A DNA stretch of 61,511 nt, filler included. It is 15 parts of 15 records of this genome, joined end to end, with 100 filler letters (N's around TTAATTAATTAA, not from the genome) between each part and the next. Parts side by side here need not be neighbours in the genome. Positions count along the whole stretch, not along the records: positions 9,321 to 12,353 come from SRR7504441_26930; 14 more parts are not named here. One strand, 5' to 3'. Positions 1 through 61,511 of this stretch are shown piece after piece. The position numbers were made by a program, and so were the translations under genes. Numbering within the stretch: position 1 is the first letter of the stretch; each line of letters starts with the position of its first letter. The notes beneath the pieces were generated by a model. It was given only the letters and a program-made list of their open reading frames with translations, was not told the origin of the DNA and made no database searches.

Positions 1-149
1 TGAGCTATGACCCTTTGATCAATTGAGCATCAATGTTATGCAACACTTGGTGTTAGTTTCTAATTAGCTACGGTACTGTAGCGACTTTTATTTTTGTTGC
101 TTATTTTCCTCAACGTGTAGCAAACGGCCCCCCAGCGTACCGGTAAGTC

Positions 150-3100
150 ATGGCGCGTTCGCCGAGTCAGGCCACGGCCAGCCTGACCAAAGCTGACTTT
201 GCGGTCATCGAGGCGCTGTATACGCTGCATGCTGAGGGCGGCGAGCTCAGATATGATGGTTTCAAGGCTGTGGTGGCAAAGCTGGCAGGGCTCGGGTTTA
301 GCACTCGGGCAGTGGTGTCTACAGAGGACGCAGTGGGTCGGTTCAGCGCGGCGGGCAGTGCGATCCTCCGCGGATTGAGCCGATCGGATCGTTTGCTCGC
401 CCTGATGTTCAAGTACGCCGACAGCCGGGATGGAAGGCAGCTCGGCGCGAGGGAGCTCGGTGCTGGGGCCGGTCTAGCGCTAAACCAGCTGCTCGTGCTG
501 TACGCCGACGCGGCCCGCGGGAGCGCCGAGCTGCTGGATGATCTGCTGTTCTTTCTGACTGACATGAGCGGTGCCGGTTGTGTGAGCAGTTATGATCTGG
601 CCGATTTTTACGCTCAAGCCACCAGGTTGGTGTACACGCTGTGCATCAACAGCGTCGGGGTCGAGCGGATGGAGCTCGGGCACCGGCTGCAGCGCGGGCT
701 GGGCGACCTGCGCACAGTGGTCCAGCTAGACTCTTTGCTTGACCAGTGCGACCTGACGCTCAAGACCGGACCTGCCAGCAGCCAGCCAGCCAGCAGCAGC
801 CTTTTCCGCAGCCTGGGCCTCTCGGATAACCAGACCATCTCGCGCGAGCAGTGGCACAGGCTGGACATCTGCGCACTCTCGCCGCTCCACCGCAGGCTCA
901 GCCGAATGCTCCGCTGCTCACTCGACTGGTCTGGTCACTCAGAGTTCCTAGTCCCAGCTCTCGAGCTTCCAAGGCTCTGCCTGCCTGAGCCAGCCTCCCC
1001 GCCAGCTGCGGAGCCCGCGGACGCCAGCCAGGCGATAGAGCACCTGACCAGCCTGAAGCAGCTCCGGGACGCAGGGCTGGTCCCTCCGGCCGAGTTCGAA
1101 GCGCGCCGCGCCCAGATCCTGGACAAGATCACAGCCACCCAGCACCCGCCCCAGCCCGAGCCGGCTGAAGCGGCCAGTGCGGGCACGGTGCGCCAGCTGG
1201 ACGTTGGGCTGGCTCGGCGGCTGTTTGATCGAATTGACTCGGACCACGACGGGCACCTAACTGAATCGGAGGTGGTGGCCGCGATCGAGGGAATGCAGAG
1301 CGAGCGCGGGCGGGATTGGGCTGGAAATTACCACGATAAGATCAGCCTGCTGGTGCGGCGAGACCTGCCCAAGTATGACTTGGACGGCAATGGCACGCTC
1401 GAGTTTAGCGAGTGGCTCAGAATGCTCACACACAAGCCGTGGTCAGCGCTGCTTGAGCCTCACGGGGAGGAGCCGATCGAGCAGGCCGCGCGGCTGTTCG
1501 AGCTGGCTGACACGAATGGTGACGGTCAGCTCGATTATGAGGAGCTTCACTCTTTGCTGGTTGAGCTGTGCGGCCAGCTGGGGCACGAGTGGTTGGTCAG
1601 GCAAGGCTCGCTCGAGCGGCAGCTTGAGCTCGGCATGCTCGAATACGACACCGACGGGGATGGCCAGCTCAGTTCAGCCGAGTTCAGCCGGATGCTCCAA
1701 CACAGGCCGTGGTCTGAGCTGCTCGGGCTGGCGAGCTCGTCTGTGCGGGTGGCCCGGAGGCCTGATGGTAAGCTCACAGGCAGCTGCTCTCCAGCGCGAG
1801 ACGATTACGACATGATGGGTGTCTCGAGGGCAGCCGATCTGCGCGCATCTGCCTTCAACGCGGCAGCAGCAGCCTCGGTTCGGGCGGCGGAGAAGGCGTT
1901 CAGGCAAGCGGATACGGACCATAATGGTTACATAGACGAGCAAGAGCTGCTTGAGGCGGTCGAATGCCTGGAGACCCAGCTGGGCGAGACCGGGCTGGAG
2001 AAAGAGCAGCTGGTCGCCCGTGCATTCGAGCAGTTCGACATCGATTGTGATGGGCGTATTGACCTGGTCGAGTGGAAGCAGATGCTCTCTTTCGAGCCCT
2101 GGAGCCAGCTGCTGCCCTCCGCGGCAAGCGAGGCAGTTGGCCCGAGCCGGCACAAACAGTATGTTAAGGCGGCTAAGCCGGAAGCCAATTCGAGGATACA
2201 GGCCCGACTAAGGGTCCAGGCCGAGATCGGAGCCGCCCGCAGGGCAGCAGGGGTGCAACCTGAGGAGATCGAGCCTGAGCCTGCGCCAAAAGTGGAGCTC
2301 CAGGCACCCACCCCACTACAAGCTTCGGTGCGCAATCTTGAGTACCCAACCAAGGACGAGCAGCAGCTGAGCATCACCCTGTATACCCCAGCCAATGATA
2401 AGCCTTCAGCGGCAGCAATAGTGTTTCCAGCGCACGAGGAATGCTTTCATGAGCAAGCAGACGTGCCCAACACGCCTTTCGAAGGCGCAATGTGCACAAA
2501 CTTCAACAAGTGGTCGCTCTGGTGCGAATGGTACTGCAGTCGTGGGCTGTTTGTTGTTTGTGTCAATGTCAACCCATCCAGGGAGAGCGAGCTAGCCCAC
2601 TACTTTGACGCCCAAGCCGCGGTGGATTATTGCATTCACCAGCTTCAGCTGCCTGTGCACCAGCTGATTTGTCATGGGCTCGGGTTTGGGGCAGCCCTTG
2701 CCTCCGCTGCGGCAGTTGCCAATCCAGGCTTGTCATTGACTGTAGATCAGGGCTTTGTGAGTGCCACCGAGTTTATTGACGGGGCTCAGACTTGGAACGG
2801 CTGCATGAGGCAGTTTGGGCCGGCGGTCCAGCTGGCCGGGGCGATCACCATGCCGATGCCTGGCTGGATTGGGCGCAGCCTGGGGATTGGGTCGCACACT
2901 CTAACCAAGGGCGAGTGCGATCTGCGGCTGCCGGGTTACCAGACCGATTGGTACGACAACGAGAAGAAGGCCTTCAGGTTGTCCGGTCACTGTGTGGTCA
3001 TGTACGCAGTGCTCGATTCAGTGATGCGCCCTGACTTCCCGGTCAGGCTGTTTGATGCGTGCTACGCGCATAAGGTGCACTGCCGCTGGCCACTGTTGAC

Positions 3101-3287
3101 TCGCAGCGTACAGGTCGAGGATTTGGGCAAAGTGAAAAGTGAGCGGCTAATCCAGGTGACTGGCCAGCACGGCGTGTTCTTCGGCGAGGACAGCGAGGCC
3201 TCACACAAGTATGAGCAGTTTTTGGCTAGCATCGGCCTTATGCAACCGCGTGATGATAGTTCAACGGTGCTCATGCTGCGCTTATAA
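150..3287 (+). CDS. Multi-EF-hand protein with SHOCT motif and C-terminal ABHD-like alpha/beta-hydrolase fold (nucleophile Ser absent)
   Basis: 1045-aa ORF. At least six EF loops (DSDHDGHLTESE, DLDGNGTLEFSE, DTNGDGQLDYEE, DTDGDGQLSSAE, DTDHNGYIDEQE, DIDCDGRIDLVE). SHOCT-like LTSLKQLRDAGLVPPAEFEARRAQIL. Hydrolase-like DAQAAVDY..ICHGLGFGAALA..DQGF..D..GQH. Probable in-frame 39-nt GT-AG intron at 3075-3113. Confidence 0.8.
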   Translation: MARSPSQATASLTKADFAVIEALYTLHAEGGELRYDGFKAVVAKLAGLGFSTRAVVSTEDAVGRFSAAGSAILRGLSRSDRLLALMFKYADSRDGRQLGARELGAGAGLALNQLLVLYADAARGSAELLDDLLFFLTDMSGAGCVSSYDLADFYAQATRLVYTLCINSVGVERMELGHRLQRGLGDLRTVVQLDSLLDQCDLTLKTGPASSQPASSSLFRSLGLSDNQTISREQWHRLDICALSPLHRRLSRMLRCSLDWSGHSEFLVPALELPRLCLPEPASPPAAEPADASQAIEHLTSLKQLRDAGLVPPAEFEARRAQILDKITATQHPPQPEPAEAASAGTVRQLDVGLARRLFDRIDSDHDGHLTESEVVAAIEGMQSERGRDWAGNYHDKISLLVRRDLPKYDLDGNGTLEFSEWLRMLTHKPWSALLEPHGEEPIEQAARLFELADTNGDGQLDYEELHSLLVELCGQLGHEWLVRQGSLERQLELGMLEYDTDGDGQLSSAEFSRMLQHRPWSELLGLASSSVRVARRPDGKLTGSCSPARDDYDMMGVSRAADLRASAFNAAAAASVRAAEKAFRQADTDHNGYIDEQELLEAVECLETQLGETGLEKEQLVARAFEQFDIDCDGRIDLVEWKQMLSFEPWSQLLPSAASEAVGPSRHKQYVKAAKPEANSRIQARLRVQAEIGAARRAAGVQPEEIEPEPAPKVELQAPTPLQASVRNLEYPTKDEQQLSITLYTPANDKPSAAAIVFPAHEECFHEQADVPNTPFEGAMCTNFNKWSLWCEWYCSRGLFVVCVNVNPSRESELAHYFDAQAAVDYCIHQLQLPVHQLICHGLGFGAALASAAAVANPGLSLTVDQGFVSATEFIDGAQTWNGCMRQFGPAVQLAGAITMPMPGWIGRSLGIGSHTLTKGECDLRLPGYQTDWYDNEKKAFRLSGHCVVMYAVLDSVMRPDFPVRLFDACYAHKVHCRWPLLTRSVQVEDLGKVKSERLIQVTGQHGVFFGEDSEASHKYEQFLASIGLMQPRDDSSTVLMLRL

Positions 3288-3314
3288 TACGTAACTCTTG
3301 TCACTTGTAAGTAC

Positions 3315-3414
3315 NNNNNNNNNNNNNNNNNNNNNNNNNNNNNNNNNNNNNNNNNNNNTTAATTAATTAANNNNNNNNNNNNNNNNNNNNNNNNNNNNNN
3401 NNNNNNNNNNNNNN
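3315..3414. other. Artificial contig-joining spacer (first of 14)
   Basis: 44 N + TTAATTAATTAA (stops in all six frames) + 44 N. Identical spacers at 9221-9320, 12354-12453, 16639-16738, 20916-21015, 24951-25050, 28378-28477, 31487-31586, 35651-35750, 40325-40424, 44155-44254, 49316-49415, 53499-53598, 57730-57829. Confidence 0.99.
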
Positions 3415-5651
3415 TGTGCCCGCCGGCCGGCAGCCCGCGACTGAGGCCCGATGCAGCGCCGGGAGCTGCGGCAGCTCATCAGGGATGCACAGCCCGCGGA
3501 CACGGCCGGGTTCGACCGGCTGGGGTTCCCCAGCTTCGCGCCGGCGAGGTGCCCGCCCGCCGATGTTACCCGCGAGCCGCTGTCAGCGGGGCCGAGCCGC
3601 TGTGGCCGCCGGGGACCGCTGGGAGTGCCGAAATCGGGGTGCTGTCCCAACTGATCCTAGCTGGCGTGCCGCACGCCGACCGGCCGGTGGCCTGGCTCCG
3701 GGCGGCGCGCGAGCCGTCGGGCGCGCCCGGGCTGGCCTCTGTGGAGCTGCCGGGACTGGGCCAGTGCCGGAAGCTGCTGGCGAGCGGTGCGGGCCGGCTG
3801 GGCTGCGGGGGACCTGGGGACAGCCGGACGAGCGACGGGGGCGGGGCTGCGGCGGGAGGTTTCCAAGGACGTGCACAGGACCTTCCCGACAAACCCTAGA
3901 TTCGTGAGGGGTGACGGTGAGTCGGGGTGTGGGCGGTGGCGCGAGTCGGGGCCGCAGGGCCGGCCAAACTAGAGAAAGTACTAGTGGGGTACGCGGCCTG
4001 GAACCCGAGAGTGGGCTACTGCCAGGCTATGAATAAGTTTACCGTTGAAGGCTGAGCTGGCGGGCAGGGGATGAATTATGTGGCTGCCACACTGCTGCTG
4101 GTAATGCAGGAGCTTCCACACGCACTGCTGCTGCTCTGCCATTTGTGTGAGGCTGTGGCCCCGAAATACTTCAGTGGCAACATGATCGGAGTCCTCACCG
4201 ACGTGGCGCTGGTCAAGCGACTGGTGCTCTCCCGCCGGGTCTGGCGGCAGCTGTGGGGTAGCTCGTTTCTCGGCTGCCTCGCCTGCACACCGCACTCGCG
4301 GTGTGCGGTTACGACATGATGCTTCTCCTCCCACGATGGCTGCCCACGCTCATGGTCAACGTGGTGCCGCGCTAGCTGGGACTGGGCTGACTGTATGCCA
4401 GCTGCCCTCGGATTCGCTCCTCCGGCTGTGGGATGCAATGCTGATTAGAGGCCGGGTGGCGCTGATAAGTATCTGGCACCACTACGGACCTGCTGAGCCT
4501 CCGACAGGCGTTGTGTTGGCGTTGCTCCAGCGGGCGGCTCCAGAGATCGTCCAGCTGGTCAGTGCCAGGACCGGGCCTGAGCATGACCCTGAGGCACCCC
4601 TGAGATGCGTGAAAGTGTGAGCGGGCTGGCAGCTGCTGATGAGTATCGACGCTGTTCTCAAGCAGACCACGGCGGCGGCAGCCGATGGCGAGTCACTGAT
4701 GGCAGAGGGAGCGTTGTTTGGACTTCAGCCCGTGGAGCTGGCGGCGCTGAGTGCAGAGGCGGCTGCGAGTGTGCAGCGCGAGCAGGCATTGGGCGGAGGG
4801 TGAGTGGCAGCTAGAGCTGAGGGCAGGAGGACAACGACCGGAGGAGGCTGGACCAGAGCCTTGCCGGAATGAGTAAGTTTAGTGTGGCGGAAGTGGAGCA
4901 GCTCCGGGAGATGTGCCAGAGCATGGGCAGCCAGCCTGTCATGCTCGACGCGGCTGCAGTGGCCAAAGTGCTCAAATCGTCGTCGCCTCGAGTGAGTGTG
5001 CCCGCTGGCTAATTGAGCAGCTGTTGGGCAGCACGAGCCACTTGCGGCCGAGATTCACAGGGCATTCGACCTCAACCACGACGGTGTAGTGGATATGAAG
5101 GTGCCCGGCGGGACAGGCTCTGTGAGCGGGGAGCAGGAGCTTGTGCTGGGCCTATCGACTCTCTGCAGAGGCACCGTGAGGGAAAGGCTAGAGCTGGCCT
5201 ACCGCTGCTGGGACTCGGACCACGACGGGCTGCTCGACTTGCCAGAGGCAAATCCGGATCAGTCAGTGCGTGACTGGCGCGGCAGATAGAGGGGATGGTC
5301 TGGTCGTTGCTGAGGGTTCACTACAAGCAGCCACCGGCCAGGGAGACTGTTAAATACATGGCCCAGAGCGTGAGTGCTGCTCAACTGGTGGGGGAGATGC
5401 TCGGGATGCAGGTGTTGGATCAACTCGATCTTGACCAGAACCAGAAGGTGGACATAGACGAGTTTGTGGCGGGAGTGGTGACCATGCCGATTGTGATGGA
5501 CTGCTTCTGCCTGGACGCTCTGTCGGCCGCAGATAGCCAGGGCGGGCTGGCATTGGCCTTGCCGTTGAGCGAAGCGATGGAAAACATCACGCAAGGTGTG
5601 ATGAAAAACATCACGCAAGGGTTGAGTGGGTTGAAGTCCTTATGGTCGTAA
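3415..5651 (+). CDS. TBC (Rab-GAP) domain protein with C-terminal EF-hands; about 12 tiny introns; probably 5' partial
   Basis: After splicing: Arg-finger KDVHRTFP, Gln-finger GYCQ|GMNYV, LPSDSLLRLWDAML, EF loops DLNHDGVVDMKE, DSDHDGLLDLPE, DLDQNQKVDIDE. Introns 3549-3586, 3787-3823, 3917-3957, 4026-4067(GC), 4224-4261, 4364-4401, 4469-4507, 4594-4632(GC), 4786-4826(GC), 4992-5031, 5101-5136, 5248-5285(GC). 3416-3456 also looks like an intron. Confidence 0.88.
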
Positions 5652-5924
5652 AAAAATAGGTATTGACTTTGGTCGATGATGTCACTACTTGATTGCCATA
5701 GATATCTCTAGAGGACGTTTAAACCTACACGATTAATTACTATAGTAAATGATTTTACAGCAATTGACTTAATAGTTCGAGGTAGTATAGAGGCAGTAGT
5801 TTTTGTAGATTTCTACTAGCTGAGCAAGTACATAATATTACGCAGTCGCTACTACTAGTCTGATTGCTGGTGCAACGAAAAATAGAATGGCAATAATTGT
5901 TTGATTTGTGAAACGCTTCCAAGG

Positions 5925-7634
5925 TCATGCGGCTAGTCGGCGCACAGTGAAGACACCTCCAGTTCCGCGGAAAGTTGCTGTAATGGTGTTGTTATCGAGC
6001 GCCAAGCGCCCCGTCCCGTCGTTGCCGGTGATTCCTGCTTGGTTATGGAACGACACCATGCTAGTGGCCTGTTGACCGCCTGCGCCACTAGTGTGCAGCA
6101 AGATTCGATCCCCCCCGAACTGAGCCTCAAACAGCCCGTCGCCAACACACTCCCACATAGCAGCGCCAGGCCCGAACAACGAGCTTTGATGGACCAACAC
6201 ACCACCGTGTCCATCGTCCACGTCGATCTGCTGCGCAACTACAGTGAGTCCGCCAGCTGCGCGCACAGAGCATTGCTGAACTGTGGCTGCAACCAGGAGC
6301 GCCTTATCCATAGTCCTTAGACTTACGGTGTTGATATCTCCGGTCACATTGATGACCCCGTGGCCCACGACCTCACCCGCAGCGAGGGAACCGTTACCGC
6401 CAATCACAGGGAATCCACTGTCGCCATCACCTGCCGTTCAGTCATGACTGCATTTCAAATCACGAAGTATCTTAGCAGCCATGATCACCGTAAGCGTTGA
6501 TCCTGAAGTGTGAAAGACTCGCCCCGTCCACCAAGTTGATAAAATGGCCGTTCTGTTGTGACGCAGGCGCCGAACTGTCGTCCTCGAGCCTGATTCCGCT
6601 CATTTCGACCGTCCGCCAAGCCCCTCGCACTTCAACTGCAGACATGTAGCCGCCTGCCCACCATCCGGCTCCAACCATCCGGCTCTCAAGCCTTACCAGA
6701 TGTTGCGAAATACGTCCCACTCACGGAGAGGTCACACCCTGCCTGCCCGGTTGCGAGGCCTCCCATGTCTAACGACAAAAGCCCGCTGTTGTCTCCAGTA
6801 AACTCCCCGCCGTACAGCCGAAACACCGTGACAGACACTCCTGCGACCAGCCTGCTCACCAGCCCGCATTACGCGGTAGCACCCGTGGCGAGCTTGCGAC
6901 CACTAGGTGCAGTGATGCCCCAGTAAGCGGCTCGCCAGGTAATCAGCAGCCCCGGGTGACCCCCGCCTGAGGCAATCACACTCAGTCCGCGATACCAGCA
7001 AGACTCAAATGACCGGTGTTGGTGTGCAGGGGGTATACCTGAATGGAACCGGCAGTCGCGCCAGGTTTGGACTTCCCCCATGTGGTTGGTGAACGTCGCT
7101 TTGCCTCCCGTGGTCCCGAAATTGCACCGCTCGAACACGACGTCGCTGCCGTAACCGCCACCCGCGGAGCCCTCGGTACGGCCGGCAAGGACTTGGGTGG
7201 CGGCCGAGCCCCCCATGAATGCCAGGCCATGCACGCTGCCGAACGCCGAGCCTGTGAAGTCGTGCACAGCCCCGCCACTGACGGAGGCGTCGGCTTGGAT
7301 GGTGACTGTGGCGCTCGCCCCAGCAATGCCACTGTCGCCCGGCTCGCCGCCTCGTACCGCCATGCCGTCCCACCCACCCCAGTCCACAAACGCTGCAATT
7401 CCCGCCTCAGCTCGGCCTTACCAACGCAGAGCGGCTGCCTGTGATGCGGTAGATGCCACTGGGGAACGCCAGCTCCGTTCGATTCAGCTTGGCAGCGTTG
7501 ATGGCGCTCTGAATGGCCGCAGTGTCGTCCCGCCTGCCGTCCCCGACCGCACCAAAGTCCCGCACGCTCAGCCGAGCATCGGCAGCCCAAAACAGTAACA
7601 GCACCAGCGCAAACACCCGCATCAGCCGCATCAT
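5925..7634 (-). CDS. Secreted pectate-lyase-3-type (right-handed beta-helix) protein, multi-exon
   Basis: Signal peptide [20 protein letters not shown] followed by [43 protein letters not shown] intron (7393-7438) and further GT-AG introns join ORF pieces 6869-7387, 6472-6720 and 5925-6407 in frame. Confidence 0.75.
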
Positions 7635-7717
7635 TGCGTCACGCGTTCGCCCAGAGCTTCGCCCACGGCGGGTTGCGGATTACTAATAACGGCAATTTTT
7701 ACCTGCCCACAGCGCCA

Positions 7718-8491
7718 ATGGCGTCATCAGAGCAGACGTACGCCGAGTGCATGGCTGTGTTGGGCTGCCCAGCGGCCGACTGGGAGCGCATCAAGTCGGG
7801 AGGCCGGCAGGCGGTGCTCCGGGCCCTGCAGCACGCTGGCCGGCCGGCCGGGCTACGGAAGCTGCGCAAGATCCTGCAGGTCGCAGGCTCGCCCGAGCCG
7901 ACCGCCGCACAGGACAGCCGGCGGCTTAAGAAGCGACGGCGGCGGGCCAATGCGCGGGAGCGGGCGGCGAGTAACCAGGAGGGGCGGCTCACGCCAGGTC
8001 AGCTGTTCCAGTTGTTTGGGACCCAGCGGGCGAACTGGGCGAGGCTGGCGGCCCGGATCGCTGAACTGCGAGGCCGGCGGCCGGACCGCAAGGAGCGGAT
8101 GCAGCAGGTGTGGCGGGAGGAGTTTGGCCGGTTCCAGAGGGAGTTCGGAGAGCAGGCGGCCGGCTGGGTGTTCGAGGGCGAAGTGAAGGCGCTGTTCGTG
8201 AGCGTTGTGACACAGGCGGTGCTGCAGCCGCCAGATGAGGCCACCGCCCGTAGGCTATGGCGGGTGCTGGACAGCAAGGGACTGGCCGGGCGGCGGATGG
8301 GCAGCGGGTTAGAGGTGCCTGTCGGAAGCGACAATGTTGGCGCCCGGATGCTGCTAGCGATGGGCTGGGTCGAGGGCACCGGGCTGGGCCGGCACCAGCA
8401 GGGGATCACACAGCCGGTGGCCGTGCATGCCGAGACCCGCAGGAAAAGTGGCATCGGCTGGGCCACGCCAAAGCGTCACAAAGTTTCGTGA
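7718..8491 (+). CDS. G-patch domain protein
   Basis: C-terminal [36 protein letters not shown] is the G-patch consensus. Basic NLS-like RRLKKRRRR. First in-frame ATG at 7718. Confidence 0.85.
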
Positions 8492-8932
8492 GATCGATCC
8501 ATGGGGTTTAGTACGCAATACTTGTAAGTACTGACTGAATCGAACGACTTGTACGAGTACTCGTACTATACTCGCGAATGCCTCAGACTGAACCGGTACC
8601 AGACACAAAGTGATAATTATGGCATTGCCACAGCTAAAGGGCTGAGGAGCGAGTATTATGTCTTATTGACCATAGGTCAATCTAAGGTCAATCCATTTAT
8701 AAAGTTCAATGCAAGTTTCCCAGGCCAATTGACTTTGACTGATTGACTCATGTCCGACAGTATGCTTTTGCAAGGAGAGATCTGCACTGTTCTAGGGGCA
8801 CCGTTCACTGCGGTCCACTTGTCCCAGGTGCAGGTTCCGAGCATGTATGAGCTGCCTTTAAGCTGCCTTGCTTCCGCTGTGATGGGCTCTCCACAGTTTT
8901 GAGACACCTGGGCTGGCATCTCCTGGATGTGA

Positions 8933-9220
8933 TCAATAGCAGCTCCCATAGTGACAGCCTTGTTGTTGACAGCCGGAACTACCTGGAGTCAACCACTTGC
9001 CTTTCACGCCGACACAGGCCGTCTCAGTCTTGCACTGCATCTTATTTGTTGAGGAGCACGGCTCGCCACACCGCTTCGGATCGCCCGACCACTGGCCGTG
9101 GGCATTGACACAGGCTGCCACGTTCATGCAAGAATACTTGTAGTTTGTGGAGCACGGCTCAAGGCAACCCTCCATATGTTGCGTTTTGACCCACTGGCCC
9201 TTTGCACCGACGCAGGCGGC
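8933..9220 (-). CDS. Cysteine-rich repeat protein fragment (5' truncated; 3' end uncertain)
   Basis: Three repeats of ACV..xG(Q/K)W with C(L/G)EPCS linkers (AACVGAKGQW, AACVNAHGQW, TACVGVKGKW). May continue by splicing into 8677-8949 (QNCGEP). Confidence 0.55.
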   Translation of the reverse strand, partial: AACVGAKGQWVKTQHMEGCLEPCSTNYKYSCMNVAACVNAHGQWSGDPKRCGEPCSSTNKMQCKTETACVGVKGKWLTPGSSGCQQQGCHYGSCY

Positions 9221-9450
9221 NNNNNNNNNNNNNNNNNNNNNNNNNNNNNNNNNNNNNNNNNNNNTTAATTAATTAANNNNNNNNNNNNNNNNNNNNNNNN
9301 NNNNNNNNNNNNNNNNNNNNGCCCAGCTTGGGTGGGGTCTGAGCGCACATGCATTAGACAACGAACTTGTACTCGTACTAGTACTTGAATACAGCTGCAG
9401 CCCAGTTTAAACCTCGAGCAAATCCGAGGACAGCGCGCACCCTCAAACCA

Positions 9451-12003
9451 ATGACCCCGTCGGAGGGCGCGGCGGCCCGTGCGGCGCTCAAGCGCAAGCA
9501 CTCGGAGCTCAACAAGCTCAAGGATGCCTTACACCCGGCCTGGTCCCCCCGGCCGCTCGGGACCAGGAACAAGAATGCTCCCCGCCCCGACAGCCACAAC
9601 CCCAAGCGGTCGCGCCGGGCCTCGTCGGCTAACACCAGCCAGGCGGATCCCGGAGAGAACTGGTACGAGAAGGTGCTCGGCCGGGACCCGCGCGGCGAGC
9701 TCATCCCGGCCAAGGAGGCCGAACTACTTCTCGGATTGCCAGTGCCGCCCAGCTGCACCCAGGTCGAGTTCGTTGACGTGGCCGGTCGGCCGGTGCCGCT
9801 GTTCCAGAGCCAGAGCAAGTCGGGCTACTGCTCGGTCCGGAAGGACGTACGGGACCGACAGGTCCAATGGAGCGTCAACAGCAAAGGGATCCCCCCGGGT
9901 AGCTACACAGATAAGAAAGCCGCCGCGGTCGCCTTCTCGCAGGCCTTGACCAGCACGCTCTACCCGCGTTGCTGCGAACCGGAGAACAACACGCCTCGAC
10001 ACGGGTGCCAGCCCACGAGCTCACCAGGTTGCAGCCTGACGGCGCCCACTCAGCTCCCGAGTGGCGCTCTAAGCGACCAGCCAGACGACAAATCTGGGTG
10101 GGCAAGCCAACTGTACGACACTGAGAGCTCCGGTCGGTCCAGTCGCAACCTGGCCAGGAGCATCTCGGAGGACTCCATGTCAGAGCCCAAGCGAGGCGGA
10201 CTTGCCGACAAGTTCATTGAGATTTGGCGGGGCGACACCGAATTTGTCGGCTGGTACCGTGGCAAAGTGTGTGACTACGACTGTACCACCATGCAGTACA
10301 CGGTGCTTCTCGACAAGGGCGGTACGATCGACGTCGACCTAAAAGAGGAGCGCTGGGCCGAGTCGCATGAGCATCGGCTGCGCAAGGAAGCCCTTACCCA
10401 GCAGGAGGCTCTCTCCAAGTACGGCCTCTGCCCGGATGGCTCGCATCAGCCGCCCCAGCTGCCCGCCCCGAGCAGTTCACAGGAGGAGAAGCTACCCGCT
10501 GCAGGGTGTCCAATCGAGGTCTGGTTTGGTCCGCCGTACAAGGGCTGGTTCCGTGGGACTGTGCTCGAGATGGATGCGCAGACAAAGCGGCACCAAGTCC
10601 AGTTTGACGATGGCGAGATCAAGTCTCTCGAGCTAATCTACGAGAACTGGGCACTTTCACAAGAGAACCAGCTGCGGCTCAAGGGGCTGACTGAGAAGGA
10701 GGCTGAGCGCAAGTACGGACTGGTGCGAAAGCCAGTGCATCGAGAAGTCAAGCCGTCGATGAGCCTGGCTGAGATTTGCGAGAGCACTGCCAAGACTGGC
10801 TCGGTGGAGATGGCAGCCGAGATGCCTGCCTCACTTGGAGCTGCGGCACACCTGTTGGGGCCAACAGTGGGCGACCAGGTGCAGCTGATTGGCCGCCGGT
10901 CAGAGATGCGGGCGGTAGTGAGTTTTGTGGAGCGTGTAATGGGTGCGTCGGAAGGTCATGACCAGAGCAAGGCGCTGTTCGTGTGCGGAATGCCGGGGTC
11001 TGGCAAGACAGCACTTGTTAACCACGTGTGCCGGGGCGCTGCCCAGTGGTGCAAGGCGCGGCAAGGGCTCCATTTGCTCCAGCTGAACGCCATGCACATC
11101 CTGGAGCCGCGCACATTGTACACCGAGGTGCTGCGAGGGTTGCAGAACGTGCGTGCCGAGAGTGGGTCGGATGCGTCAGACGACCTGCGGGCGCTGCAGG
11201 CGCAGGTCTGTGCACCTGGGCGGGCTAAGCTCCTGCTAGTAATTGACGAAGTGGACCAGCTGCATACTCGCGAGGAGGAGGTGCTCAACACCCTGTTTGA
11301 GATGGCCGCCCTGCCCGGCTCGAGGCTTGCCCTGATTGGGATTGCCAACAGCCTCAACATGGACCAGCAAGCGCTCAGCTCCGGGCTACCGCCTGAGCAG
11401 CTCACCTTTGAGCCTTACACCACCAAGTCAATCGCTGAAATCATCCGGTCCCGGCTACCTATGCCACACCGGGACTCGTTCGTGCCAGCTGCAATTGACA
11501 TGTGTGCGTCTAAAGTGGCAATCAGCGGGCACGGCGACATTCGGCGGGCGTTTGACATCTGCAGGGCAGCTATCAAGCAAGCCGAGGACCAGGCCGACTG
11601 CCGCGTGGGGGTGCCGCACCTGGCGGTCACCATCCGGCGGCTGCTTGGAGGCAAGCAAGTGGCTGCGTGTGCATCACTGCCACAGGCACACCAGGTTGTG
11701 TGCTGTGGGCTTGTCAAGGCGTTTGGCGCGGTGCCAGACGGCTCGGATATGGGGCTAGAACAGTTGCATCGGGCTTACAAAGCCTTCTGCAAGCTGCATG
11801 CAGTGCCGCTGTATTCGCTTGGCGAGTTCCTGGACGTGCTGCAAATGCTCGACTCTCACGGACTGCTCCGAGTGGCCGACAGCAAGCAGCTGGCTCAGGT
11901 GCGAGTCCGACCGGTGATCTCCGAGGCCGAGGTTCGGCAAGCGCTCGAGACTGGCGAGGGCAATTTTCATAAATATCTGCTTAATGCGCCAGTGCGCACG
12001 TGA
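9451..12003 (+). CDS. CDC6: Cdc6-family replication-initiation AAA+ ATPase with long N-terminal extension (AP2-like + two Tudor-like modules)
   Basis: Walker A GMPGSGKT, Walker B LVIDEVDQL, TLFE..LIGIANSL (sensor 1), FEPYT..IIRSRL, CASKVA..GDIRRAFDICR (sensor 2), winged-helix SLPQAHQVV. DQL/TLFE/LIGIAN fit Cdc6 better than Orc1. No introns. First ATG 9451 (ORF open from 9385). Confidence 0.85.
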   Translation: MTPSEGAAARAALKRKHSELNKLKDALHPAWSPRPLGTRNKNAPRPDSHNPKRSRRASSANTSQADPGENWYEKVLGRDPRGELIPAKEAELLLGLPVPPSCTQVEFVDVAGRPVPLFQSQSKSGYCSVRKDVRDRQVQWSVNSKGIPPGSYTDKKAAAVAFSQALTSTLYPRCCEPENNTPRHGCQPTSSPGCSLTAPTQLPSGALSDQPDDKSGWASQLYDTESSGRSSRNLARSISEDSMSEPKRGGLADKFIEIWRGDTEFVGWYRGKVCDYDCTTMQYTVLLDKGGTIDVDLKEERWAESHEHRLRKEALTQQEALSKYGLCPDGSHQPPQLPAPSSSQEEKLPAAGCPIEVWFGPPYKGWFRGTVLEMDAQTKRHQVQFDDGEIKSLELIYENWALSQENQLRLKGLTEKEAERKYGLVRKPVHREVKPSMSLAEICESTAKTGSVEMAAEMPASLGAAAHLLGPTVGDQVQLIGRRSEMRAVVSFVERVMGASEGHDQSKALFVCGMPGSGKTALVNHVCRGAAQWCKARQGLHLLQLNAMHILEPRTLYTEVLRGLQNVRAESGSDASDDLRALQAQVCAPGRAKLLLVIDEVDQLHTREEEVLNTLFEMAALPGSRLALIGIANSLNMDQQALSSGLPPEQLTFEPYTTKSIAEIIRSRLPMPHRDSFVPAAIDMCASKVAISGHGDIRRAFDICRAAIKQAEDQADCRVGVPHLAVTIRRLLGGKQVAACASLPQAHQVVCCGLVKAFGAVPDGSDMGLEQLHRAYKAFCKLHAVPLYSLGEFLDVLQMLDSHGLLRVADSKQLAQVRVRPVISEAEVRQALETGEGNFHKYLLNAPVRT

Positions 12004-12453
12004 AGACAACAAAGACAGTTGGCCATGTGCATCATGTACAATCCTCCACAGTAAAGCAAATGAAGTAGGCTCAAAGCAAGACGTGGATTGCAGCCAATGG
12101 CGTTGATGCGCGTACGTATGACCATTTCAAGTAATCCAGTCAGACTCTCTACCCGGGTTCGGTAGCCACCAATTTGCAAATCGGTGGGGTAAACTTGAAA
12201 GCTGTAAAAACCTACATGTAGTAGTAACAATATAGTGCTCACAGAGCTATATATACATCATTATCCTTGAGCGAAACCGGCTGCTGCACGCACCGGCAAC
12301 GTAAAATAAAAAGCTGCGGCAATGGGTATGGCCGACCCTACAGCCCTACATAGNNNNNNNNNNNNNNNNNNNNNNNNNNNNNNNNNNNNNNNNNNNNTTA
12401 ATTAATTAANNNNNNNNNNNNNNNNNNNNNNNNNNNNNNNNNNNNNNNNNNNN

Positions 12454-13305
12454 TTCCTCTCTTCAATAGATAGAACCAGCCTTGCCACTCAGCAGCCGCC
12501 AATGCCCAGCTGCAATCTGGCGGTCACTAGAGTAACAAGGCCAAACCTGTGGTGTGCATCAAGCCTCGACGTCTCTGGCTGATTTGCTGCTGCAGCGTGG
12601 AACCAGATCAGCAGCTTCCAGGCGAGCTGGACTCCGACATCAAGTGGAAGGATCCTGTGCAAATACCCCACGAGCACAGACTCGATCAGCACATGGCAAT
12701 GCAGGAGCGAAGCCGATGGTCCCAGTTCCTGCTCCCAGGTCGCCCCCTTTCTCTCGCCGCAGTCCATCACATGGATCTCAGGTGAGAACATTGTACTGTC
12801 CGCTGTACTCCGGAAAAGAGCACACATTTTTTCGAATCCAGAAAGAAGATTTCTGCTCACAGAGATTTGTCGCAATGGACAAGCGCTTTCTCGATTGCTG
12901 TACATTGATGAGAAGAGGATGGTGCAGGTGGCATCTGACTTTATGAACGCTGATCCTGACCAAATCGTGTGTGAACAGCGCGGTGAAGTGCCCTGGTCCG
13001 AGCGCACACATGCTGAGCTTAAAGACGCTTCACAATTCGAGATTATCACACCACAATCGGTATTCAAACTAGAGGATCCCACTGCCCAAGCAAAGGTCCG
13101 CATCCACCTGCCCCTCTTTAATGTGTTTTACCACTGTTGGCCGCGGGCAAGTCCAAACCTGGCTGAGTTGAATGCCTTTCTATAGGTATGGGTTGAAGAA
13201 ATCAACAGATTAGTCAAACTAGTGCCTCATGATCACCGAGCAGCAAACTATAGCATCGAGGAAATCCGACAAGAATCGATGGTATGTAATGTATTTTGTC
13301 GCTAA
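12454..13305 (+). CDS. 3' fragment with PDK1-type PH domain
   Basis: After removing three GT-AG introns: RWSQFLLPGENIVLSAVLRKR..FLLTE..RLLYIDEKRMVQRGEVPWS..FEIITPQSVFKLEDPTAQAKVWVEEINRL, matching the C-terminal PH domain of PDK1-family kinases. No kinase domain on this contig. Confidence 0.7.
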
Positions 13306-13565
13306 AGAACTTTAAAATTACAAACAAAGACTTATGTAATATATTGTAGTTGATGTATACTAGTACAACCATTCGTGTGCTGTCGTATCATGTCTACACA
13401 TCTAAAAGATGTTGCTTTGTCGTAGTCAACCTTGATGCTAGCTAGATGCTAGCAACAAAAGCTCAACAAAGCTGCATTGCAGCAAAAGCAATCACGCCAA
13501 ACTATCTTGATTGAAAGTGCATCCTTGGATCCGTAACAACACCCATTCAACATGAAGTGGTGTGC

Positions 13566-16500
13566 TTAAAGCTGGCTTCCAGGATCGGTTGCAATGGGAT
13601 TTGCCTCGGTGGCAGGGGCCACTGGCTGCACTCCTGGCAAGTTATCCCGTCCAGTAGTCAGGTCTTGGAGATTGACTGATGGTTCCTGTGCCATGGATTC
13701 TTCAGCGTGGTCATCATCAAGGTTTGCATTGCGAGTCATTCTGCGAACACCGCCAATGGCCATCCTAGCAGCAGCTTGGAGGGTAGCGCGAGCCTTCCTC
13801 CAGTGCGCCTTGGGACCGAGCTCAATTTTGCCGAGCACGAGATCCTGGTTGTTGACCATGTCTCGCGGGGATACGATATCACTCATTTCGTTTGCACGAG
13901 TGGTGACCACACTCATTCTCATCATGCGGCCATGGTTCTCTTTGAAGTCATCGATCCTTGATTCAGTCAGCTGAAGCCTCTCTTCGAGGTCCTCAGCGTC
14001 CAATCGTTCTTGACGGATCCTGTCAAGGAGAGTTGGATGGAAGATAATCAAGTAAGACTTATGGGCCCACTTGGGCAGCAATACCGTGATGATCGTCACT
14101 GCAGCGTTCAGCCAGAAGGAGGACATGGTGGAATCGCGAACGTAGCTGTAGTAGTACTCGTTGTTTGTAAACTCCATTGGTCTGGGAGCAACCGATGCGT
14201 ATATGTAGCTGAAGAGGAACCAAATGACAATAACCCCCGCAGTAGAGGCCCAGTGATAGATTGTGAAATGGAGCAGATCCATCATCAACCGGATATTCGC
14301 AGCAATGACAATGCTAGTCATAGCACAATTGCCAGCATCAATCATACTAATGTTGCGGCCATCCATGCTGACGACTTGAGATTGGTAGTAGTATCCATAC
14401 ACGAAACAGATCATAGAACCGTAAAAGCCCTCGGCCTGCCAGATCAAATTGACTGTCCAGTTGAGCTCCTGGTACTTGGTACCCTTTTCGTAAAGGTGGC
14501 AGCCCGGGACCTTGAGGGAGTCTTCTTGCGAAATGTCTTGTTCGAAAAACCCGACAGCAAGGACACCCAGTGAAGTAAAGATAATATTGTAGACTGTGAG
14601 GTACATGTCGTCATAGATGGGGGTAGCAGAGAATCCAGTCACAAAAGCTGCGTAGGCGATGGTGTAAGAGAAGATGATATTCTTGTAGAAAAAGTAATTG
14701 ATGCAAAGAGCCAGTCGGTAGTACAGCCAGCGGCCATGGACCAAGAGCAGATTGAGCAGGTACTGGAACTGGTTGATAGCAAAGTCGGCGTTGTTCACGG
14801 CCTGTGTGCCCTCAACACCGGCAATGCCAACACCAACATGAGCCTCTTTGATCATCGAAACATCGTTTGCACCGTCCCCAATTGCCAGGGTGATCTGGCC
14901 AAGCTCCACCTTGAGGAGGTGAGTTAGCTCCTTCTTCTGGACTGGCTGCAGCCGGCACGCCACGACGGCCTTGAAATGCTTGGCCATGTGGATGAACTGG
15001 AGCTGCCAACCACGCATGGTGGCTGCAGTGACTTGGCCGTTCTCGTCCAAAGTCACCTCAGTCTCTTGATCTTCATCTTCGGTGCCGGAGGAGCAGATGC
15101 CTCCCTCTCCTTCCGCCTTCTCGAGTGTGGTCATCTCTTCTTGAGTAAGCTTGCCAAATCCCATCTGCTTGAGAGCAGCTGCAGGGATTGCGAGTGCCAT
15201 CCTCTGCTCTTGCATCATTTCTATGGGCTCGTATTCCAGATAAGTCTCCTGTGTTGCATGATCCATTACCATCCAGGCTTCACGGGAGACGTCTGTCTCC
15301 CAGGAGTACTGGGTGTCCTCGTCATTGTCGGCGCTCTCCGCCTTACGGTACCAGACCTTGCCCTTGACTTTCTTGAGCAGCTCCGGGCAGATCTTTTCGC
15401 CTTTGAAGTAATAATCCATGATGGCTCTGATCCGAGCCATTTGCCGCATGCCGACAATCGTGGCCTCATTGATTTGTTCCTTCTCGTCTTGGCCCGCCAT
15501 AGTCCTTCTGCGGATCTCATCCCTCGCCCACGACGGCTCCAGCTCCTCTCGGAAAGGCCAGTTGGGACTCGGCCATACGCCCTCGTCTGGAACGTACGCT
15601 CCGATCATCACCAAGTCCATCTCTGGGGGCGGCTTGAGCAGCCGGCAGGCGTATGCAATCATCACAGCGGTCTCGACCTTGTCACCAGTGCACACCCAGG
15701 TTTGTACCCCAGACTCAGCCAGTGTTGAGAGCGTGGCGCCAACGTTCTCTTGCAGACGGTCCTCGATGCCACAGGCGCCCAGCACACGCATGCCGAGCTC
15801 GCCCTGCTCCATCTTGACCCGATGCTCGAGGATCTGATCCTTGATCTCGGTTAGGTCCTCATCCATGGCAGCATTCTTCACCTTCTCGTTCATCTCGTCC
15901 CACTTTGGCTTCCAGTTCTTGTATTCGTCTTCCGACACATCGCGGTACGCATACATCATGGTCCGGAGCCCTGATTCGGCCATCGAGTGCACGTGCCCAT
16001 TGACAGTCTTAAGGAACTGCATGTCCACAGACTTGTTGATCATCTCCATGATGATCGCGTCTGCGCCCTTCAGATACACTCGGATCTTGCCGTTGGGCAT
16101 TCTTGTGACAATACCTGCCCTCTTGAGCGACGAGCTGAACTTCAAGCTGTCAAGCACTTCGTATTTCACCTCCTCAAACACCCCGGGCGCGGTTGCACGG
16201 TTCACAGTGAAAACCTTGCCAGTTTGGGTGCTCTCGAGCAGTGTGAACTTCATCCCGAGTTCGCGGGCGGCGTATACCAGCGCGCCGTCGTCGGGGCTCT
16301 GGGCGTTGTATGTCACACCGTCCTTTGCCGAGCTGTCAGCAAGAGGGACGACCTCGTGAGTGATTGCCATCGACATGAGCATGTGTTCCAGATGCACGCG
16401 ATCAGCCTCGGGCAGAGGGTCGGCCCGCTTGGAGTTCTCGCTCGCCAGCCACGCAAAGTCGCTCACGCGGTCATCAACGAACAGGAAGTCCTCGCTTGGA

Positions 16501-16638
16501 GTTTCGGGCGCAACTGGCAGCGGCAAGCCCTTGAGCTTAGCGACCTCGATGTCCACCTCAGTGCAGCCCTGTCCGAAAAGCTCGCCGCCGGCCGAAATCT
16601 TGAGCAGTGCCATCTTGTTCTGGGTGAGCGTGCCGGTC
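13566..16638 (-). CDS. P4-type ATPase (phospholipid flippase), 5' truncated
   Basis: Contig begins inside (DK)TGTLTQNKM. Also YNAQSPDDGALV, FSSSLKR, KGAD, GLRT, IEDRLQ, TGDKVETA, IGDGANDVSMI, HGRWLYYR, FFYKN and C-terminal TM helices. No introns evident over about 3 kb. Confidence 0.95.
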
Positions 16639-16738
16639 NNNNNNNNNNNNNNNNNNNNNNNNNNNNNNNNNNNNNNNNNNNNTTAATTAATTAANNNNNN
16701 NNNNNNNNNNNNNNNNNNNNNNNNNNNNNNNNNNNNNN

Positions 16739-16927
16739 GCGGACGAGAGCGGCACAACTGCCTTAATGCTGTCATGTGTCCTTGGCTTTGAAGAGGCAAC
16801 TACGGCACTGGTCAGGCTGGGTGCATCACTAGACAAGAAGAATAACGAGGGTCTCACCGCAGAAAAAGTAGCCATCGAGCAAGGTCACGTGAAATGCCTT
16901 GAAGCCTTAAAGTCGGCAACGAAATAA
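16739..16927 (+). CDS. Ankyrin-repeat protein, 3' fragment
   Basis: ADESGTTALMLSCVLGFEEATTALVRLGASLDKKNNEGLTAEKVAIEQGHVKCLEAL..* (absent from the ORF track). Confidence 0.75.
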   Translation, partial: ADESGTTALMLSCVLGFEEATTALVRLGASLDKKNNEGLTAEKVAIEQGHVKCLEALKSATK

Positions 16928-17213
16928 CACGAGTGCGTCTAGACTCACCATGTCAGACATAAACACCTCAACTTAAGAGTCTCCGAACTCAATTCTCCAG
17001 GTTCAGTCTAGCAAACGTTGAACTAATAAACCACAGTCCACAAACAGATTACTATCTACAGAATGGTGGCTTCAAACTAGCTTCAAATGTTACGGGTTTT
17101 TAATACTTTCATTACGCGCCTACCACGACGGGCTTTTTTTGTTACAGTAATTGATCTAGATTAATCGTAAGCACGACTTTCGCACGGCATTCAAATCTAC
17201 AGCACCACTTGCT

Positions 17214-20200
17214 TCAAATCAGAACAACAATTTGCTCTACAGCTGGATCTTGATCGTTGTGCGTGCTCGTCACTGGCTCGCTTCGCGGCTGATGTATGAG
17301 ACACTGACATTTTCTGTCGCGCAATTGCTCATCACCCTGCACCCCCGGCTCATTGATTGCTCACCCAATGCCATTCACCCAAAGAGCAACCAGCTTAGCC
17401 AGTTGGTCGTCATATTCCTGCGGAAAGCACCCATCAGTGTGTTTGCTAGGATAGTTCGGTACCCTTTTTCTCGTCCAGAAGCCATCGCCGTATTCAATGA
17501 GCAATTCTTTCTCAGGCTCAATGCAGGTGTTTGCTACCACTGCAATGTACGGGAATCCACAATACTTGACCTGCCAGTGGTTCCTCACCACCACAGAGAA
17601 TAAGCGCCCAACCTCAGCCCATTCGACATTGGCTCTCCTGGCGGCCACCCCTGTTCTTTTATGCACTTGGGTGGTCTCCGAGCTCGCGTTACGAGGATCA
17701 TTCAATGCCTGACCCAAACTCAGCACTAAGGCCGCTGATTCTAGCACCATCAGTTCGTTGCCGAAGCCCAGTGCATCGATCAGCAGATTAACATTTCTCC
17801 CGTCTATCATCACCGTCCTCTTTAACTCATGGCTGAAATTTTCGTGATCCAGGGCCTCTTTTATACTCCGTCCTCTCTTCATCCCCTCCTTAGTCACGAG
17901 TTTCCCGCTGTAAAATCCAATCAAGTCTCCACGAGAAAACTGGACAGAGGCAAAGAGCCCCGCCTGCCCGTCTTTAGCCCAGTCTCGCTGGTCGCTCTTG
18001 TCAAGTTCCTTGACGACAACACCTCTTGGGCGGTTGTCTACCTCACCACTCAAGATTTCTTCTGCACTGGCCAAGAATCTCTCGCGTGTCTGCAGAGGTA
18101 GCTCTGCGAACGAGATAGTCTCGCAGTGCACAACAATTTTCTTGTAAGAACCTCCAGTCTGAACTTGGTTAGTACGCCAGTTCTCTTGCAATGCTCTGGC
18201 ACAGAGTCAGACAGCGGTCATTAATAGGCCGCACTGTTTTGCTACAGCAACTTCGCCATCTGCCACTAGCACTTGTCGTTTCATAAAGCACAGCATCCGC
18301 GACCTGCCCCCCAGGATCAACCCGCTACCCAGAGTACGGATCCACCAATCTAATCGCCATAGCTGAAAGCCGGCTGTGCTGGTCAAAGTGTCAGCGTCTA
18401 CTGGCTGCACATCCTGGGAAAGGGCGGACAGCTGTTGCATGATCTCCTCCGCATCCCTGGCGGCTCCCAAGTCGGGCCACATGTCGAGCCCTATTTCCAA
18501 CAGTGACGCGCCAGGCGTTGGTGTGCTCTCGAGCAACTGCAGCAGCTTCTGTTTCACGTACTGCATCCTTTTACCAAATGTGTGCTCCCACCAGCTTCTG
18601 ATGTCCTTGAGCTCCCACTCTTTCGCGGGTTTGTGGACCCATGCGCGATCCTGATCTGGCTGCAGCTCATCTACCTTGCGCTTGCGGCTAAGTGCAGGCT
18701 TACTGCGTTTCCCACCGCAGGGCCTTGCTGTGGCATTGCGCTGCCTGGCATGCTGATGGAAATCCACCCTCGCTGGACCATCACTGCCACAGTTTGTGCT
18801 CAACGAGGCTGAATCAAGTGCAGCCACCGAGGGCTCGCTCTGATCTGCATCATCGAGCTCAAACAGTGGCGGTGCTGGCCGCGCAGGCGACCCATCAAAC
18901 TGTAGTACAACGGGCCTAGTCACTAGCAATCTCCTGAACGCTGCTGGCTCAAACTCACTGCATGGGTTGCCATTCACTTCCGTTAGCAGCATCCCTTCAC
19001 GCACACCGGCATCTGTCACCGTTGGGTTCCGCACCCGCTCGACCCTTATCTGAGCACAACACCCAGTGCTCTCTCCTCCGATGTCCAAGCCTAGTCGGCC
19101 GTTGCCAAATTCCAGCAGCACTGGGCCTGTCTTGCCAAAGTTTAGCTGTCTCGCCACCGCCAGCTCGCCACCGCCGTCAGTCTGCTTCCTTCTGTCTGCC
19201 AGAAAGTGTTGGCACTGTGCGAGCTCTTCACGCTTGTAACCTTCCCGGTCCCCGGGCTGGATCTGGGCGCCCGTCCGGATCGCGAGATCTTCTGCGCTCA
19301 TCTCTCGCATCCCTGTGGAAGCAAAGCTCTTTAGTGTGTGGTCAGCACCCTGGGAGATGAGCGCCTCCACCACCGCCACGTCCCCCTCGGATGCTGCAAA
19401 GTGCAAAGCAGCCCAGCCCTGCCACACCCGTAGTGAGCGCAAGTGGTAGGGGCGGGTACATTGCTGTCCTGCAAGTCCAATCTTGTACGCTGGTCCTGTA
19501 TGAGCACCAAAGCGGGCGAATTCACATTGCAGTCCCAGCCCCACTGCGCCCACACTCAGTCAGCGCAGCTCAGCCGAGTACCTGGATTGCAATCATTAGC
19601 GCAGTCTCATTCCCGGGGCTGAATTCCGACTTGCGGCTCTTTACGTTAGGATCAGCTCCGCGTGCCAATAGTTGTTTGACTGCTTCAGGCCCGTGCCCCT
19701 GGTTGCACGCCATTGATATCGGGGGTAGCCCTGTGTAGCTGTCCAGCACATCCAAGTCGGCACCTCGGGCAGCCAACAGCTCGACACACGCCGCCTGCTG
19801 GTGTGGCTCCGGCGAATCTAGCTCATCGCAATCGCCAGCAAAAACAGCGCACAGAAGCGCGCCCAGCTCCGAGGCGCTCACGTGTCTGAGCTGGTCCAGC
19901 AGCCCGCGCAGCCGCCGGTGGTCCGCCTGGGCCGCCGCTTGCTCGGCATGCTCAATTGGACTCCATTGAGTCTGGTCCTTGTCGTTGACCTGCCTGCTCG
20001 GCAGTCGTCTTCTCGTCTTGAACTCAATCTTGGAAAGGCCCGAGTCCCGGATCTCGGGCTGAGCCTGGTCTCGCACCAGCTTGAACCGCCAGACCAGGTA
20101 GCCTTGCACGCCCTTCTCTGACCATGCATCGGTCACAAAGAATAGCCCGTGGTACATTAGCTTCTTGTCCTTTACGTATGTGGCGTCCTCGTCAATCCTC

Positions 20201-20915
20201 CGGAATAAGCGCACCGGCGTCCTACGCTTCCAGCTCGTGTGGAGCGCGAGGTTTGGTCCAGTCAGGGCCTGGTCCTTGGTCTGGAGCGAGTTGCCCAGGA
20301 GCGAGTTGCCCCCGGCCCCTGTGTACAACACCTCATTCAGGTTGTCTTCGTCGTCCTGGTATCCGCCCTAACACAAGCGTAAAATAAAAAATACGTGAGT
20401 GAGACGACGACATGCAGGCGGCTGAGTTGGTGCTGGGCAAGGAACTGGGGAGGGGTGGGCACGGACAAGTGTACGAGGCAAGCTACCGAAACCACCACCG
20501 CGGTAGCCACTGGAGGCTTACTCGACGACTGCGAGATTCCACCCATACAGAGCTGACACGCCGCAGGTCATTTCCACAGCCCGCACTGGCCGGCCACCTT
20601 ATGCCCTCCCACTGCCACTATCTCCGCTCGGCACTCGAACTTTTGTCCCGGGTACAGCCCAGGGACGGCTCCCACCCGGTCAATATACTCTTGGTTGATC
20701 GCCTGCCCCAGCCTGCGCCCGGGCCACACCGGCCCCCGGCACCTGCTCACGCTCCTTGAACAGCGCAAGTGCCTTGTCGGTCGGGCGACCAGTGAACCGG
20801 CCATCCGGCTCCATCGCTCTGGCCCGCTGCACCCGCCGGTCCTCCAGCCGCTTGGCCTCCTGGTAGACCGCCCGGAACTGGCGGAGCGCCTCCTCCACAC
20901 TCCCAGCAGGCCCGG
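17214..20915 (-). CDS. SRA(YDG)-ankyrin-PDZ-SAM-like-SET multidomain chromatin protein, 5' truncated, about 10 introns
   Basis: SRA: VGAVPGLYPGQKF..GGIS..VVVS|GGYQDDED..LYTGAGG..PVRLFR..YHGLF..VWRFKLVR. Ankyrin: GLPPISMAC, ETALMIAIQ, GWAALHFAA. PDZ: GRLGLDI..AGVREGMLLTEVNG..RPVVLQF. SET: GLFA..GDLIGFYSG..IDA..GNELM|ALNDP..ANV..ELLIEYG. Introns 20553-20597, 20368-20486, two near 19.4-19.6 kb and 18196-18234 join the ORFs in frame. Confidence 0.82.
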
Positions 20916-21015
20916 NNNNNNNNNNNNNNNNNNNNNNNNNNNNNNNNNNNNNNNNNNNNTTAATTAATTAANNNNNNNNNNNNNNNNNNNNNNNNNNNNN
21001 NNNNNNNNNNNNNNN

Positions 21016-24000
21016 TCAGTGATTACGCCGTCCCCATTCCGATCCATCCGGTCAAACTCATCCTCGACTTCATCGTCATAGGTGACGTGGCGCTGCGTTG
21101 GTCGGCCACTATCCACGTTTACCATGTTGGCCCACCTGGGTTGGGCATCACCAAAGTCTGCCAGGCGCATCGTCTGTAACCGGGCTTGAAATCTCTGGAC
21201 TGCGTCTGACAGACTAGACACATCCATATTGCCTATCGCTCTCATCTCAAGAGCACGGCTCGCCTGAAAACGCACAAATTGTCAGACTAATGCACACTCA
21301 AAGCAGTAAGTGTTGAGCGCACCTGGTGAACAAGCTTGACAAAGTTGCCATACTGCAGCACACCAACACCAGAGTAGTCAAACGAGCTTAAAAGTGCGGC
21401 AGACACTTCAGGTGCACAGTAGAGTCCCATCCCCCTCAACCCATCACTAAACTGCTCCAAAGACATACCGAATCGGCTGCCGTTTGTCCAATTCTGAAAG
21501 ACTTGTTTTGTGGAAACCTCCGAGGGCATCCTTTCTGATATCTGTGCGAGCATTGCGACTGCATTGGTGATGTAGGCTGCGTGCTGCATGCCAGGAGGGC
21601 CAAGCTGTGACTGCGCTGGATTGATTGGTTTGGGCGAATTCGCGGCAATGAATGTGCCACCGCCAATAGGGACGTTGACAGGGACTGGAATCGGTTGCTC
21701 CCCCCACCGACTATTATCCAAGCTGTTCATCTGGTCGGCCAGATTCTCATTTTCACGGCGATAGCCCGCAAGCAGTGCCTCCTGCTCGCGGATCTGGCTC
21801 TCCATGTCTTCGAGCTCGTCGACAGTACAGCCGTTGCTCAGCATGCCGCCATGCTGCAGTCGATCACGATTATTCCTGCTGGCCTGCATCTGCATTTGCT
21901 GCATGAGCTGCTGGTTGGCGTGTCTGGTCTGTCGAAGCTCCTCTTGGATAAATGCAGTGTTGGATCCAGGACTTCCACGCTGCTGTCCATAAGCATTTGC
22001 AAACTCTCGTCTGTCAATCACTCCATCGCCGTTGGTGTCCATTGCACGAAATGCAGCACCCGGCGAGCCGATGGCGTCAAAAGAGTTGCGGTTAACCTTC
22101 ACCTTCAGAGCATTCGACACGGCTGTCTTAAACTGCACAGTGCTGTAGCCGTCAAGCACGTGCATGAGCACGAACTCGACAAACTCGGGCCGCGAGAGGC
22201 TGTTGTTGAAGTCATTATGCAACTTGCTTAGACTTGCGCCCTGCAAACAAAAGTCAGATGACGGACAGGCAAGCTCAGGACGCACTGGACGAGCTTGCAT
22301 TGCTTCTATCAGGGGCCGCAACACAAAGTGGCCGAGGTAGCCCCCGCCGTGTGCATCGAGGCGATCAAATATCTCTAGGAGCATCCCCACGATAAAGCAT
22401 GTGAACTCGTCGAGATTGAGCCGTCCGGTGTTTGTGCTGAAGAGCCGCTGTCTCTCGATCAAGCCTCTTCTGCTCTCACCTGCAACAAAGCAAACACATC
22501 AAACGCATCAGGTAAGGCAGATTCCAAAATGATTCATGATAGAGTGCTTTAGGCAGCGGTCTCACTGGGGCGATTGGGACGAGTGTCGAGGAATGCCATC
22601 ACGTATTCATTTGTGATCCTACCAAGGTCCCGCTTGAGGATAGAACGGATGTCTCGGACCTGCAGCCAGCTGAGCATCCACTTCACATGGGTAAACTTGT
22701 TACCTCTGAGGTACTGATCCGACCTTCGTTTGCATGATCCAGCCTCCTATGGAGCTTGAAGACGCTGTCTTGGCTCAACGCACTCAGCTTGACACCGGCC
22801 CATTCGCCTTCCATCTCATTAGACCCGGTAGGAATTCTGCGCTTTCCACCAAGCATGATCAGCTGTAGAAGCCCCTGCTTGATCTCTCCTGCCCTCATCC
22901 CCACAATCATTGTGGTCACGATGTAGTCGATGAACACGCCCCTCTCGAGCTCAGCATTTGCGCCGCCAAAGCTCCGCATCATCTGTGCGTGATCGCGTCC
23001 CAGCGCCCTGCTCACAAGCTGCAATTCTCGCGAGTCCAGTGAGCCATTTTTGTTTCTATCCAAACGGTCAAAGGTGCCAAGCAGCACTTCTGTCAAGAAA
23101 TCGCGGAACTCTGGCTGGTGTATCCGCCCGTTCCGATCCTTATCAATCATGGCCATCAGCCTCTGGTTCTGCGCCTGGCCCCAGTGCTCACTAAGTGTGT
23201 CGCCCATTGCCGTCAGTTCGGAACTGTTAATGTAACCATTGCGGTCAACGTCCATTAGATTAAATAGCTGTAGTATCCGACTCTCAGGTGAGCCACCACC
23301 AGTTATGCCGTCACCACCCAGGAGAATCAGGTTAGCAAGCCCTTTAAGGCTGGATCCACCGCTCCGGACTGCCTGAATGCAACATGATACCACAAACCAA
23401 ACAAAGTGTGGACGTGACACTCTGTTTGAGCCAAGCTGGTTGAGCAGGGCTTCATGCTGGCAGTTGAAGGCAGCGCTGACACGCCTGAGTTCACGGTCTT
23501 CAAGGAAGCCGGTCCTGTCCTTATCAAGCCGGTCAAAGGCTGTGAGCAACATTTTCAGAATGAATGAGCCAAACTCTGGTGGATATACTCGTTGGTCCCC
23601 ATCTCGATCCAGCATAGACATCAAGTCTCTATTATGCTCTGGCGACCAGTGTGATTGCAGTGCTTGCCCGAGGGAAGCAAGCTCACGGTGGTCGAGAAAT
23701 CCGCTGCGATCACGATCAAGCAGCTGGAACAGCTGATTTATCATTGCTTTGGCGTCGTCCGGAGAACACTGTGACCCACCGCCACCACCAGGGCCCCCGC
23801 CACCCATTAAAAGCAGTGCAATCAAGCCTTGCTTAAACCTGCCGCTCTGTACAGCAGCAAGGCAGTGCCTGGCGACCCAGGCGACAAACGCTTGGCGAGC
23901 CAGTCGACCAGAGGGATCCATTCCCATCTGGTACAGGGTATCACGTGATGATTGCCCAAATGCGGTACTGATTTGCTGCAGTTCACCAGCTTCAAGCCAG

Positions 24001-24950
24001 CCAGATCGATCTGTGTCCAGTCGCTGGAAAGCAGTCTCCACTGCCCGGATGAGGAAGTCGCGAAACTCTGCATAATGAACCCGGCCATTCCGATCGCCGT
24101 CGATCAGCTGGAGCAGCCTGCTGTTCTGCTCGTGCGACCAGTTCTGCTGTAAGGTCTGTCCAAATGCACCCAACTCTCGGTTGTCCAAAAATCCACTGCG
24201 GTCCCTATCCAGACGCTGGAACAGCTCTTTGATAGTCGACTCTTGGGTGTTGCCGTCTGGAATGTCATCCCCGCCAAGCACAATGAGCTTGGCCAGTGCC
24301 TCGTGGTAGGTGCCTCGACTCATGTTTTGCAGGCATTCGCACACAATGAAGACCACCCATTGAGCACGCTGGACTGAGCCAGACCCAAAATTACGCATCA
24401 CGTCAGCATGATTCCGTCCAAGTGCCCTGCTTACTCTTTCCAGCTCATGGGAACCTAGGTAGCCATTTTGGTCCTTGTCAAGTCTATCAAATGCTGTCAA
24501 AAGCATCTTGACGATAAAATCCTTGAACTCTTCGATGTCAATACCACGCTCGCCATCCTTGTCGATCATTCCCATGAGGAGATTATTCTGATCTCGGTTC
24601 CAGTGTTTGGTGAAAGTCTTACCCCACTGGCCAAGCTCGTTGTGATCAATCGTTCTGTCGCACACAGGGATTCAGTTCCTAAGCCAAAGTGGTCTAGAAA
24701 AAAATCTAGTGGAGCATAAATATGAGCCTCACCCAGAGTTATCCCGATCAATCATCTGAAAGAGTTGTCGCAGCCGACCTTCAACTTCAGGCATGCGAGC
24801 AATCTGCCAATGCGATCCTGACACAGACAGGATGAGCTGCAATAGACACGAAATGAACAAGGGTCACCTTGACCTTGTCCATTGTATAATGGATCGATGT
24901 TACCATGAGCTCGATATTGAAGCCCGTCCCCGCCCATGATGAGCACATGC
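21016..24950 (-). CDS. Very large tandem-repeat EF-hand protein, open at both contig ends
   Basis: At least four ~155-aa repeats, each with three D-x-D-x-x-G loops (e.g. DRDRSGFLDNRE, DGDRNGRVHYAE, DTDRSGWLEAGE) and ending L-I/L-x-L/M-GG. Followed by further EF loops, a Q-rich coiled coil and DRNGDGVI. ORFs are linked by longer AT-rich introns. Confidence 0.8.
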
Positions 24951-25412
24951 NNNNNNNNNNNNNNNNNNNNNNNNNNNNNNNNNNNNNNNNNNNNTTAATT
25001 AATTAANNNNNNNNNNNNNNNNNNNNNNNNNNNNNNNNNNNNNNNNNNNNAGTCGTGCTTGTGCTTCTCCACCTCACCCTCCCGCGCCCTCGCCAGCCCG
25101 TACTCCTCGCACGCCTGCTTGCCCATGTCGCCCGTGTCTGATGCCCAGTGGGTCCCTCCGGTCCATCATCACACTGACCTTTCCGATTTGCCTCGAGTCC
25201 GTTAAAAAGCAGTGCTCAGCGGGGCGAGCGGCAGGTGGGCGCCTGAGGTGCGCGCTGGTCCGGCGTTACCCCGGAACGCCCATTTGCCGCCGACCAGTCT
25301 GGACAGGCTTGAGGTTAATTGCGCCGACGCGGGAGAAGAGCGCCCAGCAGCGCTCTGTCCGTGCCCTGCCGGCACTGGGAGGCCGTCGTCTGAGAAGGAG
25401 GAGGTCGGGGCA

Positions 25413-26354
25413 ATGCGCAGCTATGTGTATGAGAAGACACGTACCACATTTGGGGAGGCGTATCAGTGGGTCGAGGCGCGGCGCTACTCGCCAGAGATGG
25501 TTGTCCAAGGTGAGGCCCTGCTGGAGGCCGTCGTGGCATACATCAAGCACCAATATCCGGACGCCCCAGAGCCGACCGAGGATGAAATTACCTCCTCACT
25601 GTCCAATGCGCTGGAGCTGTCAACCAAGACAGTGGGCGTCGTTGAGATCGCCACGAGGACGTGTTTGGTGAAAGAGCCTCCAGTAAACCTAGGGGAAGAG
25701 CAGAAACCCTACGGGTGGTCGAACATCAGCCTCGAGGATATCGAAAAGGAGATACCCAATTACGCCGAGACCACGCTCGCTGTTGTCTACGAGCGAAATG
25801 AAGAACTGAAAGAGCGCCAGTGGTTTGGCAACCCTGGTCAGCATGGGAGCGGCTCGGTGCACCCACCAGCAGTGCTATGGGACATCGTCCAGACAGCCAA
25901 AACAGGAGGCTTTGAAGAGGCACAGCCCGTGACTCGTTACGATTTGATGCTTTTCTGTGAGGAGGTCTTCCCTCTCATTTCGGCACCATCTTATCAGTTT
26001 GCGGCGGTGGACCTACGACGTTTGCTGCTGGCACCACCTGAAGCGCATCCGCTGCCAGTAGCAGAGAAAGTAGGGGAAAATTTCATTCTCGATGTACTCG
26101 AACGGGAAGCTTTCATCCGCTGGTTCTCGCAGCTGTGGCTTGACGAGGAGGTACGTGAAGCGTGCCAGATTTCCTTGGCGGATGAGAGTTGGATGGACGT
26201 GGTGTTGAAGACACTAATCGGTAGTGTAAAAGAACCCGGGGCGTTCGATGGCGATTGTGCACCCATGAAAGACTGGGAGGCTGTACAGATTCTTCGCAAG
26301 GTGATGGATGAGAGAGACCCGGAGAGGCCCAGCGGAGGGTGCGGCATCATGTGA
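25413..26354 (+). CDS. Hypothetical acidic protein ending in a CaaX-like motif (CGIM)
   Basis: Long ORF with protein-like composition and C-terminus GGCGIM*. No family recognised. Start uncertain (ORF open from 25212). Confidence 0.6.
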   Translation: MRSYVYEKTRTTFGEAYQWVEARRYSPEMVVQGEALLEAVVAYIKHQYPDAPEPTEDEITSSLSNALELSTKTVGVVEIATRTCLVKEPPVNLGEEQKPYGWSNISLEDIEKEIPNYAETTLAVVYERNEELKERQWFGNPGQHGSGSVHPPAVLWDIVQTAKTGGFEEAQPVTRYDLMLFCEEVFPLISAPSYQFAAVDLRRLLLAPPEAHPLPVAEKVGENFILDVLEREAFIRWFSQLWLDEEVREACQISLADESWMDVVLKTLIGSVKEPGAFDGDCAPMKDWEAVQILRKVMDERDPERPSGGCGIM

Positions 26355-26550
26355 ACACTTTTTAAAAGTAATGAATCTACTATCTAACTGTTGACACTTG
26401 ACACCCCTACGTGTACACCCCTAAAGTCAATCCCGCCCACCCCGCCTATAGGCTTTGCGTGTTGCCCTTGTTTCTGTACCAGCTCCTCCTCCTTTGCGCA
26501 AGTGCGCATTTCTCCTAAGGTTTTAGGGGGTCGCGATGGGTGCGACCATT

Positions 26551-28280
26551 TCAATGAAGCATCTCGTTGTCAAAGTCCCCCGCTACGGTCCAGTAGGAAG
26601 CATCGGAGAACTTTGCCCGGCCGGGTAGCACGCTCTTGAGCACCTGGCCGCTTTGATTAATTTTCGCGAGAAGCGTAATCGGCTGCTTATGACACACACC
26701 TTGCCCACGATGGCGCCTGTGATGAGAGCAGTGACCAGAGTCAGCAGGGCACCCTCGATCTGTGCGGCAGGCTGCGAGCCGTTCCGGTCGTACTGGACAT
26801 CGCCTTGTGTAGAAGGTACTGCTGTGGCAATGGCAACGACCACTGACCCAATCAATGCGGGCATGCCATGTAAATTATGAACGCCACAGCTGTCGTGCAA
26901 GCCGATCTTGTCCTGGAGCACAGACTGAAGCTTGCTAAAACCTGTGGTGGAGACGGCGCCAGAGACGAGCCCGACAAGTAGGGCGGCCCAGGGTTGGATG
27001 CGCAGGTTGGAAGCGGCGCCAATCGCCACCCCGCCCGCAAGAGTGGCGTTCTGGGCATCGACGGTCGAGATTCTTCCGTTGAGCAGCCCTGACAGGGCAA
27101 AAGTGGCAAGCGCGCTTCCGCAAAGAGACATGACGGTGTTCGCTGTGGTGAGGAGCTGTTGGTCGTGCCCAAGAGGTGCTGTGGCCCCGTTGAAAGACCT
27201 ACCGCACCATCAATCCAAAGGCCGCCTTGAGCCACTCACGGCCAGTAGATCCAGAGCACAATCGTGCCGATCATCGACAGCACATCGCTAGTCGGTGACG
27301 GCTCCGCTTGGGCTTCATCCTCGGACTCAGGCTCCCCAAACACCCAGGCAGCTGCCAAGCCTGCACAAGCTCACGCGCCTGTGTGCCAACAGCGCTCACC
27401 AAAGTAGGCCCCGAAAAGGTGGATGAATACAGTGCCTCCCATGTCCAGCGTGCCGGTGCAATAGATGGCCAGCACTTCCTTATTGAAGCTGTAGATCGGC
27501 ACTTCCAAAATGGCAAGCATAGCCGTCTGCGAAGGCGTCAGCTGGCACCACCATCAGCCCGGGTGCCATCGCGGCCAGCAACCTTCCCGATCAGAGCCCC
27601 GTACGAGATCAGCACCTGACCAGATGAGCTGAGGCTCCCGATCAGCAGGCACCGCCGCTGCCGCGAAATTCCCGTTGAGTAGCGCGTTGATGTTGAGCTG
27701 GATAGCCGCCCAGTCGGACCCGGCTGGCCACACCGGTCGGGCCGGCAGCGGTCAGGCCTAACCGTCAACGATGGTGGGGTAGGAGGAGTCGGTCTTGCGA
27801 GTGACCGAGGCCCAGAACCGGCCTGTGAGGATGCACCATGGGATGCAGATGGAGGTGATCATGAAGGTGAACCCGATCGCCCCGAGCTGGAACTTGCGCA
27901 TGAAGGTCATCAGCAGCCCGAACCCTACCAGCATCATCACGGTGACCTGTAGCCGGCTCGGCAAGCCCGGCCGCCGCCGCACGTTGAGGTAGAAGATGTA
28001 TTGGATGTCATCGGCCGCCCGGAACCCGTCTTTCGGGTACTCGACGCAGCCTGCCGTGGCCGCTGGCCCCGGATGGGCCCAGCCACGTGCCTACGAAGAG
28101 CCCCAGGACGAGCGCAATCCACCCGAAGAGGATGCCAGAGAAGCGGCGCATTTCGGGCTGGTTGTCTTGGCTGGGCCGGTCCGTCCCGGGCAGCTGGTCG
28201 TACCAGCCATCCTCGCCGGGTTTGGCAGCGCCGTGCGGCCGGCCATACGCCAGGTGAGCCTCGTCCTCGTTTGGTGGCAT
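26551..28280 (-). CDS. Rh-family ammonium/CO2 channel, 8 introns
   Basis: [87 protein letters not shown]. These motifs are Rh-type, not Amt-type. First intron is GC-AG (28051-28090). Confidence 0.93.
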
Positions 28281-28785
28281 GCTTGATGATGATGATGATC
28301 CTGCTCCTCGAAGCTCTCTCGGGGCCCAAAGGGCACCTCCGGAGAGTTACAGGCTGGACCAACGTACACTGAGAATCNNNNNNNNNNNNNNNNNNNNNNN
28401 NNNNNNNNNNNNNNNNNNNNNTTAATTAATTAANNNNNNNNNNNNNNNNNNNNNNNNNNNNNNNNNNNNNNNNNNNNACCGGGCTGTATCGGGCTACACA
28501 CCTATGGGTCTGACGGGTCTCCCGCCTGGGCCCTCACGATCTGAAAAACTCCTGATGTTTATCGGAGGGGTGCACCCAACCAGCGGGCACCCATGGCGAA
28601 GAGTTCAAATGCCATTTTCATCCTTACTCTAGAGAGTAGAGACGTCCGCGTGTAGTGCTCACGGTGCTCAGAGATCTGACACAGCAGAGTCTGTGGCCCA
28701 TGGCCAAAACCTCAAGTCACATGATGACTTTGGCCAAATCTCCGTTGCGCGGAACCGCTCCATCACATCAACAGGCACTCGACTA

Positions 28786-29331
28786 ATGCTCGCCCTCCGC
28801 CGCACCGCCCCAGCCGCCGGCCGCTTCTTCTGCTCCTCGGCCCACGGTCCGCTCGGCCGCCGCCTGCCCTGGAGCCCCGGGCCGCAGGCTTCGCCCAGGT
28901 CCAGTCCTTTGTGTCTGAAAAGCTCTCGGCGGTACGCCCCGGCCCCCCGGCCCGGGCTGAGCAACCGCACAGGCCGAGTTCGACGGGGGCGCGATCGCCG
29001 GCGAGGTGGGGCCCGGCCAAGCCGGCGGGCGAACACGTGATAGGTCGACGCGCTGAAGAAGGGCGGGATTGTTAGCATGACGGTCCTCAAGCAGCTGAAC
29101 GAGCAAGACTGGCGGGACCTCGGACTTTCAGTTGGAAGCTCCCGGGTGCTGCAGGTGGGCCGGGCCCAGGGCCGGGCCAAGGCCGGGCAGACGCACGTGC
29201 GCCAGCTACGCGCGATTGAGGACAGCGAGGATCGGCCGCAGCCCAGGAAGCTGTCGCGGGTCCAGGCGCGCGTGTACAGGGGGGGAGGGGGCTGATTGGA
29301 GGGGCAGAGCCGCAAGCAGTGGCGGCTTTAG
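28786..29331 (+). CDS. Small protein with mitochondrial-type presequence and SAM-like motif, 5 introns
   Basis: Spliced: MLALRRTAPAAGRFFCSSAHGFAQVQSFVSEKLSAAEFDGGAIAGEVDALKKGGIVSMTVLKQLNEQDWRDLGLSVGSSRVLQTHVRQL..QWRL*. Five 36-42-nt introns; the last is GC-AG (29266-29307). Confidence 0.65.
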
Positions 29332-29623
29332 GCGTGCGCCCGGAGCAGTGGACGGCCGGTCGATGTTAGCCGCTTCCGAGTACAGGACACGTGGCGAGTT
29401 GAAGAGCAAGCGCCACCGAAGTGGCAACTATTGCGTTTTAGGTTCATGTACTTTTAGTTAGATATAGCAATCGCCTGCACAGCACTAAGTGATATGCAAC
29501 TAATGGTTAGCTCTAATCTTATTGGTCCAGTAAACATCTAGACTAGTAAGCGCGATCGATAAACATTCACGCACACTCAGACTAGTACGAGTACACGGAC
29601 TCAAAAAACAATGTACACTCGGC

Positions 29624-31464
29624 TCATCCATAGCTGTGGTCTTGACTTAGCATGGCTTGCCGAATCCGGCCTAAGGTCTTCTCGGCTCTCAGCCGCCTCA
29701 AGGCATCCTCCTGCCCCGGCGGCATCTCCCTGGGCTCGTGCTCCGCTTGCCCCTCCGGCTCTCTCCTCTGATCATGGAACATCTCGCCGCCGCCAGCATC
29801 CTGCGGCCCGGCCAGCTCCGGGAGGATCCGCGAGGCCGCCCGGTTCGGTTGGTGGAAGGGCGACCTGCTTGTATCATCCGCAGCGGTGTCCACTGGATCT
29901 GTCGTCTCCAACAGACTCTTCCTGAACATCATGCTCTACCCCACAGCTCAGCTCAGGCCCGGGCCGGGCAGATGCCTGCTCTTTGGTCCGGTTGAATCGG
30001 CCGAACGCGCGTGAGCTGAGTTGCTGTGCTTTGATCATTTCTAGGCAACTCAGGATCCCGACCAAGGCTTCGGTGGCCGAGCAGCGGAGCTGTCCAGATC
30101 TGAGGACCCCGCCCTCCCCGGGGGCACCTGCGGGTCCGGGCGCAGCATCCACTTGACCATATCTATAGTCTGGCCAGAGACCTGCCGCCGTGTTGATACT
30201 ACAGCAGCAGAGGCGCTCACCGGCTCCCATACGTCGCCTTGGAAATCGGCGTGCTTGGCGACGGCCCGTATCTGAGTGTTCCTGCCCTCGAGCTGCCCGC
30301 CGGTGAGACCCGCCCAGCCGGAGGCCCTACCTGGGCGAACGGGGACAGCCCAGTGAGGAGAGTGTACAGGCAGACGCCCACGCTGAACACATCGCTTCGT
30401 GACGAGAACCTGGGGAGCGCAGTGAGCCTTCCGGGGCGGTCTGGTGGCGAGGCACCGGCCAGCGGCCACTTCAGGCGACAGATAGTTGGCGGTGCCGGTC
30501 ACTCGAGTCAGCCTCTCAAGTGGCAGCCTGCACCGGATCAACTCGCGAGCCGAGAGCTACCCGCCTGTCGTCCAGATGAGGGTCGTAGCCGTCGGTGGTG
30601 GCCGCGTAACGGACAAGCTTCATCGGCTCGGCCGAGCCCTGCGAGCGCTGATCAGCTGGGTGGCAGGCCGGCGCCGCTCACGAAATCTACCAAAACGAGG
30701 TCCGATCCGATCTGCAGCCCACCATCAGCCACCCAGCACCGGGCTAGCCACCTCCCGGTCCGCAAACATAAAGTTCTCCGGCTTGACGTCCAGCTGCCCT
30801 AAGCTCAGCCGCCCGCCCGCCCGGCAAGCCACATGCACAATCCCAGCCCGGTGAACTGCCTCGATCGCTGAGAGCATTTGCGCTGCGACGCCGCTCACGT
30901 GCGAAGGGAGAGGGCGCACCGGCGAGGACCAAGGCGTCCTGCTCGGCCACTCCGCGCCCGCTCTGGTGAGACAGCTCGATGTAATCATACAAGTCGGCGC
31001 CTCTATAGAACGGAGTGACCTAATCCCAACAGTCGGGCCTGCAACGGTCGGGCCGCCGCACCAGCTGCATCTCCTTGGCGGTCTCGTAGCAGCCGATCAA
31101 CGGCATCACGAAGTCGTGATCCACCCCGCGAAGCATGCTCACCTGCTCACCTGCTCGCCCCCGGCCCGGCCGGCCCGCCACCTCCTGGTGGCAGCCTGGG
31201 TTGGCGTCCTTATCCATCCGCTTCACCGCCACCGGCCGACCGGTCGCCTTGCACCGGGCCTTCCACACGTCCGCAAACGCCCCCGCCCCCACCTGCCCGT
31301 CGCTCGGCCCACGCCCCCCGAGTCTAGCGAGCCTTGTCCTCCAGAGCGTAGTCCGCGGTCAGCGGCGTCCGGCGGCAGCCCGGGGCGGCCAGCCGGGGCG
31401 GGGCCAACGTGGCCATCAAGGCCTCGGCGCCGACCGCCGTGCAGATCGACCGCCGTGCGCGCAT
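29624..31464 (-). CDS. CAMK-like Ser/Thr protein kinase, 13 tiny introns
   Basis: Spliced motifs VGAGAFADV, VAVK, IVH|LDVKPENF, LVDF|G, GTANYLSPE, SDVFSVG, LTGLSPF, MLRPDPQ|LRCSATEAL. GC-AG introns at 31293-31332, 30528-30564, 29936-29975. Confidence 0.9.
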
Positions 31465-31586
31465 GTGGTGTTAACACACGGTTGTGNNNNNNNNNNNNNN
31501 NNNNNNNNNNNNNNNNNNNNNNNNNNNNNNTTAATTAATTAANNNNNNNNNNNNNNNNNNNNNNNNNNNNNNNNNNNNNNNNNNNN

Positions 31587-31616
31587 AGCGGGCATTCCGT
31601 AATTGATCGTGATGCT
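31587..31616. repeat. 30-bp perfect inverted repeat at the two termini of one contig (partner 35621-35650)
   Basis: AGCGGGCATTCCGTAATTGATCGTGATGCT at 31587-31616; its exact reverse complement is at 35621-35650. Confidence 0.95.
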
Positions 31617-33365
31617 GCGGCCCTGACCGGTGGTGACTGTATGCCTCCAGCCTGCAGGAAGTACCAACACATCGCCTGGTTTTAGATCTACGTCAACTCC
31701 ATGCTTGGACTCGGAGAAGAAAGCATGCCCATTCTCTGGGTTCATCTTGTCCAGCTTATTATAATCGGGGGTTGAAACTCTGAATCGTTTTGTGGTGCCC
31801 ACCAAATTCACGATGACTTGTGTAAAGTTATCAGCGTGACAAGTTGTTAATTGAGGTGCGTTAGTGCTGCCTTTGACAAACATTCTGGTTGGGGCCCGAT
31901 CACGTCCACTGGCTCTCGCTACCTTGACCTGCTGGTTGATGACTGTGTTGAGAGGGCGTGGCAGCAGCTCCTTCTTCATTCGGCAGTTCGGGTCGCCTTC
32001 CTCAAGTGGAGAAGCGCCGTGATGTTTTTTATCAGTAGCGGCGAAGTGCCACTGGCCATCTGCGTCGACTATGCAACTGCCTGCAGGCAACTCGCAGTAG
32101 GCAAACGCCGACCTGTGCACTTCAGACATGGTCAGTTCAGACCAATCCGCCTCGCTGGACTGTGAGCCGCTTTTTGTCGCCGCCTTGAATTTAATGCTCT
32201 CGTCCACAAGCTCCAAAAAATACTTGACGTTGTCCCATTTCTGCACAGCAGGCAGATCGGAGGCAAGCCCGCAGAAGAAATGTGGTCGCATTGGCTCGCT
32301 CCAAAGGCTCAGTATGGCACGTTCCTCTGTCATTACCGTTCTCTGATCCACTTGTTCTCTAAACGACTCGATCAGCTTGCCTGTGTCGCCCCACACCTGT
32401 TCCCGCACCGAACGCACACCGGGAGCAATCCGATTACCAACCTGCTGGGCCCACCAGTCTCTGACGGACTTGCAGCCGCCCTCTGCAAGCGGTGGCGTGT
32501 TTAGATCGAAGTCAGCGCCGGCGGCATGCAGAATGGCGATCAACATCTGGGCTTGATCCTGTACAATCGGATCCGGCAGTGCTTGGACAGCCCGACCAGC
32601 AGCAGTCCAGCCTTGTGCATCCTTCGCATCTATCTGTCCATCGCCGACAAGCTTCGCTAGTGTATCAGTATTGTCGTCCAGCAACCGAGTTAAAGAAAGA
32701 TCTAGTATTGGCTGTAACTCGGTCTGGCCTCCGGTCTGGTCTCCTTGGCCTCCGGTCTGGCCTCCTCCTCCGGTCTGCTGCGTCTCTTCATGCACCTCAG
32801 TCTCCTCCTCTTCCTCCTCTTCCCCATCCACCACCACTACTTCTTCCTCCTCCTCCTCCTTCCCCGGCTGGCTTGCATCCTCGTGTGCCTCCGCCGCCGC
32901 CTCCTCACGCAGCTGCTGGTGTGCATCCGGTGCCGCCGAGGCCTGCTGCTGCTGCGATGCTGCTTTCAGCGGCTTCTCGCACGATGCGCACTTTTTCCTT
33001 CGCGCGTTCTGCTTCATTACTACGCAACAGAATGGGCATCGGACGTACCCAGGCCGGACCGCCTGGCAAACATCGCATTGCATGCACTCGTCCCGATTGC
33101 GCAGGGTGCACTGCCCGCACACCCACTCTTGCTTGGGCTTCTTGACCGGGTCAGGCGCAGCTGGGCTGTCTGCGGGCCGTTTGCGCTGCGGGCCGTCTGC
33201 TCGGAGCAGGGCGATCTCCCGGTCTCTGGCGGCCAGCTCCTCTCGCAGACGGGCCAGCTCGCGCTCCATCGACTCCCGATCCGCCTGTGCGGCCCGCAGC
33301 GCCCCAGCCAGCTGCTCCACCAGCCCTGCAGCCGTGACCAGCCCGGAGGCTGTGCCAGCCTCCAT
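31587..33365 (-). CDS. RanBP2-type zinc finger + JmjC/cupin protein, 3' truncated
   Basis: WVCGQCTLRN....CDVCQAVRP zinc finger, a second CxxC..CxxC, acidic and QTGG low-complexity linker, JmjC TTCHADN..LKPGDVLVLPAGWRHTV..SITINY. Intronless. Confidence 0.82.
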
Positions 33366-33719
33366 CACTCTCTCGAGCGACGCCCAGCTGCCTGCACCGC
33401 CCCCAGCTGATCACACAAGACGTTGCTCGTCCTGGTGCTTCAAGCACAAACAAGCTTCAAGCACAAACAAACTGCAGGCGGTGCCGCGGATGCCCCCAGC
33501 TCGGGTGGGACGCTTCGGGGGCGGGCAGGGTGGGGCGGGCGGGTCGGCTCCAACCCGGGCCGCGATGGCCGGCGGTCGGCTGCGGACGATGATCGTGGCG
33601 ATTCGACAATATTCTTGAACGTAATCCAATCCATCGATCCATAAGTAGGCAATTCGACCAATGTTATCAGAAATTTAAAGTTACTTTAGATTGCATGTAA
33701 AACCGCTTCAGTATAGTCA

Positions 33720-35096
33720 TCAGAAGACCGCATAGACATCGGGGAGCAACGCTTCCTTCTTGAGCTCTATCAATCGCGGAGTGACTTTTGCTGTCAGCCA
33801 CGGGTCTAACCCCGAAAGTCCCTCGTCCTCCACGCCCTTTTGGCCGGGGTGCGCATCGAACTTGCCATAGTGGTTCAGCCGAGCCTGGCCGACCGGGTCC
33901 ACATCCTGGACCGCCCCGCAGCCGGGCTTGAGCTGGAGCACTTTATGAACCTCCACAAACTCAGCGCAATCCGCCCGCACCAACGGCTTCTCTCGGACGC
34001 CGCTGTTTGGCCGAGCACTCCTCACAGTCTGGGACAGCACCGAACGGTACGGGTTGTTGTCGTTCAAGTACTTGAGCTCATTGTACGGGAAGTATATGTG
34101 CTCACCCAGAAAGTCCCAAGTGGATAAACTGAGCGCCGGGGCGTCAGTGCCCCGGAGCCACTCGGCCCAGCCGCCCGGATGGTGCAGCTGCAGGTATTCG
34201 TCCTGGTCTACAAACAGCAGCCACTCGGCCTGCGATCGCATCCGGGCCAGGCAGGCGTTGTTGACGATCACTTGGTCGAAGTAGTGCCACTCGATCCGCG
34301 GCTCGAACCTTGGGAGCTCCTGATACTCGACCAGCCCGCGCCGGACCAGCGGGGCGAGCACCTGCCTGTAGCTGCCCTCCCGGTCGGCCAGGTGCACCAC
34401 GGCTGCCCCGAGCTCCAAGTAGTAGAACACGTACTCGAGCAGCCGGCCGGGCGGGATGTTGCTCTGCAGCACCGGCGAGCACACCGCAACCAGGCTCCGG
34501 CCGGGCCGGGCGCGGCACAGCTCGAGCTCAAGGTCGTGCACCGCGGGCGCCACCGGGTTGGCGTGGTTCCAGGTAGGCTGCTCCCACCGGAGGGTGAGGC
34601 TGGCTTGCTCGTCCGAGGGTGAGGCCTGCAGCCTGCACACCAGCTTACGGGCCGACCTCGAGGCGCCCAGGAAGCTGGAGCTCTCCGGCGGGGCCAGGAT
34701 GGCCGGCTTGGACGAGCTGTTGCTCGGGCCGAGGCACCAGAGCTGCGCGAGGACCAGCTCGGCGCTCGGGCTGATCAGGGCGTGAGCATGATCGTTGTCC
34801 ACGTCCGCCAGACTGTAGCTGTCGGCAACCCACAGCACCACCTCCACCTCCAACGAATCCTCCACCGTGGCGGCTGTGGCTGAAAATACCACCAGCCTAA
34901 CCCCGGGCAGGAGCTCGGCCGCCAGCCAGCCGGCCGACCGATTGCAGAGCTGGTGGGTCACCATGCCGGCCTGCGAGGCTTGCTTCGGGAGCTTCGGCCG
35001 GCTCGTCGTCGGCAGCCGGCCGACCGACACAATTGCCCACAGCGAGGCCATCAGCAGCAGCAACGCTAGCGCTGATCGCAGCCTTAGCCGTGCCAT
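33720..35096 (-). CDS. Glycosyltransferase family 92-like type II membrane protein
   Basis: N-terminal TM anchor (MARLRLRSALALLLLMASLWAIV), VAVCSP..LLEYVFYYLELGA, QVIVNNACL, WLLFVDQDEYL (DxD), REKPLV..VEVH, LNHY. Confidence 0.8.
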   Translation of the reverse strand: MARLRLRSALALLLLMASLWAIVSVGRLPTTSRPKLPKQASQAGMVTHQLCNRSAGWLAAELLPGVRLVVFSATAATVEDSLEVEVVLWVADSYSLADVDNDHAHALISPSAELVLAQLWCLGPSNSSSKPAILAPPESSSFLGASRSARKLVCRLQASPSDEQASLTLRWEQPTWNHANPVAPAVHDLELELCRARPGRSLVAVCSPVLQSNIPPGRLLEYVFYYLELGAAVVHLADREGSYRQVLAPLVRRGLVEYQELPRFEPRIEWHYFDQVIVNNACLARMRSQAEWLLFVDQDEYLQLHHPGGWAEWLRGTDAPALSLSTWDFLGEHIYFPYNELKYLNDNNPYRSVLSQTVRSARPNSGVREKPLVRADCAEFVEVHKVLQLKPGCGAVQDVDPVGQARLNHYGKFDAHPGQKGVEDEGLSGLDPWLTAKVTPRLIELKKEALLPDVYAVF

Positions 35097-35394
35097 CGGC
35101 GCCCTGGTTGGGGTCCGGGTGCGCCGCGTGCAGCCGCTGCGTGGGCAGCCTGGGTCCTGACGCTGTTTGGCCTGTGGATAAAGTGCAATCAATCCCACCC
35201 GGCACCGTCCTGGCCAATGATGGGTGTATCAGTCTCGTACGGTAATCAGTCTCGGGAAGCGTAGAAGCGTGATGCTAATAATACCTAGCTAATACATACA
35301 TGTGATACACTAGACTTGCTTACACCCTCGATCATTAGCGCTGTCATCGAGCTTTAAATACATCCCGGACATACATTAATCATGCAAATGCTTG

Positions 35395-35620
35395 CTAGCT
35401 CTTACCAATTAGGCTTTGCAGCCCGGCGAACGGGTTGGGCTTGGCGTGCTCTTGCTCGACTTGCTCGAGCGTCACCGGCTTGGCCCCGGCGTGGTTGGTA
35501 GCCTCCGGGTCGGCCCCGGCCTTGGCCACTAGCGCCTCGAACAGCTTTGTGTTGTGCACCGTCCTGCCCTCGTCCTCCCAGCAGCAGTGGTGCAGCGCTG
35601 TGTTCCCCAGTTTGTCCCGG
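35395..35620 (-). CDS. Ankyrin-repeat protein, 3' fragment
   Basis: RDKLGNTALHHCC..LVAKAGADPEATNHAGAKP. Confidence 0.7.
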
Positions 35621-35777
35621 AGCATCACGATCAATTACGGAATGCCCGCTNNNNNNNNNNNNNNNNNNNNNNNNNNNNNNNNNNNNNNNNNNNNTTAATT
35701 AATTAANNNNNNNNNNNNNNNNNNNNNNNNNNNNNNNNNNNNNNNNNNNNTAGCTGAGTATGTATCGTCATGAGCAT

Positions 35778-36773
35778 TCACCATGGCCTTGTGCTTATTG
35801 CTCTCGGCGCTTGTCCCGTGCGTTGCCGGCCGTGCTGCTGCGGCTGCTGCTGGCCACGCTGGTCGCTGCCCGACAGATGTGCCGGCAGCTTACTTCCCCG
35901 ACCGGCCGGCGGCGCCCTGCATCCAGCCTGGCTCAGCCTCCGTTGCCGTGCGCCCCCGAGGTTGAGCTTGCCAAACCCAAAGTTGTTGCCGCCCTGTCTC
36001 TGCCACATGAGCCGCGCACGACCGCCCGGCTCGCCTGGGGCAATCGGGCCCGCTGGGCAGCCTGCTCCCACTCGTGGTCGAAGCTGCTCCCGTGCGACGG
36101 GTCCATGTTGACACACACGTCGTCCTGCACTTCCTCCTGCGAGAAATGGTTCCGGCCGCGCACAATCTTCCTGGCCCTGTCCCGCGGGCTTGGCACCGCC
36201 CGCCCCCAGCCCGGGCACCGGTCGCCGATCTTGCGCTGCACCGACATCCGCTCCACCCCGGTCATGTTGTCCGAGTGGCTTTCCTTGTTCTCTTGCACCT
36301 GGCCGGGCTACCCCCAGACCGGGCCAGTCGGCCACGTTGCCGGCCCGTCGCATCGAGGAAGATTTCTGGACCACGTGTGGCTGGCCTTCCCGGCCGGAGA
36401 CCGACGAGTACGAGTAGGAGGACGAGCTGGACTGGAGCCACTACTGAGCGCAGCGCGCGGCCGGCCGGGCACCATGGCGTGCGGGCTGCTGTGGCTGGCG
36501 GACTGCATGTCGCCCATCATCTGTTGCATCAGCCCCCGCCCTCCGAACAGGTCCGGCATCATCATCGAGCCGAACCCGCCTGCTGGCCGCTGGTCTGAGC
36601 CTGGGGCCCCCCCGCACCGAACGCCCCGAAAGGATCGCCGAAGGGATCGGCCTGGCGGGTGCTCTGGCAGCCAGTGAGGGCTCGGGGCACGACTGGCCGG
36701 CCACCTTGTTGCCGTCCCGGCCCCTCGGCTGGAAGAACGGGTCGCTGAACGGGTCTCCGCCCCACAGAGACAT
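35778..36773 (-). CDS. Myeloid leukemia factor (MLF)-like protein, at least 6 introns
   Basis: DPFSDPFF/M-rich N-terminus, SSSYSYSS, GN|VQENKESHSDNMTGVERMSVQRKIGDR|ARKIVRGRN..FDHEWEQ. This matches the MLF-family pattern. GC-AG intron at 36000-36034. Confidence 0.75.
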
Positions 36774-36911
36774 GACGGGTTCCAGCCCTTTCTTGGCAGC
36801 AACAGCCGTTACAGAGATGGTGGGGCCTGAGAGCGCCGGGGCGGGGCGACTGAGCTGGGTTTGGGGTTGCAGGCGGCTCCAGTGGGGTTCCACAGCGCGG
36901 CGGTGGTGCAC

Positions 36912-37898
36912 ATGAATGGCCCCCGCCAGCCGATACACCGGGCCACCCACGCCTACCTGGGCGAGTGCGCCTTCTCACCGCCCATCCCGCCCACCCACCC
37001 GCAGCCGCACTCGCTGCTGCCCAAGGGCTCCTCCTGCCCGGTGACCTTCTCGGTGCTCGGCGGGGTCAATCACGGCGCGGGCAACCCGACCACCCGCTCG
37101 TTCACCCCCGGGAAAGCGCTGGCCAAGGCGGCGGTGGGCGAGCTGTCCGGTGTGCAGCACTACTTGGCCGAGAACGGGGCGGTGAACGTGCAGCTGTCCG
37201 AGGAGGAGCGGCCGGCCCTGGAGAAGGAGCTCGGCGGCTGCTGTTTCTCGGGCAACCCGTCGCTCAAGCCGGCGATCGGCAACCTGGCGGAGGGGGACAC
37301 GATGCTCCATCTGGCGGTCCGCCAACGGAACAAGCCGCTGGCCCGGTACCTGCTCGAGCACGGGGCGGCGGTGGACATCAGCAACTCGCAGGAGGAGACC
37401 GCTTTGAGCCTGGGCCGGGACTATCTGGTGGACGTGCGGTCCAACTTCCACATAGAGGACCGGCTGGTCGAGCTGTTCGAGCTGATCGATGAAAACAAGG
37501 ACGGGCTGGTCAACGAGCCGGAGGCGATCAAGTTCGCACTGCTCACCACTTCGAACGACGAGGCCAACGCCTTCGCCTTCTGGGCGGCGCTGCCCAAGAC
37601 CGGGTCGGATGTGTGTGTGGACGACTGGGTCAACTTCTTCCTGATCCAGTTTGAGAGCCAGCAGGTGGTGCTGGTGCTGGCCCAGCTGCAGCAGATCCTG
37701 GACCAAGTCTCCCGGGTGCAGGGCCAGGCGATCGGCCAGTCGATTCTCTCGTGCCGCTCCACGCCGCTGAGGACAGTTGACCACCAGTCGTGGGTCCAGC
37801 CAACCAGGCAGTCGTTCTCGCCCGCAGACCGGCGGACGCTAATGACCTCCTTCCGGCCGCGCAGCAAGGGCCACCCGCACGTGCCCCTGTACTTTTAA
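36912..37898 (+). CDS. Ankyrin-repeat + EF-hand protein
   Basis: GDTMLHLAVRQRNKPLARYLLEHGAAVDISNSQEETAL and LFELIDENKDGLVNEPE. 3' end may be altered by an intron. Confidence 0.75.
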   Translation: MNGPRQPIHRATHAYLGECAFSPPIPPTHPQPHSLLPKGSSCPVTFSVLGGVNHGAGNPTTRSFTPGKALAKAAVGELSGVQHYLAENGAVNVQLSEEERPALEKELGGCCFSGNPSLKPAIGNLAEGDTMLHLAVRQRNKPLARYLLEHGAAVDISNSQEETALSLGRDYLVDVRSNFHIEDRLVELFELIDENKDGLVNEPEAIKFALLTTSNDEANAFAFWAALPKTGSDVCVDDWVNFFLIQFESQQVVLVLAQLQQILDQVSRVQGQAIGQSILSCRSTPLRTVDHQSWVQPTRQSFSPADRRTLMTSFRPRSKGHPHVPLYF

Positions 37899-38195
37899 CC
37901 GACATGAGGGGCAACGCACAAATAGTGTTGTGCATTTGTGTCGAGCTTGAATTGATTAAAGTGATTATGCCGTAATAATTAGATGATGCCATCTTCCTAG
38001 TCGGCCGAGGGGCATTGCTCACTACTATCGCGATGGCAGATGCATAGTGTACACTGTAGGAAATTGACTATGTACAGGTCAGTACGTCCAGTTGTCGAGT
38101 TGTGCTGTAGTGCACCGCGTTGAGTCGCCGGTGAAAACACCGAAATCGTAACAGCCTGTGGATGGAGCAGAGGCAGGGCGAGCTTGGCTAGGAGG

Positions 38196-40121
38196 ATGTC
38201 CCAGGACGAGGTGCTCGCTGCCCGGTGCCTGGCCGAGCATCTGGCAGGACCAGGTGCTGCTCAGCGGGCACATTGAGAAGCTGAAGAACAAGCCCTTCCT
38301 CGGACTCGAGGCCCCGCCCGCCGCCGTGGCCGCGAGCCCGGGACAGGTCTGGTCAACCCGATGGGTGGTGCTCCGTGGTTCGGGGCTCGCCTACTACGCC
38401 AGCCAGAAGGACCGTGAGCCGCGCGGCCAGATCGCCACCCCGGTGCGCCCGGGCCGGCGAGTGGGCGAGCCCGGGCAGGAGCTGGAGGGCGTGGACACGG
38501 TCAGCTCGGACAAGCGGCCGTTCGGGTTTAAAGTGCGGCTGGGCGCCGCGGCCGTCGACGGGGGGACAGGTGCTGAGCGGAGGGGGCGAATTCTTTGAGT
38601 TTGCGGTCGATTCGGAGGAGGCCCGCACCGAGTGGACCACAGCCATCTACTGGTGCCCCGCCGCCCGCACGCCACCAGCCCACCGGCAGGCTGTGCCGAG
38701 ACAAGTTCATGGCCAAAATGTGCCGCAAGCCGTACATGCCAGCAAGCACCCCAGTGCGGGCCAGCATGCCGGCAGCCAGCCCAGAGACGCTGGCCGCCGG
38801 CCCGAGAGTTAACTCCAGCCGGGCCGAGCCAGCGACCGAGCTGCTGCTCAGCCCGAGCAGCCCGAGCAGCCCCACCAGCCCCAAGAGCCCGAGCAACCTG
38901 TTCGGGCGCAAGGTGGGCCGCTGGCGAGCGCTGGCTCGAGGCGGCGCAGGCGTGCAAGGAGGATTTTGATATCGTGAGGCTGATCGGCGAGGGGGCGCAC
39001 GCCAAAGTGTTCCAGGTGGGCCGCGGATTGGCCGGGTCCGAGCGGGGGCAGGTGACTCGGAAGGAGGACGGGCAGCAGCTGGCGATGAAGGTGATGCTGA
39101 AGGAGCATGTGATCAACCTGGGCCAAGTGAAGCACGCGATGGGCGAGCGGCGGATCCTAGCCCAGATCTCACACCCGTTCTTCGTCAACATGCACCACGC
39201 CTTCCAGACCGAGAGCAAGCTGTACATGGTGCTCGACTACTGCCCCGGCGGCGAGCTCTTCTTCCACATGCGGAACGAGGCTCGCTTCTCGGTGCGGGGG
39301 CCAGCTGCGCGCACGGCCAGCCGGTGGGCCAGCCGGAGCGGACTGTGCTGTATGCGGCCGAAATCGGGGTGGGGCTGGACCATCTGCACCGGCTGGGGAT
39401 CATCTACCGCGACCTCAAGCCGGAGAACCTGCTGCTCGACCAGAGAGGTCACATCCGATTCGCCGACTTTGGGCTGTGCAAGTTTGGGGAGGAGCGGACC
39501 CACTCGGTGTGCGGCACCCCCGAGTACATGGCCCCGGAGCTGGTGGACGGCTCCGGCCAGACCGAGTACGGGCCCGCGATAGACTGGTGGGCGCTCGGCA
39601 CGCTGATCTACGAGATGCTCTCCGGCCGGCCGCCATACTACAACAGCTCGCGCTCGGTCATGTTCCAGAGGATCCTGCACGCCCCGCTCCCAAAGCACCA
39701 GTGCGTCGGCCCGATCGCGTTCAGCCTTTGCCAGTGCGCCGGCTAGTGGGCTGGGCTGAGCTGGGGCCAGCCGGCTGCTCGACCGGAACCCTTGCACTCG
39801 GCTCGGGGCCCAGCTGGACGACTTCGAGGTGCGCGCCCGGCCCGCCCGCCGGCCACGCCCCCCCGGCAGATACTTAAGAAGCATCGGTTCTTTGCCGCGC
39901 TCGACTGGGAAGCTGTCAGTGAGCGGCGGATCAAGCCGCTGATGGTGCCGGAGGAGGACGTGTCGTACGTGGACCCGCAGTTCGAGAGCCAGCCGATCAA
40001 GTGCCACAGCCGGAGCTCCACCCTGTGCGGCTCGTTCACTGACTCGCCGTTCAAGGGGTTCACATACGAGGAGGACGACGGCTTTGAGCAGGTGCTCGGA
40101 GAGCTGACCATCGGCGACTAG
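38196..40121 (+). CDS. PH-domain AGC kinase (Akt/PKB-like), about 10 tiny introns
   Basis: PH: GHIEKLK..WSTRWVVL..YY..EPRGQI..EEARTEWTTAI. Kinase: IGEGAHAKV, AMKV, HPFFV, GGELFFH, IIYRDLKPENLL, DFG, CGTPEYMAPE, DWWALG. Hydrophobic motif FKGFTY. Introns include 38211-38247, 38311-38346(GC), 38443-38478, 38533-38569, 38653-38689. Confidence 0.92.
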
Positions 40122-40198
40122 TGGTCTTAAGCGGTGTACGACCAATGAACTAGCCATATATAATTATATAGATCACTTCTAGCCTATAGAGGGGGCAC

Positions 40199-40270
40199 GT
40201 ACCCGTGACCGAACCGGTAAGGTTTTGACTCACGACCGTGAGGTCGTGGGTTCGAATCCGAACCCTTGCG
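40199..40270 (+). other. tRNA-derived Pol III-promoter element (SINE head, tRNA pseudogene or small ncRNA)
   Basis: A-box-like TGACCGAACCGG (40206-40217) and perfect B-box GGTTCGAATCC (40249-40259) at tRNA spacing. Acceptor, anticodon and T stems do not pair as a cloverleaf. Confidence 0.55.
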
Positions 40271-40424
40271 AAGACGGCCGCTCAAAGAAAAAGTGGTACG
40301 GCGTGGCGCGGAGTCATGCCGGTCNNNNNNNNNNNNNNNNNNNNNNNNNNNNNNNNNNNNNNNNNNNNTTAATTAATTAANNNNNNNNNNNNNNNNNNNN
40401 NNNNNNNNNNNNNNNNNNNNNNNN

Positions 40425-40437
40425 GCTCTTCCGATCT
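40425..40437 (+). other. Residual Illumina adapter at contig start
   Basis: GCTCTTCCGATCT, the 3' end of the TruSeq-type read primer, lies exactly at the contig edge. Confidence 0.85.
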
Positions 40438-43400
40438 ACCGCGAGAGCCGTCAGATCGCCACCTACGGCCGAGCGGCCCTGCGGAAGCTGCTCGCAAGTA
40501 AAGTGCTGATCTCGGGTGCGTGGCAGCGGGCGCGGCGGGTGAGCGGCGGACAGGGATGAACGGGCTCGGAGCTGAGGTGGCGAAGAACGTGATCTTGGCC
40601 AACGCCAAGCAGGTCGGGCTGCACGATCGACAGACAGTCTCTTGGATGGACCTGGGCGCTCACTTCTACCTAACCGAGGAGGTGCCAGCCTCCGGCCTGG
40701 ACCAGTTCAACCCGGGTGCAGGACCTCGGTCAGAGCCGCTCGGCTGCCTGCCTGAAGCGGCTGCAAGAACTCAACCCGAACACCGAGGTCAGCGCGATGG
40801 ACGGCGAGCTGGATGAGGCCACCCTGGCCAAGTTCGACGTGAGCCAGCCGGCGAGCCGCCTGCTGACCGGTGGGGGCAGGTGGTGGTGTGTGTCGACACT
40901 CCTCTGGCAGAGGCAATCCGGATCGATGAGTTCTGCCACGCGCAGCAGCCACCAATCCACTTTATTCGCGCCGACGTGTTTGGGCTGTTCGGGACTGTAT
41001 TCAACGACGCAGGGCCCGAGTCGTTCGTTTCAGATATTGACGGCGAGGCTGCCAAGTCGGCGATCGTAGAGAAGATCGAGTCGGGTGCCCCGTGCCTGGT
41101 CCAGTGCATCTTCGAAGAGGACGGAAGGCACGACCTGCAGGACGGCGACAAGGTGCGCTTCAGCGAAGTAGAGGGGATGACTGAGCTCAACTCGGGCGAG
41201 TACGAGATCACCGTCAAGAACCCGTACAGCTTTGAGATCGCGGACACCAGCCACTGCTCTCCTTACGTTCGCGGTGGGATCGTGCATCACGTGAAGCCGA
41301 CTGCCACTCCAAAGTTCAAGACGCTTCAGGCCTCGTTGGTAAATCCGGTGCCTGATGACGTAGACATGAGGGGGCGGGGCTATCCGGGGGCTTTCCTTGA
41401 GATGGATTTTGGCAAGTTTGGCCGGCCAGCACTGCTGCACCTGGCATTTCAGGCACTGGATGCTTTCAGGACCAGCCACAATGGCAACTTCCCGGCGCCG
41501 GCCACTCCGTGGGACACAGAGCACAGCGACGTGGTCGAGATGGTTGCGACTGTCACTGCGCTGAACGATGCTCTGCCACAGGCTGACAAAACTGAGGTGG
41601 ACGCGGGAGTGATTGCCAAGCTGGCCCACGGAGCACGGGCTGTCATCAACCCGATGGCTGCCACGTTTGGAGGCCTGGTGGGACAGGAAGTGGTCAAGGC
41701 GATTACGTCCAAGTATCACCCGCTGCAGCAATGGTTCCACCTGGATGCAGTGGAGTGCTTGCCCACGGAGCCAATTGCAGCTGAGGAGTATTCGCTCGCC
41801 GAGTCGCGCTACGACGCCATGATCGCTGTGTTCGGCCGGTCGTTTGTGGACAAACTCAAGGAGCTCAACTACTTCCTGGTTGGGGCCGGAGCGCTGGGCT
41901 GCGAGTTTATCAAAAACTTTGCGATGATGGGTGTGTCGTGTGGTTCAGGCAAGACAACAGTCACTGACGACGATGTGATCGAGCGGTCCAACCTTTCTCG
42001 GCAGTTCCTGTTCAGAAACTGGCATGTCAAAGCCCCCAAGTCGAGCACCGCTGCGGAGGCTGCCAAGGCGATGAATCCCGATTTCAACATCCAGCCATTG
42101 CAGGAGAGGGTGTCCCCCGACACAGAGGACGTCTTCAATTCGTCGTTTTGGGAGTCGCTCAATGGCGTGTGCAACGCGCTGGACAACGTCAAAGCACGGC
42201 TTTACGTCGACACACAGTGCGTGCACTACTCAAAGTCGCTGCTCGAGTCAGGCACGCTGGGCACCAAGTGCAACGTGCAGGTAGTGGTCCCTCACATGAC
42301 AGAAAACTACGGGGCCTCAACTGACCCCCCTGAAAAGGAGGCACCTCAGTGCACTGTGCACAATTTCCCGCACAATATCGACCACACGCTGGTGTGGGCC
42401 CGGTCTGAGTTTGTAGGCAACTTCGAGACCTTCCCTTCCGAGTCCGCCAAGTTCCTGGAGAAGGGTGCAGAGTACTTGTCGACCATGCAGGCTTCCGGAC
42501 AGACCGAACAAGACATTCTGCAGGCGCTCCGGGGGGACTTTAACTGGGGCGGTGGGGTGCGAGACTTTCTCAGCGACGAGACTCGTTCAAAGACATTCGA
42601 TGATTGCATCAAGTGGGGCCTGAACAAATTCATGGTGCTCAACAATCACATGCTCAGGCAGCTGATCCACAACTTCCCTGAAGATGCCAAAAATTCCAAG
42701 ACTGGCAAGCCATTCTGGTCCCCACCCAAACGATTCCCGACTGCACTAGAGTTCGACAGCAACGACCCACTGCACATGCAATTCCTGATTGCTGCAGCCA
42801 ATCTCAGGGCCAATGTGAACAACATTGCCCCCCCTGAAGGGGTCGACAGGCGCAATGCCGACTATTTTGCAGAGGTGGTGAGCAAGACTGAAGTTCCGAC
42901 CTGGGCTCCAAGGGAGGGTATAGCAATCCAGGCTGATCCTGATGAGCAAGTGACACAGAACAAGAGCGATACTGTTGAATCTGTGATGGCCACTCTGCCG
43001 ACAGCTGAGCAGCTGTCGGCCTCTGGTGTGAGTGTGACTCCTGAAGTGTTTGAGAAGGATGACGACTCCAACTTCCATATGCAGTTCATCCACGCGCTGG
43101 GCAACTTACGCGCCCGGAGCTATGGCATTCCGGAAATCGACTTTCTGCATGCCAAGCTCAAAGCTGGCCGCATCATTCCTGCGATTGCAACTGCGACTGC
43201 GATGGTGACTGGGCTGGTGAGCCTGGAGTTGCTCAAGTTGGTCAATGACAAGAAGATTGAGGATTATAAAAACACATACATCAACCTAGCCCTGCCTCAA
43301 GGCCAGATGTCAGAACCCATGTCAGCAGCCAAGACCAAGACCCGTACCGAGAAGAAAGTCCCAGACCCAATTAACCACCCGGATTATGTAGAGGAGGAAA

Positions 43401-43726
43401 CTATCAAAGCGTACCCCGAGGGCTGGACGGCGTGGGATAAGTTTATTGTAGACAATGGCGACATGACTGTCCAAGAGCTGAATGACTGGTTCAAGGCAGA
43501 GCACGGCTTGATTGTGCAGACAATAGTGGTGAATGCCAAGATTATCTACAACTCATTCATGCCCAGTGGCAAGAAGCGCCTTCCCGAGAAGATGAGTGTG
43601 CTCGCTGGGACCGTGGGTGGGGTGAATATGGAAGGGCTGGATAGCTTCTGCCCAATCATCTCCTTCTGCGACCTGGATGAGATCACTGAAGTCGAGACGC
43701 CTGACATCACATACAAATTCCGTTAG
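40438..43726 (+). CDS. UBA1: Ubiquitin-activating enzyme E1, 5' truncated
   Basis: SRQIATYG..VLISG|MNGLGAEVAKNVIL, VGAGALGCEFIKN, IERSNLSRQFLFR, NALDNVKAR, LESGTLGTKCN, catalytic PQCTVHNFP, FEKDDDSNFH, AGRIIPAIATATA. GT-AG introns at 40516-40553, 40682-40721, 40839-40879. Confidence 0.97.
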
Positions 43727-44254
43727 ATGTGGACGCCCGACTGTGGGCTTTATGATCAGCTTTGGCTCGTGCGTGTGGCTGATAATGATGCGTTTTGGAG
43801 ATAGTTAGAATTTATATTGCAGAAGGGGCGAGATCAGTGCTCGATATCCAGTAGCTCAACCTATTGAGGGCAAAATTGTCATAGACATATGGGATTCATC
43901 GTACACTTTTGATGCCGCGCACACTTTTGTTTACATGTATTGTTGATAAAGAGATAAGTACACGATTGTACACATGATTGTACTGCGACATTAAATCCCA
44001 CGATTATCCCACGATCGTGGGTATGGAAAGTGCATAGCACTATGCGTGTACATCAGCGTCATTTATTTAAAGGTTAACGCTTACACTACGTGAGCGACGT
44101 GAGCACATTTTAAGCTAGCATCCTGATCCGCTCTGGGAATCCTGTGAGGAGTCCNNNNNNNNNNNNNNNNNNNNNNNNNNNNNNNNNNNNNNNNNNNNTT
44201 AATTAATTAANNNNNNNNNNNNNNNNNNNNNNNNNNNNNNNNNNNNNNNNNNNN

Positions 44255-45297
44255 ATTCGGCTGGGGACGGCAGCTTCTTGGAGTGGGCGTTCGAGGTTGC
44301 TGCCACTGCAGATTTAGGCGCACTTAATGGTTGACGGCAGGTGTTTGAAGCCGGGCAGTCCGCTGACCGAGCGCCGCCGTTGGTGCACTCGGTCAGTTGG
44401 GGGCCTGCCGAGGAGTACGCCTCGGCTGGTATCGCTGCCAACTGCACTACGCCCACAGGAGCACCGTTTATATACCAACAGCGAGTCGATACAGAGCTCA
44501 TCAAGTTTGGGTTGCGTGGCTGGACAGTTGTATTTGCCGATGGCGACGCCGGAGTCAGCTGCAATCCAATTTATGGCTCGTGTCGGTTTGCGTCGCCAGT
44601 GTGGCCCGCTGCATCGCCGTTTGGGCTTGCAGTTGGGGGTACGATTATTCGCCGGGAGTCATCTGGAGCTTTAGGCGAGGCGGCGCTCGACGTGCTGATG
44701 GGCGCGTCGATTACAACGGGCGGTGGCTTTTCTTATTTTGCGCCGAGCCTGCCACACCAGGGCGAGGCTGTGGCAAACTTCTTGAGACAGCGCGAGCACC
44801 CGCTGCCTCCTCAGAGCTTCTTTGAGTATCCACCCGACTTGCAACCAGGTAATCCAGAGCGAAGAACGCCCGTGTACTCAAACAGGGCGCTGCCTGACGT
44901 TGCAGCACTTGCCGAGGCCCTGTACATGGTCCGTAATGGCTCCGACACTCAGTCAGCCACTGGGGTCTCATTTGCTACTCCCATCTGGGCAGGGGTGATT
45001 TCACTGCTCAACAATGCAAGGTTGAATGCGAATCTGCCTCCCATGGGTCCGGTGGCACCGTTTCTGTACTGGGCAGCTCGAATGAACAGTTCAGCGTTTC
45101 AAGATGTAAAAGACGGTGGAAACAGATGCTTCGAGACCCCTGATTGGACTGCAAATAGTAGCCTGACTGACACTTGCTGTGCCCACGGATTCTTCGCTTG
45201 TAGCGGGTACGATGTGGTGACTGGACTTGGCACCCCCAATGTGAAGGTGCTGATTGAGTTGGCCATCCTAGCAGGGAATAATCGTGCTGGCAAATAG
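44255..45297 (+). CDS. Sedolisin/tripeptidyl-peptidase I family (S53) peptidase, 5' truncated
   Basis: PLVHSVSWG, KFGLRGWTVVFADGDAG, PAASPF..AVGGT, TGGGFS, RALPDVAA, TGVSFATPIWAGVISLLN (catalytic Ser), GYDVVTGLGTPN. Confidence 0.92.
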
Positions 45298-45379
45298 TCA
45301 AATGAATCCGAACTTAGTTTAGGCTATGGTCTCATTAATTTCAAATGATTACTACCGTGCGTAGTTGAGTCGCGGTCGT

Positions 45380-46859
45380 TTACCACATATCTATTAGCTT
45401 GGGCAGCTTGCCAGTTTCCACCGGTTTGGCAGTTAACGCGAGACCTTTCCACCGCTCGTCGCTCCATCCATACCTAGCGCACCACCGGCTTACTAAACAG
45501 TTCAAGCGCCACTGGTCACGCACCTGCCAGAGCCCGGCCGCGGTTCTGGGTGCACCTCCCGGTTCACGGCCTCCTCCAGCAGCTGCCCAGCCGTCTTCCT
45601 CCGAGCCACGACAGGCGGCTCGGCGCACTCCTTCTCGAGCGCTTGGACCCACCCGGCCGACTGCCTTGCACACCACTCCATCAGGCATGCCACCGCTCCC
45701 TGCCGCCAGCTCTACCCCGCCCAGCAGCCGAGGTTGCCTGCTCAAATTGTTGCTGAGAAACCCAGTCTAGCACAGCGGTCTGGCTCGGGTATTGGACTCC
45801 GCGCTCCAGAGGCACCGGCACCACCTGCAGCCAATCACTGTGCACCCGCCGGCCTCCTACCCCGGCCGGAGCGGTCACTTCTAGCGAGTCGCCCTCCTTC
45901 CATGGGGCGTTTTTGTTGCCTGAGCCCTTGGCCGGCTTCGCTCTTGCCATCAATATCTGCCCACGATCGGCCGCACGCTCGAACACGCGCACACCGGTTG
46001 ATCCGAGTGCGATCCGCACCGGCAGGCTACCCCCCTGCCGCACCGAATGCAGTCCAGTCGCGGCGGCTCCGGCTCTTTCGCGGGCATTGCCTACCTTCCC
46101 GTCTGCAGGGCCTTGGCTGGGTCTCACCGCCCTGAGCTCAGCCAGTTTGCCGCTCGCTGTCTCCTTCTCTGAATCGTGCATCGCCTGCTCCGCCACGCTC
46201 CGCTCGTGGGCGGGCATGGCCAGCAGAGTCTCAGCTCGGTCCTCTGCTGTCATCTCGAGCAGTGCGGTGCCTTGCTCGCCAGCATCCATTGCCGCCAGCG
46301 CCCCCGCCCGCCCCTCGCCCGTCAGCCCCGCCAGGCTCTCCGTGCGCCGCTCGTCCGAGGCCCGGCGGGGCGCCGCTATCGCCTCGATCAGCAGGCTGAG
46401 CTCGCCTCCCGAAAGGTGCCCGTCCCGGTCCTCGTCCCAGGACTGCCATGCCGCCCGCAGCCGCTCCGCCGGCACCCCACCGCCGCCGGCCAGCATCACC
46501 ACCGCCACCCGCGCCGCTCGGGCGTGCACCTCGCCCCGCACCGGCCGCAGCAGCCGCCAGAGCCCCTCGAGCGCCGCTGGCTCCGGCGCCACCCGGCTGC
46601 CCACCCGCCCCAGCGCCTTGCCCAGCTGCTCATGGGTGAGCCGGCCGTCTCTGCCAGTGATCGAGCGGCCTGGCATGGCCCGCAGCCCAGCCTCCGACGG
46701 CCATCGCCGGTGGGCCTGGGCGGCGGGCACATCGTGCAACCCGAGCGCCAGCAGACCGGCCGAGTTGGAGCGGATGGCCGGCGGCGGACGGGCGGTGGAT
46801 GGACGGGGCGGGGGCTGCAGCTTGGCCGGGCCGGACATGGCGCTAGAGGTGGCGCCCAT
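45380..46859 (-). CDS. NCS/calcineurin-B-like EF-hand protein with probable N-myristoylation site, multi-exon
   Basis: MGATSS at 46859 fits MGxxxS (alternative ATG at 46919). ERLRAAWQSWDEDRDGHLSGGEL EF-hand, short L..M..E.R helical repeats. GC-AG intron 45700-45737 and a 32-nt GT-AG intron extend it to ..KLIDMW*. Confidence 0.6.
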
Positions 46860-46958
46860 CGAGCCGACAGGTGCCCACTGCGCCTTGGTCCACGGCCAGC
46901 TATAGCTCGGTGCAGACATTTGCGTCTATATTTAGAAGGTCATCAACCTCGAGATCCG

Positions 46959-47890
46959 ATGTCCGATGGACCGCCTCCGCTGGAGGATATGTCCGAGAGC
47001 CTGTCGGCGGCGCGGCGGCAGCGGGAGCAGACAGAGCTGGAGCACGACCGCCACCTGGCCTACGTCAAGATGATGAAAGAGGCCCACGCCGAGCCCCCAA
47101 AGGGTGCCCCGCCCACCCGCGACCGTCAAGCCGCCGGGTGCAGGCACCGCCGAGGGGGCGCAGCTGCTGAGCTGCGCCAACAACGCCAAGACCCGGGCGG
47201 CGGAGGGCGCGGAGATCCGGGCCAACGGCACGTGCGGGATGAAGAAAGGTGGACCGGCCGGCGGCGGCGAGCTGAGACCCCGGGGGCAGGTTTCCTGGAT
47301 GCACCCAAGAAGCGCACGAACAAAAGCCGGGCCAAGGACGAGATGGAGGCGGGCTGTGGGCCGGGCCGGCCTGAGCTGGAGGCAGGTGATCCGGCCCAAG
47401 GAGAAGCCCAAGCCCAAGGGAAAGCTTGATGACCTGCAGATGCCCTCGATCGGTTGGCGGCCTGCAGCGCCCGCCCGGCCAGCCGCGGGCAGATGTGTCG
47501 CAGAACCAGGTGGGGGACGTGCTCCGGATGGGCCAGTGCTCGCCGGACGGTGCGGCCCACCGGCTGGGCGGCCTGAGCGACGGACAGAATGGATGACTCC
47601 CGACTTGCTGCAAGCGATCATGAGGGAACCAGACTTGCTCGTGGCGATGCAGGCAGCCGGCACCAACAGTTTGGGCGGGAACAGGGTGGGCAGGACCCGA
47701 GGATGCAGGCTATGATCGAGGAGGTGGGCAAGGACCCGACTGCGATCGAGAAGTATAAGGATAATAAGAAGCTGATGAAGTTTTACGAGACTTGTGAGCC
47801 GCCGCTTCGAGCCCGGCGGCGAGCGGCTGGGGGTGTGCAGATATCCGGCTGGCCTCTAGCTTTGTGCAGAAGAAGAGCGGGAATAGATGA
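46959..47890 (+). CDS. STI1 (DP-repeat) domain protein, 7 introns
   Basis: MSDGPPPLEDM.. N-terminus, GMKKG|FL, EWMTPDLLQAIMREPDLLVAMQ|DPRMQAMIEEVGKDPTAIEKYKDNKKLMKF. GC-AG introns at 47349-47385 and 47653-47693. Confidence 0.78.
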
Positions 47891-48194
47891 GCTCACGTGT
47901 GGTTTTGAGCGGCCCGATGCACACTCATTCAGAGGCCCCTGAAACCGAGTGTGGATAACAACACTACATGTAAGTACGACGATGATACTCGTGTGCAACA
48001 AATATACTAATAGTGCCAGCTTGTTTTGAGGCCACTCGTGCTCTCGAGAGCACGCGCGTTGGGGTATGCAAGCGCATCCCAAATGCAATAAATCACATGG
48101 CACCGTCGGTAACTTCAATCATTTTTACGTTGCAGCAGGTGGCGTTTGGCGAGTGCGCGATCTGCAGTGCCCGAGTAGTAGCCGGTGAGCGTAA

Positions 48195-49031
48195 ATGGTG
48201 GCTGGCTTACTCCCCGAGGAGCCGACGGACCAGTGCTCGGCCCGGGTGCACTGGCTGCCAGCCGCTGTCACCACCGCCGGGATCCTCAGCTTCACGCTGA
48301 CCTTCCCTATTTACTTTAGTCTGAGCGACACAAAGCCCGATCAATACTTCCCATACGGCTGGCGCCCCAGCTCGCACAGCTTTGTGCTGCCCACAATCTC
48401 GCGGACCGGCGGGGAGCCGCCGACCAGCCCGATCTTCACCGCAGGGCTTCACCTTATGAGCTTCCTCTACCTGCTCATGGTAGTCTGTGTGCACACGGCC
48501 CTGGCCGCCCAGCTGCGACGGCCGCACCCCAAGGCGTTCGGGCTGGAGCCAGGCACGCTCAACCAGTGCAGCTTGGCGGTGGGGCTCCTGTGCGTGGCGA
48601 GCATGTTCATGACCGGCACCGTCTACCTGGGGCTGCTCCCCTGGCTGCACGGCGTCTGCGCGTCATGCTTGTTCCTATCGGCCAACCTTTACGCGCTAGT
48701 GCTCACCGTGGGGGTGCTCAAGCCGCTCGCCGGGAGCACGTTTGACCCGGCGCAGTTGTGGTGGTTCTGGCACCAAGTGGCCTGGGTGGTGGCCGGCTGG
48801 GCGTTGGTGCTCTCATACACTGTTGTGTTGTCGCTGATACAGCAGCACGAGGAGTGCACCGGCCAGACCTGGTGCGCGGTGCGCAACTGGAAGAGCCTGA
48901 ACGAATACTTGCTCACCGCGGCCATCGTGGGTTACACGCTAGGGCTAACGCACTGGCTCAGGCCGGTCCGGTGGCGCATAATCGTGATCGACGAGGACAG
49001 TGACAGCGAGAGGCGGCTCACTCCACACTGA
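48195..49031 (+). CDS. Frag1/DRAM/Sfk1 family membrane protein
   Basis: About six TM helices; LPTISRTGGEPPTSPIF motif, LHGVCA, NEYLL. Confidence 0.72.
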   Translation: MVAGLLPEEPTDQCSARVHWLPAAVTTAGILSFTLTFPIYFSLSDTKPDQYFPYGWRPSSHSFVLPTISRTGGEPPTSPIFTAGLHLMSFLYLLMVVCVHTALAAQLRRPHPKAFGLEPGTLNQCSLAVGLLCVASMFMTGTVYLGLLPWLHGVCASCLFLSANLYALVLTVGVLKPLAGSTFDPAQLWWFWHQVAWVVAGWALVLSYTVVLSLIQQHEECTGQTWCAVRNWKSLNEYLLTAAIVGYTLGLTHWLRPVRWRIIVIDEDSDSERRLTPH

Positions 49032-50413
49032 GTTGCGCACACTATGTGCACCAAGGAGTAGCAATACTCTTACATGGCTGCCTAATAAACGCGCGCGCCA
49101 CTTTTTATCATGCTTTTTATAAGCTATCCTTGAGGGGCACTCAAGCGCCTCAGGCACTTCTCATCACACTTCTCATCATCACGGCTGGTTTTCCCGCAGG
49201 CTTTATCGGGCACTGTCAGGGGGGCAGGGGGCGGGCCGATGCCGCGGCCGCTCACGCCGGTCGACCGGCGCTGCACCACCCCCGACAACTTCGAGGGGCA
49301 CTCGCTGGCGCCGGGNNNNNNNNNNNNNNNNNNNNNNNNNNNNNNNNNNNNNNNNNNNNTTAATTAATTAANNNNNNNNNNNNNNNNNNNNNNNNNNNNN
49401 NNNNNNNNNNNNNNNCAGGTGAGGGAGGTGACCATGGAATGAACCCCCTGGCCATTTTCGCACCGAAGCAGGCCGGAATTCCAACCTCGAAGGGGTCCAA
49501 AGGTGGAATTCCGCTCAGTCAACGCAACGGTCCTGCACTTAGGCGGTCAAGGTCAGCAGATAGCTGACTTGATTATTGACGCCACGAGCAGCACAACCCG
49601 CCGCGACATGTCCATAGCGGGCTCATGGCAGTCCCTCGTGGTCACCGCCGTCGCTCTTCTCTTGGCAGCGGCCGGAGTGGCCCTGGGTCATGTATGATCG
49701 CGCCATCCGCGGATCCGGCTCGCCCGGGTCCAGCTCGCCCGGATTGGCAACGTTTCTGGGAAGATGGCGTGGCAGGGCGGCCAGCACTCCCGCCGAAGCC
49801 GGGCCTGGTCGCCCCGGGTCGCCGATCGCCCTGGCGGACCGGGCGGAGACCCGCAGGACAAGTCGGCGCCGAGTGCGCCGTGCAGTGCAGCTCGGCGGGA
49901 TGCCTCGGTCCAAGAAGGAGATCCCCGGCCAACTCGCCGGCCCCTGGTGTGATCGATCTCGAGCCACGTCGGCAAGGTCGGCTAGGACGAAAGGCGCGGG
50001 CCCTGATGTGAAGGAACGGGAATACTTCGGGCGAAAGTACATGTATTCAGGCCCAGGATCTGGAGGGAACGTGGAAAAGGAGGCGATGGCGAGGGCTTCG
50101 TCGATGACGTCAACGCTTCTGCGCAAGCCATGCCCTGCTCCCTGCCTTCCGAGCTCGAGGCGGCGTAGGAAACGTTGAACGTGGCGAATCTGGCGATCGG
50201 TGCTTCTACTCGACGCTGATTGAATGCAATTAATTTTCAAAGTCTTACGAGTATTCGAGTAATAAGAGAGTTCATAGATGAACAAAAGAAACGAGCTACG
50301 CATGCATATAGTGTAGCACCACTGATTGACTCGCGTGCTACTCGTGTGCATGATAGTTGGTTTGATGTGCTAGTTATCTTATATTGATCTAGTATATATC
50401 TGCCATAAATCTG

Positions 50414-52749
50414 CTAGACGAATCTTTTGAGGAAGTCAAAAGTCTTGCTTGCAGCTAGCAGCTGGTGCTCAAACAATTGAAACCCGTGCCGCTCGTCCGG
50501 AATTACCACAGTTTCAATGTGGACTTTATCGCCGTGTAGCCGTCGAAGCTGCCGAACCAGTCCAACTGATTCCTGAAAGTCCACATTGGCGTCAGCATCG
50601 CCATGCAGCACCAGCACGGGCGAGGTAAAGTTGGCGAGATGGCCAGCAGGCGAGCTGTCCCAGGCCAGAGCAATGTTCCGTTGCACCTGGTCCAGCCAAG
50701 ATGGCGACAGCAGGTCGGGCGACGGGCCGACTGGCAGGTTGCGGAAGCCCGCGTTGGTGGCCGGCTGGAACTGGAAGGGGGTCGGGCCAAAGTAGCCCTG
50801 TGTGCTCACCCAATTGAACACAGGAGCGTTGCACGCCCCAGCCGAGAAAAGCGGCGAATCGCGGGCCAGGGCCTGAAGGCAGTTGAGGCCACCGTAGCTC
50901 AGTCCGTGAATTCCGACGCGCCGGTTGTCGATTACACTCTGCGACCCAAGCCAGATCCGACCGGCCTTGACGTCGTCGTATTCGGCGGCGCCTCGCCAGC
51001 CACAGCCTTTGGAGCCTCCCTCGCAGTTCTTGAATGCCCTGCCGTACCCGACACCGGAGCGGTAGTTTATGGAGAGGACCGCATAGCCTTCTGAAGCAAG
51101 GTACTGCACACACAGCGAGCTCAGAGCCAGGCTGGCAAAGCAGGCGCCTGGTTGAGGGCATACAGCCCGGCGTAATCGGAGCAATAGTGGAAGGCCGCGT
51201 ACATCTGGCGCTCGGATCCTCCATGAGTGAATATCACAGCTGGAAGGCTGCTTGCTGTGCGATTGAGCCCAACTCGCTTGGGCATGAAGAGCTGCGCGTG
51301 TATGCTGAACAAGCCATCGGTCGAGGGGAATTCGACCAGCTCCGGGACAACGAAGTCGGAGGGATCGAACGGGCTGTTGGGCCCGATCTGGTCCGACGCT
51401 AGACTGACCTGCTGCTTGGCACCTGTGCTTGAGGAGAAGATCACAGAGGCAGGCATATCATATGACGTCTGGAGGTAGAGCAAGCCATCCGGAGTCGCGG
51501 CCATCCCAGCACCGTCCTCGGCCAAGCCTGCTACGTGATGCGCGTCTGCAGTCATCACCGAGCTGCGCTTTCGTGGATCTGACACCGAAATTGAAGCGAT
51601 CCCGTTCGAGTCTACCAGATCACAGTTGTGACTCACGAAGAGCGAATCTCCGTGCAGGGCCCAGTCCTGATTCACACACGGTTGCGGCGTCAGGTCTCTG
51701 AACGAGTCCGTCTTATTGCTCACGTCGCCTTGCACCGAAGCGGCGATCACGTGCACCCAGCCGGAAGCTTCGCTTGCGAACAGCAGCTCCTTGCCGTCCT
51801 GTGTAAACGACATCGGTTTGAGCCCAAAGCCTGCCAACGGATAGCCGAACTTCCAGTCTCGGTACACTTCCCTCGCCTGCCCGGCTAGGTCGCTCACCAT
51901 CACGCTGTAAGCAGGGCCGTTGTTCCCGCCTCTGTCGCTTGCAAACCCCTGGCCGCCGTGCGTGCCCCTTGCATCCGTCGTGTCGTGAATCCGCACAAAG
52001 CCGATCTTGGACGAGCCCCACCACACCGGGGCCGTGTCCATGCTCATCGAGGGCGCAATCCACTCGAGCTTGTGGCTGCCTCGCGTGTAAAGTCCCACGA
52101 ACCCGTGGTCTCCTCGGTTGTTGCTGAACACGAGCCGCTGCCCGTCTCTGCTCCAGCTGAGTCCGTCCAACGCGCCGTGCTTCACGCTGAACAGCTGCAA
52201 GCTACTCCCGAGCCGAGGGTCCCACTCCACCACCCCGGCCCCTCCTGGCCCGGCCGCCAGGTTCTCCACCGCAGGGGCGCCCGCGACGTACAGCCGGTCA
52301 CGCCCGTCCTGCGGGTGCGCCGCAACGGCCCGCAGGCTGCCGGGGCAGATCAGCCGGGCGGCGGCCGGGCCTGAGGCCAGTTCGACGGCATAGACCGAAG
52401 CGGTGGCCGGGTGAGTGCTGTGGGTCGGATTGGCCAGGTTGGAGGGCAGCCGGGTGAAGTAGGCGGTGGAGCAGTCGGCCGAGAGCGCCAGATCCTCGAT
52501 CACCATCCCGTCGTCCCCGGCGAACTCAGTGGCCTGGAAGCTGGGGCCGAACCGCTGGCTGGGCCGGGGCTGGACCGCCAGGTGGAGGTTGGTGGCACCG
52601 CGGGTGGTCTGGATCCAGCCGGCGAGCGTGCCGGACTGGTTGGTGCAGGAGAGCAGCTGGGCCCGGTTGGGGAAGCTCAGGAACCGCTCCAGGTCCGCCC
52701 GGGCGCCCACACAGCACAGCAACACCGCCGCAGCGATCCGGCCGAGCAT
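50414..52749 (-). CDS. Secreted S9-family serine peptidase (beta-propeller + alpha/beta hydrolase)
   Basis: Signal peptide, propeller repeats (LSWSRDG, SFTQDG), HGGSERQM..YALNQ|YLASEGYAVLSINYRSGVGYG, GLSYGG, HGDADANV, DERHGF. One GC-AG intron at 51104-51147. Confidence 0.93.
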
Positions 52750-52834
52750 CTGTCTCTCAGGCGGGATAGATCTAACTGACAGTCAAACTGACAGACCGAC
52801 TGAGCTGCCGGGCCCGCGAGCTCCGATTACTAAG

Positions 52835-53498
52835 ATGGCTTCTAGCAAGGTGGCCTGCCGCCAAAGCCCCAGGGCGGCTGACAGCCGCTCGTTTGGGGCA
52901 GGTTGTCTTCGTCGGCGAGGATGCGTGCCAGGGTGCGCTGCCCGCGGCGGTGGGCTGGGCTTGACGGTTGCGGGCCAGAACTTTTGATGCAGGCTGTATG
53001 CGGTGGCGATTATTGCGGCGATAATTTCTTCGCGGAGTGGGATGTCGATGATTGCGACCTACAGGTAGAGATCTGGAAATGCCCCTCCCCGGACTTCACC
53101 ACTGGCACTCCCGGGATGCGGAGCATGTGTTACCCGGGCACCGACATCTTCGTCATTTGCTTCGATATGACAAAGAAGGAATCGCTCGAACACGTGATCG
53201 GAGCAAGCCTGGCGGACGCGGGCGGCCTCACCTTCACGGACTTCAGATCTGACGACGAATTCGACCCTAAGGATGATCCGCTCTGCTGGATAAAGGAGCT
53301 TTGCCGGGGATGCGAGAGCGATTTTCATGTGATTCTGGCCGGAACCAAGTACGATCTTTGGGAGGAGGGCTCGGGAGACTGTGTCGCCTGGGAAGATGTA
53401 TGCAAGGCACGCTCGGCTGGTAGAGGCTGCACTGATGGTCGGCCAGGTGGCCAAGGCTATCGGGGCGTGTGTTCCCATCTGCACCTCCACAGAGACAG
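52835..53498 (+). CDS. Divergent Rho-family GTPase-like protein, 3' truncated
   Basis: Spliced: MASSK|VVFVGEDACQ|ELLMQ..DNF..VEIW..MRSMCYPGTDIFVICFD..SLEHV..WIKEL..ILAGTKYDL..K|VAKAIGA. Introns at 52850-52901, 52933-52978, 53407-53446(GC). Confidence 0.75.
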
Positions 53499-53850
53499 NN
53501 NNNNNNNNNNNNNNNNNNNNNNNNNNNNNNNNNNNNNNNNNNTTAATTAATTAANNNNNNNNNNNNNNNNNNNNNNNNNNNNNNNNNNNNNNNNNNNNTG
53601 GTTGGTGTACCTCATTACCGTATTTGATTCGTATTTTGCAGCGTTTGCAACCCTAGCCGGCTGCAGCGAGCTAAAAACTAGCCACAACAATTTTAGCTCA
53701 AGTTGAATAACACTGATTCAATGGAGCATGCCTTGTCAGTACCCGTGTACTCGTCCGGTGGTCTAAACTCGTTCGCGGTATCAATGCGGCCGATCATGAT
53801 CCATAAACACAGCACACGAGACAAATATATGAGTCGTTAAATCGTTCTAT

Positions 53851-54568
53851 TCACCAACCACCCCAGCCTCTGTAACCATTTTGTGGCCCATTCCAGCCAC
53901 CACCCCGTGAATCCCCCCTACACACATGGGACCTCTAAGCCACTCAAGCTAAGTTTGCAACGCACCAGTTGCCAGGGCCACCCCAGCTGCCCCCTCCTCT
54001 ACCCCAATCGCCACCGCCTTTTCCTGCTGCCACATCAGCCCGGCTCCGGATCCCACGGCCACCTTTCCAGCCACCGCCGTATGGGTGAGCTGCTTGGGAA
54101 ACGTTGGCCCGGCGCTGCTGCTGCGCTGGTTGGCGCATTGGACCCCCAGAGACGGTGGCTGGCTGGTTTGCGGCCCGGCCTGGCTTGGTGAAGCTGGTCT
54201 CTAAACTCTTGCCGTCGAGGTCTCTGCCGTCCAGCAGCGTGCGAGCCTTTGCGGCAGCTGCTCCCGATTCGAACTCGACCGAACAGACGCTGCGTCCTGG
54301 CATCAGCCGCAAGCGGGCCGGAGAGCAGTACCCGGTCGACTTGCCGTTGCGCGGGGTCGAGAACACCTCCAGCTCCTTCACCTTGCCGCTCTCGGCGCAC
54401 AGCTTTTCAATATCAGCATCGGTCGTCCACTGCAGCCGCACAGGATCAATCAGCACTGCTGCCGGCGCCGCTGCGCACCCATTGGAGGTTGGTGATGTAG
54501 ATCACTGAACTGAGCACGCCGCCTTCACCGGCGACCTCACCCAGCGTGGCAAACTTGCCAGCGGCCAT
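53851..54568 (-). CDS. CFIm68/CPSF6-like RRM protein with Gly/Trp-rich tail
   Basis: IYITNLQW|WTTDADIE..LEVFSTPRNGKSTG|VCSVEF matches the CPSF6/7 RRM signature (NLxWWTTD..NGxSKG). Ends ..GYRGWGGW* after splicing. Confidence 0.75.
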
Positions 54569-54648
54569 CGACCGGGTACGCTCACGAGCTCGCCCGCAAC
54601 GGACTTCGCGATTCGGCACGAGCGCGTCGACAAGAACCGAGAACATAC

Positions 54649-57584
54649 ATGCCGCCACACTGGTGGATGCCCAGCACCGCGCCCGATGGGTCGGCTGCGC
54701 CAGCAAGTCACTACCCCTATCTCTCTGTGGCCGACCAGGGGCTGCGCACCAGCCCTCCCAGCGCCCAGAGCCCGAGCACGACGGGCGTGGTCCAGCCCGT
54801 CGGGTTCGACACCTGGCAATTCACCAAACCTGAGCCATCCAGCGCGGGCAACGAGGCGCACTACGAGTGAGCACCGCTGCGCCTGTCGCCGCCAGCCGAC
54901 CGGCGCCTGGCAGGTACCTGATCGCCGCCCCAGCCGCCAGAGGCACGCCCGGCGCTGCTTCGGGCTCCACCGGGGTCGCCAAACAGTCCGGGTAAGCGCC
55001 CTCCCCAGTTGCCGCTGTAGGCTGAGCCCTGGACTGGCAGTTCGGCAGCACTGCCAGCGAAGAGCGCCTCGAAGGGCCAACCGGGCGCCAAGGGCAAGGG
55101 GAAAGCTCCGGGCGGGAACCCGCTGGCGCTGCTCAGCGCGCTGCGGTCCAAGGGAGAGGCGCTGCTCTGCCAGAAGCAAGGCGAGTTCAAACAGGCTGTG
55201 CAAATAGCTCGCACCAGCTCACCGGTGGTGTCGATCGGCGAACCACAAAACTTTGAGCCATCGAGTCTCGATTTCCAGGAGGCCCAGCAAGCCGCAGCTT
55301 ACCTCAACAGCCTGAGTGATCTCTCCGATCCCGAAGTCGCGCATAATGCGATGGTCCTGAAGCAAACTCTGGACAGGTTTGCCAATGCGATTGGAAAGCT
55401 CGACGTGCAGATTGCGACAGCACGAAGCGCGTGCCCAGGAAGTGCACAGCCAGCCAAGTCAGCCAAAGCACAGCCCGCAGCTAAAAAGGCCGGTCAGACG
55501 GGACAGGGAAGCTCAGCAGATGCGGCGTGGAAGGCGTTCTGTTCGGGGCTTGCGGCTCAGCCTTGGGCCGAGGCTTGTGCAGTGCTCAACCAGCACCTGC
55601 AGTGCCGTACCTACCTAGCATCTCGTGAGCGATCGGACGTGGATCAGCTCGCATTTGCCGCAGTCAAAGGACTCAACGGATTTGACTACAAGCCGCAGCT
55701 TGAGCTGGAATACCCTCACTTTTGCCGCTGGTTCCTGCACTGTAGTGCGTTCTTTGGAAACGCTGCTCCGGCTGCATCTGCCGGAGCATCCAACGCAGGC
55801 AAGTCTGCACAGCAGCCAGAGGCAAAGAGCAACCCACTGGATAAGCTCAAACCCCTGGAGAACGCTGTTGATGGACAGGTTGTCACACGGTTCCCACCTG
55901 AGCCAAGCGGTTACCTGCATCTTGGGCATGTGAAGGCCTGCCTGCTTAATGAAGGTTTTGCCCGCAAGTACAATGGCAAGCTCATATTTCGGCTGGACGA
56001 CACTAACCCAGATAAGGTGTTGCTTCATATATAAGAGCACTGCCCTCTCTGACACAATTGCCTGCAGGAAGAGCAGGAGTTTGCAGACTCGATGGTCACA
56101 GACCTGAACTCACTTGGGATCGTGCCAGACATGCATTCCGCCACCTCAGATTGGTTCGATCAGCTCCTTGAGGCTGGGTATCAAGTTGTTCGAGATGGCA
56201 AGGCTTATTGTGACAAGACTCCGCAGCTAAAGATGCAGGAGGAGAGGGCTGAAGGAATTGATTCCGAGTTCCGTAACAACAGCATAGAGGAGAACATCCG
56301 GTTGATGGACGAAATGTGTAAAGGTACTCCTGAAGGACTGCTATGCTGTGTGCGTGGTAAGATGGGCATGCATCACAAGAACAAGGCTCTCCGGGACCCT
56401 GTGTTCTTCAGATGCAAAGCGGCTAAGCACCACAGGCTAGGATCACGCTGGAACCATAAAATCTTCCCGTGCTATGACTTTGCTTGCCCGTTGGTAGACT
56501 CATGGGAAGGTGTGACACACGCATTGAGGGATTCCAATTATACTGATCGAGACCTTCTTTACACATGGGTGTGTGAAGCCTGTAAAATCCGCTGCCCAGA
56601 TCGTGCTTTCTTTTCCAGGCTGAATTTTGTTTACTGCGAACTATCAAAGCGTAAGCTTGGCAAACTCGTAAAGCTTGGCAAAGTCAACGGGTGGGATGAT
56701 CCTCGAATGCCAACAGTGCAAGGTGTCCTGAACCGAGGCATGTCAGTGGAAGGCCTCAAGGATTTCATTTTCGAGCAGGCATCATCACTGAATATCACTC
56801 TTCAGGAGTGGGATAAGATTTGGGCCTGTAACAAGGCTGCAATTGATATGATCGTTCCACGGTACACTGTTGTCGAGAAGCCTGTCAAAGTCCTTCTATC
56901 TGGAGACGGCTGTCCTACAGGAGTTGAGCTGAAGGGGATGCCAAAGCATCCCAAAAATCCTGACGTTGGAGAGAAAATCCGTAGGTGCGACATTTTTATT
57001 CACCCTAACGCTAACCTGATCCTGATTTCTTCACTGCAGGTACACAGCAACGGTGTGGATTGATCAGGCAGATGCAATGAGCATAAAGCAGGACCAAGAA
57101 GTCACTTTGGTGGACTGGGGGAATTGCATAATTGAAAGCATTACAGGGACAAATGACGATATGGTAGTTAAGGCAAAATTGAACCCCACCGGAAATGTGA
57201 AGAAGACAGTTAAGATCACATGGGTTGCAGCAATGACAGATACTGTGCCCTGCACGTTAATCGAATTGGACCACCTTCTTGCGAAAAAGGAACTGGAAGA
57301 TGGTGATGAGATCGAGAATTGTATTCGTGAAGTGACGTGGACTGAAGTCCCAGCTGTTGGAGAACATTCAATGCGCATGCTGAAGAAAGGAGACAAGATG
57401 CAAATAATGAGAAAGGGGTAAGTGCTCCTCATGCTCTCTCAATGTGCTTGATGTGGTTGCTTGCAGGTATTACACCTGCTATCAACCATTCATTTCAGAT
57501 GCTCAACCAATGCGGCTCATCCAAATTCCAGATGGCAAGCAGAAGCCAATGGCGAAGGGTGCTAAAGAGGCCAAAAAAGGGTGA
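54649..57584 (+). CDS. Cytosolic-type glutamyl-tRNA synthetase with GST-C-like domain and N-terminal extension
   Basis: [90 protein letters not shown]. No ProRS fusion visible. 5' exons and start are less certain. Confidence 0.92.
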
Positions 57585-58063
57585 GCATACACTATGGTTG
57601 GCCCCATCTGCTTGGAGTGTATTAAACAAGCACTTACAATTACTAGAGAATCGGACAGAGAGTCGGGGAAGAGTTGGAGACATTGGAGAGTTCAAAATCC
57701 GAAAATTCATCTTTAAATAAAAGCCATTANNNNNNNNNNNNNNNNNNNNNNNNNNNNNNNNNNNNNNNNNNNNTTAATTAATTAANNNNNNNNNNNNNNN
57801 NNNNNNNNNNNNNNNNNNNNNNNNNNNNNCCATCGAGCCTCGAGGAGCAGATCAAGCGCTGCATGCTGCATCAGATATTGAGGTAATGACTCCAGAAGAA
57901 CAAGTGCCGAACTGGACAGAAAACAGTGGCGGAAACATACACCGGGTTGATATTAATATAAGTAATAGTTTTCGTGGTCGTTGCTCACGTTTAATTTCTC
58001 ACGTGTGCCTAATAAGCATATCCTAAGCCGCTAATCAGCTAAGCACAGCTGTAAGTGGGCCCC

Positions 58064-58187
58064 GGCTAGAATACTGGTTACCTATATACTTAGGTACTTC
58101 TATATAGAACTTGAAAAAAAAACTTGAATACCGGTATACGTAGGCTAGAATACCGGTATATATCAGTTGCCTCAGGATTGACCGGTA
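58064..58187. promoter_or_regulatory. Repeated palindromic ACCGGT-core motif upstream of the transporter ATG
   Basis: GGCTAGAATACTGGT (58064-58078), GAATACCGGTATA (58126-58138), GGCTAGAATACCGGTATA (58143-58160), ACCGGTA (58181-58187). Function is inferred from position only. Confidence 0.35.
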
Positions 58188-58190
58188 AAT

Positions 58191-59608
58191 ATGCGATGGG
58201 ACGACCGGTGCCCGGGCCGGCGGGCGGCCGGCGAGGGCTGGACAGGCACGGCTCACCCGTGCACGTCTCCACCCAGGCCAAGCTCGGTCTGTTCGCGGCC
58301 AACGTCTTCTGCCAGATCGCGAGCGGGCTGCTCTATGCCGCGAGCAAGGCGCCGGCCCGCGGCCGGGCTCCCGTGACCACAGCCGGGCAGGAGGACAACG
58401 GCGGGGGCGAGCTCCCGTTCAATACGGTGTTCATGGTTTTTCTGCTTGAGCTGCTCAAGCTGGTGGTGTCGGTGGCGCAGCTGCTGGCCTCGGACGGGCT
58501 GGCGGGCTTCAAGGTGATGCTCCCTGATGTGGGCTGGCGGGCCACAGCGGTGCGTGCAGCGGTTCGATGTGTGCTACATGGTGCCCGGTGGGCTGTACAT
58601 GGTCGGAGATAACGTCTACCTGGTCGTGCTGACCTTTGTGACGCCGGCCACCCTGTGAGCAGCCGTCCTGGCCTCGTTGAGCGGCCGGCCAGCGGACTGA
58701 TCTGGAATATAAAGATAGTGTGGACTGCGCTCATGGTGCACTTCGTGCTCCGTGCCAGCGTGGTCCGCGAGCAGTGGGCGGTGCCATGCCACCGCTGCAC
58801 GGCCGCAGCAGGGACACAGGCGATTGGGGCGCTGTTGGTTGCGATAGTGGTTGCAAAGTACGATCGTGCATCTGAGCCGAGCACTGGGTCTGAATCCAAT
58901 CAGAATTCAGCGGTCGGGTTGCTAATCGGGCTGGGCCTCACAGCGTTAGGCACGCTGATACAATCTTCCGGTGCTCGGCTGGCCAGACGGTGGGTTGACA
59001 GGCTGGTAGGTAATATCAGCACCGAATGGTTGCTCAAGCGCTCACCGGGACTTAGCCTTTACTGGCAGAACATTCAGCTATGTGAGTACGCTGTAAAGGC
59101 TTTTTCGGCGAGTCGGGCGGGGCAGACTCATGTGGACTGGTGTTCAGCAGCCTCGCGCTGATTGTCCAGATGCACAGAGACAACTGGCAGCTTAGTGGGC
59201 TGTCTGCTGGGTTTGATTGGCGAGCGTGGCTGATCCTGCTATTGGGTGCGGCCGGAGGGATCCTCACAGGAGCCATACTTAAGCACTTGGATAACTTGGT
59301 GCTTGTGTATGCGCACGTGACGGCCATGTTTGGGACGAGTATAGGCTCGTGGATCTGGTTTAGCTTTCGGATGCGGTAAGTCGGCGCAAGCCAACAGCCT
59401 GAGGCCTGCCAGGTGGAACTTTGTAATTGGACTGGTGATAGCCTCTGTATCACTGTGGGTCTATTTTAAATACCGCTCGGACAGTGCGGTGGCCCCAGAG
59501 GGCAAGGACGTTGCCTATTTTACGGTAGCTGACGAGCTAGACGATGCTTTTGGCGAGAGTGGGCCCGGCGGGATGGATGACATGGGGGAGAATGTGCCCT
59601 TTCTATGA
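58191..59608 (+). CDS. SLC35A-type nucleotide-sugar transporter, 8 introns
   Basis: VFLLELLKLVVS, YMVPGGLYMVGDN, WNIKIVWTAL, EWLLK..YWQNIQL|Y, GGILTGAILKHLDN after removing 37-46-nt introns. Confidence 0.88.
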
Positions 59609-59732
59609 CAAGCATTAAGTTAAGTGACACTCCTAAGGCACAGCCAGTAACTAGATATAGCTTATACAGCTTAAAAGTACGTGTCGTACAATGCTTATCA
59701 GTGTGATTTTTAAATACCCCATGCACTCTATG

Positions 59733-61511
59733 CTAGCCTATTAGTTTACTCAATTGTTGCTTTGTAGAGACAAGTTGTTGCTTAGTGGAGCTGAGCTCTG
59801 CCTTGAGTGTCTCAACTTGTCCCTCAAGCTCAACACAATGCGCCTTAGTCTGCTCGTTCTCAGTTTGCCACTCAAGCGAGACTTCATCGGCTATCTTGAC
59901 TTGCGACACTAGCTGACACAGCCTGGCTCGGTAGTAAGTCTGCAGCAGCTCCTCCCTGTCTCTCCGATCCTCAGAGAGCAACACAGGCTCCAGCCGCCGG
60001 CCATTTTCATCAGTCATCGTAAGGGTGTATGAGCCCTTATCGTGTGCAGGAGAAGGCGGCTTCTCCAGGGTCTTGGCCCCATGCTCCAGCAGCTCCCCTG
60101 TCTTAGGACAATGCTCTTGCAGCTGCCTTTCTATTTCGTCAAGCATCGAACTAGAGCACACCGACATCGAGATCTCATTAGCCTTTGCCTGCTTGGCACT
60201 CTCGATCTTCAGCAGCGCCAGAGCCTTGCTGTGCTGCGCGCTTTCCTCTTTGCAACGGGCCAGGGCATCGTCACGCTGTTTCTTCACCTTCTCCAACGTC
60301 CTCTGCAACTCTTCTACATTGGTGGCCTCGCCTGCATCACTAGCAGTCTGCTCCAAAGGCTTAGTGTCAGCGTCCTTCTGTGGGACTTCGGTCGGACTGC
60401 TCGCCGACATCTGTTCAAATGCTAACAATTCCTCCCGCATGCGAGCAAACTCCTCCTCCCGCTGCGACAGAAGCGCCCGCAGCGCTAGAATCTCTGTCTG
60501 CTCGGCACTGGAAGCCCTCCGCTCCTCTGCCGGACTTGAGTCGCTGTCGTCTTGGCATTCCTCCTTGGGCACCAGCTGATCTGCCTGCTTCTGTCCCGTC
60601 TCGGCGTCGCGCATGGCTAGCGCCGAGGTGAGCGCCTTGATCTCCCCTTTCTGCAGCTCGTTCTGCATCTCCTGATCGTCCAGCTTGGCCTGAACCAGCT
60701 GCAGCCTGTCCTCAGACGCCCTCCAATTGGCCTTGGCCTCGTCGATCTGCTGCTTGAGACCCCCCCGAATCTCGTCCACCGCTGCCAGCTCCGACTGGGC
60801 CCGGACGGCCTCGGAGTAAGGCACTCGGACCGCCACCCGTCCACTGCCCTTGTGGACCAGGCTCACAAACTTGCGTGCTCGATTTTGCATGAACGGAATG
60901 TCCTCCGACATCTGGAGCGGGTCGCACTCCACCCCGCGGATCGTGTACCCGGCCGGGGTCGAGCTGATGTTGACATAGTCACCAAACAGCTCTACCAGCT
61001 TTGCAATCGAGCTCACCAGAGTCGAAAGCGAATTGAGTACCTTCTCGTTGACCATCTTAAGCTCGGGCAGCACGAACGGGGCCCGGTGCTCCTGTGAGAT
61101 CTTGGAGATCAGGTGCGAAGCGTAGGCCTGGAACGCCTGGAGCATTGCGGTGGCTGCAGTGTGTGCGTATTTGAGTATGGTGGGCGCGTTGGCCTCCTGC
61201 GCTCTCGAGTGCATCTTGGTACTCCCGGGGCAGGCTAGCTGCACGTAGACGCATAGCTTATCCAGCGCGGCGATTAGCCGCTTCTGGGTGGACACCAGCA
61301 CGTAGTTGCGCGCCTGAAGGACTGGTACGCACGTGTCTTTCCGCGCCTCTTCCATGAGACTGAGCACCTGATACGGCAGCATCTTGTTGTGATAGAAGAC
61401 CAGCCGCTTGAACAGGCCAGCCATGTTGTGGTTGGCGTTGGTGTTCTGCTCCAGTTGCTCCAGCAGCCGGACGTCCAGCACCGACTTCATCCGGACCACC
61501 GTGTTCCTAAA
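59733..61511 (-). CDS. PPP1R21 (KLRAQ/Fy-2)-like coiled-coil protein, 5' truncated
   Basis: Recalled similarity to PPP1R21 blocks: KISQEH..LKMVNEKVLNSL, QNRARKF..VPYSEAV, REELLQTYYRARLCQLVSQVKIAD. Long coiled coils. Confidence 0.65.
   Translation of the reverse strand, partial: FRNTVVRMKSVLDVRLLEQLEQNTNANHNMAGLFKRLVFYHNKMLPYQVLSLMEEARKDTCVPVLQARNYVLVSTQKRLIAALDKLCVYVQLACPGSTKMHSRAQEANAPTILKYAHTAATAMLQAFQAYASHLISKISQEHRAPFVLPELKMVNEKVLNSLSTLVSSIAKLVELFGDYVNISSTPAGYTIRGVECDPLQMSEDIPFMQNRARKFVSLVHKGSGRVAVRVPYSEAVRAQSELAAVDEIRGGLKQQIDEAKANWRASEDRLQLVQAKLDDQEMQNELQKGEIKALTSALAMRDAETGQKQADQLVPKEECQDDSDSSPAEERRASSAEQTEILALRALLSQREEEFARMREELLAFEQMSASSPTEVPQKDADTKPLEQTASDAGEATNVEELQRTLEKVKKQRDDALARCKEESAQHSKALALLKIESAKQAKANEISMSVCSSSMLDEIERQLQEHCPKTGELLEHGAKTLEKPPSPAHDKGSYTLTMTDENGRRLEPVLLSEDRRDREELLQTYYRARLCQLVSQVKIADEVSLEWQTENEQTKAHCVELEGQVETLKAELSSTKQQLVSTKQQLSKLIG

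Follow-up and report, generated by a model that had tools for sequence, protein, structure and literature searches.

GC is a real second class of splice donor in the DNA analysed here, a window of 61,511 nt that probably derives from a telonemid protist: GC-AG introns exist in it, several of their junctions are exact, and the bias in the context of their donors holds. The earlier note on this DNA had held that such introns are real and far above 1% of the total, and for the window this is borne out by the exact junctions and by a test against decoy dinucleotides. A curated tally gives 15 GC and 67 GT introns, about 18% GC (15/82), the GT set being mostly parser calls as output without a one-by-one check; the floor for the GC share is 5/82, roughly 6%, when exact and profile-boundary junctions only are counted.

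Source of the sequence

The window is not a single locus, it is made of 15 contigs of 3.0-5.8 kb each, joined by N44-TTAATTAATTAA-N44 spacers and ranging in G+C from 0.52 to 0.66. The best named match of the S9 peptidase, whose gene carries the intron at 51104, is Telonema subtile at 58% (449/779 identities), which is also the sole strong match. For UBA1 the identity is 80-81% to environmental proteins and 73% to T. subtile, and it drops to 51% for the named taxon that follows. From these best named matches the source organism is probably a marine protist near Telonema (Telonemia), with two of the 15 contigs placed in this way and the common origin of all 15 an assumption. Telonemia are an orphan lineage, and a search of the literature for telonemid nuclear introns found no description.

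Other searches concerned individual genes. The S9 peptidase has six relatives in metagenome loci, but their 27-35% identity is too low for introns to be compared, and UBA1 found nothing in the protein atlas beyond generic UBA1 clusters. A homologous-protein search with the 52-residue TBC exon gave 15 candidates, none of which was scored, and 11 of 20 exon fragments had no match in Pfam. Rfam models run against the window, with snRNA genes among the targets of interest, gave zero matches. The sequencing runs listed for the stretch comprise two of DNA (shares 0.07 and 0.06) and none of RNA; the two cover only 28684-28974 and 30111-30453 of the contig at 28478-31486, stretches that hold no candidate donor.

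GC donors as a class

All 18 segments listed in the earlier note do run from GC to AG after an exonic AG, each on the strand given for it, and are 35-46 nt long; read from the sequence, alternative placements giving an identical mRNA would have the ends GG-CA, AG-GC or CA-TG. Three of the 18 have an exact junction, two lie at a profile boundary, nine are probable, one is tied and three are undecided candidates, with homology supporting 5/18 junctions (51104, 5248 and 4026 exactly, 31293 and 47653 as boundary-consistent). The genes that yielded exact junctions were selected because of the candidates within them.

The class as a whole was assessed with a context-blind gene parser that took GT donors as its base and allowed one further dinucleotide, with 14 decoy dinucleotides as the comparison. 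Adding GC to GT gave 26 introns and +219.9 bits, with 12/26 after AG, whereas with a decoy the count was 4-21 introns, of which 0-4 followed AG, and the gain was +11.9 to +114.6 bits; once GC was already permitted the decoys gained only 1.9-48.6 bits. GC is a clear outlier among the 15 dinucleotides, in score gain as well as in calls after AG. Parser noise is nevertheless high, since the decoys also give 3-21 calls over both tests, and the gain per GC locus is small at 2-11 bits. As for the 14/26 GC calls that did not follow AG, six were moved to a nearby GT and three to an AG-preceded GC, and the other five were treated as noise. GC donors are confined to contigs with a G+C of at least 0.594, at 15/61 introns there against 0/21 on the other contigs (p = 0.009).

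Junctions supported by homology

The earlier note had drawn on conserved motifs at several junctions; those in the TBC domain, the EF-loop and the S9 peptidase turn out to be exact, and the one in STI1 is consistent with a profile boundary.

4026-4067, plus strand: GC-AG intron, 42 nt, cag/GCTATG...GGGCAG, in the TBC/EF-hand gene; confirmed
5248-5285, plus strand: GC-AG intron, 38 nt, gag/GCAAAT...CGGCAG, inside an EF-hand; confirmed
51104-51147, minus strand: GC-AG intron, 44 nt, cag/GCGCCT...GTGCAG, in the S9 peptidase gene; confirmed
31293-31332, minus strand: GC-AG intron, 40 nt, aag/GCTCGC...GGGCAG, directly before a kinase glycine loop; well supported
47653-47693, plus strand: GC-AG intron, 41 nt, cag/GCAGCC...GGGCAG, inside the STI1/HOP DP domain; GC donor well supported

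At 4026-4067 the Pfam RabGAP-TBC match spans profile positions 72-91 up to the last residue of the exon 3960-4025 and resumes (positions 92-143) from residue 1 of the exon 4068-4223, and the unspliced frame meets a stop after 27 nt. Over the junction at 5248-5285 the alignment to P0153 is gapless (...DGSLDWDE/IKNMVW... vs ...DGLLDLPE/IEGMVW...), the GC model scoring 518 against P0153 and the GT alternatives 462 and 412, and the EF-hand_1 match (profile 3-21) stops at the last residue of the exon. In the S9 peptidase DYAGLYALNQ/YLASEGY is gapless to DYAGLYALNQ/WFASQGY in a Telonema subtile transcript protein, whereas the alternatives, a GC segment of 38 nt and a GT segment of 32 nt, need gaps of 2 and 4 residues, and if unspliced there is a stop after 24 nt.

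The two remaining junctions are placed by where a profile begins or continues. At 31293 the Pkinase match begins with profile position 7, placed on residue 1 of the exon downstream, and the upstream exon ends with the six residues YALEDK; a stop follows after 6 nt if the segment is unspliced, and the GT options are four, of 70-106 nt with other acceptors. At 47653 residue 1 of the exon downstream corresponds to position 20 of STI1-HOP_DP, the alternatives being a GC donor 3 nt downstream with a nearly equal score and a GT option of 53 nt.

Six GT tiny introns, validated by transcript-type homologues, act as controls for the method.

40516-40553, 40682-40721 and 40839-40879, plus strand: GT-AG tiny introns of UBA1, 38, 40 and 41 nt; validated controls
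4992-5031, 5101-5136 and 5370-5411, plus strand: GT-AG tiny introns of the TBC/EF-hand gene, 40, 36 (in frame) and 42 nt (in frame)

The spliced UBA1 model is gapless over its three junctions against P0005 (81%), P0006 (80%), P0009 (Telonema subtile, 73%) and P0127 (73%). In the TBC/EF-hand gene tblastn of P0153 is contiguous at 4991/5032 and has two gaps, of 12 and 14 residues, which coincide exactly with the in-frame segments.

Probable introns, ties and candidates

Nine further segments are probable GC-AG introns, in two of which the position of the donor is uncertain.

4594-4632, plus strand: probable GC-AG intron, 39 nt, gag/GCACCC...TGGCAG; parser-chosen, beyond the reach of P0153
7393-7438, minus strand: probable GC-AG intron with one of two possible donors, giving 46 nt (after cag) or 40 nt (after gcc)
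28051-28090, minus strand: probable GC-AG intron, 40 nt, tag/GCACGT...CGGCAG, in an Rh-type ammonium transporter gene; parser-chosen
29936-29975, minus strand: probable GC-AG intron, 40 nt, cag/GCATCT...GGGTAG; parser-chosen, no GT option to the same acceptor
30528-30564, minus strand: probable GC-AG intron, 37 nt, cag/GCGGGT...GTGCAG, in a kinase activation segment; parser-chosen
36000-36034, minus strand: probable GC-AG intron with one of two possible donors, giving 35 nt (after cag) or 50 nt (after cgg)
45700-45737, minus strand: probable GC-AG intron, 38 nt, cag/GCAACC...CGGCAG; parser-chosen
47349-47385, plus strand: probable GC-AG intron, 37 nt, gag/GCGGGC...AGGCAG; parser-chosen, local gain 10.9 bits
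53407-53446, plus strand: probable GC-AG intron, 40 nt, aag/GCACGC...GGCCAG, in a small-GTPase gene at a contig end; parser-chosen

GT alternatives to the same acceptor would be 75, 84 or 120 nt long at 4594 and 62 to 116 nt at 45700, and at 47349 there are none. At 7393, where the upstream exon matches PF12708, the parser kept the acceptor but took the GC donor that gives 40 nt, the GT options being 67 nt or using other acceptors; at 36000 it likewise kept the acceptor and took the GC donor that gives 50 nt, and the GT options to that acceptor are 20, 23, 113 or 119 nt. The sole nearby GT option at 28051 is 55 nt with a GAG acceptor. The downstream exon of this transporter aligns to RhCG residues 66-112, its spacing to the first transmembrane helix was estimated visually, and a PDB search with the upstream Rh exon gave no relevant match. 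At 30528 the GT alternative is 46 nt with a TTGAG acceptor, and both flanking exons are without a Pfam match, whilst at 53407 Pfam Ras lies on the upstream exon, only 17 residues follow downstream and the GT options are 43-64 nt.

The last four segments are a tie and three candidates.

4786-4826, plus strand: ambiguous GC-AG intron, 41 nt; a GT rival at 4800-4843 (GTGAGT...CCGGAG, 44 nt) fits about equally
29266-29307, plus strand: candidate GC-AG segment, 42 nt; unsupported, unused by the parser
38311-38346, plus strand: candidate GC-AG segment, 36 nt, in frame and stop-free, in the PH domain of an AGC kinase; the parser reads through
58349-58390, plus strand: candidate GC-AG segment, 42 nt, in frame and stop-free; the parser reads through

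For 4786 the alignment to P0153 scores 518 without a gap in the GC model and 516 with one gap in the GT model, the former using the usual GGGCAG acceptor and the latter the rare GAG. Splicing at 29266 merely swaps a short C-terminal tail for 7 codons. At 38311 position 18 of the PH profile falls on residue 2 of the downstream part, which is compatible with removal of the segment and is not proof of it. A Pfam search with both parts flanking 58349 found no match.

Length, acceptor and branch site

The tight intron length described in the earlier note is upheld in the curated set, with 54/67 GT and 15/15 GC introns at 35-46 nt. The acceptor is CAG in 59/67 GT introns, and the introns are 68-69% G+C. 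Within the last 25 nt CTGAG is enriched 7.0-fold and TGAGC 4.6-fold, the A lying mostly 12-13 nt from the 3' end, and a YTRAB motif occurs in 8/15 GC and 14/60 GT tiny introns compared with 304/2000 random segments. The donor list of the window's introns contains no ATCC-type U12 donor. The introns are not a repeat family, median pairwise similarity being 0.52 against 0.45 for random segments. A few introns exceed the rest in length and T content, and these are found on contigs of lower G+C.

Donor context and pairing with U1

That GC donors follow an exonic AG was also proposed before, and it holds for 15/15 curated GC donors as opposed to 18/67 GT donors, with -2A in 15/15 vs 26/67 (p = 1.3e-5) and -1G in 15/15 vs 43/67 (p = 0.004). 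The 15/15 figure overstates the independence of this rule because the curation was partly consensus-guided, the unguided figure being 12/26. Outside the AG context there are 0 GC and 49 GT donors.

The further suggestion that position +3 is unconstrained did not hold, A at +3 being found in 9/15 GC but 6/67 GT donors (p = 5e-5), whilst at +4 to +6 the 15 GC and 67 GT donors do not differ. Within an AG/GYA context C outnumbers T at +2 by 9 to 2. Assuming a canonical U1, the mean match to CAG/GTAAGT is 5.47 for GC and 4.88 for GT donors (p = 0.04). The GT donors themselves are weak and unusual, with GTG at +1 to +3 in 48/67 and loose constraint at +4 to +6.

From such features it had been proposed that the organism has a divergent U1/U5/U6 set, donors being picked by the exon-side AG and a 40-nt ruler with the positions beyond +2 hardly mattering. 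The weak GT donors, the very narrow intron length and the AG before every credible GC donor speak for such a set. However, GC donors are enriched precisely where a canonical U1 5' end pairs (-2A, -1G, +3A), and AG is not a general selector of donors, since 49/67 GT donors do not follow it. The enrichment of +3A and exonic AG is the classical compensation for a mismatch with U1, as is described for the GC-AG introns of model species, where the +2 mismatch is offset at other donor positions (PMC1557818), thus divergent snRNAs are unneeded. Furthermore, Iwata and Gotoh looked at two species with many GC donors, and in both of them U1 has the canonical AUACUUACCUG at its 5' end (PMC3033335). A divergent snRNA set is therefore quite unlikely.

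A likely explanation and its rivals

It is likely that the GC-AG segments are ordinary U2-type introns of a GC-rich telonemid protist, with GC donors used where pairing with U1 is otherwise good. As almost all introns would be 37-41 nt long, they are probably recognised by intron definition, across their own length. C would stand in for T at +2 in about one in six donors, and only where the remaining pairing with the U1 5' end is good, that is after an exonic AG (-2/-1) that C usually precedes (-3), and with +3 mostly occupied by A (AG/GCA), GT donors by contrast being mostly xG/GTG. Such donors would most likely have arisen by GC-biased replacement of T by C at +2, which the permissive context tolerates. 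Canonical U1 recognition, intron definition and a mutational origin are what we infer from the pattern of donors and lengths.

It is unlikely that most GC calls are mis-delimited, being true GT introns of odd length or acceptor, or coding sequence, so that the real GC share is a few percent. Frame-compatible GT...AG alternatives are found at nearly all loci, and at every locus once any acceptor and any length of 20-120 nt is permitted; 4786 ties with its GT model, 38311 and 58349 are in frame and stop-free, 29266 is unsupported, the decoys too give parser calls, and no spliced read of this organism was found. Yet the three exact junctions and the two at profile boundaries already account for the 6% floor, and the GT alternatives are mostly 46-120 nt or use a GAG acceptor, quite unlike the GT set with its narrow lengths and CAG acceptors. 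The outlying position of GC among the dinucleotides also argues against mis-delimitation.

Another reading, with a similarly small chance of being right, is that of minimal-intron splicing in Telonemia, in which the donor would be defined by the 37-41 nt constraint and only 4-6 base pairs with U1, +2 being nearly neutral in AG/G_A. If true, it would offer a natural test of the least donor information a spliceosome needs, possibly with altered contacts of U1 or U6.

That the window mixes at least two organisms, GC-donor and GT-donor introns coming from different genomes, is very unlikely: whilst it consists of separate contigs of differing G+C, with GC donors only on the G+C-richer ones and a few longer, T-richer introns on the others, both classes alternate within single genes (four GC candidates amid the GT introns of the TBC/EF-hand gene, two GC among five GT in the parsed STI1 gene), which largely refutes this reading, and the lower-G+C UBA1 contig has the same GTG introns of 38-41 nt and, like the G+C-rich S9 contig, has Telonema as best named match.

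Significance and comparison with known systems

At least one curated GC intron is found in 10/26 gene models of the window, therefore annotation of telonemid genomes and metagenomes needs GC donors and an intron model of 35-46 nt. With gene finders restricted to GT-AG, about half of the genes of this lineage would come out broken or in a wrong frame. On the ordinary U2-type reading, abundant GC donors in G+C-rich protists may extend to a fourth lineage, unrelated to the three on record and here without introner repeats, and this supports a general explanation in which G+C-biased change is tolerated where U1 pairing otherwise suffices.

Ciliates, the Bigelowiella nucleomorph and Blastocystis have very short, length-constrained introns that are mostly A+T-rich and are not known to be rich in GC donors. 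The introns described here resemble theirs in a narrow length peak and weak internal signals, which suggests recognition across the intron, but differ in being 68-69% G+C.

In model organisms U2-type GC-AG introns are given as 0.37-0.87% of introns (PMC1557818). The introns of the window are like these in that the +2 mismatch is offset elsewhere, here by -2A, -1G and +3A, and in that acceptor and length are as in GT introns; unlike these, they are about 20 times commoner and the compensation does not reach +4 to +6.

High GC-AG use in other lineages, to which the earlier note had also pointed, is indeed on record, the published values being 22-50% for Aureococcus, Micromonas pusilla and Emiliania. 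GC donors are put at 39.6% in Aureococcus anophagefferens and 22.2% in Micromonas pusilla CCMP1545, both with a canonical U1 5' end (PMC3033335), and at 25.6% in M. pusilla by RNA-seq, with 50% cited in the same report for Emiliania huxleyi (PMC4815162). Going by these accounts, the present genome is like those of the GC-donor-rich protists in being G+C-rich, in having GC donors tens of times above the usual 0.4-0.9% and in having both classes share genes, and here GC-donor use goes with G+C content from contig to contig. The introns differ from those of Micromonas in length, 35-46 nt against averages of 152-187 nt given for two Micromonas genomes, and whereas 79% of M. pusilla GC donors are reported to lie in repetitive introner elements (PMC4815162), the introns here have no family-level similarity. 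A further difference from all of these protists is that the lineage is Telonemia, with a GC share that comes from one 61-kb window of DNA. Abundant GC donors are thus an already known oddity of GC-rich protist genomes, and what is new here is the lineage.

A second donor class

All 18 of the segments delimited by hand in the earlier note as GC-AG introns begin with GC, end with AG, measure 35-46 nt and are preceded by an exonic AG. The wider population was assessed with a context-blind gene parser, a simple dynamic programming procedure whose codon log-odds came from nine long ORFs (8/9 with Pfam hits). Introns of 25-120 nt were scored solely by length and by a 3' weight matrix derived from the GT introns, donor context being excluded. 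One second donor dinucleotide was permitted beside GT and the parser was rerun for each. Permitting GC gained 219.9 bits, with 26 introns and 12 calls after AG, whereas the 14 other dinucleotides, serving as decoys, gained 11.9 to 114.6 bits, with 4-21 introns and 0-4 calls after AG, and a third dinucleotide on top of GT and GC gained just 1.9-48.6 bits. GC outscores the decoys and leaves little for a third dinucleotide, therefore it is a genuine second donor class. The decoy counts also show that noise and misplaced GT introns make up about half of these 26 calls.

Twelve of the 18 segments were reproduced exactly in the GT and GC parse, three kept the same acceptor with another GC donor and three were unused; the frequent tiny GC-AG introns reported earlier are real and their hand annotation was good. 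The parser also calls two in-frame 42-nt GC...AG segments, neither after AG, which were provisionally classed as noise:

9993-10034, in the ORC1/Cdc6 frame
13765-13806, in the P4-ATPase frame

From the 26 GC calls, 12 were kept, all after AG, and three were swapped for an AG-preceded GC donor with the acceptor unchanged (the intron at 51104 by homology, those at 7393 and 36000 following the earlier note), whilst six were shifted by 3-6 nt to a consensus GT donor and five were dropped as noise. The GT count of 67 comprises 58 parser GT calls, the six moved and three in-frame GT introns. The GC share is thus 18% (15 GC versus 67 GT), a curated figure in which re-assignment was partly consensus-guided and the GT calls were mostly unchecked individually, with a floor of 5/82 from homology-supported junctions.

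Individual junctions

The comparisons at single loci were made with Pfam profiles, with P0001, an S9 peptidase transcript protein of Telonema subtile (EukProt), and with P0153, a homologue of the TBC/EF-hand gene that came from a whole-library HMMER search and whose carrier is labelled 'merc'. A slash marks the junction.

51104-51147, S9 peptidase intron: gapless, DYAGLYALNQ/YLASEGY against DYAGLYALNQ/WFASQGY of P0001
4026-4067, TBC motif intron: in the Pfam RabGAP-TBC match, profile position 91 closes the upstream exon and position 92 opens the downstream exon
5248-5285, EF-hand intron: P0153 gapless over the junction, score 518 versus 462 and 412 for GT alternatives
31293, kinase intron: Pkinase position 7 is the first residue past the junction, with six residues (YALEDK) before it
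47653, STI1 intron: profile position 20 is the first residue past the junction
4786, tie of GC and GT: GC model 518 and gapless, GT model 4800-4843 (perfect GTGAGT donor, GAG acceptor) 516
38311 and 58349, candidate segments: in frame and stop-free, undecidable
29266, candidate segment: splicing alters just a short tail, undecidable

At 51104 the parser's own 38-nt GC variant leaves a 2-residue gap against P0001, and with the best GT variant the gap grows to 4 residues. For the nine remaining, probable GC introns the evidence consists of the parser and an argument from shape: frame-compatible GT alternatives are present at these loci but are mostly 46-120 nt or GAG-ended, whereas GT introns are 35-46 nt in 54/67 cases and CAG-ended in 59/67.

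GT introns were confirmed in the same manner. UBA1 has three, gapless across the junctions against transcript-type homologues of 73-81% identity, and P0153 confirms three more in the TBC/EF-hand gene, two of which are in frame and stop-free and were read through by the parser. The nine introns covered by transcript-type homologues are six GT, two GC and one ambiguous, in a set that spans three genes, two of them picked for holding candidates.

Donor context

Donor positions of the curated introns
Position and base GC donors GT donors p
-3 C 9/15 22/67 0.076
-2 A 15/15 26/67 1.3e-5
-1 G 15/15 43/67 0.004
+3 A 9/15 6/67 5e-5

The earlier proposal that GC donors obey an exon-side AG rule holds in 15/15 curated donors at -2 and -1. 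That positions +3 to +6 are unconstrained does not hold for +3, where A is frequent in GC donors; at +4 to +6 GC and GT donors are alike. An AG/GYA context is found at 9 GC and 2 GT donors, AG/GYG at 4 and 14, and a non-AG context at 0 and 49, and the mean match to CAG/GTAAGT is 5.47 for GC donors and 4.88 for GT donors. It is stated in passages of PMC1557818 that the +2 mismatch of GC-AG introns to U1 is compensated at other donor positions. The donor context here matches that compensation. The AG rule therefore stands and a free +3 falls; the divergent U1, U5 and U6 set that had been proposed is not needed.

GC donors are confined to contigs of G+C >= 0.594 (15/61 introns versus 0/21 elsewhere, p = 0.009), a restriction compatible with a G+C-biased origin.

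The intron population

Intron lengths in the parse peak sharply at 37-41 nt, with GTG(C/A)G donors and GGCAG acceptors. A CTGAG/TGAGC motif is enriched 4.6- to 7-fold in introns, its A lying some 12-13 nt from the 3' end, and motifs of this type are present in 8/15 GC and 14/60 GT tiny introns. By similarity comparison the introns do not form a repeat family. Pairwise similarity amongst introns reaches 0.85, versus 0.76 for random segments. Two introns of different genes, each after aag, have their first 13 bases identical (GTGGCCGGCCAGT):

20553-20597
36664-36704

Tiny GT-AG introns that are in frame and stop-free, with a length that is a multiple of three, were also seen:

4469-4507
5101-5136, absent from P0153
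5370-5411, absent from P0153

Because the parser read through such segments, in-frame introns are under-counted. Amongst the 75 tiny introns tallied by length modulo three, 15 are divisible and the other two classes hold 26 and 34, a shortage that may reflect selection or detection bias alone. The lower-G+C contigs (21016-24950 and 53599-57729) have a few longer, T-richer introns of 47-101 nt, unlike the 37-41 nt G+C-rich type, which reflect either one heterogeneous genome or a second source.

Window composition and source lineage

The window is not a single locus, it is made of 15 contigs of 3.0-5.8 kb each, with G+C of 0.52-0.66, joined by N44-TTAATTAATTAA-N44 spacers at 3315-3414 and 13 further places, and distances or gene neighbourhoods that span a spacer are meaningless. 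Every long open frame is eukaryotic (UBA1, P4-ATPase, ORC1/Cdc6, EF-hand proteins, PPP1R21, JmjC, GT92), and there was no Rfam match anywhere in the window. Precisely at the two ends of one contig, which encloses a JmjC and a GT92 gene, lie the arms of a 34-nt inverted repeat with 97% complementarity. The repeat may have arisen as an artefact of assembly or amplification, or it may mark the termini of a mobile or linear element:

31587-31620, first arm
35617-35650, second arm

The UBA1 contig begins (40425-40437) with letters that resemble a sequencing adapter tail, and this contig end may be non-genomic.

The S9 peptidase has four matches in a search of 5.8 billion proteins, the sole close one being Telonema subtile, at 58% across the spliced model. 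For UBA1, identity is 80-81% with environmental proteins from contigs of about 3.4 kb and 73% with T. subtile, and Thecamonas follows as the next named taxon at 51%. The telonemid placement is one of best hits for 2/15 contigs. GC and GT introns occur mixed inside genes and the UBA1 contig has the same intron type, which argues for one source of the intron-bearing contigs.

Comparison with known GC-donor-rich genomes

In five model species GC-AG introns are 0.37-0.87% of introns (passages of PMC1557818). Passages of PMC3033335 describe them as 'extraordinarily abundant' in some G+C-rich genomes, with shares of 39.6% in Aureococcus, 22.2% in Micromonas pusilla and 7.7% in Chlorella sp., and with a consensus 5' end on the putative U1 of Aureococcus and M. 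pusilla. RNA-seq of M. pusilla CCMP1545 gave 25.6% GC, with 79% of GC donors within introner elements, and a figure of 50% is cited for Emiliania huxleyi (both from parts of PMC4815162). In the main text of the papers searched, and in passages of two papers on telonemids, PMC12432456 and PMC11512789, a description of telonemid nuclear introns was not found. The introns described here are a new lineage for an already known phenomenon, and they differ from the known GC-donor-rich cases in being extremely short and in that introner repeats are not involved.

What the first reader, a model, noticed from the sequence alone, without database searches (positions are those of the whole stretch)
9814..12003. 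Cdc6 fused to an AP2-like domain and two Tudor-like repeats
Seen: in one intronless ORF, upstream of the Cdc6 AAA+/WH core, lie SKSGYCSV..W..PGSYTDKKAAAVAF (about 9814-9950, AP2/ERF-like pattern) and two ~70-aa repeats (IEIW..GWYRGKV..YTVLLDKG..DLKEERW and IEVW..GWFRGTV..HQVQFDDGE..ELIYENW). Each repeat is followed by a shared LT..EA..KYGL tail. No Arg is visible in the usual box VII segment after sensor 1. Established: chromatin readers (BAH, PHD) normally sit on Orc1, while Cdc6 has a short disordered N-terminus; the repeats resemble plant PDS5/MSH6-type Tudor domains. Inference: origin selection may be partly delegated to Cdc6 through DNA-sequence and methyl-histone reading.
Basis: partly seen in the sequence, partly recalled or inferred. 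Interest (0 to 1): 0.7.

Follow-up and report, generated by a model that had tools for sequence, protein, structure and literature searches.

The report
Cdc6-type replication loader with tandem Tudor readers
A marine protist gene joins two histone-reader-type (Tudor) domains to the DNA-replication licensing ATPase Cdc6, which normally has no such reader, so chromatin marks may steer where this organism loads its replication helicase.

Summary
The ORF is real: 9451-12003 (+), 850 aa, uninterrupted, with coding-type GC3 along its whole length. Its C-terminal half is a Cdc6/Orc1 initiator ATPase with lid and winged helix. It scores higher against Cdc6 than against Orc1 of fly, human and yeast. 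So does its ortholog, whereas a PHD-bearing Orc1 control scores the other way.

The two ~70-aa repeats are real (40% identity over 78 aa, E 1e-17). They belong to the PDS5/RDM15 "PTM/DIR17-like" Tudor kind: 46 of 49 relatives list PF21743, and the best PDB match is the RDM15 Tudor, 7DE9. Repeat 2 keeps the aromatic cage (F359, F367, F385, D387). Repeat 1 does not.

The Tudor-Cdc6 fusion recurs in two independent sequences, one from a metagenome and one from a protist transcriptome. Box VII has no arginine, and an independent DNA contig confirms this.

The AP2 claim is unproven. Pfam and PDB give no hit and the AlphaFold models are poor; only language-model neighbours point to haptophyte AP2 clusters.

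The window is 15 contigs joined by linkers, so the neighbouring genes say nothing. Verdict: a new variant of a known kind, of moderate interest.

The parts
9451..12003 (+). Whole ORF, 850 aa plus stop (P0001). The piece of assembly that carries it is 9321-12353.
   Evidence: GC3 0.66-0.90 throughout
9451..9759 (+). N-terminal basic, low-complexity stretch (residues 1-103) with KRSRR and two S/T-P sites. No family match.
9760..9969 (+). Identity unproven.
   Evidence: No Pfam or PDB hit. Atlas feature neighbours are haptophyte AP2 clusters at 0.90-0.91. AlphaFold models are poor.
10210..10359 (+). Tudor repeat 1 (residues 254-303). Cage positions are R260, Y269, L287, K289, G291, i.e. degenerate.
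   Evidence: Pfam PF21743 12.9 bits, E 0.097
10360..10428 (+). Tail 1 (residues 304-326), ...LRKEALTQQEALSKYGL; part predicted helical (H217-223 of the model = residues 317-323).
10507..10653 (+). Tudor repeat 2 (residues 353-401). Cage F359, F367, F385 plus D387 and E389 are kept.
   Evidence: 7DE9 E 1.5e-4; Pfam Tudor/Agenet 22-23 bits; cage residues from PMC8184781; Foldseek top hit 7de9_A
10654..10722 (+). Tail 2 (residues 402-424), ...LRLKGLTEKEAERKYGL; predicted helical.
10723..10881 (+). Linker (residues 425-477) with a conserved basic stretch, R-K-P-V-H-R-E-V-K-P...L-A-E-I-C.
   Evidence: invariant columns R426, R431, K434, P435, L439, E441, C443 in the three orthologs
10882..11415 (+). 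AAA+ base (residues 478-655): Walker A GMPGSGKT 513-520, Walker B LLVIDE 595-600, sensor 1 IAN 631-633, then a box VII stretch without arginine (634-652).
   Evidence: DNA contig 11279-11504 identical
11416..11610 (+). Cdc6/ORC-type lid (residues 656-720) with sensor 2 GDIR 695-698.
   Evidence: PF22606 34.3 bits (cutoff 27)
11671..11949 (+). C-terminal winged helix (residues 741-833).
   Evidence: PF09079 23.2 bits (cutoff 25.1); aligned to the end of the human Cdc6 and Orc1 chains

Best explanation
The gene encodes a Cdc6-type helicase-loading ATPase of a marine protist, probably a haptophyte or a relative. A chromatin-reading module has been added in front of the ATPase. The module consists of two PDS5/RDM15-type Tudor domains, each followed by a short helical tail. 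Shown: the ATPase motifs for ATP binding and hydrolysis are intact, and the lid and winged helix are present. Also shown: Tudor repeat 2 keeps the aromatic cage and an adjacent carboxylate, and the Tudor-Cdc6 fusion is conserved in at least three organisms. Inferred: repeat 2 docks on a methylated lysine, likely on a histone tail and possibly in a low methylation state. Repeat 1 and the tails would act as scaffold. In this way Cdc6 would be concentrated on marked chromatin and would bias where ORC-Cdc6 loads Mcm2-7. The loss of all arginines in box VII fits a Cdc6, whose box VII faces the non-catalytic Orc2 side, but it implies a changed Orc2/Cdc6 contact. The N-terminal AP2-like segment may add DNA binding, but this is unproven.
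For: Cdc6/Orc1 core: AAA_22 41.9 bits, AAA_16 41.1 bits and the Cdc6-ORC lid 34.3 bits are all above their cutoffs. PDB E-values are 2.5e-36 to fly Cdc6 and 7e-34 to human Cdc6. Walker A, Walker B, sensor 1 and sensor 2 are present. Cdc6 rather than Orc1, in bits, Cdc6 vs Orc1: window C-terminal part, fly 132.9 vs 99.5, human 122.3 vs 115.4, yeast 72.6 vs 36.5. Three-ortholog profile: 164.5 vs 130.5, 161.1 vs 148.2, 100.4 vs 60.6. Ortholog P0002: 133.6 vs 93.9, 141.2 vs 104.1, 85 vs 53.3. The control P0068, which carries a PHD and matches Arabidopsis ORC1B, goes the other way: Orc1 184-187 vs Cdc6 99-106. In the Walker B to sensor 1 stretch of 41 residues I count 28 identities to fly Cdc6, 23 to human Cdc6 and 13 to human Orc1 (read by eye). 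Tudor: the internal repeat has E 1e-17. There are 49 relatives at E<=1e-3, the best non-ortholog at E 1.3e-21. 46 of those 49 list PF21743, and their partner domains are PDS5, SET, bromodomain and the like. 7DE9 matches at E 1.5e-4 and is the top Foldseek hit. The cage mapping to W616/Y623/Y641/D643 of RDM15 rests on passages of PMC8184781, and F359, F367, F385 and D387 are invariant in the three orthologs. Fusion conserved: P0002 and P0019, a transcriptome ORF. Fly Cdc6 box VII arginines serve the non-catalytic Orc2/Cdc6 contact (PMC7450096 passages).
Against: No binding or replication function was tested. Human Cdc6 and human Orc1 give nearly equal domain scores for the window protein (113.8 vs 115.1), and no proper phylogeny could be made. 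The Pfam Tudor models stay below their cutoffs (22.4 vs 27.2). The RDM15 residues that hold H3R2 are not kept (E647 -> K391; Q654 -> E398), so the target mark is unknown. No typical Cdc6 regulatory motifs were found: no full CDK site, KEN box or Cy motif in the N-terminal half. Whether the organism has another Cdc6 or an Orc1 is unknown. Independent contigs do not bridge 10042-10162, between the AP2-like part and Tudor 1, or 10802-10950.
Confidence: 0.6

Rival explanations
1. It is the Orc1 of this lineage, or the lineage's only Cdc6/Orc1 protein doing both jobs. In that case a Tudor module replaces the BAH domain as the usual Orc1 chromatin reader.
For: The layout (reader domain, long linker, basic stretch, AAA+, winged helix) is that of Orc1. 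Human Orc1 and human Cdc6 give nearly equal domain scores (115.1 vs 113.8). In a survey of 132 eukaryotes, 20 keep a single CDC6/ORC1 copy, some sequences could not be assigned, and BAH is patchy in ORC1 (PMC7058166 passages).
Against: Cdc6 scores exceed Orc1 scores for all three species with the window protein, its ortholog and the ortholog profile, while a true Orc1 control reverses the order by about 80 bits. The Walker B to sensor 1 core is Cdc6-like. Recalled, not seen in a call here: in ORC-Cdc6 Orc1 supplies the arginine finger to Cdc6's ATP site; this protein has glycine where human Orc1 aligns an arginine in S-S-R-L.
Confidence: 0.17
2. It is a Cdc6 paralog that has left replication licensing, as Sir3 left Orc1, and now acts as a chromatin-bound AAA+ factor in silencing, repair or another process.
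For: All arginines of box VII are lost and 4-5 residues are deleted where fly Cdc6 contacts Orc2/Orc3. Reader domains have been added. Recognisable Cdc6 regulatory motifs are absent.
Against: Walker A, Walker B, sensor 1 and sensor 2 are intact, and the winged helix aligns to the end. The ortholog P0002 keeps two of the box VII arginines. No second Cdc6 is known for the organism.
Confidence: 0.15
3. The fusion is an assembly or gene-model artefact: a chimeric contig, or two genes read as one.
For: The piece is a short 3033-bp contig in a linker-joined assembly. Two stretches of the ORF, 10042-10162 and 10802-10950, are not bridged by the four runs laid.
Against: Two independent sequences carry Tudor plus Cdc6 in one frame. 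An environmental contig bridges Tudor 1 and Tudor 2 (10163-10579), and another runs 10443-10801. One frame, no stop, and uniform GC3. This evidence does not cover the link between the AP2-like segment and Tudor 1, which rests on the window alone.
Confidence: 0.04

Closest known systems
Eukaryotic Cdc6 (fly and human Cdc6 in ORC-Cdc6 structures 7JGR and 8RWV)
   Same: AAA+ base with Walker A, Walker B, sensor 1 and sensor 2, the Cdc6/ORC lid, and a C-terminal winged helix. These are the best PDB matches.
   Different: A 477-residue N-terminal arm with two Tudor domains, where (from general knowledge, not checked in a call) Cdc6 has only a short disordered, CDK-regulated tail. No arginine in box VII, and that stretch is 4-5 residues shorter. 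No Cy or KEN motif found.
Orc1 with its BAH (and, in green plants, PHD) chromatin reader
   Same: The logic of a histone reader placed in front of an initiator AAA+ and winged helix. Sequence similarity is close to that with Cdc6.
   Different: Scores favour Cdc6, while a PHD-bearing Orc1 control favours Orc1. Glycine stands where human Orc1 aligns the arginine of S-S-R-L.
RDM15/PDS5C Tudor domain (PDB 7DE9; Pfam PF21743 PTM/DIR17-like Tudor), an H3K4me1 reader
   Same: Best PDB match of repeat 2 by sequence and by fold. The cage aromatics and one of the two carboxylates are kept. Four of the 49 relatives carry a PDS5 domain.
   Different: The Pfam score is below the cutoff. The H3R2-binding Glu and Gln are not kept. 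Each Tudor carries an extra tail that the matches of most other relatives do not reach. Repeat 1 has lost the cage.
MSH6-Tudor and MSH6-PWWP fusions (histone readers fused to a DNA-transaction enzyme)
   Same: The same evolutionary move: a histone reader is fused to a core DNA-metabolism protein so that a chromatin mark directs where it acts (abstract of bioRxiv 10.1101/2024.10.15.618488).
   Different: The enzyme here is a replication licensing ATPase, not a mismatch-repair protein, and the lineage is not a plant.

Membership tests
Cdc6/Orc1 initiator clade of AAA+ ATPases | Walker A GxxGxGK[ST] and Walker B hhhhDE | tested here: met
   GMPGSGKT at 513-520 and LLVIDE at 595-600; invariant in 17 aligned relatives
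Cdc6/Orc1 initiator clade of AAA+ ATPases | Sensor 1 Asn (IAN) and sensor 2 Arg (GDxR) in a Cdc6/ORC-type lid | tested here: met
   IAN 631-633 and GDIR 695-698; PF22606 34.3 bits vs cutoff 27
Cdc6/Orc1 initiator clade of AAA+ ATPases | Box VII arginine(s) after sensor 1 | tested here: not met
   No Arg in 634-652. The stretch aligns with a 4-5 residue gap to fly and human Cdc6 and to human Orc1. P0002 keeps two upstream Arg but not the one aligned with A-R or S-R. The sequence is confirmed by an independent DNA contig.
Cdc6/Orc1 initiator clade of AAA+ ATPases | C-terminal winged-helix domain | tested here: met
   PF09079 is below its cutoff (23.2 vs 25.1), but residues 741-833 align to the C-terminal ends of human Cdc6 and Orc1.
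Cdc6 orthologs (as against Orc1) | Closer to Cdc6 than to Orc1 of the same species | tested here: met
   Bit scores favour Cdc6 in 3 of 3 species for the window protein, the ortholog and the ortholog profile; the Orc1 control is reversed. The human pair is close for the window protein itself (122.3 vs 115.4).
Cdc6 orthologs (as against Orc1) | Placement in the Cdc6 clade of a broad phylogeny; a separate Orc1 in the same genome | not testable with these tools
   No labelled Orc1 set could be fetched. No genome is held.
PTM/DIR17-like Tudor (Pfam PF21743; PDS5/RDM15 type) | Match to the family model above its gathering score | tested here: not met
   22.4 bits vs 27.2 for repeat 2; 12.9 bits for repeat 1
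PTM/DIR17-like Tudor (Pfam PF21743; PDS5/RDM15 type) | Significant sequence relatives that are members of the family | tested here: met
   49 relatives at E<=1e-3, down to 1.3e-21 for non-orthologs. 46 of the 49 list PF21743 (29 of 30 at E<=1e-3; 17 of 19 at E<=1e-6).
PTM/DIR17-like Tudor (Pfam PF21743; PDS5/RDM15 type) | Aromatic cage and carboxylates of the methyl-lysine pocket (RDM15 W616, Y623, Y641, D643, D645) | tested here: met
   Repeat 2 has F359, F367, F385, D387, E389, with F/F/F/D invariant in the orthologs. Repeat 1 has R260, Y269, L287, K289, G291, so it does not meet this feature.
PTM/DIR17-like Tudor (Pfam PF21743; PDS5/RDM15 type) | Tudor (SH3-like barrel) fold | tested here: inconclusive
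   The single-sequence model is poor overall (pLDDT 40.8; repeat 2 reaches 59-76). It predicts four strands per repeat. The top Foldseek hits are 7de9_A (E 4.5e-3, TM 0.68 on the target) and other Tudor/Agenet readers, none at E<=1e-3.
AP2/ERF DNA-binding domain (Pfam PF00847) | Match to the family model | tested here: not met
   0 families at E<=10 for residues 91-190, and no AP2 row for the whole protein.
AP2/ERF DNA-binding domain (Pfam PF00847) | Three-stranded sheet packed on one helix | tested here: inconclusive
   Model 1 gives strand-strand-strand-helix at pLDDT 36-45. Model 2, of the segment alone (pLDDT 51.1), gives a different, strand-rich topology. Foldseek finds no AP2.
AP2/ERF DNA-binding domain (Pfam PF00847) | Relatives that carry AP2 | tested here: inconclusive
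   There are no sequence relatives for this segment. The Atlas feature neighbours at 0.90-0.91 are haptophyte clusters: 9 of 30 hits, and 21 of 30 hits among named clusters, fall in the set represented by a cluster with AP2 on 12% of its members. By the tool's own figures such scores occur with 4-10% of shuffled proteins.

The most novel reading that the evidence does not exclude
In this protist lineage the co-loader Cdc6, not Orc1, carries the chromatin-targeting module: a cage-competent Tudor plus a divergent AP2-type DNA-binding domain. Helicase loading sites would then be chosen at the Cdc6 step by a histone methyl mark together with a DNA motif. This would be an origin-selection logic not described for any eukaryote.
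Probability: 0.2. Interest if true: 0.8.

Novelty: new variant of a known kind. Interest (0 to 1): 0.55.

Why it matters
How eukaryotes without sequence-defined origins choose licensing sites is still open. The known chromatin readers of the licensing machinery sit on Orc1 (BAH, and PHD in plants) or on accessory factors. A conserved Cdc6 with its own methyl-lysine reader would show that targeting can be built into the co-loader. It would also add replication licensing to the list of DNA transactions (mismatch repair through MSH6, cohesion through PDS5) that have recruited this Tudor type. The idea can be tested directly with recombinant domains and histone peptide arrays.

Tried and rejected
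- **Genome look-up:** no genome is held, so a second Cdc6 or an Orc1 could not be sought.
- **Word-indexed homolog search, residues 100-460:** no hit.
- **Same search with a 17-sequence alignment, meant to collect labelled Orc1 and Cdc6 for a tree:** it returned only one protein, P0068. No real phylogeny was possible. An in-box phmmer ranking of the 19 fetched relatives was not informative on Cdc6 vs Orc1.
- **Metagenome contig scan with the ortholog alignment:** 144 pattern matches, none confirmed. I did not use the second scan, because the window's own motif variants were already in the patterns.
- **AP2 tests:**
  - Pfam on the fragment gave nothing, and PDB phmmer gave only a chance Csm2 row at E 1.7.
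  - BLASTP against P0022, a metagenome protein with a weak AP2 match, gave only E 13, and that alignment fell on its NUMOD-like repeat, not its AP2.
  - AlphaFold of residues 96-180 alone reached pLDDT 51.1, and Foldseek on it gave only chance rows at E>=0.58.
- **Reads:** the four runs laid are contigs that cover only parts of the gene. The stretches without cover (9806-9890, 10042-10162, 10802-10950 and others) say nothing either way. The first read-laying run failed on the N linker.
- **Earlier findings of this scan:** none by place, sequence or words.
- **Literature:** searches for Cdc6/Orc1 with Tudor or BAH and for Cdc6 with Tudor domain or haptophyte listed no paper that describes a Tudor-Cdc6 fusion. 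I saw listings and abstracts only. The supplementary architecture figures of PMC7058166 were not visible and might show one.
- **Neighbouring genes:** rejected as context, because they lie on other contigs.
Full report
**What is in the sequence.** The window is not one stretch of genome. It holds 15 pieces joined by linkers of 44 N, TTAATTAATTAA and 44 N. The gene lies alone on a 3033-bp piece, 9321-12353, so the neighbouring genes are not genomic context. Those neighbours are EF-hand proteins, a P4-ATPase, UBA1, a JmjC protein and a Glu/Gln-tRNA synthetase fragment.

The ORF runs from the ATG at 9451 to the stop at 12003 (850 aa, P0001). GC at third codon positions is 0.66-0.90 in every block of 50 codons, against 0.53 and 0.46 in the 5' and 3' flanks. 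The whole ORF, N-terminal part included, therefore looks coding in this one frame.

**Independent cover.** No whole genome is held. Near-identical pieces of the stretch occur in marine metagenomes and in oligo-dT RNA libraries. Four runs were laid. All pieces are colinear, and no joints were seen.
- One DNA contig bridges Tudor 1 and Tudor 2 (10163-10579).
- One DNA contig covers 10443-10801.
- One DNA contig covers 11279-11504, the box VII region, with no difference.
- RNA contigs cover 9655-9805 and 9891-10041, parts of the AP2-like segment, and several parts of the ATPase.

Nothing bridges 10042-10162 or 10802-10950. These runs are contigs, so the gaps prove nothing.

**The C-terminal half.** Pfam gives AAA_22 (41.9 bits), AAA_16 (41.1) and the Cdc6/ORC lid (34.3), all above their cutoffs. 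The Cdc6 C-terminal winged helix scores just below its cutoff, 23.2 vs 25.1. PDB matches run through to residue 833. Fly Cdc6 has E 2.5e-36, human Cdc6 7e-34 and human Orc1 9e-33. Walker A (GMPGSGKT, 513-520), Walker B (LLVIDE, 595-600), sensor 1 (IAN, 631-633) and sensor 2 (GDIR, 695-698) are all present.

**Cdc6 or Orc1.** I could not build a labelled phylogeny. The word-indexed searches returned 17 relatives, three of them named Cdc6 or Cdc6-like and none named Orc1. The follow-up with an alignment returned one further protein. As a substitute I compared bit scores against solved Cdc6 and Orc1 of the same three species.

| Query | Fly Cdc6 vs Orc1 | Human Cdc6 vs Orc1 | Yeast Cdc6 vs Orc1 |
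|---|---|---|---|
| Window protein, C-terminal part | 132.9 vs 99.5 | 122.3 vs 115.4 | 72.6 vs 36.5 |
| Profile of the three orthologs | 164.5 vs 130.5 | 161.1 vs 148.2 | 100.4 vs 60.6 |
| Ortholog P0002 | 133.6 vs 93.9 | 141.2 vs 104.1 | 85 vs 53.3 |

The control was P0068, which has a PHD finger and matches the Arabidopsis ORC1B reader region. It gives Orc1 184-187 bits against Cdc6 99-106, so the comparison does discriminate.

In the 41 residues from Walker B to sensor 1 I count 28 identities to fly Cdc6, 23 to human Cdc6 and 13 to human Orc1 (read by eye from the alignments). Against this, the best-domain scores for human Cdc6 and human Orc1 are nearly equal for the window protein, 113.8 and 115.1.

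A survey of 132 eukaryotes reports that 20 keep a single CDC6/ORC1 copy and that some sequences cannot be assigned (PMC7058166, passages). I put Cdc6 orthology at roughly 0.75-0.8.

**Box VII.** Between IAN and F-E-P-Y the window protein reads S-L-N-M-D-Q-Q-A-L-S-S-G-L-P-P-E-Q-L-T. It has no arginine, and it aligns with a 4-5-residue gap against fly and human Cdc6 and human Orc1. Glycine stands where human Orc1 aligns the arginine of S-S-R-L. The ortholog P0002 keeps two upstream arginines (E-R-F-L-P-R-L) but also lacks the arginine aligned with A-R or S-R.

[quoted passage not shown] The loss is therefore compatible with a working Cdc6 ATPase. It does predict an altered contact with Orc2 and Orc3.

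**The repeats.** Residues 254-326 and 353-424 align at 40% identity over 78 residues, E 1e-17. A phmmer search with residues 101-450 against 1.84 billion representatives gave 49 proteins at E<=1e-3, matching on the repeat region. Of these, 46 list Pfam PF21743, the PTM/DIR17-like Tudor: 29 of 30 at E<=1e-3 and 17 of 19 at E<=1e-6. The three that do not are P0019, P0053 and P0057.

The partner domains of these relatives are chromatin-related: PDS5 in 4, SET, bromodomain, BTB, FAR1 and WD40. The window protein itself stays below the Pfam cutoffs: PF21743 22.4 bits and Agenet 22.9 bits for repeat 2, and 12.9 bits for repeat 1.

The best solved relative of repeat 2 is 7DE9_A, E 1.5e-4. This is the Arabidopsis RDM15 Tudor bound to H3K4me1 (PMC8184781, passages). 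Even the poor single-sequence model (pLDDT 40.8; repeat 2 reaches 59-76) finds 7de9_A first in Foldseek (E 4.5e-3, TM 0.68 on the target). Other Tudor and Agenet readers follow, none below E 1e-3.

**The methyl-lysine pocket.** I mapped the RDM15 pocket through the alignments.

| RDM15 residue | Repeat 2 | Repeat 1 |
|---|---|---|
| W616 | F359 | R260 |
| Y623 | F367 | Y269 |
| Y641 | F385 | L287 |
| D643 | D387 | K289 |
| D645 | E389 | G291 |

F359, F367, F385 and D387 are invariant in the three orthologs. L287 also recurs in the repeat 1 fragment of P0019. The RDM15 residues that hold H3R2 are not kept: E647 is K391 and Q654 is E398. Repeat 2 therefore looks like a working methyl-lysine reader of unknown target, and repeat 1 looks like a structural partner.

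The tail after each repeat (L-R-K-E-A-L-T-Q-Q-E-A-L-S-K-Y-G-L and L-R-L-K-G-L-T-E-K-E-A-E-R-K-Y-G-L) is predicted helical at least in part. It is kept in the orthologs. The best matches of most other relatives end before it.

**The fusion is conserved.** Two independent sequences carry Tudor and Cdc6 in one frame (alignment).
- P0002 is 511 aa, from a 1574-bp metagenome contig, 53% identical over the ATPase part. It carries Tudor 2, the tail, the linker and the whole Cdc6 core.
- P0019 is a 298-aa ORF of a Trinity transcript in EukProt. It carries the end of Tudor 1, tail 1, Tudor 2, tail 2, the linker and the start of the ATPase.

Both are cut at their N-terminal ends, so neither says anything about the AP2-like segment. 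Only 1 of the 49 Tudor relatives (P0019) has an AAA+ match, so the fusion is confined to this small clade.

**The AP2-like segment.** The tests gave the following.
- Pfam gives no family at E<=10 for residues 91-190.
- PDB gives nothing relevant.
- No relative covers it among 1.84 billion representatives.
- BLASTP against P0022, a metagenome protein with a weak AP2 match (27.4 bits, cutoff 33.3), gave only E 13.
- Model 1 predicts strand-strand-strand-helix here, but at pLDDT 36-45.
- The segment folded alone reaches pLDDT 51.1 with a different topology, and Foldseek finds no AP2.

The one positive sign comes from the ESM Atlas. The nearest clusters by features (0.90-0.91) are all haptophyte. 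They include one named 'AP2/ERF domain-containing', and 9 of 30 hits fall in the set of a cluster where AP2 is on 12% of members. Among named clusters that set holds 21 of 30 hits. By the tool's own figures such scores arise with 4-10% of shuffled proteins, so this is a lead only.

It fits a haptophyte background: AP2/ERF makes up 33% of the predicted transcription factors of Emiliania huxleyi (PMC4827209, passages). I put an AP2-type fold at about 0.4.

**Most likely mechanism.** The protein is a Cdc6-type co-loader whose added arm tethers it to methylated chromatin through Tudor 2. Licensing would then be favoured on marked chromatin. The domains and the conservation of the fusion are shown. 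Binding, the target mark and the replication role are inferred.

The rivals are as follows.
- An Orc1, or a sole Cdc6/Orc1 protein: 0.17.
- A paralog that has left licensing, as Sir3 left Orc1: 0.15.
- An artefact: 0.04.

**Novelty.** Two literature searches listed no Tudor-Cdc6 fusion (listings and abstracts only). The main text of the ORC evolution survey has no occurrence of 'Tudor', and its supplementary architecture figures could not be seen. The parts are known and the combination is new, so I rate this a new variant of a known kind, with interest 0.55.

Noticed in passing
window 3315-3414, 9221-9320, 12354-12453 and 11 further sites: The window is 15 contigs of 3.0-5.8 kb joined by 44 N + TTAATTAATTAA + 44 N, a linker with stops in all six frames. 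Gene order across linkers carries no meaning.
   Followed up: yes
P0022 (883 aa, ENA metagenome; not in the window): This protein combines a weak N-terminal AP2 match (27.4 bits, below the cutoff), three or more PDS5-type Tudor domains and many NUMOD1/I-HmuI-like repeats. AP2-plus-Tudor architectures may therefore exist in environmental protists.
   Followed up: partly
window 9321-9391: An environmental DNA contig (run X2) matches from 9391 onward but carries 40 unlike letters upstream of it, and it has one extra A after 9419. The 5' flank differs between populations or assemblies.
   Followed up: no
window 12159-12244: The 3' flank shows several small insertions and deletions between the window and two environmental DNA runs (11 letters put in, and 4, 6, 3 and 1 left out). 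The coding part shows only 5 single-letter differences (plus 3 in the 3' flank).
   Followed up: no
window 150-3284 (+), 21287-22384 (-) and 22683-24575 (-): Three long ORFs on separate contigs are rich in EF-hand pairs (PF13499 up to 170 bits).
   Followed up: partly
window 31587-33365 (-): This ORF has a JmjC/cupin match (PF13621 36.3 bits, PF08007 30.7 bits) and runs into the contig end, so the protein is truncated.
   Followed up: partly
P0068 (1207 aa, ENA contig of 51.8 kb; not in the window): An Orc1-type protein with a PHD finger that matches the Arabidopsis ORC1B reader region. It was used here as the Orc1 control.
   Followed up: partly
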